From NCBI GenBank assembly GCA_021790955.1, contig JAJYFI010000001.1, positions 1 to 25,801 on the forward strand: 25,801 nucleotides of DNA, written 5' to 3'. Shown one piece after another: positions 1 through 25,801 of this stretch. This DNA is from a bacterium (lineage in GTDB: Bacteria; Elusimicrobiota; Elusimicrobia; UBA1565; UBA9628). Both the position numbers and the translations under genes were made by a program. Under the pieces are notes generated by a model. It was not told the DNA's origin. It saw only the letters and a list, made by a program, of their open reading frames with translations, and made no database searches. Positions within the stretch are counted from its first letter, which is position 1. Each line of letters opens with the position of its first letter.

Positions 1-1095
1 GGGGAGGCCGCGCCGGGCGCTCTCGCGGAGGTCTATTCGGCGGGAGGCCGTTTGCTCGGCGCAGGCTTTTACCATCCGAGAAGTTTGATTGCGGTGCGCC
101 TGCTGTCGCGCGGTCCCCTCTCCGAAGACGGCCTCGACGCTTTGTTTCGCGAACGCTTGAGAAAGGCGCTCGCCCGTCGGGAAGGGCTCTATCGGGGAGA
201 GTTCGCCTATCGGTGGTGCTTTGGCGAGTCGGACGGGTTGCCTGGCCTCGTCGTCGACCGTTTCGGGAGCGTCCTCGTCATGGAGGCCCTCTGCGCCGGA
301 ATCGATGCGCGCCTTGAACGGATCGCGGCGGCGCTCAAGGATCTCGCGCCGGTCTCGGCGATTCATCTCAAGAATTCCCATCGCATGAGGGCCCTGGAAG
401 GGCTTCCAACGGAAGATCGGACGATGCTGGGAGAGCTTCCCGCCGAGGTCGAGATCGTGCACGACGGCATCCGCTTCAAGGTGGCCTTGGGGCGAGGGCA
501 GAAGACGGGCTTCTATTTCGACCAGCGCGAGAACCGCTCGTTCATCCGACCTTACGTGCGGGGACGCCGGGTCCTCGATCTCTATTCCTACACGGGCGGC
601 TTCGCGCTCAATGCCGCCAAATTCGGCGCCGTCGAGGTGGTCGGCGTGGAGAGTTCGGCCGAAGCCGTCCGGCTGGCCCGGCAAAACGCCGCCCTCAACG
701 GCGTCGAAGAAAAAATCCGTTGGATCGAAGGGGACTCTCAAGAGGCGCTCCAGAGTCTTGGGGGCTCGGACGCCGGCCTCAGGCCCGATTTCATTATGAT
801 GGACCCGCCCAACCTGTGTCCCGCGAAAAAAGACCTGGGCCGGGCCCTGCGGGCGTACGCGGCCATGAACGCCCGGGCGATCAAGGAGCTTCCCGAGGGC
901 GGTTTGCTTGCGACCTCGAGCTGCTCCCATCACGTCAACCGCGAGATTTTCGTCGAGATGCTGCGCGCGGCCCAGGCCAGGTCCGGGCGGGCGACGAGGA
1001 TCGAGGCGCTGCGAACCCAGGCCGCGGATCATCCGATCCTTCTCGCGATGCCGGAGACGGAGTATCTCCATTTCGCGCTCCTTTCGGTGCTGTAG
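1..1095 (+). CDS. rlmI: Class I SAM-dependent rRNA methyltransferase, RlmI/RlmK family (23S rRNA m5C1962-type); 5' end outside the window
   Basis: Frame 1 is open from base 1 (GEAAPGALAEVYSAGGRLLGAGFYHPRSLIAVR, PUA-like). Family motifs: GESDGLPGLVVDRF, GQKTGFYFDQRENR, SAM motif VLDLYSYTGGF, DFIMMDPP, catalytic Cys in TSSCSHH, C-terminal DHP...PETEYL. Confidence 0.9.
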   Translation, partial: GEAAPGALAEVYSAGGRLLGAGFYHPRSLIAVRLLSRGPLSEDGLDALFRERLRKALARREGLYRGEFAYRWCFGESDGLPGLVVDRFGSVLVMEALCAGIDARLERIAAALKDLAPVSAIHLKNSHRMRALEGLPTEDRTMLGELPAEVEIVHDGIRFKVALGRGQKTGFYFDQRENRSFIRPYVRGRRVLDLYSYTGGFALNAAKFGAVEVVGVESSAEAVRLARQNAALNGVEEKIRWIEGDSQEALQSLGGSDAGLRPDFIMMDPPNLCPAKKDLGRALRAYAAMNARAIKELPEGGLLATSSCSHHVNREIFVEMLRAAQARSGRATRIEALRTQAADHPILLAMPETEYLHFALLSVL

Positions 1096-1097
1096 CC

Positions 1098-2357
1098 GTG
1101 GACGTCGACTCGTCCAAGAAATTCTCTCCTTCCAAGCTCAAGGAATACCAGATCTGCCCGCGCCGCTACGCTTTCCACTATATCGAAAGGATCCCGCGCG
1201 AAAGGACGTCCGTGGAGGCTTTGCTGGGCGTCTGCGTCCACGCCGCGCTCGAGGCTCTCTACCAAAACCTGCAAAATGGCCGCCTCATGACGATTCTCGA
1301 GGTCCTGGGGGTCTACGACGCGGAGTGGGAGAGGCGGTGGAACTCGGAGGCGATCGCCGTTTTTGAGCCTGGGCTGTCCGGCGAGCATTACCGAGCCGTC
1401 GGCCGAGAGGCCTTGACGCTCTATGACGCGGCGCACCGCCCTTTTGCTGAGGACAAGACCGTGGCCGTCGAATGCCGCGTGGGTTTCCCGCTGCTCGCGG
1501 GCGGCGAGATCTACAGGATTGAGGGATTCGTCGATCGTCTCGCCTTGGCGTCCGACGGCGCCTTCGAGATCCACGACTACAAGACGAGCCGCAGCTTGCC
1601 GGAGCAGTCGGAGCTGGAAGCCGACTGGCAGCTGGCGCTCTACGACGCCGCCGTGCGCCATGCCTGGCCGGACACGAAAACCGTCCGCCTGCGCTGGCAT
1701 TATCTCCGCTTCGGCAAGACTCTCGGCGTGGCCAAAACCGTCCCCGAACTCGACTCCCTCAAGAAGGATGTCGCGAGGCTCATTCTCGAAATCAAGGGCG
1801 ACAGACGGTTCGCTCCCCAGAAAAACGCCCTCTGCCCCCGCTGCGAATACCGGGCTATTTGCCCGCTCTTTAAGCATGCCGAGGAAGTCTCCAGGATGCC
1901 GGTCCAAGAGAGCGGCATCGAGGAAGGAGTGCTCCTGGTCGAAAGGCTAGCCGATATCGTTTCGCGCAAGAAGGCCGCGAGGACGTCTCTGCGGGCCATC
2001 GAGGAGGAGGAAAAGGCGACGGAAGCGGAGCTCTTGAGCTACGCCCAAGGGCGCGGCCTCCTCGCGGTGCACGGCCGCCGCGGCTACGTCTCGATGTCGG
2101 AAAAGGAGGAGATCCACCTCCCCACCAAGACCCATGCCCCCGAAGGTCATGATCGGCTGGAGGCGGCGCTCAAGGAGAGCCCCTTATGGCCGGAAATCTC
2201 GAAGCTCGACGGCCATCGGCTCGTCGAGGGGCTCAAGGATGGCCATTGGGACGACGCCTCCCGCAGGTTCGTCGAAGAGCTGCTGCTTCGCTACGCCAAA
2301 CGCGAGACGTCCTGGATCCTTCGCTTCCATCCGTCGAAGGAGGAAGCGGAAGAGTAG
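1098..2357 (+). CDS. PD-(D/E)XK nuclease family protein (RecB/AddB/Cas4-like) with four-Cys Fe-S staple and C-terminal helical extension, 419 aa
   Basis: GTG start at 1098, 2 nt after the rlmI stop; the track's 720 start overlaps rlmI. Motifs: FSPSKLKEYQICPRRY, LGVCVHAALE, VE...IEGFVDRL...IHDYKT, QLALY, CPRCEYRAICP. Confidence 0.88.
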   Translation: MDVDSSKKFSPSKLKEYQICPRRYAFHYIERIPRERTSVEALLGVCVHAALEALYQNLQNGRLMTILEVLGVYDAEWERRWNSEAIAVFEPGLSGEHYRAVGREALTLYDAAHRPFAEDKTVAVECRVGFPLLAGGEIYRIEGFVDRLALASDGAFEIHDYKTSRSLPEQSELEADWQLALYDAAVRHAWPDTKTVRLRWHYLRFGKTLGVAKTVPELDSLKKDVARLILEIKGDRRFAPQKNALCPRCEYRAICPLFKHAEEVSRMPVQESGIEEGVLLVERLADIVSRKKAARTSLRAIEEEEKATEAELLSYAQGRGLLAVHGRRGYVSMSEKEEIHLPTKTHAPEGHDRLEAALKESPLWPEISKLDGHRLVEGLKDGHWDDASRRFVEELLLRYAKRETSWILRFHPSKEEAEE

Positions 2358-2387
2358 GTTCTCTCCGAGCGTCCCTGGCGACGAAAA

Positions 2388-2579
2388 TCAGAAAGCCCGG
2401 GAGCTTGAATGCAGGCCCAACTGTTGGGCGAGGCTTCCCCAATCCGACTGAAGCCTCTGGTAGTCGGCCTCGAGCGTTTCCCAGCCTCGTGCGAATTCAA
2501 GTTCCCGGGCTTTTGCGGATTCCCGTTTCGGTGCGTCCTTGGCGCGGTTCGAGTTCTTTCGCATCGCTTGCCTGTGCAT
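2388..2579 (-). CDS. Possible small protein, 63 aa (MHRQAMRKNSNRAKDAPKRESAKARELEFARGWETLEADYQRLQSDWGSLAQQLGLHSSSRAF)
   Basis: ATG at 2579 preceded by purine-rich AAGGAATTCAGGAC, directly downstream of a strong - strand promoter. The C-terminal half reads as an amphipathic helix. No recognised family. Confidence 0.3.
   Translation of the reverse strand: MHRQAMRKNSNRAKDAPKRESAKARELEFARGWETLEADYQRLQSDWGSLAQQLGLHSSSRAF
2392..2513. repeat. 19-bp inverted repeat closing a 122-nt fold-back element (structured RNA candidate)
   Basis: AAAGCCCGGGAGCTTGAAT (2392-2410) pairs with ATTCAAGTTCCCGGGCTTT (2495-2513): 18/19 Watson-Crick plus one G-U on the + strand. Internal hairpins at 2415-2429 and 2444-2467. 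Confidence 0.85.
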
Positions 2580-2601
2580 GTCCTGAATTCCTTCGCGGCG
2601 G

Positions 2602-2630
2602 AGGATAGCCCCCCAATGATTTTTTGTCAA
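2602..2630 (-). promoter_or_regulatory. sigma70-type promoter, leftward
   Basis: Minus strand TTGACA (2630-2625), 17 nt, TATCCT (2607-2602). Confidence 0.7.
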
Positions 2631-2684
2631 TAGCGATTTCCGCCGTTCGAAAGCCCCGCCTCCCGGCGGGCCTTGGAAGAAGAC

Positions 2685-2713
2685 TTGCAAATGAAATGGG
2701 GGCGCGTTATAAC
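2685..2713 (+). promoter_or_regulatory. sigma70-type promoter for the Tad/FtsH unit
   Basis: TTGCAA (2685-2690), 17 nt, TATAAC (2708-2713), 20 nt upstream of ATG 2734. Confidence 0.7.
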
Positions 2714-2733
2714 ATGCGCGTAGTTTGGGGTTC

Positions 2734-4128
2734 ATGCGGAAATCTCCTCTCAAGTCTTCCCGCGGGCAGCTTCTCATACCCGCGCTCTTTATTTTCCCGA
2801 GCCTGTTTTTGTTCGTTTATCTGATCTACGAGACGGCGAAGCTCTCCCGCGAAAAGATCCGCCACCAGTTCGCGATCGACTCGGCGGCCTTCATCGAGAT
2901 GAGCAACTATTCCGATTTTCTCAATCGCTCGGCCTATGTCAACGGCGCCTTCCCGATGCGCATCTTTAAGGAAGCGTTCGGCCCGGCGACGCAGATCCAG
3001 TTGAGATGCTACGACAGCCCCTGCCCCTCGGCGGACAGCCTCATGACGCTGATGTTCATGAACGGGGATTTTCCGATGGACACCCAAGATTCGGATTGGA
3101 TGAGCGCCGGAGGCGAGCAAGCCTACACGGCGAAAGCCAAGTGGGAAATCAGATTCTGCGATTCAAGCAGCAATCCGCCCTGCTTCATCGGCAACAAGGG
3201 AACCACCGACGGGGAGCCTGCCGACGGCGACGGCATGAACGTGGTGCCGCCGCCCACGCGGCAATGCGACAGCACGCTTCTTAAACAGCAGGGCGTCTCC
3301 CCGGGCGGCTCCTGCCATGAAATTTTCAACTACGGCACGGCCCAGGATTACGCCTCACCCATCCAGTACACCTGCGTCGCCCCGTATAGCGGCTCGGATT
3401 CGAGCAATCTCTGCCTCCAGCCGGGCCAGACGATCATCGACATATGGGCCAAGGTCTATACGCTGCTCGGCCAGGTCGAGGGCGCCCAGTTCGGGGTTCT
3501 GGGACGGCTCGCCGCCGACCATCACTTCCTGAAGAAGTCCTATTGGCTCAACACCTCGGGGCAGGGCCCCGACGGAGCCGACGCCCAGACCGCCTCGAAC
3601 AGCTTCAACGCCTCGGGGGCCTCCGGCTTCCAGAGCGCCGTGAGCTTCGACTGCCTCGATACGGTCACGGGCTTCGCGAGGACCGCCCACGGCCGCGGAG
3701 GCTGCCAGCCGGCGAAAGCGCCTTTTCTCGGAACGATGCAGCCCGCCCCCATGTGCATCATCAATCCGCCGATCCCGCTCTCCGGCACGGATTCCTGCCC
3801 CGAAGCCGGCGGGGGCATGGGAAGCGGGCTGTTTCAAGTGGCCTCTCTGGACCCGGGGATGGTGACGCCCGACGGGGGCGGGGGATCGATGCAGCGGGGA
3901 TGGATCGCGGCGACCACGTGGCATATCGTCGATCCCAAGACGGACGGAGCCGTCGACTGGGGCTCGGGGGCGGAAAATTTTTTCGGGGTGCCTTTCCAGG
4001 CTCCGGCCGTCTGCGCCAAGGCGACGCTTGGCGAGAGCCCCGACCCATACGCCAGCGTTTGGCCGGACCCGACCCCGAAATTTCAAACGCGGCTGAGGCC
4101 TTGCGACGTGTTGCCCATCGCGCTATGA
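2734..4128 (+). CDS. Tad-domain (TadG/TadE-like) pseudopilin with large Cys-rich C-terminal region, 464 aa
   Basis: N-terminus KSSRG|QLLIPALFIFPSLFLFVYLIYETAKLSREKIRHQFAIDSAA matches the Flp/Tad pseudopilin pattern (basic leader, G|Q, hydrophobic helix, 'Q-x-A-x-D-x-AA'). 14 Cys. ATG 2734 preferred over TTG 2725. Confidence 0.8.
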   Translation: MRKSPLKSSRGQLLIPALFIFPSLFLFVYLIYETAKLSREKIRHQFAIDSAAFIEMSNYSDFLNRSAYVNGAFPMRIFKEAFGPATQIQLRCYDSPCPSADSLMTLMFMNGDFPMDTQDSDWMSAGGEQAYTAKAKWEIRFCDSSSNPPCFIGNKGTTDGEPADGDGMNVVPPPTRQCDSTLLKQQGVSPGGSCHEIFNYGTAQDYASPIQYTCVAPYSGSDSSNLCLQPGQTIIDIWAKVYTLLGQVEGAQFGVLGRLAADHHFLKKSYWLNTSGQGPDGADAQTASNSFNASGASGFQSAVSFDCLDTVTGFARTAHGRGGCQPAKAPFLGTMQPAPMCIINPPIPLSGTDSCPEAGGGMGSGLFQVASLDPGMVTPDGGGGSMQRGWIAATTWHIVDPKTDGAVDWGSGAENFFGVPFQAPAVCAKATLGESPDPYASVWPDPTPKFQTRLRPCDVLPIAL

Positions 4129-4601
4129 CACGCGCCCGCGGGGCCAGGTCCGGCCAAGCGACGACGGAGGTCGTCCTGCTCATCCCGCTCTTCATTTTTT
4201 TCATGTTCGCTTTTGTTAAAATTTTTGGCCTCCTTATCCTGATTCAGCGCATGGAGATCGCTTCCTATTACGCCGCGCGGCGCTGGCAGCTGGAGTCGCA
4301 CCGCAACGTGGCGATCCAGCAGAGCTTCGACATGCCGACGCTCCTTCCCGACATCCAGTCCAAGGTGCAGAATTACCTGGGTTGGGGCAATCCCGAGTTC
4401 CAGAACCTCTTCGCCCTCGCCGACCCCGGGCCGATGGTGAGCGTCCAGCCGACCGAGGTATGGAACGTCGTGACGCTCACGGTTCCGATCTCGGAGACCC
4501 TCCTTTTTTTCAAGTTCAAGCCCCTGAACACGACGATGACCGTCACGAAGTACGTGCCGAATCGCGACAGGCCCATTCTATTTAAGCTGCCCGGGAGCTA
4601 G
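4125..4601 (+). CDS. TadE-family pseudopilin, 158 aa
   Basis: ATGA overlap with the upstream stop. ARSG|QATTEVVLLIPLFIFFMFAFVKIFG has the G|Q site, Glu at +5 and the LIP motif, then ASYYAARR, typical of TadE. Confidence 0.85.
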   Translation: MTRARGARSGQATTEVVLLIPLFIFFMFAFVKIFGLLILIQRMEIASYYAARRWQLESHRNVAIQQSFDMPTLLPDIQSKVQNYLGWGNPEFQNLFALADPGPMVSVQPTEVWNVVTLTVPISETLLFFKFKPLNTTMTVTKYVPNRDRPILFKLPGS

Positions 4602-4610
4602 AGGATTACG

Positions 4611-6305
4611 ATGAAAAAAATCTGGAGCCGTGCGAGGCTCTTCATGCAGCGCTGGTGGCTCGCGGTCGCGATCGTCGTCGGCCTCGGGCTTTCGATCGGG
4701 CTTCCGCTCTGGTACCTGGCGGGCATGGAGCCCGCGCTCAGGCGCTACATCATCGGCATCAACATGGCGGGGTTTCCGATGACCATCATCGGGACCCTGA
4801 TCTTCGTCGCCTTCCTTTATCTCATTCAGTACGGCGGCGGGTTCGCCCGCTTCCGCAAGGCGCGCATCGACGCCCAGAACGTCCAAGTCCGATTCCCGGA
4901 CGTCATCGGCCTGACGGAGGCCAAGCGCGAGGCGCTGGAGGTGGTCGAGCTCATCAAGGACCGCGCCGCGCTCAAGAAAGTCGGCGGGAAGATCATCCAC
5001 GGTCTCCTCATGATCGGCCCGCCCGGCTGCGGCAAGACCATGCTTGCCAAGGCGATCGCGACCGAGGCGGGGGTTCCCTTCCTCTCCGCGGCGGGCTCCG
5101 AGTTCGTCGAGATCTTCGTGGGGGTCGGCGCCTCGCGCGTGAGGAAGCTCTTCAAGCAGGCTCGGCAGTACGCCCAGGCCTACGGCGCCGCGATCATCTT
5201 CATCGACGAGCTCGAAGTCGTGGGCAAGTCCCGCGTCTTCTTCGACGCCTTCGGGGGCTCCTCGGAATCGAACAGCACCTTGAACCAGCTCTTGGTCGAG
5301 ATGGACGGCCTCACCGACATCGACGCCCCGGTGGTCGTGATCGGCGCGATGAACGCCCAACGCGAGGTTCTGGACCCCGCGCTCGTGCGTCCCGGGCGTT
5401 TCGACAGGACCATCACCATCGGAAGGCCCAATCTTTCCGAGCGCCAGGAGATATTCGAATATTACGCCAAAAAGATCCGCCTGGAGCCCGGGATGGATCT
5501 GGGGCGCCTCGCCCGAAAGGCCGTCTACAAGACGCCGGCCGAGATCGAGAATATCCTCAAGGAGGCGGCCTTGATCGCGACCCGCGACCGTCGCGAGATC
5601 GTCAGTTACAAGGACCTCTCTTCCGCGATCGAACGGATCGAGCTGGGGCTGGCGCATCGGCTCAATCTGACTCCCAAGGAAAAGCGGATGACCGCCTACC
5701 ATGAGGCGGGGCATCTCATCGTTCTGTACCTGACCCATCCGACGAACGACGTCTTCAAGGCCTCGATCATCGAACGCGGCGGGACGTTGGGGGTCGTCCA
5801 TTCCATCCCGCGGGAAGAACTCTATTCTTCGGACGCCAAGACGCTGCGCGCCCATATCAACGTCGCTCTTGGAGGCTACGCCGCGGAGAAGCTCAAATTT
5901 GGCGTGACGACGGATGGGGTTTCGGCCGATTTCGCCAACGCCGTTGAGATCGCGCACAAAATGGTGTGGCGATACGGCATGGGCCCCGAGGATTTGGTGG
6001 GAGACTTCACCCTGATCCCCAAGGAACAGCTCTCGGAAAGCCTCAAGGAACGCTTAAACGCCGCCACCCAATCGATCCTTCATGAATCCCTCAAGGAGGT
6101 CGAGAGTCTTCTAAGGGAGCATTCCTCAATCCTTGAGCGATTTGCGGAGGAGCTCGTCCGTCGCGAAGAACTTGATTATGATGAAATCGCCGCGATTTTT
6201 ACGGAATATGGCAAGCCCCCCAAGCCTCTTCCCGTCCCGGCCCCGGCCTTGCCCTCTCCTCAGTTGGACGGGAACGGCAACGGCAGCCCAGTAAAAACTG
6301 GGTAA
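4611..6305 (+). CDS. ftsH: FtsH-family ATP-dependent zinc metalloprotease paralog (2 TM, AAA+, peptidase M41), 564 aa
   Basis: SD GAGGA. Two N-terminal TM helices; VRFPDVIG; Walker A GPPGCGKT; pore-1 EFVEIFVGVG; Walker B IIFIDE; TLNQLLVEMDG; SRH LDPALVRPGRFDR; HEAGH zinc motif; GVSADF (third ligand Asp). Confidence 0.93.
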   Translation: MKKIWSRARLFMQRWWLAVAIVVGLGLSIGLPLWYLAGMEPALRRYIIGINMAGFPMTIIGTLIFVAFLYLIQYGGGFARFRKARIDAQNVQVRFPDVIGLTEAKREALEVVELIKDRAALKKVGGKIIHGLLMIGPPGCGKTMLAKAIATEAGVPFLSAAGSEFVEIFVGVGASRVRKLFKQARQYAQAYGAAIIFIDELEVVGKSRVFFDAFGGSSESNSTLNQLLVEMDGLTDIDAPVVVIGAMNAQREVLDPALVRPGRFDRTITIGRPNLSERQEIFEYYAKKIRLEPGMDLGRLARKAVYKTPAEIENILKEAALIATRDRREIVSYKDLSSAIERIELGLAHRLNLTPKEKRMTAYHEAGHLIVLYLTHPTNDVFKASIIERGGTLGVVHSIPREELYSSDAKTLRAHINVALGGYAAEKLKFGVTTDGVSADFANAVEIAHKMVWRYGMGPEDLVGDFTLIPKEQLSESLKERLNAATQSILHESLKEVESLLREHSSILERFAEELVRREELDYDEIAAIFTEYGKPPKPLPVPAPALPSPQLDGNGNGSPVKTG

Positions 6306-6321
6306 GCTCCGGCCCTCTCGC

Positions 6322-6350
6322 TTGACAAAGGAGAGGGAGCGCATTAAACT
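6322..6350 (+). promoter_or_regulatory. sigma70-type promoter heading the first block of Gly/Ala-rich paralogs
   Basis: TTGACA (6322-6327), 17 nt, TAAACT (6345-6350). The ORF track's TTG start at 6322 is this -35 box. Confidence 0.72.
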
Positions 6351-6366
6351 CAGGTTTCGAGGGCAC

Positions 6367-7410
6367 ATGGCGCTCACCGTCACGAGAAAAGGTTCGGACC
6401 CTTTCAAGAAATATTGGTGGTTGGTTCTGCTCATTTTTTTGCTGATGGGCGCCTGGAGCTTGTTTCCGACATTGGGGGGCGGCGTGGCGGGGCTCGACCG
6501 CAACCGCTTTCTTCTGGACGCCGGCGCCTTGAAGCCCTTGGACCAGAGCTTGGATGCCCTCAACTCTTCCCCGATCGGAGCCTCCGCGCCGGGAGGCGCC
6601 TTGGGGGGCGCGGTGAAAAGCGGCGCTGGAGGAGGCTCGACGGACCCCGGCGCCATGCTCTATCGGTCTCCCGCCGCGGGGGCCGCTTCGGCGGCGCCCG
6701 CGGCCGCTCCTCTGGCTGACGCCCTGGGAGAGATCAGCCGCCGGCCGGGCGGCGCCATGGCTGCCGCGCCGGCCGCGGCGGCCGCCTCGCCGTATTCGAT
6801 TCCATCCGCCAAGTTCGCGCCGATCGCGATGGGAGGCGGCGGGGGCGGCTCGGGCGCCGGATACGGCGCGGGAGGCTCGGCCGGCCTCGGAGCCTTCGGG
6901 ACGGTCAACGCGCGCCCCGGCATCTCGGCCGCGCAGGGGATGAGCCAGGACATGGCGGCGCTCTCTCCCAAAGGCGGCGCGTTTTCCCAGCTCAAGGCCG
7001 CCGCGGGCTCCGGAGCCGCCCTGGCCGGCATGACGGCCGGGTCGGCCGCGAAGGGCATGAGCAACTCCAATTTCGACGGCAGCGGCGGCGCGGGCGTCGC
7101 GCTTCCGGAGACGTCCGGAGGGGGTTTTGGGGCCACCCAGCAGGGGCTTTTGAGCTTGGCTGCGCCCGCGCCGGGGACGGCGCAAATGACGGGAGGGGCG
7201 ATGCCGCCCGCGCCCATGGCCTCGGGCCCCAGCAAGCAGAAGCAGATGTTGATGATGCTCATGATGGCGGGCGCTATGGGGCTCATGATGGCCGCGACCG
7301 GCGGCTCGGCCTCGATGATCATGCCGATGATGGCCATGCAGATGATGCCGATGATGATGGGCATGATGACGGGGCCTTCCGGGGGCTATGGCGGCGGCTA
7401 CGGCGGCTAG
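6367..7410 (+). CDS. Gly/Ala-rich membrane-anchored hypothetical protein, array member 1, with Met-rich C-terminus, 347 aa
   Basis: ATG 6367 after GAGG. TM segment KKYWWLVLLIFLLMGAWSLFP; family motif AFSQLKAAAG...SNSNFDG; 20 Met in 41 residues near the C-terminus. Confidence 0.85.
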   Translation: MALTVTRKGSDPFKKYWWLVLLIFLLMGAWSLFPTLGGGVAGLDRNRFLLDAGALKPLDQSLDALNSSPIGASAPGGALGGAVKSGAGGGSTDPGAMLYRSPAAGAASAAPAAAPLADALGEISRRPGGAMAAAPAAAAASPYSIPSAKFAPIAMGGGGGGSGAGYGAGGSAGLGAFGTVNARPGISAAQGMSQDMAALSPKGGAFSQLKAAAGSGAALAGMTAGSAAKGMSNSNFDGSGGAGVALPETSGGGFGATQQGLLSLAAPAPGTAQMTGGAMPPAPMASGPSKQKQMLMMLMMAGAMGLMMAATGGSASMIMPMMAMQMMPMMMGMMTGPSGGYGGGYGG

Positions 7411-7444
7411 TCCTTGAAAGTAGATTTGTTGAAGGAGGGAGTTC

Positions 7445-8962
7445 ATGGCTGAGGGACCGACGGGATCGAGGGAGAGCGAGGAAGAATCCGGGGGAGGGCT
7501 CAACGCGGGCGGTGGGCCTGCGGGGTCCAAGGGATTTTGGACGAGCCTTCTGTCGTCCTTGGGGCTTGGCGGCGGGACCGGCGCGGCGGCCGCCGGGACC
7601 GTCGCGGAGGGAGGGGCCTTGGGCGGCGGCGGACTCGGCGCCGGGATCGGCAGCGGGCTCCTTGCGACCAAGGCGGGCTTGATCGGGGTGATCGCCGCCG
7701 GAACGGCGATCGCGGGCGGCGTCGGCGTCGCCACCTACAAGATGTTCGGGCCGCAGTCTTTGGGGACGGTCAGCGGCTATTCGTCCCTTTTCCAGCCCAA
7801 GCCGAAGAATCAGGCCGCCGCTCCCGGCGCCGCGGGACCAAGCGGCAATGGAGGCGGCGCGTCGCAGAGATCCCTGGCGGAGTTTAGGGAAGCCAACGCC
7901 GCGCAGAAGACGGCCGCGACCCCCGCCGCGATGCCGGCCGGATATGCGGCGCCGGGAGCCCAGGCCGGCGCCGCCTCGGCCGGATCCTTGTCCAATTTGA
8001 CCGCCGCGAACGCGAGCTTCATCCCCTCCCTTCCCGGCGGCGCCAAGCCCATTGGAAACGCCGGAGCGCCTCAGAACTCGATGGCTCCCGGGGGATCGGG
8101 GGCCGCCGCCGCGCCCTCCGGACAGGGAACCGGCGCCGCCGCGCAGTCGGTGGTGGGAAGCCAGGGCGGCGCGATGAGCCCTGCCGCGGCCGGCGTTAAC
8201 GGGGGGCTGAGGGCCTTTGGCGCCACGGGAGGCAACGGCGGCGGCGGCGGCGCCTACGGGCAGGCGCAGCACGAGTTCGCCGAGAACGCCGGCGCCACGT
8301 CCTCCCAGGGCGCGGGGCAGACCTACGACAACGGCGGGCGCAGCGGAGGAAACTCTCTCGGCGGCACGGGAACGGGCGCCGCGGGCGTCAGCGGCACGGG
8401 TCCCTCCGGAATCTCGAATCCCACCTATTCCAACTCGAATCCCTGGCGGGGCGGGGAGTCCTCGGTGCCGCCGACGAGCGGCGCCACGGGTGCGAGCCCC
8501 TGGCAGACCGCGATCGAATTGGCGACCGGCTTGACGGTCGGCGCCCTGGCGTTGCTGTTCCTGGCTCGAAGGATGGCGCTTAAAGCGATCGCGGCAGGGC
8601 CGGAGGCCGAGGCCGCCGCGCAAATGACAGTTCGTGTGCTATTAGGAATTGCTATCGCCATGGGGCTCGCCGTTGTCTATTTAGGCGCTAGAATGGGCAT
8701 GGGCCCATACAGCCAGACGCTTCAAGGAGTGCTCTTTATTATGTCCGGAGCGGCGATCGCCACGAGCGCGGCTGCTTCCATGCTATATCCTAAAGGCATA
8801 GGGGCCATCGCCATCGCGGGAATGATCTCCGCGGCGGTCTTCACGGGGCTGGCGCTCTTCACTCCTGAATCCAGCACCTGCCCGCCGAGCGGAAGCTGTC
8901 CCGATCTCTTCGGCTCCTCGGGAAACCAAAATCCGAGCGCGATCAGCAATCTAGGGCTCTGA
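7445..8962 (+). CDS. Gly/Ala-rich membrane protein, array member 2, 505 aa
   Basis: SD AAGGAGG. TM LLATKAGLIGVIAAGTAIAGGVGVATY; motif AYGQAQ...GQTYDNG; SPWQ followed by 3-4 hydrophobic helices; C-terminal CPPSGSC. Confidence 0.88.
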   Translation: MAEGPTGSRESEEESGGGLNAGGGPAGSKGFWTSLLSSLGLGGGTGAAAAGTVAEGGALGGGGLGAGIGSGLLATKAGLIGVIAAGTAIAGGVGVATYKMFGPQSLGTVSGYSSLFQPKPKNQAAAPGAAGPSGNGGGASQRSLAEFREANAAQKTAATPAAMPAGYAAPGAQAGAASAGSLSNLTAANASFIPSLPGGAKPIGNAGAPQNSMAPGGSGAAAAPSGQGTGAAAQSVVGSQGGAMSPAAAGVNGGLRAFGATGGNGGGGGAYGQAQHEFAENAGATSSQGAGQTYDNGGRSGGNSLGGTGTGAAGVSGTGPSGISNPTYSNSNPWRGGESSVPPTSGATGASPWQTAIELATGLTVGALALLFLARRMALKAIAAGPEAEAAAQMTVRVLLGIAIAMGLAVVYLGARMGMGPYSQTLQGVLFIMSGAAIATSAAASMLYPKGIGAIAIAGMISAAVFTGLALFTPESSTCPPSGSCPDLFGSSGNQNPSAISNLGL

Positions 8963-8975
8963 TCAGGAGAGAACG

Positions 8976-10505
8976 ATGGAATTAGACGAGGTTCCTTCTT
9001 ATAAGCTGAAGGACCAGTGGGTCCGCAAGCCTTCCGGTCGGGACAGGCGCAAAAAGAAAAAGGCCGGCGGAGGATGGTTCTCGCGCTTTGCCGGAGGCGG
9101 GCCAAGCGCGGCGGCCTCGGGAACCGAAGCGGCGTCATCCGCCTCCGAGTCGGTCCAGGCGATCGAGAGGCTCCTGGGTCTTGGGACGAAATACGGAGGA
9201 GGAGCCGCGGCCTTCGCATGGAAAAGCGCGCTGGCCATTCCCGCTTTGTCGATCGCCGTCGGCGCCGGGGCCTACGGGCTCGGCCGGGTCTTTGCTCCGC
9301 CGAAGCCGTCCGCCGCCGCCTCCGGCGACGCGAGGACGGCCCTCTTTGAAAAGTTGGGGCCTTACAAGGGCAAACTCTCGAAACTTCCCACCACCACGCA
9401 GGCGATCGACTCCCTGGGCCTTGGAAGCCATAGCCCGGCGCCCGTGGCGTCCTCGGAGGCCGCCGCGCCGAATCCCCCGCGCGCCAAAGTCCTGCCGCAA
9501 TCCCCGGCGGCCGCCGCTTCCGCGAGGGCCGGCCGCGGCTCCTCCTCGGGTGGAGTGGCCGCGGGCGCCGTCATCCCCCATGTGGGCCAATTCCCGGGAG
9601 GGCGATCCGCCGTTTCCAACACCGATGCCCGCGCCTTGAGCCCTCAGGGGCGTCCGGCGGCGGTCTCGCCCAAAGATCAGCACACCCACGCGCTGGCCGC
9701 GCTTTTCGGCGGAGCCTCTCCTAGCATGGAGAAGAGCGGCGCCGTCGGGGGAGCCATCCAAGGAGAAGCCTTGGGGCAGTTGGGCGGGGCCAACAGGTTT
9801 TCCAACGCGGGGCTTCAAGCGGGCGTCCAGGAAGGCGCGGCCGGCAACGCGGGCATGGCTTTCGATCACGGCGCGGCCCTCCCGACGACGGTCGGAGGGG
9901 GCGTGGCCCTGACCGGGGCCGGTGACGGCAGCTCCAACCCCGGGGCGCAACCGGCGGCGTCCAACTCCTGGGGAAGCGCCGGCTCGGCTCCGGGATCGCC
10001 GATGGGAGGCGGCGGCGGCGCGCGATCGCTTCCGACGGCCGGCAGTCCCGCCGGAGCGACCGATAACGGCACCCAGACCATGATTGATATCGCCACCGGG
10101 CTTCTATTGGGCGCCATGGTTCTCTTGTTGGTGGCCCGGTTCGCGAAAGGTCCTTGGGCGATTGGGCTCAAGATCGCGGCAGCCGTGGCGGCGGCCGCCG
10201 CGGCCGCGATCGGCGGGGCTTTGATGAGTTCGGGCCATTTTTGGACCGGGCTTATGTTCTTGGTGCCCGGAGGGATCATGGCGGCGATGGCGGCCATGTC
10301 CGCCTGGGGAGCGATGACGGCGGGCGAAGGCGCCGCGTCGGGGCTGCAGGCCCAGATCAGCAGTATGTATACGACGACGTCCTCGGCCGGCAGCACGACA
10401 ACATTGTCCTCGACGGCGTCTTCCATCACCACAACGTTGGGGGGCGGTTATACCTCGACTTATTCCGGCGCTATGTGCACCAGTCTGACGAGTCCCGGGG
10501 GATGA
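8976..10505 (+). CDS. Gly/Ala-rich membrane protein, array member 3, with Thr/Ser-rich tail, 509 aa
   Basis: SD AGGAGA. RRKKKKAGGGWF; TM ALAIPALSIAVGAGAYGLG; motif ALGQLGGAN...AGMAFDHG; C-terminal hydrophobic helices, then a T/S-rich tail. Confidence 0.88.
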   Translation: MELDEVPSYKLKDQWVRKPSGRDRRKKKKAGGGWFSRFAGGGPSAAASGTEAASSASESVQAIERLLGLGTKYGGGAAAFAWKSALAIPALSIAVGAGAYGLGRVFAPPKPSAAASGDARTALFEKLGPYKGKLSKLPTTTQAIDSLGLGSHSPAPVASSEAAAPNPPRAKVLPQSPAAAASARAGRGSSSGGVAAGAVIPHVGQFPGGRSAVSNTDARALSPQGRPAAVSPKDQHTHALAALFGGASPSMEKSGAVGGAIQGEALGQLGGANRFSNAGLQAGVQEGAAGNAGMAFDHGAALPTTVGGGVALTGAGDGSSNPGAQPAASNSWGSAGSAPGSPMGGGGGARSLPTAGSPAGATDNGTQTMIDIATGLLLGAMVLLLVARFAKGPWAIGLKIAAAVAAAAAAAIGGALMSSGHFWTGLMFLVPGGIMAAMAAMSAWGAMTAGEGAASGLQAQISSMYTTTSSAGSTTTLSSTASSITTTLGGGYTSTYSGAMCTSLTSPGG

Positions 10506-10511
10506 CCGGCG

Positions 10512-12053
10512 ATGGGGCTTAATTTCATCAAAAAGAAGGGGTCGCCGGGGCGCACCCCCCCGACGACTCCAACACGCGCTCAAGACAGCGCCGATTCTTT
10601 CGAGCTTCCCGACTTCAAAAAGAAAAAGGAGAACGGGCGGCGAAAGGGCGGCGGATGGTGGTGGTTCGGCCGTTCGGCCCAAGGGGTGCTTCAGAGCGCC
10701 GAGACAAGCACGGCCGCCGAGGCGGCGGCCGCCTCGCACGGCGCGCTTTCTTTAGGAGCGGAATCCGCGGCGAGCGTCGCCCAGAACGCCGTGCGGGCCG
10801 CAGGGGCCGTTGGAAAATCGCTGGCCTCCTCCGCCTGGGGCTTCGTCCCCTCCGCGGCGATCATGGGAAAGATCGCCCTCGGAGGAGTCCTTTTGGCCTT
10901 CGTGGGGGGAACCGTCGCGGCGCTCATGTCGAGTCCGCGGCAGATCGGGGCCTTCCTGCGCATGGCCGCGCCGGGTTCGATGCGGCCGCTGCCGACGGCG
11001 GCGCCGAATTCCCTGGCCTATGCGTCCCGGGGCCTGCCCGTCGGAGCCTCGAACGCTTCCGGCCGCGCGGACGCCGGCGCCGTCGCGCGCTCCGCCGGGG
11101 CGCAACCGCCCAATCTCGCCGCCGGCATCGCGGGATTGTCCGTCCGCCAAGGCGGCGCGCCCGTCCCGAAGGGCCTCCCTTTGGAAAAAAACGGCGCGCC
11201 GGGGATGAGCGCGCCGCCGGCGGGGATGCTGCCGCCGCCGCCGAACGCGAACCCCCTCCAGTCCTTCGCGGGACAAGGCAAGCCGGGCTCGACCCACGAT
11301 CCGATTCTGGCGGCGCAGGCCCAGGCCGTCGCTCCGGGGTCGTTGCAAGCGACATCGGCGTTGGGCGGCCAGGGCGGCGGAATGCTCGCCCTGGGCCAGC
11401 TCCGCAGCGCCTCCTCGATCAACAGCCACGTGATGCAGGGCGAAAGCGAGACGGGCGCCATGCTGGGCCAGCAGGTTTTCGACAATCCCGCCGGAGCGGC
11501 CGGCCAGACGGGCGGCGCGCAGATCACGGGCGCGGGCGACGGCTACGGGGCGAACTCCGTGATCAATGGCTCGGGCGGCTCCTCGGCGTCCGGCTCGGGC
11601 GGCGCTCCGATCGCGGCGGGCGGCGGCCTGGGCCAGTGCGCGGGTTCGCTCGATGCTTGCAGGGGCGGAGAAGGAAGCACCAACAACGCCACGCAGGCCG
11701 CTCCGGCACAGAGCGCTCTTAACACCGCCTTTACGATCGCGGGAATCGCGGGATTGGGCATCGCCGCCGTCGCCGCGCTGGTGACCGCCGGAGGGCCGGT
11801 GGGGATGGCGCTGGCCATCGCCGGAGCGGGGCTGGTGTCGATGGCCGGCATCTATATCATGACTTCGGGCTATCAAATGCTGCAAGCCGGAGCGAACTCC
11901 GGCGTGGTGGCCGGGGTTGAAACGATGGGAGCATCCTTGATCGCGGGCGCCGTGTTGGCGATGGCGGGAGGCGTCGCCGGCCTCGTGGGAGCCGGCATCG
12001 GGATCGCCAACGCTGTCGCCGCGATCGTCCACGCGTTCACGGCCGGCGGGTAG
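10512..12053 (+). CDS. Gly/Ala-rich membrane protein, array member 4, 513 aa
   Basis: KKKKENGRRKGGGWWWF; TM IALGGVLLAFVGGTVAALM; NSLAYASRG; motif ALGQLRSASSIN...GQQVFDNP; GQCAGSLDAC; C-terminal Gly-zipper helices. Confidence 0.88.
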   Translation: MGLNFIKKKGSPGRTPPTTPTRAQDSADSFELPDFKKKKENGRRKGGGWWWFGRSAQGVLQSAETSTAAEAAAASHGALSLGAESAASVAQNAVRAAGAVGKSLASSAWGFVPSAAIMGKIALGGVLLAFVGGTVAALMSSPRQIGAFLRMAAPGSMRPLPTAAPNSLAYASRGLPVGASNASGRADAGAVARSAGAQPPNLAAGIAGLSVRQGGAPVPKGLPLEKNGAPGMSAPPAGMLPPPPNANPLQSFAGQGKPGSTHDPILAAQAQAVAPGSLQATSALGGQGGGMLALGQLRSASSINSHVMQGESETGAMLGQQVFDNPAGAAGQTGGAQITGAGDGYGANSVINGSGGSSASGSGGAPIAAGGGLGQCAGSLDACRGGEGSTNNATQAAPAQSALNTAFTIAGIAGLGIAAVAALVTAGGPVGMALAIAGAGLVSMAGIYIMTSGYQMLQAGANSGVVAGVETMGASLIAGAVLAMAGGVAGLVGAGIGIANAVAAIVHAFTAGG

Positions 12054-12076
12054 TCCGTTTCGTCGGGACGTTTTTC

Positions 12077-13618
12077 GTGAGCCTCAAAAGTCGCCGGCGC
12101 GCCCGGCGGCCCGTGCCGCCGTCTTTCATTCCCCAGCCTGGAGCGGGGGAGGCGGGGACGGTTTGTCCCCCTCAAACGGAAAAGCGCCGTAAGCCCGCCG
12201 GGGGTTGGTGGTGGCGCCGGGTCGCGAGCCGTCTTTGGAGAGGAGCTCCCGCTGATGCCGACGCCGTCTCGGCCGGGGCTGGCGAGGAGGCCGTCGAGCT
12301 TTCGGAAGCGGGAACGCACTTGGCCGTGCGGGCGGGCGCCGGCCGTTCGGCTCCCGTGTTTTTCTTGAAAACCGCGATTGCGGCCCTTGTTACGGCATTC
12401 CTCGCCCTCGCGGTGGAGATCTCCCGTCGCCCGGATATCGTCGGCGCGGCGTTGGGCTTGTCGCCGCCCGCCTCCCTGGAGGCGCTCCCGCGTCTCGCGC
12501 CGAGCTCCTTGCCGTACGCCTCCCGCGGCGTGGCGGGACTCGACGGCAAACTCTCCGGGACTGCGTCGGCTCTTGCGCCCGGAGCCGGCATGGGGGGCTC
12601 GGTGGCGGAGGTGGCGGAAAGCGGAGGGGCGTCCTCCGCCGGCCCGGTTCAATCGATCGTCGAGGCTCTTAAGAATTGGAGAGAAGGCATCGCGTCGGCG
12701 CTGCGGAGTTCCGAGTCCGCCTCGGGGTTTGAGCCGGCCGGCCCCTCGCTGACGCCTCCTCCCGGCGGCTTTTTCGCTCCGGGCGCGACGCCCACGAACG
12801 CGCTCAAGGGATTCGTCGCGGGCGATCTCCGCCCGGGCCGCCACAAGGATGGGAGCTTGGCGCAGGCGGTGGCTCCGGGGAACGTCAGCGGCCTTCATAT
12901 GGGGAGCTTGGTCAACGAGCGCTCCCTGGCCTTGGGGCAGCTGCGGAGCGCCGCGTCGTTGAACGCCTCCATGCGGCGCGCGGGAGAGGACGAGACCGCC
13001 TCCGAGGAAGGCCAGGCGCAGTTCGACAATCCGGGGCAAGCCGCGTCCGTTTCTGGCGAGGGGCTCGCGGCGACGGGCGGCGGCGACGGCACGGGCGCGG
13101 GCTCCGTCGTCAACGGCCCTCAGGGAGGAGGGGCTCCGCAGACGACGGGGGCGCCGTCCGTCGCCGCGGGCCTCGGCGCCTGCGGGGCCTTTGATGCGTC
13201 GCGATGCGGCGCTCCAGCGCCCTCCGCGAACGCTCCCGCCGCCGGCGCTCCCTGGCAGAGACTTCTCGACAAAGCGGCCTGGGCGGTCGGCGTGGGGGAC
13301 GGCCTCTTGATGGCGGCCTCCGTCCTCGCGCTGATCGGAGAGATGCTCGGGCCCTACGGCTGGCCCTTCATCATCGCGTCCTATGCTCTCGCGGCGGGAG
13401 CCGCGGCCCTTGGCGGCGTCGCTATCGATCTCGGAGTCCGAGCCCGCGACATGGGCGCGATGCCGCAGGGAGCCTGGATCGCCGGCATTTTGGGCGGCGC
13501 CGTGATCGCTGGGGCGGCGGGGGTTTTCCTGGGCGGGCCCGGGGCGGTCGCCGGCTTGATCCTCGGGGCCGCGGGGCTTGTCGGGACGGTCGTGACGAGC
13601 CTGCTGGGCAAGTTTTAA
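12077..13618 (+). CDS. Gly/Ala-rich membrane protein, array member 5 (closest paralog of member 4), 513 aa
   Basis: GTG start (exact start uncertain). KRRKPAGGWWW; TM AIAALVTAFLALAVEI; SSLPYASRG; motif ALGQLRSAASLN...GQAQFDNP; GACGAFDASRC; APWQ followed by C-terminal hydrophobic helices. Confidence 0.86.
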   Translation: MSLKSRRRARRPVPPSFIPQPGAGEAGTVCPPQTEKRRKPAGGWWWRRVASRLWRGAPADADAVSAGAGEEAVELSEAGTHLAVRAGAGRSAPVFFLKTAIAALVTAFLALAVEISRRPDIVGAALGLSPPASLEALPRLAPSSLPYASRGVAGLDGKLSGTASALAPGAGMGGSVAEVAESGGASSAGPVQSIVEALKNWREGIASALRSSESASGFEPAGPSLTPPPGGFFAPGATPTNALKGFVAGDLRPGRHKDGSLAQAVAPGNVSGLHMGSLVNERSLALGQLRSAASLNASMRRAGEDETASEEGQAQFDNPGQAASVSGEGLAATGGGDGTGAGSVVNGPQGGGAPQTTGAPSVAAGLGACGAFDASRCGAPAPSANAPAAGAPWQRLLDKAAWAVGVGDGLLMAASVLALIGEMLGPYGWPFIIASYALAAGAAALGGVAIDLGVRARDMGAMPQGAWIAGILGGAVIAGAAGVFLGGPGAVAGLILGAAGLVGTVVTSLLGKF

Positions 13619-14451
13619 CGCGAAGGCCGGCCCCAGGCTTCGCTGAGAAGGAGCCATTGGGACGGATCGCTCCCGATGAATCCTTCCATCGCGCGCAGGA
13701 GCCTTCCCGCGATCGCCGGGATCGTCGCGCGGCCGGGATCGATGGCCGCGCCGCATTCGAGGGAGAGACGCCCCGCGCGCTTGACGGCGCAAACAGGCAG
13801 GACGGGCGCTCCGGAGAGCCTGGAGAGCCGGGCCACGTCGCGCGGGGCGGGAAATGCCGCGCCAAAAAACGGCAGCCGGAGCTCTTGCGCGCCGAAGTCC
13901 ATGTCGGCCGTCACGAGGACGCAGCCGTTCTGGCTCAAGAAGCGCCAGGAGGCCCTCGCCGATCCCTTTCGTCCGAGCACTCGCAATCCGGGGGTTTGGC
14001 CCCAACGATACGGGGAAGGGGCGTTGAGGATGCAGGCAAGCGGCATCCTCGCGCGATCGAGGGCCTTGGCGCACACCCAAAGATTTCCATAATGAGGAGC
14101 CGCAAGGATAACGCCGCGTCCGGCCCTTCGCAGCCGGCGAAGCGCGGACAGAAGCGGCAATTGGACCTCGCCGAGGATGGCCGGATCGGAGTCGATCGCG
14201 AACAGGGCGAGAGAGGCTTGGATTTCAGCATGGAGCTCGGCGAGCCTTCGCGCGTGGCGTCGGATCTCGGCCCGCGGGGTCGGGAGCCCGTTGAAGGATC
14301 GTATACGCCTAAGATTGTCGCCGAGCCGCCGACGCCTCGGCGGCATCCCCAGGATGAGCCCGTAGCCGAGGCTCAAGATGGCTTGATAGGGCCGCAAACC
14401 CAGCAGCGAGAGTAGCAGCCCCTTGGCCCCAAAGTGAAGCGGTCGGCTCAC
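13615..14451 (-). CDS. Lysophospholipid/lipid A acyltransferase-like protein (LpxL/HtrB/PatA family), 278 aa
   Basis: GTG 14451 overlaps the SRPBCC stop (GTGA). Motifs: GRGVILAAPHYGNLW, VLVTADMD, LPFFGAAFPAP...ARLSRLSGAPVLPV, DPSQWLL. The stop overlaps the member-5 stop (TTAA 13615-13618). Confidence 0.75.
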   Translation of the reverse strand: MSRPLHFGAKGLLLSLLGLRPYQAILSLGYGLILGMPPRRRRLGDNLRRIRSFNGLPTPRAEIRRHARRLAELHAEIQASLALFAIDSDPAILGEVQLPLLSALRRLRRAGRGVILAAPHYGNLWVCAKALDRARMPLACILNAPSPYRWGQTPGLRVLGRKGSARASWRFLSQNGCVLVTADMDFGAQELRLPFFGAAFPAPRDVARLSRLSGAPVLPVCAVKRAGRLSLECGAAIDPGRATIPAIAGRLLRAMEGFIGSDPSQWLLLSEAWGRPSR

Positions 14452-14915
14452 TCCTCGAAGAGGCGGGGTAGGCGGTCGGCGATCTGCCCGAGCATCCATC
14501 CCGGCTGGCCGACCAAGGCGGCCGTGGCGTTGAGGGCCGGCCCCCACACCGGTATGCGGAATTCGAACTCCGCGCGCAGCGAGACCCGGCATTGTCCCGG
14601 GGCGGGGACGGTGGCGGCGAGGGACAGAAGGGCGTGCCGAGGGGCGGGCCAGGGTTCGGCCGAAAGCAGGACGAGCGTGAAGCGCTCGGGCGGGACCCAT
14701 TCCGTGATCGTCCAGACCTGGCGGATTCGCCGGCCGCTCTCTAAGGCGATGTTTTTGCCGGGGCCAAGCCCTTCGCTCGCGATGAGGCGGGGCTTGAACG
14801 CCTGGATGAACCGATCGATCCTCAGCAAATATTCCCAATGGCCGAGGTTTTGGAGCGTTTCCCAAACCTTTTCCCGCGTTTGGCCCAAAACCAGGGCTTT
14901 TTCGGCGCTGGGCAT
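14448..14915 (-). CDS. SRPBCC (START/Bet v1/polyketide cyclase-like) family protein, 155 aa
   Basis: Size and pattern: EKVWETLQNLGHW (N-terminal 'VW..l.d...w'), GLGPG, WTITEWVPPERFTL, CRVSLRAEF, C-terminal helix. Confidence 0.75.
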   Translation of the reverse strand: MPSAEKALVLGQTREKVWETLQNLGHWEYLLRIDRFIQAFKPRLIASEGLGPGKNIALESGRRIRQVWTITEWVPPERFTLVLLSAEPWPAPRHALLSLAATVPAPGQCRVSLRAEFEFRIPVWGPALNATAALVGQPGWMLGQIADRLPRLFEE

Positions 14916-14921
14916 ATTGAG

Positions 14922-14949
14922 AGCATAGTAAAAATGGGAAGCGTATCAA
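14922..14949 (-). promoter_or_regulatory. Possible leftward promoter giving a leaderless SRPBCC-acyltransferase transcript
   Basis: Minus strand TTGATA (14949-14944), 16 nt, TATGCT (14927-14922); ATG begins 7 nt after the -10 box. Confidence 0.4.
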
Positions 14950-14973
14950 TTCGGTTAAAGACGGACGACTCTA

Positions 14974-15002
14974 TTGACAAGCTCGGAGGCCGAGATTAAA
15001 CT
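14974..15002 (+). promoter_or_regulatory. sigma70-type promoter heading the second block of the array
   Basis: TTGACA (14974-14979), 17 nt, TAAACT (14997-15002); boxes identical to those at 6322-6350. Confidence 0.72.
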
Positions 15003-15025
15003 ATCGTCGTCTCTGAAAATCAGCC

Positions 15026-15952
15026 ATGTTAAGCGGGAATCAGGAAAAAGAGCCGGCTTCCAAAGGAGTATTTCAGCTCGCGATTTTCGGCGCTTTTTCG
15101 GCGTTGGCGTCCGGTTGGTTGCTGGCCCGATTGGTTCCTCCTCGCGATTTTGGGGGAGCCACGATTCAATCGAGCGCCGCTGTCCCTAGCGAAATCGCAA
15201 TGAAAATGAATGGGAAGAAGAGCGTCCCCGCCGCGCGGCGCCCGCAGCCTCCGGCGATGATGGGCGATTCGAGAGACCTTTTCGTCATGAAGGGGCCGTA
15301 TCGAGGCCTTGAAAATCCCTCCTTGTACCCGGAGGGCCGCTCGGGGGTTTCTCTAAGAGAGGGCCAGTGGGATCCGCCCGCGATGGGGGCTCGCGCCGGA
15401 GATCCCGGCGAGGGTATGGCTTTCTGGGAGTCGACGCCTCTTTTTGAATCCCCGCGGCTTCCAAAGCCGACGGCGCGCCTGCGCCGGGCCTTCGCCTACG
15501 CCCAGACGCTGTCGAACGAGGGCGCGGGCCTCCAGGCGAAACGGGCCGATGTCCTTTCGGCGGAGGGCCGCTCCTGCGGGGCGTCCGAATGCCGGCCCGA
15601 GGACGCGAGCCTGCTGGCCGCCGGGGCCTTCGACGGCGCCGGCGCTCCCGCCGCCCGCGCTTCCGCCGGCGCGCCGGTCGCCCTTCATGGCGACGAGCGC
15701 GCCGCGGGCCCGGACGGCGCGCCGCCGGCGGCCGCCGCCGAGACGACTCGGTCTCAATGCGAGGAGACTCGCGAAAAATACGAGCCGCTGATCGCGCAAG
15801 CTTTGTCCCGCCTCCAGGAAGCCCGCGCCGGCGCCGATCGCCGCGCTGCTTGCCTGGAACTTGCGGATTTGAGATGCTTGAGTCTCAGGGGCTGCCCTTT
15901 GACGGCCGGCATCCCCTGCACGGCTCCCGATTGCGGAAACGGAGCCAGCTGA
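15026..15952 (+). CDS. Membrane-anchored hypothetical protein, array member 6, with Cys-rich C-terminus, 308 aa
   Basis: TM VFQLAIFGAFSALASGWLLARLV; family-like motif RAFAYAQTLSN...LAAGAFDG; 8 Cys, 6 of them in the last ~65 aa. Confidence 0.8.
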   Translation: MLSGNQEKEPASKGVFQLAIFGAFSALASGWLLARLVPPRDFGGATIQSSAAVPSEIAMKMNGKKSVPAARRPQPPAMMGDSRDLFVMKGPYRGLENPSLYPEGRSGVSLREGQWDPPAMGARAGDPGEGMAFWESTPLFESPRLPKPTARLRRAFAYAQTLSNEGAGLQAKRADVLSAEGRSCGASECRPEDASLLAAGAFDGAGAPAARASAGAPVALHGDERAAGPDGAPPAAAAETTRSQCEETREKYEPLIAQALSRLQEARAGADRRAACLELADLRCLSLRGCPLTAGIPCTAPDCGNGAS

Positions 15953-15963
15953 CGGAGGATTCC

Positions 15964-18897
15964 ATGGCAGACAACCCCAAATCGCAGGGAACGGAGCGCG
16001 ACAAGAGGGAGGCGCCCTGGGCGTCTCTCCTGGGCGGCGGGAAGGGCCTCTCGAAATTCCAGCTGCGAAGCGGGACGACGAAGCTTTCCTTCATCGACAG
16101 GTTGCGCCAGTTCCGTCGCAAGGATCTCGCCTTCATCCTGGCGGGCCTCGGCATCCTGTTCATGGCGCCGCTGGCCGACTTTCTGTTCACCGGATCCGGC
16201 AACGAGGAGGCGGGCTCTTTCGGGACCGGCTGGGGGATGCGCAACGCCTTGGGCGGATTGGGCGGCGCCGGAGGGCCTTTCGACTACGGGGTCAACGGCA
16301 TGGCTCCCGGCGGCGCCGTGGGCGCCAACGGCGAGGTCATCACGCCGCTCGACGCGCGCGATCCGGCTTCTTTGATCCTGGGTCTTCCCGGGATGGGAGG
16401 CGAGACGCCGAAGGCGCCGGAGGCAAGCCCAGCCGCGCCGCAAAAGACTTGGAAGGATTCCTTCGCCGGCGCGGCCGCCGGGGCGGCAAAGGCCGCGGTC
16501 CGGGCGGCGGGGTTCAGCATCCCGCATCTCCCCTTGGGCGCTTCAGGGCTCAGGGCCCTGGGCTTTGGAGGCGGCGCGCATGCCGCGGGCGGCGCGGCAG
16601 CGGGCGGCGCGGCCGGAGTCGGCGCCTGGGGGGTTCCCACGCACGCGGCGGGCAACGACTCCCTGAGCAAGGTGTTGTCGTCTCCCGGATATAAGGGCGC
16701 GGCCGCCCGCAATTTCACGAGCGGAGGCCAAGGCTTCGATAAAATGAAGGCCGCCGCCGGCAAGGCCGCCAATAATTTCAACAACCTGGGCCGCGCGGCG
16801 AACAACCTCCAGAAGGCCGCGGCGACCCCGATCGTCGGGGCGGGCGGCGCCAACACGGGCGGCGCCGGCGCCGGAGGGAAGGGCGGAGGGATGGGCAACG
16901 AGGGCTCGATCGGCAAGACCTCCAAATCCATCGGCCAATCGCTCGCCTTCATGGCGGCCAAGCAGAACCTCCAGCACGCGATCGACCTTTACTGGAAGCA
17001 GCAGGAGGCGTGGGCGATGCTGGTCCCGAACATGGTGACCCAAATGGCCAACAGCATGGCCCAGATCCCCACCACGGTGATGTCCTCCTATCTCATGTAC
17101 AGCATGATGCGGCATCAAATGGGGATGGGCGCCGGCGCCGGAGGAGGGCAGTCCGTGCAGTGCACGATGAGCAGCGGCAGCCCTGTTTTTGGCGGGTGTC
17201 AGGAAGTTCCGAATTGCGGCGCGGTCCTGAGCACCATGATGATGGCAAACGCGGCGACCGGCATGGGCGCTTCCAACGGCGCCGGCGGCAATACGGGATT
17301 AGGCGCGAATGCGGGCTTAGCGGCGGCCATGACCACTCCTTACTGTCTGCAGGGATCGCAACTCATGGTGACCGCAAGCCAATCGCCGGTCATGGGCGCC
17401 ACGTGCCAACCCTGCGGCTCCGGTTCGCCGAACGGTCCGAATAGCGGCGACGGCCTCAATCCCGCCAGCGGCAAACAGGAAAATGGGGTCGGGGATGTCC
17501 CGGGGATGGCCTCCAGCGTCCAACTCAACGCTCCCGCGCTTTGCAGTTCCTTAAAAGCTCTAGCCGAGCCCAAAATAGGCGGTCCGTCCGCCGTCACGGG
17601 AATGGGCCGTCGGCAGCAGGCGGATTTTTACGGCAAGCTTAATACCTCGGCGCAGTCCATCAACCAAATGGGATTGGCGTTAAGCCAGAGCGGGAAGCCG
17701 TCCGCTTGCGGAGGCGGTAGTATGGCGGGACTTCAGAATACGAAGCCACTTAACCAACTGTTGGTGCAGAGCAGGGATCAGCTGGCTCAGATCGCGAATA
17801 CCATCAAAATGATGTCGCCGGCGGCCGGATCATCGGCTAATGATATTTACGATCAAGATTTCGACATCGCCACGCAGGCTTGCGCGGTTCTCAAGCAGAC
17901 GGGCCGCGGCGTCGGTCAAATCATCAGTCCCTTGAACAAAGCCCAAGAGACGAACTCGTCGGCATTGCAACCGGCCGCGAACCAAATCCAGGATCTCTTG
18001 GGACAGTTGTCTAATCAAACCCAGAATTTGAAGCAAAGGGCGAGCGCATCGCTCGATCTTTACAACGGGCTGGCGGGGCCCCTTGGCGAAGTGTCAAGCC
18101 TCCTTTCCAAAATCGGACAGGATATTACGACGATTAAGGGCCAACTGAACAGCACGGCGCAGGGCTTGTCCCCAAACAAGCTGAATGCGGGATTGGGCCA
18201 GACGGCGCAGAAAAGCGCCAATTCGTACATTACGATATTGAATGGCGACATCCCGAATCTTAGGAAAAACTTCGACCAGATTAACCAGCAATACAAGTCC
18301 GAGAATCAAGCCCTGAATCTGATCCAGACGACATTGCTGGGTCAAACGGGGGGGATCTCTCCCACGAATGGCTTGTTGACGCAGCTTATGGCGTTTACCT
18401 ATTACGCCGTCAGCGGGCAAACTCCGAGCCTTGCCATCCCCCCCGGGGTTTCCGTGCCCCAGCCGTCTTTCCTGCCCATCGTCGGCAATGGATCCGGGGG
18501 TTCGGCGCAGGCTGGCGGGTCGGCCGCAACGGGCGCCGGGGGTCAATGCGAAGGGTCGATCGCTTCTTGCGCTTCGAACGTCAACCAGACATTCCAGGAA
18601 CAAATATCGAACGCGTCGAATGGGCAAGTCGGTTCGAAAGTCGTTAATTCGGCCTATCAGGGCTTCAAGGGTTCCTTGGGGTGGAATCCGTTCTCCCAAT
18701 GGGTCGCCAGCATTTGTCCCGGCCGCCTGGCGGCGGCTCCCGCCGCGTCAGGTGGCGTTACCTTGAATTCCCTTCTAAACAACGGAGCCATCGGCCAGGC
18801 GATCGCGACAATCAACAGCGATCTCAACGCCGCGGGGATGCCGTCGGCGGAAGCGACGACAGCTTCCGCATCTGGTGGTGGGAGTGGCGACGAATAA
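15964..18897 (+). CDS. Large membrane-anchored protein, array member 7: Gly/Ala-rich N-terminal half and Gln/Asn/Leu-rich helical C-terminal half, 977 aa
   Basis: ATG 15964 with SD GGAGG; the track's 15589 start overlaps member 6. TM RKDLAFILAGLGILFMAPLADFLF; weaker motif GFDKMKAAAGKAANNFN; Met-rich segment; Cys pairs; heptad-like region; GQCEGSIASC. Confidence 0.9.
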   Translation: MADNPKSQGTERDKREAPWASLLGGGKGLSKFQLRSGTTKLSFIDRLRQFRRKDLAFILAGLGILFMAPLADFLFTGSGNEEAGSFGTGWGMRNALGGLGGAGGPFDYGVNGMAPGGAVGANGEVITPLDARDPASLILGLPGMGGETPKAPEASPAAPQKTWKDSFAGAAAGAAKAAVRAAGFSIPHLPLGASGLRALGFGGGAHAAGGAAAGGAAGVGAWGVPTHAAGNDSLSKVLSSPGYKGAAARNFTSGGQGFDKMKAAAGKAANNFNNLGRAANNLQKAAATPIVGAGGANTGGAGAGGKGGGMGNEGSIGKTSKSIGQSLAFMAAKQNLQHAIDLYWKQQEAWAMLVPNMVTQMANSMAQIPTTVMSSYLMYSMMRHQMGMGAGAGGGQSVQCTMSSGSPVFGGCQEVPNCGAVLSTMMMANAATGMGASNGAGGNTGLGANAGLAAAMTTPYCLQGSQLMVTASQSPVMGATCQPCGSGSPNGPNSGDGLNPASGKQENGVGDVPGMASSVQLNAPALCSSLKALAEPKIGGPSAVTGMGRRQQADFYGKLNTSAQSINQMGLALSQSGKPSACGGGSMAGLQNTKPLNQLLVQSRDQLAQIANTIKMMSPAAGSSANDIYDQDFDIATQACAVLKQTGRGVGQIISPLNKAQETNSSALQPAANQIQDLLGQLSNQTQNLKQRASASLDLYNGLAGPLGEVSSLLSKIGQDITTIKGQLNSTAQGLSPNKLNAGLGQTAQKSANSYITILNGDIPNLRKNFDQINQQYKSENQALNLIQTTLLGQTGGISPTNGLLTQLMAFTYYAVSGQTPSLAIPPGVSVPQPSFLPIVGNGSGGSAQAGGSAATGAGGQCEGSIASCASNVNQTFQEQISNASNGQVGSKVVNSAYQGFKGSLGWNPFSQWVASICPGRLAAAPAASGGVTLNSLLNNGAIGQAIATINSDLNAAGMPSAEATTASASGGGSGDE

Positions 18898-18951
18898 TCG
18901 CATCAAGGCCTCCGGGACTTTCGGGTCATCGAGGCGTGGGACCTTCGGTCC

Positions 18952-18980
18952 TTGTCGGACTCTCCGCGCTTGTCTATACT
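18952..18980 (+). promoter_or_regulatory. sigma70-type promoter for the secreted protein/O-antigen-ligase unit
   Basis: TTGTCG (18952-18957), 17 nt, TATACT (18975-18980); ATG at 18991. Confidence 0.55.
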
Positions 18981-18990
18981 TTTCTTAGCC

Positions 18991-20661
18991 ATGAAGCGCG
19001 AGGGAAAGATCATCGGGGCTTTTCTCTGGGGGCTGCTCGCTCTCCAATCGCTGATTTCCATGGCCGCGGCCGCGGACGGAAGTCCGGCCTCGTCTCGGAG
19101 AATGAGCCGGGACATGGTTTCTCGCCTCGCGAAGGGCATCAGTTCTCCTTCGAGCTCCGCGGCGCGGGCTTTTGCCGGCCGACTGGCCGTTTTTTTGTCG
19201 CGCCGACCCGAGCTTCGAATCCCGCCTGCTCAAGGACTCGTTCTGGCGAAGCGATGGCTCAAATCCCAGGCGACTCTCAGGGCCCGCTATGGGAAGGCCG
19301 CCGAGCTGTACCTCGTCATCGGGGACCGCGTCGCGGCTCTCGGCTGGACGGATGCGGCGCTCCGCAAGCGGCTGTCCCAGGCGCGAAGCCTGCCGAGCTA
19401 TGCCGAATTTCAGAAGAGGCTTGCGCGCGACAAGTTTCTGATGCGGAAGGCGAATCCCTCGCGGCGGAGCTCTTCCAAGCCGGATTCCAGCCAAGAGTAT
19501 CAGGTCTTCGGATTTTTAAATCAAAGCGCCGAGATCGCCCATCGGGTCTTATGGGAATCCCGCAAGAAGCCGCGCCTGGCCAAGCTGGCCGCGCCTTCCT
19601 TTGGAGGCGCCGCCGGCGCCGCGGCGGCGGCCGTGGCGGTTGGCGGCGGCCGCCGGGGCCATCTTCCCAAGGATGCGCCTGCCCAGCCCGCGAACGCTCC
19701 CGTCGAGCCGCCTCATCCGACGTTCGTGGCCTCGGCCGGGTTCGACACGAAATCGCTTTATGAAGACGGAGCCCTTATCGTCCATGTGCCGGGAGGCAAA
19801 GGACAGGGCCTTCAAGAGCTTTCGATCAAGGTCTATAGCCGCCAGGACATGACGACGGGGCAAATGGTGGATGAGATCGGCGTCTTCAATATCACCGATC
19901 ATTCCCATATTTTCGGACAACGATTTCCCGTCCTTCCTCCCACGAACGGGAAGATCTATTTGGCCGACTTGAGCTCCTCGCCGAATCCGAACAAGGCTCC
20001 CTCCGTTCCCTTGACGATCGGCTCGGACGGCGGCATCTCGCTCGGTTCGGCCGCGACGACCTCGCTGTCGGATCTCTTGGCGCGGCGCCGAGCCCAGGTC
20101 GCCCAATCGGGCCTTGTCGCCGCCGTCGGCGGCCAGAACTTCCGCGTCATCGGGCAGGGCGGGGCCAAGGGCTCGCTGCTTTATTTCGCTTGCGACAAGG
20201 ACGGAAAGTTGCTCGGCAACGGCCAACACCCGGATGCCATGGCCGCCGTCAATCAAATCGGCCAGGATGGCTTGCTCAGCACTGTCACCACCCCGGTGCC
20301 GTTGGGATTCATCGGGAAGAATCAAAACGGCAAATCTCAATTTTGGTTTTTGCAATGGGATCCGGTCCTCCAAAATTTTGTTCCCGTCGCCGGGCGGGCT
20401 CCAGGACCGCCATGGGGCCCCGTTCCCTCTTCCGGCACGATCGCCCCGGTGGGTCCCATCCCTAATCCAAGCCCTGGCCCCACCCCCGGCGGAGGTGGGC
20501 AGAGCTGCAGTTTCGCCTCGTTTGAGCCGGACCCCCATGAGCCGGGCGGCATATGCTACTACAGCTGTCCGGACGGCTCTACGGCGCAATACATCTCTCC
20601 GGACTACACTCAAAACGGCTGTCCTTCGCGACTCGTCGTCAACGCGCTGCTATCCAAGTAG
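18991..20661 (+). CDS. Secreted hypothetical protein with Pro-rich linker and small four-Cys C-terminal domain, 556 aa
   Basis: Signal-peptide-like MKREGKIIGAFLWGLLALQSLISMAAAAD; central beta-rich region; GPIPNPSPGPTPGGGG linker; CSF...CYYSC...GCPS tail. Confidence 0.82.
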   Translation: MKREGKIIGAFLWGLLALQSLISMAAAADGSPASSRRMSRDMVSRLAKGISSPSSSAARAFAGRLAVFLSRRPELRIPPAQGLVLAKRWLKSQATLRARYGKAAELYLVIGDRVAALGWTDAALRKRLSQARSLPSYAEFQKRLARDKFLMRKANPSRRSSSKPDSSQEYQVFGFLNQSAEIAHRVLWESRKKPRLAKLAAPSFGGAAGAAAAAVAVGGGRRGHLPKDAPAQPANAPVEPPHPTFVASAGFDTKSLYEDGALIVHVPGGKGQGLQELSIKVYSRQDMTTGQMVDEIGVFNITDHSHIFGQRFPVLPPTNGKIYLADLSSSPNPNKAPSVPLTIGSDGGISLGSAATTSLSDLLARRRAQVAQSGLVAAVGGQNFRVIGQGGAKGSLLYFACDKDGKLLGNGQHPDAMAAVNQIGQDGLLSTVTTPVPLGFIGKNQNGKSQFWFLQWDPVLQNFVPVAGRAPGPPWGPVPSSGTIAPVGPIPNPSPGPTPGGGGQSCSFASFEPDPHEPGGICYYSCPDGSTAQYISPDYTQNGCPSRLVVNALLSK

Positions 20662-20672
20662 CTAGCGCGCTT

Positions 20673-22382
20673 TTGGCGGGGCTTTGGGCGAGCCTCCTTT
20701 TCGGACGTTTCGCCGGGCCGGGGCTCGCCGTCGCTTTCGAGGGGGCGATTTTTCTCCTCGCATTTCGCGAGTCCAAAGTCTTCCCGCCTTCAAGCCTGGG
20801 CGCTTGGTTTGCCTGGCTTGTCTGGATGGCGCTCTCGGCGGCCCATTCCGCGCAGCCGCTTTCGAGCCTTGGGCCCGTCTCCCAATGGGGTGCGGCCGTC
20901 GCTCTTTGGGGGCTTCTGAGGACGCGTGGAAACGCCGATTGGCGCGGGACATGGATCGTCGGTGTTTTTGCCCTGGGGATCGCGGCGGGAGCGGCGATCG
21001 CCGTCATGGGGCCTCCGGGGCTGCTTCCTCCCAATCAAAACTACACGGCGATGTTGATGGCGGCCGCGGCCGCCGCGGGACTCGGCCTTTGGGGGCGATC
21101 CGCCGTCGCGCGCCGCGTACGGCTGGCCGCTGTCGCGGCCATGATCCTCGCCGTGATCGGGCTTTTATGGCTCAAGTCGCGAGGGGCTCTTTTGGGACTT
21201 TTGGCGGCCGCCGCGGCGGGGCTTGTCCCCCCATGGTCACGCCGGAGAACGATCTGGCTGCTCTCGGGCGCGGCTTTTGCGGCCGCTCTCGCCCTTTGGA
21301 TTTGGCCGGACGGCATCCTGACGGAGCTCAAGCTGGGGGATCCTCAAGCGTTGGCGAGGCCGCATTTGTGGCTCTCCGCGCTCAAGGTGATCGCGGATCA
21401 TCCTTGGCTGGGAGAGGGCCCGGGCAATTTCGAACTGGGACTCTGGAGGCATCTGCCGCTCTCTGGGAGGACCCTTATCCATTACGGTTTCTACGCCGCG
21501 CAGGCGCATAGCGAGGTCTTGGAGTTGGCGGCGGAGTCCGGCATCGTGGGGCTCGGGCTATTCCTTGTCGCGTTCTGGAAGACGGTCCAATTCGCAGGGG
21601 AGCGAGGGATTTTCGAGGAGAGCGCCTTCCGCGCCGTTGTCGCGATGTCGGCTCAGGCTTGCGTCGACAACGTCCTCCATCTCCCGGGCGCCGCTCTCTT
21701 TTTTTTCTCGGCGCTGGCGGCGTCTCGCCCGGACGAAGCGGCTCCGGCCTCCCGGCTTCCTGCCAAGGAAGGCCGCAAGGGCGCGAGGGAGCGTCTTTCC
21801 CGTCTGTCATGGAAGGCCTTGGGCGTCGCGGGTCTTCTCGGCGTGGCCGGCGCGGTCATGATCGGTCGAGCCGAAAAGGAATGTTCCCGAAGCCTCCCTG
21901 CTTTTCAAGAAGGAATCGCCGCCGCCCGACGTTGCGTTCGCCTTTTCCCGGGCGACCCCGGGCGCCGGGAGCTTCTGGCCCGCGCCTTCATGCGCTCGCG
22001 CCCGCCCAGGGTCGAGAAAGCCCTTGAGGAGATCGAAGGGGCCATGCGCCTTTCCCCGGACGACGCGCTCTACCCCGTCATGGCGGCCGAGATCCTCGCG
22101 CGGCGGCGGGATTGGCCGGAGGTGATGGCTCTCACCAAGAAAGCGCTCTCTCTTGAGCCGAATTTCATCGAGGCCCGGCTTCTTCGGGCGGAGGCCCTGG
22201 CGGCCATGGGACGGTCCGTGGCGGCCCGGCGGGAATGGGAGCGGGCCTCGTCGGCGGCCTCGATCGCGGCCAGGGCGAACCCGGCGGAGAAGCTCCTCTC
22301 GCGTTATGACGAGTTGATCCTTTCCTTTGATAAATCGCGATGGCGCCGTTTGGGACGCGTATTGACTTCTCATAAAGAGTAG
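20673..22382 (+). CDS. O-antigen ligase / O-oligosaccharyltransferase-like (Wzy_C) polytopic membrane protein with C-terminal TPR region
   Basis: About 12 hydrophobic segments; PPNQNYTA, SRGALLG, RPHLWLSALKVIADHPWLGEGPGNF, AHSEVLELAAESGIVGL; C-terminal TPR-like helices (KALEEIEGAMRLSPDD, TKKALSLEPNFIEARLLRAEAL). Start uncertain (TTG 20673, or ATG 20553 overlapping the upstream gene). Confidence 0.85.
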   Translation: MAGLWASLLFGRFAGPGLAVAFEGAIFLLAFRESKVFPPSSLGAWFAWLVWMALSAAHSAQPLSSLGPVSQWGAAVALWGLLRTRGNADWRGTWIVGVFALGIAAGAAIAVMGPPGLLPPNQNYTAMLMAAAAAAGLGLWGRSAVARRVRLAAVAAMILAVIGLLWLKSRGALLGLLAAAAAGLVPPWSRRRTIWLLSGAAFAAALALWIWPDGILTELKLGDPQALARPHLWLSALKVIADHPWLGEGPGNFELGLWRHLPLSGRTLIHYGFYAAQAHSEVLELAAESGIVGLGLFLVAFWKTVQFAGERGIFEESAFRAVVAMSAQACVDNVLHLPGAALFFFSALAASRPDEAAPASRLPAKEGRKGARERLSRLSWKALGVAGLLGVAGAVMIGRAEKECSRSLPAFQEGIAAARRCVRLFPGDPGRRELLARAFMRSRPPRVEKALEEIEGAMRLSPDDALYPVMAAEILARRRDWPEVMALTKKALSLEPNFIEARLLRAEALAAMGRSVAARREWERASSAASIAARANPAEKLLSRYDELILSFDKSRWRRLGRVLTSHKE

Positions 22383-22391
22383 CCTTATCCT
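22362..22391 (+). promoter_or_regulatory. Possible promoter for the histidine kinase
   Basis: TTGACT (22362-22367), 18 nt, TATCCT (22386-22391), in an AT-rich patch 11 nt before ATG 22403. Confidence 0.45.
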
Positions 22392-22402
22392 TACTTGTTA
22401 AC

Positions 22403-24559
22403 ATGAGCGACCGCCTGCGTTCAGGCCTATTCCGAAGATTTGCCCTTTGGATGGGCCTCCTGGCCATGACGCCTGTCCTCATGCTGGGCGTCTCGGTCCT
22501 CAACCTAAGCCAGCGCGGGATCGAGGACGCCGTCCTCGAGCTCCAGACCAATCTCGCCGACAAGCTCGCCGTGGGCGTCGACGACTACCTTGGTTCCATT
22601 GACCGGGGAACGAGCTTCATCCTCGAGACGCTCCGCTCAAAAATTCCGTGGGGGGACAAGGCGCAGCTCTTGAAGCGGTTCTTGGACGCCAACCCCGACG
22701 TCTCCCAAATCGCGATCCTGGACCGGGATGGACGCGAGCTTCTTAAAGCCTATAATCCCGACCTTCCTGCCGCGGGCGGGGAAGCGGCGTCCCCTTCGGC
22801 GCTGAGACGCGTCGGAAGCGGCGGGCCAAGGCTCATCACGGTGCGCCAAGCCGCGGGCCTCCCGGTCGTCGACGTCTACTACCCCCTGGATTCGAGGGTC
22901 GCCCGCGTCGAAGTGTTCCTTAAATCCTTGGCCGAAAGGATAGCCCAGGAACGAGTCGGGGGGACGGGATTCGCGGTCTTGGTCGACGGCCAGGGACGCC
23001 CTCTTGCCTATCCCGCGGGCAAGCTCGATCGATCCCAAATCAAGGATTTTCCCCGCTGGCCGATCGTGGCGCTCGCCGTGTCGGCCCGCAGCGTCGGCTC
23101 CGAGTCTTTCCGAACTCCGGAGGGGAAGGCCTTTGTCGGGGCTTATGCCTCGTCGCGCCGCGCGCCCATGGCGATCGTCGTCTTGCAGGAGCGAAGGGAG
23201 GCCTTCGCGGCGTCCCGATCGGTCAAGCACGCCCTGGCCTTCGCCGCCGTCGCGGTGATCTTCCTTTCCCTCCTGGGCGCCGCGGGACTGGTCCGGCATC
23301 TCACAAAGCCCCTTTTCTCCCTGACCCAGGCGGCGCAACGGGTGGCCCATGGCGACTTCGCCGCCAAGGTTTCCCTGAGGACGGACGACGAGCTGCGGAC
23401 GCTGGCCGAGACCTTCAACGGCATGACCGAGCAGTTGCGGGCCTACGCCGAGCTTCAGGTCGACCGGCTTCTGGCGGAGCAGCGCAAAACCCAAGCCATC
23501 CTCTTCTCGATCTCGGACGGCATCCTGATGGTGGATCCGGAAGGGCGCATTCTTCTCGGCAATCGCAGGGCCTGCGAGCTTCTCGGCTGGGATCACGGGG
23601 GGGGCCTGGAGGGCGAGCGCATCGAGGAGGTCGTGACCGCCTCGCCTCTTCAGGAGGCGATCCTGTCCGCCTTCCGCTCGCCGCGGCCGGGCGCTTTCCG
23701 CGACGTGGACGTCCCCGTGGGCGACAAGCGGCGCTATCTTAGAGTCCTCTCCCATCCGGTCGTCGCGCCGGAGAATGCCGCCGCGCGCGGCTTCGTCATC
23801 GCGGTTCGGGACGTCACGGTGGAGCGCGAATTGGACAAAATGAAGGAGGATTTCCTCCATTACATCACCCACGATCTGCGCAATCCGATCGGCTCGGCCA
23901 TGGGATTTTTGGACGTTCTTTTAAAGGAAGTGGCGGGGACTCTCAACACCGAGCAGAAGGGAATGGTCTCCTCGGTCAAGCGCTCCCTGACGCGCCTTCT
24001 GGGCATGGTCAACAACATCCTCGACATCGCCAAGATGGACGCGGGCAAGGTGCGCATCCAGCTCAACCCGGTTTCGATTCCCGAGGCGGCGTCCCGCGCG
24101 ATCGCCATTTTGGAGTCCCTGGCGCAAAGAAAGAACATCACGGTGGCGCTTCTTGGGGATCCCGCCCTTCAAATCAACGCCGACAACGATATGCTCGAGC
24201 GGGTCTTCGTCAATCTGCTCGGCAACGCGATCAAGGTGACGCCCGAGGGGGGGCGCATCGAGATCTCGGTCGAGGACGCGGGCAAGGTGGTGCGCTCGAC
24301 GGTGAAGGATTCCGGAGAGGGGATCCCGAAGGAATTTCTCAGCCGTCTCTTCGGAAAATTCGAGCAGGTTCAAAATCACAGCAAGGGAGGGACGGGGCTG
24401 GGCTTGGCGATCGTCAAATTCTTCGTCCAGGCGCACCTGGGCCGTGTCTGGGCGGAGTCCGAGCCGGGCTCCGGCGCGCGCTTCATCTTCGAAATTCCTA
24501 AAAACCTATGTCTCGACGAGGAAGGCGTCGTCCATCTGGCCGAAACGGTCGCCCGCTAG
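22403..24559 (+). CDS. Membrane sensor histidine kinase (Cache-like periplasmic, HAMP, PAS, HisKA, HATPase_c), 718 aa
   Basis: Two TMs flanking a periplasmic region; HAMP (PLFSLTQAAQRVAHGDF...DELRTLAETFNGM); PAS (ISDGILMVDPEGRILLGNRRACELLG...VRDVT); H-box THDLRNP; N-box NLLGNAIK; G1 DSGEGIP; F LFGKF; G2 GTGLGL. Confidence 0.93.
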   Translation: MSDRLRSGLFRRFALWMGLLAMTPVLMLGVSVLNLSQRGIEDAVLELQTNLADKLAVGVDDYLGSIDRGTSFILETLRSKIPWGDKAQLLKRFLDANPDVSQIAILDRDGRELLKAYNPDLPAAGGEAASPSALRRVGSGGPRLITVRQAAGLPVVDVYYPLDSRVARVEVFLKSLAERIAQERVGGTGFAVLVDGQGRPLAYPAGKLDRSQIKDFPRWPIVALAVSARSVGSESFRTPEGKAFVGAYASSRRAPMAIVVLQERREAFAASRSVKHALAFAAVAVIFLSLLGAAGLVRHLTKPLFSLTQAAQRVAHGDFAAKVSLRTDDELRTLAETFNGMTEQLRAYAELQVDRLLAEQRKTQAILFSISDGILMVDPEGRILLGNRRACELLGWDHGGGLEGERIEEVVTASPLQEAILSAFRSPRPGAFRDVDVPVGDKRRYLRVLSHPVVAPENAAARGFVIAVRDVTVERELDKMKEDFLHYITHDLRNPIGSAMGFLDVLLKEVAGTLNTEQKGMVSSVKRSLTRLLGMVNNILDIAKMDAGKVRIQLNPVSIPEAASRAIAILESLAQRKNITVALLGDPALQINADNDMLERVFVNLLGNAIKVTPEGGRIEISVEDAGKVVRSTVKDSGEGIPKEFLSRLFGKFEQVQNHSKGGTGLGLAIVKFFVQAHLGRVWAESEPGSGARFIFEIPKNLCLDEEGVVHLAETVAR

Positions 24560-25801
24560 CGCTAGCGGCCTTCGCGCTCTGGCTGTCGGCGGCCCTGCCG
24601 GCGTCGTCCCGAGAGTCGGCGCGTCTCCAGGACGTTCCCGTCGAGCCCGGGGACACCCTCTGGGGCATCGCCCAGAAATACCTCAAGAATCCCCAGGGAT
24701 GGGATAGCATCTTGAGCTACAACAGGCTTCCCTCCTCGGACCCGACGGCCGCCTTGCCCGGCATGGTGCTGAAAGTCCCGGTTTCCCTTATCAAGGAGGG
24801 AATGCGGGCGGCGCGGTTTCTCTTTCTCATCAATCGCGTGGAACTGCGCCGGAGAGAGACCGCGGATTGGAGCGCCGCGGGCTTTTCCATGCAGCTCTAC
24901 CGCGGCGACGCCGTGCGCACGATGCTCTCGTCCCGGGCCGACGTGAGCTTCCTTGATGGGGGCGTCATCAAGATCGGCCCGCAAAGCCTCGCGATCCTCA
25001 AGCCGCCTCGAAACCCCCAAGACATCAGCCTTCGCCGGGGAGTCGCCTTGGCCCGACGCGCCATGGTCGTCACCCCTTCCGCCAAAATCACGCCAAAAAC
25101 GCACGACACGCAGTACATCGCCCGAGTGCGCCAGGACTTGAGCACCGTCGTCAAGGTGTACGCGGGCGTCGCGGCGGTCAGCTCCGCCGGAAAGTCGGTG
25201 GACGTGAAAGCCGGCATGCAGGCGACCGCGCAATTGGGACTTGCGCCCGGGCCGGCGGTCAGGATCAGGGACATGCCCGGATTCGAGGCCGAAGTCGCGA
25301 GTTATGGCGGAGCCGTCGACGGATCTGGCCGGACCAAGATCGCGATCGCCCCCGGGGCCGCGATCGCGCAGGCTCGTCCCGAGGAGCTCAAGACATCCGC
25401 CGACGGAGATGACCTTTCGGCGGATATCAAGGCCATGAGCGTCGGCATGCCTCTCTCGGGCTACCGGGTTCAGGCGTCCTTCGACCGAAATTTCTCAACC
25501 GTCATCTTCAATCATGTCTACGATCCGGATCATCGCTTCAGTCCGGCGGAATCGGGTCTCGGCGCGGGCATCTACTGGTGGCGCATCGCCCTTATCGACC
25601 TCCTGGGATATCAGCAGAAATTTTCGCCGCCCAGGCTCTATTCGGTGGGGGCGCGCCGCGGCGGCGCGGAGGAGGGGGACATCCACCGGGCCTGGAGGCT
25701 CATGAAGCCCTCCCGGGATATGACGGTCTCGGCGGATAAGTATTTGGTGCAAGGCATTTTGAAGACGCCGTCGCTCGAGGTGACGGTCAACGATGTCCCG
25801 G
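24508..25801 (+). CDS. Secreted LysM + FecR-domain protein with downstream Ig/FN3-like beta domain; 3' end outside the window (absent from the ORF track)
   Basis: Translated by hand in frame 1 from ATG 24508 with no stop to the window end. Signal peptide MSRRGRRRPSGRNGRPLALAAFALWLSAALPA; LysM VEPGDTLWGIAQKYLKNPQGWDSILSYN...LPGMVLKVP; FecR-like LYRGDAVRTMLSSRADVSFLDGGVIKIGPQS...VVKVYAGVAAV; FN3-like YRVQAS...GIYWWRIALID. Confidence 0.85.
   Translation, partial: MSRRGRRRPSGRNGRPLALAAFALWLSAALPASSRESARLQDVPVEPGDTLWGIAQKYLKNPQGWDSILSYNRLPSSDPTAALPGMVLKVPVSLIKEGMRAARFLFLINRVELRRRETADWSAAGFSMQLYRGDAVRTMLSSRADVSFLDGGVIKIGPQSLAILKPPRNPQDISLRRGVALARRAMVVTPSAKITPKTHDTQYIARVRQDLSTVVKVYAGVAAVSSAGKSVDVKAGMQATAQLGLAPGPAVRIRDMPGFEAEVASYGGAVDGSGRTKIAIAPGAAIAQARPEELKTSADGDDLSADIKAMSVGMPLSGYRVQASFDRNFSTVIFNHVYDPDHRFSPAESGLGAGIYWWRIALIDLLGYQQKFSPPRLYSVGARRGGAEEGDIHRAWRLMKPSRDMTVSADKYLVQGILKTPSLEVTVNDVP

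Follow-up and report, generated by a model that had tools for sequence, protein, structure and literature searches.

The locus described here raises the question of why pilin genes of the Tad type, a membrane protease of the FtsH family and a series of low-complexity membrane proteins should stand together, and whether they serve one machine or several. The window, by which we mean the whole analysed stretch of 25,801 nucleotides, comes from an uncultivated Elusimicrobiota genome recovered from mine drainage, the completeness of which is only 62%. A first-pass annotation of the window had guessed the phylum correctly, and all of its open reading frames lie where it had placed them, with a coding-like GC3 of 0.73–0.84. 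Taken as a whole, its observation is partly confirmed and its interpretation is partly supported. No paper describing this cluster was found in the literature, and nothing from the locus was detected in the RNA runs of the same study. The reading that we favour, with moderate confidence, is that the window covers the far part of a pilus supercluster of the Tad (type IVc) kind, which is specific to one Elusimicrobiota class and composed of two separable modules. The genes and sites occur in the following order:

2734–4128, plus strand: TadG-type large minor pilin, 464 aa
4125–4601, plus strand: TadE-type pseudopilin, 158 aa (PF07811, 20.3–22.7 bits, cut-off 22.9)
4611–6305, plus strand: short FtsH paralog, 564 aa (AAA 120 bits, Peptidase_M41 131 bits)
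6322–6350, plus strand: promoter-like site TTGACA-17-TAAACT, just upstream of A1
6367–7410, plus strand: A1, membrane protein, no Pfam match
7445–8962, 8976–10505, 10512–12053 and 12077–13618, plus strand: A2–A5, four paralogs of 505–513 aa
13615–14400, minus strand: LpxL/HtrB-like lipid acyltransferase (PF03279, 47.5 bits; NCBIfam matches)
14448–14915, minus strand: SRPBCC protein, polyketide-cyclase-like, lipid-binding fold (PF10604, 25 bits, below the cut-off of 27.4)
14974–15002, plus strand: promoter-like site TTGACA-17-TAAACT upstream of B1, hexamers identical to those of the A1 site
15026–15952, plus strand: B1, single-TM protein
15964–18897, plus strand: B2, 977 aa, no family match
18991–20661, plus strand: C, secreted protein, 556 aa
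20553–22382, plus strand: Wzy_C (O-antigen-ligase family) membrane protein with C-terminal TPRs
22403–24559, plus strand: neighbouring dCache-HAMP-PAS histidine kinase

The clustering is far beyond chance, as synteny is kept both within the genus and across the order. The tight coupling noticed earlier holds: the 464-aa and 158-aa genes share an ATGA overlap (4125–4128), by which the TadE-type gene is translationally coupled to the preceding TadG-type gene, and a 9-nt gap (4602–4610) precedes the FtsH paralog, the median spacing at that point being 61 nt. Among 80 Elusimicrobiota loci, TadE lies beside a TadG-like gene in 79 (median gap -4) and the FtsH paralog is also present in 72; four of the seven loci devoid of it stop at a contig edge. 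The TadG-type gene was found in 91 of the 101 genomes of the order, and the TadE-type protein in 145 of 301 genomes of the phylum, confined to one class.

The description of the first two products as Tad-type pseudopilins stood in its direction but exceeded the direct evidence, because the TadE-like protein falls just under the PF07811 cut-off and the 464-aa protein has no direct match in Pfam or NCBIfam, its TadG-type N-terminus being visible only via a family profile. PF13400 is matched weakly by 22 of the 61 members of that family; only 156 clusters were matched among 1.84 billion proteins, the remotest of them true PF13400 proteins, and AFDB neighbours are named TadG and 'Pilus assembly protein'. 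The TadG-type protein has an N-terminal helix with a conserved R/K-G-Q...I-P motif, followed by a periplasmic alpha/beta domain in which Cys307 and Cys355 are conserved; it also carries an insertion of ~80 aa specific to the genus. Its structure model (pLDDT 79, pTM 0.82) did not match solved folds, and pilin matches reached only Z ~4. The TadE-type protein carries the prepilin motif G|QATTE, in which G10, A12 and E15 are invariant in 55 sequences; a second conserved motif, KYVPNRDRPI, is C-terminal. Both proteins conserve Gly-Gln where cleavage by prepilin peptidase would be expected; Glu+5 is kept by the TadE-type protein and replaced by Pro in the TadG-type protein, which fits a top-most filament subunit.

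The two proteins are predicted to bind each other in the manner of TadE/F/G tip complexes, through the helices at their N-termini. The modelled heterodimer, with an interface of the alpha-1 helices and the conserved C-terminal motifs of both partners, reached an ipSAE of 0.62 (best control 0.00), a mark attained by 58 of 80 solved complexes and 2 of 110 mismatched pairs; this score is the model's own confidence, obtained from custom alignments for the dimer alone. A published model places TadG as the backbone of tip complexes made up of TadE/F/G (Herrou et al. 2025, PMC12075869), and the Kil/Tad Tip of Myxococcus xanthus described there resembles the present pair in combining a small TadE-like pilin with a large TadG/KilN-like one that has long helices and a beta scaffold, as well as in the predicted N-terminal helix bundle, the conserved cysteines and a variable inserted region. 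However, a sequence relation is undetectable beyond the N-terminal helix, and what was modelled here is a dimer. No T3SS*-like partner or evidence of predation was found in this comparison.

Tad motor genes do exist elsewhere in the genome. Contig C120 carries a TadZ-CpaF fusion together with CpaB and a secretin, the apparatus extends to contig C230 and a prepilin peptidase is encoded on C4; neither TadB/TadC nor the Flp pilin turned up in this incomplete assembly. The apparatus is not linked to the pilin–protease trio in this genome and genus, while in most genera of the order the full set lies 11–20 kb upstream on the same strand, an arrangement seen on the contig of the TadG-type gene in ~30 genomes of families f1 and f2. 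In one relative the annotated genes comprise a Flp-like pilin, TadE, RcpC, secretin, a TadZ-TadA fusion, TadB, TadC and a TPR protein, and in a gut-type genome of 1.64 Mb the apparatus is directly contiguous with the pilin genes via a signalling island. The histidine kinase at the end of the window resembles kinases of the signalling island found between the Tad locus and the trio in relatives.

The relatives share the canonical gene order of Tad/Flp loci (Aggregatibacter flp-rcp-tad, Caulobacter cpa), namely Flp-like class III pilin, TadE, RcpC/CpaB, secretin, TadZ, TadA, TadB, TadC, a TadD-like TPR protein and the TadG- and TadE-type genes. The elusimicrobial loci differ in that TadZ and TadA are fused, the secretin has only 248 aa, the locus opens with a PorV-like barrel, tadD and the minor pilins are separated by a signalling island of 8–10 kb, and the short FtsH paralog and low-complexity membrane proteins come after them. 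This genus differs further in having the locus split into separate places.

The protease is indeed a dedicated paralog, distinct from the canonical FtsH encoded elsewhere in the genome, to which it is 36% identical. Its motifs are complete (Walker A/B, pore loop FVG, arginine fingers, HEAGH), and judged from them it is apparently an active AAA+/zinc protease. Like housekeeping FtsH (TIGR01241; PDB 2DHR, 7VHP), it has an AAA+ module, pore loop and arginine fingers, a HEXXH zinc site and a pair of TM helices at the N-terminus. In contrast to that protein, it scores 453 bits, below the TIGR01241 equivalog cut-off of 600, the loop between its TM helices is short and lacks a periplasmic domain, and it has a fixed genomic place beside pilin or giant-protein genes. 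In other classes, orthologues 50–56% identical to it occur apart from the pilin pair and adjoin a response regulator as well as giant secreted proteins of 2654–3224 aa.

This distribution bears on the possibility, which we consider rather unlikely, that the linkage is historical: the paralog would be the phylum's general second protease for membrane quality control or regulation, and the A and B proteins envelope scaffolds with no pilus role. The paralog is phylum-wide and predates the pilin pair, as that account would have it. Where the two coexist, however, they are adjacent in almost all genomes of six families (f1, f2, f3, f5, f8 and f11) with one exception, an adjacency that would be hard to maintain without selection, and in other classes the paralog again has large secreted proteins, rather than random genes, as its neighbours. 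The scaffolds envisaged could, for example, be tethers that span the periplasm and are connected with lipid or LPS biogenesis.

Downstream of the protease, the first-pass annotation had counted seven co-oriented related membrane proteins. We find instead five contiguous genes (6367–13618), then the two minus-strand genes that it had missed, then B1 and B2; homology is demonstrable for A2–A5 only, A1 and B1 sharing a motif of ~30 residues, QL...FD(G/N), that B2 does not have. Family searches matched the array to no characterised family, and searches with A1–A5, B1, B2 and C revealed no function. A1, whose family was traced in 54 loci by jackhmmer and which lies 61–158 nt downstream of the FtsH paralog in most loci, has an N-terminal DPFKKYWW motif and TM helix, then a linker rich in Gly, Ala and Ser and a hydrophobic tail rich in Met. 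A2–A5, present in 39–53 loci and 48–56% identical to homologues in the genus, consist of a basic cytoplasmic N-tail of 65–110 aa, one TM helix, a low-complexity linker of 250–300 aa containing the QL...FD motif and a Gly-rich C-terminal module with several predicted TM helices. Their nearest ESM Atlas clusters, unnamed and mostly of Elusimicrobiota proteins, score 0.86–0.87, below the lead threshold of 0.9.

Long open frames are abundant on both strands of high-GC DNA, and the ESM Atlas models are poor (pLDDT 0.44 for A4, 0.38 for B2), as would be expected if the array frames were spurious. That idea is nevertheless already very unlikely, given a GC3 of 0.78–0.84 in the chosen frames, gene order and sequences that are conserved (48–67% identity in the genus, detectable order-wide), conserved N-terminal, motif and C-terminal segments, and a tight spacing of 6–34 nt.

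Of the two minus-strand genes, the LpxL-like one has an uncertain start codon and occupies the same place in relatives, where the SRPBCC gene also recurs in the interval between the array and B1. Their conservation inside the cluster, together with the Wzy_C gene at its end, is again compatible with a historical linkage. B1 combines a low-complexity region, a QT...FDG motif and a Cys-rich C-terminus conserved among relatives. B2 has a basic N-tail and one TM helix (residues 53–77), and its large periplasmic part contains helical regions that are Gly-rich and Gln/Asn-rich; it occurs in 89 of the 101 genomes of the order, where it shares the strand of the TadG-type gene and lies 9–29 kb downstream of it, and inside the cluster in families f1 and f3. 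The protein called secreted, C, does have a signal-peptide-like N-terminus, and a beta-rich core (residues 250–470); its relatives have 1071–1201 aa, and its model (pLDDT 62) gave no clear fold match.

The Wzy_C-TPR assignment was correct (Wzy_C 47.7 bits, cut-off 31.7), the true start probably lying downstream of 20553. Its proposed membership of the system as an O-oligosaccharyltransferase of the PglL/TfpO type was not borne out. It shares with those enzymes and with WaaL ligases a Wzy_C domain in a polytopic membrane protein, but has C-terminal TPRs and only partial synteny, and the family is the generic O-antigen-ligase one with no PglL/TfpO-specific signal. The best NCBIfam match, an exosortase-associated putative ligase, is weak (38 bits, cut-off 188), and neither family searches nor synteny gave evidence of a protein substrate. 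The gene is a facultative neighbour, collinear only in genera g1–g6 and g18, all within one family, and unlinked in genus g17, family f3 and others.

Low-complexity regions are targets of general O-oligosaccharyltransferases. The Ser/Ala/Pro-rich linkers resemble such targets, an analogy that may speak for the first-pass proposal that all the genes build one contact-dependent adhesion, predation or membrane-bridging machine, in which the array proteins would be cargo or structural subunits delivered or displayed by the Tad pilus, FtsH would process them and the Wzy_C-TPR protein would O-glycosylate the linkers. In several genera the Tad locus, signalling island, trio, array, B1/B2, C, in some cases a giant protein, and the Wzy_C-TPR gene are collinear on one strand over ~45 kb. 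Giant genes implicated in predation follow Tad-like systems in Omnitrophota, a related phylum, where very large secreted proteins have as their neighbour a secretion/pilus locus of >10 genes that includes rcpC and gspD/E/F-like genes as well as class III signal peptides (West-Roberts et al. 2023, bioRxiv 10.1101/2023.11.21.568195); the words 'FtsH' and 'Tad' are absent from that paper. Elusimicrobial relatives similarly have proteins of 2700–4200 aa in the cluster, whereas the window has no giant gene, its largest protein being B2. Against a single machine, the modules occur apart: gut-type relatives keep the Tad locus and pilin pair without the FtsH paralog or array, and other classes have the paralog but no pilin pair. 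Neither a class III signal nor a prepilin motif is present in the array proteins, and domain searches of the window proteins found no toxin, effector or lytic domain. The array and B1 have promoter-like sites of their own (7 such sites were found, 1.8 expected), which, as regards the array, suits a historical linkage as well. We therefore regard the single integrated machine as unlikely.

The explanation in terms of two modules, including a tip-complex role and an FtsH paralog acting on co-encoded envelope proteins, is the one that we favour with moderate confidence. In the first module, the translationally coupled minor pilins, one large and TadG-type, the other small and TadE-type, would associate through a bundle of their N-terminal helices and form the tip or priming complex of a Flp-like pilus built by the Tad apparatus, encoded on another contig here and upstream in most relatives. 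The second module would begin with the short FtsH paralog, followed by the separately promoted A1–A5, B1 and B2, putative N-in membrane proteins with long basic cytoplasmic tails and Gly/Ala/Ser-rich periplasmic linkers, and then by the secreted C. The array and the paralog are tied by adjacency alone, and the paralog could act on prepilins and not on the array, in line with its tight coupling to TadE. In the two-module explanation, the paralog would work from the cytoplasmic face on the co-encoded envelope proteins, in their quality control, turnover or processing, and these proteins may be components specific to the lineage that lie at the surface or span the periplasm, and that often accompany the pilus locus.

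The window is contig C20 of a metagenome-assembled genome (1.67 Mb, 62% complete), and the closest matches to its DNA come from mine-drainage metagenomes. Its genes, called on the basis of GC3 and homology, are given below together with promoter-like sites.

Genes and promoter-like sites of the window
1-1095, plus strand: RlmI-like methyltransferase
1098-2357, plus strand: PD-(D/E)XK nuclease
2734-4128, plus strand: TadG-type 464-aa protein
4125-4601, plus strand: TadE-type 158-aa protein, ATGA overlap with the 464-aa gene
4611-6305, plus strand: FtsH paralog, 9-nt gap after the TadE-type gene
6322-6350: promoter-like site TTGACA-17-TAAACT before A1
6367-7410, plus strand: array protein A1
7445-13618, plus strand: array proteins A2-A5, gaps of 6-34 nt
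13615-14400, minus strand: LpxL-like acyltransferase (Pfam/NCBIfam Lip_A_acyltrans)
14448-14915, minus strand: SRPBCC protein
14974-15002: promoter-like site TTGACA-17-TAAACT before B1, hexamers and spacing identical to the A1 site
15026-15952, plus strand: membrane protein B1
15964-18897, plus strand: membrane protein B2
18952-18980: weaker promoter-like site before C
18991-20661, plus strand: secreted protein C
20553-22382, plus strand: Wzy_C-TPR protein (Pfam/NCBIfam)
after the Wzy_C-TPR gene, plus strand: dCache-HAMP-PAS histidine kinase (kinase confirmed by Pfam/NCBIfam)
last gene listed, plus strand: LysM-FecR protein

The Pfam and NCBIfam scans also confirmed the AAA and M41 domains of the FtsH paralog and gave a borderline TadE match for the 158-aa protein, while an Rfam scan of the window returned no riboswitch or other RNA. 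The nuclease is Cas4-like and carries a C-terminal extension of about 160 aa; it lies directly upstream of the TadG-TadE-FtsH trio in the window's genus only, where it takes the place of the signalling island of most relatives.

A profile of the 464-aa protein recovered 119 relatives, and among the best 80 of these all records that name a taxon belong to Elusimicrobia or Elusimicrobiota, some others being labelled just 'bacterium'. The protein is encoded in 91 of the 101 genomes of the order. The association of the cluster genes that the first-pass annotation had read from a single contig is borne out by the neighbourhoods in relatives: in the loci fetched for the best 80 of the 119, the TadE-like gene adjoins the 464-aa gene in 79 of 80 (median gap -4, the same ATGA coupling), 72 of these 79 hold the complete trio (four of the seven remaining cases being contig ends), and B2 is found in 89 of the 101 genomes of the order. 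Within the window's genus synteny extends from the nuclease gene through to the LysM gene, and three families of the order share the gene order trio, A1, two to four A2-type genes, (SRPBCC), B1, B2 and C.

The TadE-type protein scores slightly below the PF07811 cut-off of 22.9 bits (20.3 bits in the protein scan, 22.7 in the genome scan). Across 55 sequences of this protein G10, A12 and E15 are invariant and Q11 is conserved in at least 90%, and the motif G|QATTE reads as a classical prepilin site, predicted to be cut by prepilin peptidase at the start of the hydrophobic helix. The TadG-type protein has a conserved G-Q at the equivalent place and Pro at position +5. In the pseudopili of type II secretion the filament-capping subunit GspK likewise lacks Glu5. 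The 464-aa protein of the window matched neither PF13400 nor any other Pfam or NCBIfam family, and 22 of 61 members of its family match PF13400 weakly (best E 0.0067). The family is small (156 clusters among 1.84 billion representatives); its most distant profile matches cover the N-terminal helix only and are genuine PF13400 'TadE/G-like' proteins (24-46 bits to PF13400).

The AlphaFold model of the TadG-type protein (pLDDT 79, pTM 0.82) predicts a long N-terminal helix, two more long helices and a beta sheet. Foldseek found no match to it in the PDB, and the VIA-align scores, Z of at most 6.6 to inositol-monophosphatase-like alpha/beta folds and about 4 to pilins, lie within noise; in AFDB its neighbours comprise an unnamed relative, an entry named 'Pilus assembly protein' and, for the N-terminal helix only, TadG proteins. 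When the mature TadG-type and TadE-type proteins were co-folded, the predicted interface reached an ipSAE of 0.62 versus 0.00 for the best control, a mark that 58 of 80 solved complexes attained, as did 2 of 110 mismatched pairs, although these benchmark counts hold only roughly because own alignments were used. In the predicted complex the N-terminal helices lie side by side, touching across residues 13-76 in one chain and 15-55 in the other, and a further contact is predicted between the conserved C-terminal motifs of the two proteins. TadE, TadF and TadG form tip complexes in which the large TadG is the backbone (PMC12075869), and the predicted pair, with its N-terminal helix bundle, matches this published picture.

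Two peculiarities of the TadG-type proteins were noted besides. In the window's genus a Cys-rich insertion of about 80 aa (residues ~140-235), absent in other genera and modelled with low confidence, may represent a variable exposed region. In one genome of family f8 (L139, G226:C35, 2751-11770) five genes for Gly/Ala/Ser-rich membrane proteins come immediately after a second TadG-type paralog, and the TadE-FtsH pair lies 5 kb off, beyond unrelated genes.

The Tad motor genes expected to accompany such pilins are present in the window's own genome. One contig, G000:C120, begins inside TadE and encodes a TadZ-CpaF fusion (814-aa open frame, PF00437 213 bits, 65% identical to that of a relative), CpaB and a short secretin, with subsequent genes of the Tad locus on C230 and a prepilin peptidase (Peptidase_A24) on G000:C4. 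Single-domain TadB and TadC and a Flp-type pilin were not found in this 62%-complete assembly, whose sole T2SSF protein is of the PilC type (C133); both the TadB/TadC platform proteins and the Flp-type pilin do occur elsewhere in the genus (G002:C54) and in further relatives. RcpC and Secretin were confirmed by Pfam in a relative, and the Flp-like pilin scores 23.1 bits against a Class_IIIsignal cut-off of 23.7, with no match in a PF04964 scan. The fusion joins TadZ (ParA/MinD-like) and TadA/CpaF in one protein of ~775 aa (L123 13250-15577; G000:C120:2137-4305); the Tad locus begins with a PorV-like barrel gene and has a secretin of only 248 aa.

On a 3.1-Mb contig of a relative the Tad locus comprises the PorV-like barrel, a Flp-like class III pilin, TadE (40.5 bits), RcpC, secretin, TadZ-TadA, TadB, TadC and a TPR protein, followed by a HAMP protein, small proteins, response regulators and kinases, and then by the trio. 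The TadZ-TadA fusion was found in 98 of the 101 genomes of the order, and comparison of coordinates places it 11-20 kb from the 464-aa gene, on one strand, in ~30 genomes of families f1 and f2; in the window's genus, genus g11 and family f3 the fusion and the minor-pilin genes are on different contigs. A gut-type genome assembled as a single contig of 1,643,562 bp has the Tad locus, the signalling island and the pilin pair in one uninterrupted block, with no related gene behind it. The refuting possibility that the window's genome lacks any Tad motor is thus disposed of, and the pilin pair probably belongs with a Tad locus.

The FtsH paralog can be aligned with solved FtsH proteins throughout its soluble part, and it retains the AAA+ and M41 domains, Walker A/B, the FVG pore loop, the arginine fingers and HEAGH. 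It has no periplasmic domain, a short loop joining its two transmembrane helices, and against the TIGR01241 equivalog it scores 453 bits (cut-off 600), the match beginning at model position 117. The idea that it is the housekeeping copy was rejected, as a separate canonical FtsH, to which it is 36% identical, is present in each genome tested. The N-terminal 105 residues have strong matches in families f1, f2, f3, f5, f8 and f11, where the paralog adjoins the TadE-like gene in all genomes but one. Family f5 has other Gly/Ala/Ser-rich membrane proteins behind its trio and, in one case, a protein of >4192 aa.

Other classes of the phylum yield weaker N-terminal matches, with full-length proteins 50-56% identical; the pilin pair was not found in these paralog-carrying genomes, which also encode canonical FtsH, whereas the gut-type genome has the canonical FtsH only. 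Three other-class genomes share one arrangement behind the paralog, with a conserved lipoprotein-like protein, then a small protein and then a secreted one, of 256-304, 140-180 and 2654-3224 aa respectively (L133 8226-19128; L136 5542-17627; L137 8151-19717), and a response-regulator gene lies directly upstream of the paralog in L136 and in both loci of family f6. The giant proteins of these classes are related to each other, and BLAST detected no relation between them and B2, C or the 2700-3100-aa proteins of the window's order.

The description of the region behind the trio as seven co-oriented related membrane proteins stands in part: the co-oriented genes are there, but the run is interrupted by two opposite-strand genes, for the acyltransferase and the SRPBCC protein, that had been missed. 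Among the array proteins composition-corrected BLAST linked only A4 with A5, and iterated profiles linked A2-A5 mutually, as a family present in 39-53 related loci, and set A1 apart as a separate family of 54 loci. A2-A5 share a layout in which a basic N-terminal tail of 65-110 residues leads through one transmembrane helix into a Gly/Ala/Ser-rich linker of 250-300 residues and a Gly-rich C-terminal module with several predicted transmembrane helices. A1-A5 all carry a short QL-x(about 27)-FD(G/N) motif, which recurs in B1 with its spacer lengthened and which B2 lacks. This pattern was defined post hoc, with the data already seen, and arises in 0.6-2.4% of shuffles per protein. Neither Pfam nor NCBIfam assigned A1-A5, B1, B2, C or their homologues to a family; what matches there were stood at chance level (DUF745, mycoplas_twoTM). 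In the ESM Atlas A4 falls into unnamed Elusimicrobiota clusters only, and look-ups for B2 and C returned nothing. The possibility that the array consists of spurious ORFs was rejected. The Gly/Ala/Ser-rich proteins encoded behind the paralog in family f5 and the other classes escape the A-family profiles, the exception being a weak, bias-heavy match in G226, and for this reason the array is to be regarded as an order-level rather than a phylum-level family.

A cytoplasmic N-terminal tail of 13-110 residues precedes the first transmembrane helix in all A and B proteins. FtsH starts the degradation of membrane proteins from a cytoplasmic tail. We infer that the A and B proteins are substrates of the paralog.

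B2 lies 9-29 kb downstream of the 464-aa gene and on the same strand wherever contigs allow, in f1 as well as f3. For the secreted protein C a homologue search yielded genus-level relatives only, an effect of the limited length range of that search; its model is moderate (pLDDT 62), fold searches gave no clear fold (Z of at most 5.2), and its sole confident AFDB neighbour is an unnamed protein (E 4.4e-19, TM 0.30). The identical promoter-like sites before A1 and B1 suggest that the array and B1-B2 are transcribed separately, and together with the weaker site before C they may mark a shared regulon, the chance expectation for such sites in the region being 1.8.

Several further features of this part of the cluster deserve mention. 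The LpxL-like acyltransferase and the SRPBCC protein of lipid-binding fold (13615-14915, minus strand) occupy the equivalent position in other genera too, which hints at a connection with lipids or glycolipids. In relatives, secreted proteins of 2719-3114 aa are encoded between C and the Wzy_C-TPR gene (L131 1291-10635; L132 7616-15775; L140 7421-19999), and family f5 has one of >4192 aa; in the window's genus, whose genomes are smaller (about 2-2.3 Mb), no giant secreted protein follows C. The array region of one relative (L033, G008:C14, 9624-10204) holds a two-gene cassette that, from its AbrB/MazE-like N-terminus, looks like a toxin-antitoxin pair.

The Wzy_C domain, a feature shared with the PglL/TfpO protein O-oligosaccharyltransferases, is above its threshold (47.7 bits, cut-off 31.7), and the protein carrying it is a generic member of the O-antigen-ligase family with only generic ligase-family matches. 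Its gene is present in 60 of the 101 genomes of the order. Several f1 genera have it collinear with the cluster, ~13-14 kb beyond the point where B2 begins, with the gene for a secreted protein (2700-3100 aa) in the intervening DNA; in other genomes it sits on a different contig or at a distance of 600 kb. The protein may have a part in decorating the array linkers.

The single integrated machine envisaged in the first-pass annotation is not supported by the comparison of genomes, in which its parts occur separately. Two modules can be distinguished. The first consists of the Tad locus, the signalling island and the TadG/TadE pair, and occurs alone in gut-type genomes; the second consists of the short FtsH paralog with large or low-complexity envelope proteins, and occurs in other classes apart from the pilin pair. 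The window's order has both modules joined, with a tight junction between TadE and FtsH. A joint reading would make the short paralog the motor of an undescribed Elusimicrobiota envelope-protein pathway and, at the same time, a servicing factor of the Tad tip and part of a contact-dependent surface machine; taken whole, we consider it unlikely. Under such a reading the paralog would extract, trim or license membrane-anchored low-complexity or giant surface proteins, one class would have coupled this pathway physically and functionally to the Tad pilus, with the TadG/TadE tip serviced by the paralog, and the A-array would supply membrane-inserting subunits of the surface machine. The locus turned up in no RNA run; three metatranscriptomes of the same mine-drainage study contained only short AAA-motif fragments, from other organisms.

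A search of the literature on Elusimicrobia together with FtsH, TadE or Tad found no description of the cluster, nor, in the papers searched, of an FtsH paralog or this array in Tad loci or in Elusimicrobia. Denise et al. 2019 record Tad systems in Elusimicrobia and nothing beyond this; West-Roberts et al. 2023 report Tad-like loci adjoining giant genes in Omnitrophota, in a paper that contains no word match for 'FtsH'.

The data presented here indicate that one entire class of a phylum that has received little study retains a TadG/TadE pair fixed to a second, stripped-down FtsH, in a cluster that often adds membrane-protein families matching nothing known. Tad pili are widespread organelles of adhesion and predation, and the building and servicing of their tips is only now being worked out. 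The lifestyles of Elusimicrobiota probably range from free-living to host-associated, and possibly to epibiotic. The pilin pair, the paralog, A1, the A2-type proteins and B2 provide a conserved set of targets for envelope biology in this phylum. Even if the modules are linked by history alone, three unannotated protein families are now defined and the single-machine idea is corrected; if the paralog acts on pilins or envelope proteins, FtsH-type proteases would gain a new function and type IV filaments a new accessory layer.

Follow-up and report, generated by a model that had tools for sequence, protein, structure and literature searches.

Seven genes in the window (the whole 25,801-nucleotide stretch analysed, from an Elusimicrobia MAG from mine drainage) encode membrane proteins, m1–m7, in whose low-complexity linkers a sequence-only reading had picked out a short shared motif. 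Are these proteins related to each other, is the motif real, and what might it do? We compared the seven genes with their counterparts in other Elusimicrobia, and the motif with shuffled controls, family profiles and structural models. The runs holding the sequence are solely DNA, from mine drainage.

A conserved gene cluster of Elusimicrobia

The seven genes are real, since a GC3 of 0.73–0.84 backs their reading frames and synteny of the array extends to two sister species (Table 1). GC3 switches frame near 15900, which is evidence for m7; a long ORF from 15589 was rejected as a wrong-frame extension and is not a gene of the array. Each array gene represents one lineage of a conserved cluster, with orthologs from ∼30 other Elusimicrobia. 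The genes of the cluster are ordered in free-living Elusimicrobia as TadG-like, TadE-like, FtsH paralog, m1, m2, m3-type, m4/5-type, x6/m6-type and m7. Six lineages give seven members here because m4/5 is duplicated: the tree pairs the m4 clade with the m5 clade as sister groups (support 100/99), by which m5 is a genus-specific duplicate of m4.

The cluster is phylum-restricted and strongly syntenic, the synteny being observed in ∼30 loci, every one from Elusimicrobia. Of 401 genomes of the phylum, 105 have the m2 superfamily (defined below). Nearly all members of four GTDB families of the class (f1, f2, f3 and f5) carry it, and none was detected in the small-genome families that were searched. 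Among 1.84e9 representative proteins, the m2-type profile matched 596 clusters.

The two opening genes gave weak Tad-like matches. The u1 product scored 17–21 bits (cut-off 22.9) across the full 43-position profile of PF07811, both for the window copy and for four of five relatives. For u0, a single sub-threshold match to PF13400 (Tad) was obtained in a relative, and the window copy had no Pfam match. The FtsH paralog, located directly or a few kb 5′ of m1 in ∼25 loci, exceeded the Pfam cut-offs for both AAA (PF00004, 120 bits) and M41 (PF01434, 131 bits). Its score against TIGR01241 (453 bits) is under the equivalog cut-off of 600, and therefore it appears to be a divergent paralog. M41 scores of the cluster paralogs are 110–132 bits, compared to 225–243 for the best-scoring, presumably housekeeping copies. 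Genomes with the cluster have 2–4 M41 genes and one relative without it has a single one. The synteny and the extra M41 gene only with the cluster suggest that this FtsH is dedicated to the cluster.

Table 1. Positions of the genes, motifs and boxes in the window
Feature	Position	Strand	Description	Basis
u0	2725–4128	+	TadG-like membrane protein, first gene of the cluster	orthologs 5′ of the cluster in >20 Elusimicrobia loci
u1	4095–4601	+	TadE-like pseudopilin, ∼168 aa, start approximate	weak PF07811, syntenic
FtsH paralog	4611–6305	+	cluster-linked; AAA + peptidase M41	Pfam and NCBIfam matches
m1	6367–7410	+	F1 lineage, 347 aa; TM1, 256-aa linker, Met-rich C-terminal hydrophobic segment	35 orthologs, AlphaFold2 model, TM scan
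m1 x-S-L box	6529–6558	+	aa 55–64	family conservation
m1 motif	6979–7080	+	AFSQL...NFDG, aa 205–238	in-register alignment to m3 and m4 motifs
m2	7445–8962	+	F2 lineage, 505 aa	34 orthologs
m2 x-S-L box	7862–7900	+	aa 140–152	ortholog conservation, predicted helix 140–156
m2 motif	8252–8332	+	AYGQ...TYDN, aa 270–296	alignment to m3 motif
m3	8976–10505	+	F3 lineage, 509 aa	hhalign F2–F3, F3–F45
m3 motif	9768–9872	+	ALGQL...AFDH, aa 265–299	conservation in 19 orthologs
m4	10512–12053	+	F45 lineage, 513 aa	BLASTP to m5, tree
m4 motif	11388–11489	+	ALGQLR...VFDN, aa 293–326	conservation in 18 F45 proteins
m5	12077–13618	+	F45 lineage, 513 aa; m4 duplicate	tree
m5 motif	12929–13033	+	aa 285–319	motif HMM
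m6	15026–15952	+	308 aa; shortened member of the Cys-rich x6 lineage	hhalign F6–Fx6, alignment
m6 motif	15527–15637	+	...SCGASECRPEDAS..AFDG, aa 168–204	x6+m6 profile
m7	15964–18897	+	977 aa; N-tail, TM, long periplasmic part	10 orthologs at the 3′ end of the cluster
m7 partial motif	16735–16788	+	first helix only (GFDKMKAAAGKAANNFNN), aa 258–275	F1–F7 hhalign

The array had been read as seven paralogs, and this relationship was observed for m2–m5 only. These four are, by profile–profile comparison, true paralogs (probability 98–100%): m4 and m5 match each other in BLASTP (1e-23), pairwise hhalign gave 99.7% for F2–F3, 99.5% for F3–F45 and 97.8% for F2–F45, and the homology covers 230–320 aligned residues. 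We define here their superfamily by an N-tail, TM1, a low-complexity linker with the SL box and the A-x-x-Q-L...[FY]-D motif, followed by 'P-W-Q' and a C-terminal 3–4-helix TM bundle, all found in m2–m5. The m1 protein was tried as a further member and rejected; the motif alone aligns (22–48 columns, 56–80%) and a Met-rich C-terminus replaces the bundle.

All seven proteins have a Lys/Arg-rich N-tail (14–120 residues; 13–16 K+R in m3, m4, m5 and m7), one TM helix and then a 250–290-residue Gly/Ala/Ser/Pro-rich, mostly disordered stretch. The N-proximal TM helix had been described as single; however, the TM scan predicted one to four additional C-terminal TM helices in m1–m5. In m2 these are modelled as a four-helix TM bundle (354–472), with 10-residue block means of pLDDT of 87–97 over 351–450. 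The basic N-tails, together with the Cys pairs conserved in the linkers of m4 and m5, place the linker and the motif most plausibly on the periplasmic side. The x6 domain is also Cys-rich.

The suggestion of an unnamed domain was borne out. Pfam-A and NCBIfam have no family for m1–m6, and m7 matched only below threshold (DUF745, 15.8 bits, cut-off 33.3; TIGR04527, 21 bits, cut-off 125). None of 31 m2-type proteins matched Pfam-A, and the one match among 33 m1-type proteins was a chance match. A PDB sequence search returned no match, and the best hits of a structure search (Z 12.6; plectin, designed bundles) did not rise above the noise stated for helical models. Foldseek identified a full-length relative of m2 in AlphaFold DB (A0A1F9TDS0; E 2.4e-5, 22% identity over 4–505), the remaining matches there having E of at least 0.27, and ESM Atlas gave clusters of 62 and 69 members with Elusimicrobiota as the commonest phylum. 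The AlphaFold DB relative and the ESM Atlas Elusimicrobia clusters are without name, Pfam family or functional annotation.

A short motif in the linkers

On the evidence of the profile comparisons described below, the motif is real in six of the seven proteins (m1–m6, in m6 its second half only). It comprises ∼35–45 residues, namely a hydrophobic-x-x-Q/K-L helix, a conserved acidic residue and then [F/Y]-D-[G/N], and always lies 55–85 residues N-terminal of the C-terminal anchor. In the AlphaFold2 models the SL box and the motif coincide exactly with helices (pLDDT ∼50–65), and the remaining linker is disordered; the motif helix spans 205–220 in m1 and 269–281 in m2.

Is this more than composition? 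Within the genus, an m3/4/5 motif HMM scored m1, m2, m6 and m7 no better than local composition-matched shuffles, and hhalign on three-species profiles was not significant for m1, m6 or m7. With the own genus or the target lineage left out, 46-position motif HMMs lacked the power to reach the other lineages; m1, m2 and m6 were not recovered in the leave-one-lineage-out runs, and matches at E ∼0.01 were no better than those of wrong-frame ORFs. All these results are what would be expected if the motif were a by-product of composition and of hand alignment, with only m2–m5 related and the remainder chance. On the other hand, the prediction that the motif exceeds composition-matched shuffles held with family profiles from other genera, and solely with these. 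F1 matched F2, F3 and F45 motif-on-motif and in register (E 1.5e-5, 4.7e-5 and 1.1e-4), with scores of 42–53, where shuffles averaged 17 and peaked at 30 (z 8.5–13; 60 composition-preserving column shuffles per lineage pair). Such top matches in three independent lineage pairs, the x6+m6 match to F3 described below, and the invariance of FDG in 33 m1 orthologs of ∼30% identity have largely refuted the compositional explanation for m1–m6.

Every lineage keeps invariant or near-invariant positions within the motif. All 33 m1 orthologs have F236, D237 and G238, and at least 90% have L209. The m2 motif, with D295 at least 90% conserved, is 7 residues shorter than that of m3 and aligns to it with a 7-residue gap. 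Among 19 m3 orthologs, Q268 and F296 never vary, and L269 and A272 are kept in at least 90%. In 18 F45 proteins the motif has G310, E313 and F323 (invariant) and L297 (at least 90%). Four of the six invariant or near-invariant F45 positions between TM1 and the C-terminal TM helices fall in the motif, the others being G174 and G119. The m5 motif was the top motif-HMM match with its own genus left out (E 2.7e-4, 18,076 ORFs).

The strings quoted in the sequence-only reading are present at their positions in all seven proteins; nevertheless, m6 has only the C..C..E..FDG half of the motif and m7 only the first helix. The m6 'AFAYAQ' is probably not a first motif half, as the homology to the x6 family (hhalign F6–Fx6 53%, E 1.4e-4) covers the second half alone. 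The x6 lineage has a C-x3-4-C pair inserted in the loop between the two helices of the motif, and the x6+m6 profile matched F3 (68%, E 4.9e-5) over PgEfAaTNtGavYDGn versus ..E..A..A.a.FDn. The F1–F7 hhalign match (83%, E 8.8e-6; z 9.6 against shuffles) pairs m1 113–219 with m7 160–271, so that the two have in common the first motif helix and a ∼100-residue region. No FDG was found in m7, which has 'F-N-R/N' ∼15 residues after the first helix, and chance remains a fair possibility for this half-motif.

The motif had also been described as conserved while its flanks drift. Ranked by conservation among linker windows, it came first of 226 in m2, third of 233 in m4/5 and a moderate 22nd of 239 in m3. 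In m1 it ranked 149th of 223; FDG and the residues following it stand out in this family, whereas the complete motif does not exceed the remaining linker in conservation. Within lineages, conservation of the proposed x-S-L box was observed: all 31 m2 orthologs have S143 and L144, and A150 and N151 are at least 90% conserved; at least 80% of F1 proteins contain 'QSLD' (rank 16 of 247 linker windows); and the box of m2 is in register with that of m3 in their alignment.

Possible roles of the motif

A shared binding or polymerisation interface would explain most economically why invariant residues sit on predicted short helices in a disordered region. The array is this genus's version of the conserved cluster, and we tentatively favor, at somewhat less than even confidence, that the motif may act as a periplasmic docking element for a hetero-oligomeric envelope assembly. 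The motif would be a short linear element in the periplasmic stretch that folds upon binding; through it, different cluster proteins would engage a common partner or one another, thereby building the assembly, while the FtsH paralog might insert, remodel or turn over its members via their long cytoplasmic tails. Co-folding of the m1, m2, m3 and m4 motif segments in one job gave 0.00, by the tool's own reading no evidence either way. A more elaborate version is doubtful at present: a previously undescribed envelope machine of free-living Elusimicrobia, made of six different inner-membrane proteins with long disordered loops in the periplasm, knit through the helix-FDG motif (and the SL box), which may surround a TadE/TadG-like pseudopilin core and have the dedicated FtsH paralog as its assembly or turnover motor.

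The motif could instead be inherited from one ancestral membrane protein and have no shared partner, being a self-folding helix-loop-helix-FDG hairpin, disulfide-braced in x6, that serves stability or spacing. The long homology among m2–m5, the ∼100 further residues common to m1 and m7, the constant distance between motif and C-terminal anchor, and the Cys pair in the x6 inter-helix loop are all consistent with such descent. However, AlphaFold2 has low confidence in this region and does not pack a hairpin, and m1 aligns to m2–m5 through the motif alone, which plain descent would seldom leave unless the motif itself were under selection. We consider this explanation rather unlikely.

Recognition by an enzyme is less likely still. 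The motif might dock onto the TPR domain of the Wzy_C/O-antigen-ligase-like neighbor (Wzy_C+TPR gene, 20553–22382), which would glycosylate the Ser/Ala-rich linkers, or onto a protease or sortase-like processing enzyme. Ala/Ser/Pro/Gly-rich linkers such as these resemble targets of general O-glycosylation systems. Against this, a genome has 5–9 Wzy_C genes, and proximity of one to the cluster was seen in the sister species alone, with a possible further case among four other genomes examined; also, a prepilin-peptidase-like cleavage context was not seen. The related proposal of a sorting signal for the Tad machine or FtsH found no support. The catalytic domains of FtsH are cytoplasmic whereas the motif is probably periplasmic, and, the weak TadE/TadG-like matches apart, no match to a Tad ATPase, platform or secretin was obtained in the ten flanking ORFs scanned against Pfam. 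Finally, in view of the shuffle controls, an origin from composition and hand alignment is very improbable.

Relation to known envelope systems

On sequence and profile comparison, the array proteins match no described family; their newness lies in the lack of detectable relatives and in the gene architecture, and not in a demonstrated mechanism. Only a few Elusimicrobia have been cultured, and little work has been done on their cell envelope; the invariant FDG, the conserved Leu and the conserved Glu offer a precise experimental handle.

The cluster-opening genes are like the minor pseudopilins of Tad/Flp systems (TadE, TadF, TadG) in their weak N-terminal matches to PF07811 and PF13400, all under the Pfam cut-off. 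Unlike a Tad locus, the flanking ORFs scanned have no prepilin peptidase match either, and m1–m7 are without a pilin signal, their N-tails being unlike prepilin leaders.

Short docking motifs on envelope proteins are known from the TonB box and from TolA-TolB-type interactions. The likeness here is a short conserved peptide on several envelope proteins, in a flexible region, that presumably folds on a common partner. TonB and TolA are also inner-membrane-anchored carriers with long low-complexity periplasmic spacers. However, the array proteins have no sequence or profile similarity to them and lack TonB_C, TolA and all other Pfam domains, and their spacer is predicted to be membrane-anchored at both ends in m1–m5.

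FtsH has dedicated membrane-protein clients in known systems, and long flexible cytoplasmic tails are the handle it uses. Similarly, the AAA+/M41 protease of the cluster adjoins membrane proteins with such tails, which are candidate clients; the difference is that the cluster copy is an additional, divergent paralog. Having such an FtsH next to a defined group of putative clients could be useful for understanding how membrane AAA+ proteases choose their substrates.

Gene array of the window and its conservation

The window belongs to a 1.67 Mb MAG (62% complete, 65% GC), and its DNA is present only in metagenomes from mine drainage and tailings. The reading frames chosen by third-position GC are all on the + strand, and include m1–m7, the seven genes for Gly/Ala-rich membrane proteins. 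A 1102-aa ORF from 15589 was rejected as a wrong-frame, spurious 5' extension of m7, since third-position GC changes frame near 15900 and the ortholog in the sister species begins MADxNPKSQ. The 15589-15963 part of this ORF is Arg-rich, lies in another frame and overlaps the end of m6.

Coordinates of features in the window and, where a locus code is given, in relatives
Feature	Position	Strand	Basis or remark
TadG-like protein	2725-4128	+	5' of FtsH paralog
TadE-like protein			5' of FtsH paralog, beside TadG-like gene
FtsH-like AAA/M41 protease	4611-6305	+	third-position GC; Pfam and NCBIfam
m1	6367-7410	+	third-position GC
Met-rich end of m1	7246-7380		
m2	7445-8962	+	third-position GC
m3	8976-10505	+	third-position GC
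m4	10512-12053	+	third-position GC
m5	12077-13618	+	third-position GC
m4/m5 duplication	10512-13618		
Conserved Cys pairs of m4/m5 linkers	11600-11650, 13130-13180		C-x6-7-C
LpxL-like acyltransferase and SRPBCC protein	13615-14915	-	between m5 and m6
m6	15026-15952	+	third-position GC
m7	15964-18897	+	third-position GC
N-terminal pattern sites, window	8976-9100, 10512-10680, 15964-16130		by eye
N-terminal pattern sites, relatives	L039:9324-10922, L039:10938-12587, L026:14133-16520		by eye
Protein without assigned family			3' of array
Wzy_C protein (O-antigen-ligase-like), TPR repeats at its C-terminus	20553-22382		3' of array
Histidine kinase			3' of array
x6 lineage, example	L026:12422-14110		multi-Cys domain
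m2-type gene, apparently split	L056:7806-12128		CP096137.1
C-terminal part of that gene, two copies	L056:8198-9406, L056:10950-12128		

With the m2–m5 profile, ORFs of equal length and architecture were observed in 33 of the 101 genomes of the order. A scan of 185,579 species genomes with the m2-type alignment pattern gave 34 loci, all from Elusimicrobia or unclassified 'bacterium' MAGs. Gene order is kept across the loci: TadG-like, TadE-like, FtsH paralog, sometimes an insertion, and then the m1-, m2-, m3- and m4/5-type genes, often followed in relatives by SRPBCC and acyltransferase genes on the opposite strand and then by the Cys-rich x6-type and the m7-type genes. m6 is a shortened member of the x6 lineage. 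The m4/m5 duplication is specific to this genus, other genera having a single gene of the lineage. In the tree, the m4 and m5 clades are sisters inside a single m4/5 lineage, and therefore the seven genes here correspond to six lineages elsewhere. The cluster is operon-like and conserved, and one architecture is common to the six lineages.

Among 401 genomes sampled from the phylum, 105 have the m2 superfamily. It is nearly universal in four of the coded GTDB families (f1, 45/47; f2, 2/2; f3, 10/10; f5, 43/47), and was not found in small-genome families among the genomes searched, for example in genera g34 and g35 of f4 and in f16.

At loci of relatives from other genera (L031, L039, L041 and L051), the place between the m4/5-type gene and the x6-type gene is taken by the acyltransferase/SRPBCC pair or by SRPBCC without the acyltransferase. 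In a complete Elusimicrobiota genome (locus L056), the m2-type gene seems to be split; its C-terminal part occurs twice, the first 30 residues being identical, with other genes in between. The matches of the two leading genes to TadE/TadG are consistent but below threshold. The FtsH of the cluster is a divergent extra paralog (M41 score of 110-132 bits versus 225-243 for the best-scoring copies); genomes with the cluster have 2-4 M41 genes, versus one in a small-genome relative without it. The Wzy_C/TPR gene was rejected as a conserved member of the cluster, as relatives have 5-9 Wzy_C genes per genome and their linkage to the cluster is inconsistent.

A short motif shared between lineages

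The sequence-only reading had taken m1–m7 for a paralog array of seven with one common motif. Within the genus, the paralogy held for m2–m5. BLASTP of all against all gave m4-m5 as the sole pair (1e-23), and a word-based search with m4 found homologs in two sister species only, both at fully syntenic loci. Using three-species profiles, hhalign joined m2, m3, m4 and m5 at 62-100%, but gave no link for m1, m6 or m7. The motif had also been expected to exceed shuffled controls, a refutation test set beforehand; with an m3/4/5 motif HMM, four of the seven (m1, m2, m6 and m7) failed it in their own genus, their scores not being above local composition-preserving shuffles.

Once the profiles took in other genera, the highest-scoring local alignment between profiles put motif on motif, in register, for the m1 family against all three partner families: m3 (m1 201-248 with m3 261-308, ungapped; E 4.7e-5, probability 68%), m4/5 (m1 203-243 with m4 291-330; E 1.1e-4, 56%) and m2 (m1 223-244 with m2 281-302, the FDG half; E 1.5e-5, 80%). 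These alignments scored 42-53 (z 8.5-13), whereas shuffles (60 per target, columns permuted within 40-column windows) averaged 17 and reached 30 at most. The m2-m3 alignment extends over 323 columns with both the motif and the SL box, a second conserved short helix, in register; relative to m3, the m2 motif lacks seven residues of the motif middle. A profile of x6 and m6 matched the m3 family in a comparison without shuffle control (68%, E 4.9e-5; 'PgEfAaTNtGavYDGn' versus '..E..A..A.a.FDn'). m7 aligned with m1 (83%, E 8.8e-6, z 9.6) over ~100 residues, the last of which lie in the first motif helix, and has F-N-R/N rather than FDG. Judged from these alignments, six genes of the array (m1–m6) carry a real motif, as shown only with other-genus profiles, whereas m7 shares just the first helix.

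The consensus reads [A/G]-hydrophobic-x-[Q/K]-L, ~15-25 residues, an acidic residue, ~8-10 residues, and [F/Y]-D-[G/N]. Invariant motif positions are F236, D237 and G238 in the m1 lineage (33 orthologs, ~30% identity), Q268 and F296 in m3 (19 orthologs), and G310, E313 and F323 in m4/5 (18 orthologs); L209 (m1), L269 and A272 (m3) and L297 (m4/5) are conserved in at least 90%. The m2 lineage (31 orthologs) has no invariant motif position and one conserved in at least 90%, D295; A270, Q273, G291, T293 and D295 do not vary among the eight closest relatives, and in the SL box S143 and L144 are invariant in 31/31 orthologs. In m4/5, six positions in the stretch from TM1 to the C-terminal TM helices are invariant or nearly so; four of them fall in the motif, and G174 and G119 are the other two. 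Among linker windows ranked by conservation, the motif is first in m2, third in m4/5 (233 windows) and 22nd in m3 (239 windows). As a whole, it is not outstanding in m1, the entire linker of which is conserved. These patterns indicate that selection is focused on the Leu, the acidic residue and [F/Y]-D-[G/N].

Among 18,076 six-frame ORFs of the genome, a pooled 46-position motif HMM gave its six highest ranks to m5, m4, m3, m1, m2 and m6, a circular ranking since the HMM includes the window's own sequences. With the own genus omitted, only m5 and m3 were retained; m1, m2, m4 and m6 were lost without the own genus or without the target lineage, and wrong-frame Arg-rich ORFs reached E 0.007-0.07 in these omission tests. 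The motif is genuine but too poor in information for database mining by itself. As the motif-only HMM was unfit as a probe, 1.84 billion representative proteins were searched with the full m2-family profile, giving 596 matches (E <= 1e-3), mostly of 450-550 aa.

Topology and a candidate docking role

m1–m5 have an N-proximal TM helix, then a linker of 256-290 residues (G+A+S+P ~60%), and at the C-terminus one to four further TM helices; in every case the motif is located 55-85 residues N-terminal to the C-terminal anchor. The AlphaFold2 model of m2 (31 sequences) has a confident four-helix TM bundle (354-472) and isolated helices at the SL box (140-156) and the motif (269-281), the remainder being disordered; that of m1 has a helix at the motif (205-220). 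The Lys/Arg-rich N-tails of m3, m4, m5 and m7, the conserved Cys pairs between motif and C-terminal bundle in m4/m5, and the multi-Cys domain of x6, which includes a C-x3-4-C pair within the motif loop, suggest a putative N-in topology with a periplasmic linker. The suggestion of a sorting signal read by the Tad machine or FtsH was not borne out, as the linker is probably periplasmic and the FtsH domains are cytoplasmic.

From sequence and models, we infer that the motif serves for docking and takes up its fold when bound, and a binding role for this putative element is plausible. In the periplasm, the cluster proteins would bind a common partner, or one another, through it, and the FtsH paralog would act on their cytoplasmic tails. 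Co-folding of the motif segments (m1 192-255, m2 255-312, m3 252-320, m4 280-345) gave a score of 0.00, which weighs neither way. An inherited hairpin that folds by itself and has no common partner would be an unlikely explanation, and a recognition signal for an enzyme of glycosylation or processing appears less probable still. Chance resemblance is very improbable as an account of the whole array; it is largely excluded for m1–m6 and keeps a fair probability for the half-motif of m7.

By eye, the cytoplasmic N-termini of m2-, m3-, m4/5- and m7-type proteins of many genera start as '[I/V/L]-P-x-[F/L]-K' and go on into a stretch of Lys/Arg, as in IPNFKLAKVGKER and DIPDLKKKEKERK. This N-terminal pattern was not significant in hhalign; it may be a second common signal, located on the same side of the membrane as FtsH. 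In the m1 family, D11, P12 and W17 are invariant within a near-invariant 'DPFKKYWW'. The hydrophobic segment at the end of m1 is unusually rich in Met (MLMMLMMAGAMGLMMAATGG...MMPMMMGMM), a feature partly kept in orthologs.

Comparison with known proteins

The expectation of an unnamed domain was supported, m1–m7 being without Pfam or NCBIfam match. Among 64 m1-type and m2-type proteins, the Pfam search gave no family match beyond one chance match (m1-type), and the PDB sequence search gave none. The fold search with the m2 model returned generic helical bundles only, within the stated noise range, and, from the AlphaFold DB, one unnamed full-length relative. In the ESM Atlas, m2 matched unnamed Elusimicrobiota clusters only and m7 nothing usable, and nothing relevant was found in the literature on Elusimicrobia and TadE. 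Likenesses to substrate motifs of the T7SS and to SNARE-like bundles were considered and set aside as unsupported. The family and the cluster are without described counterpart.
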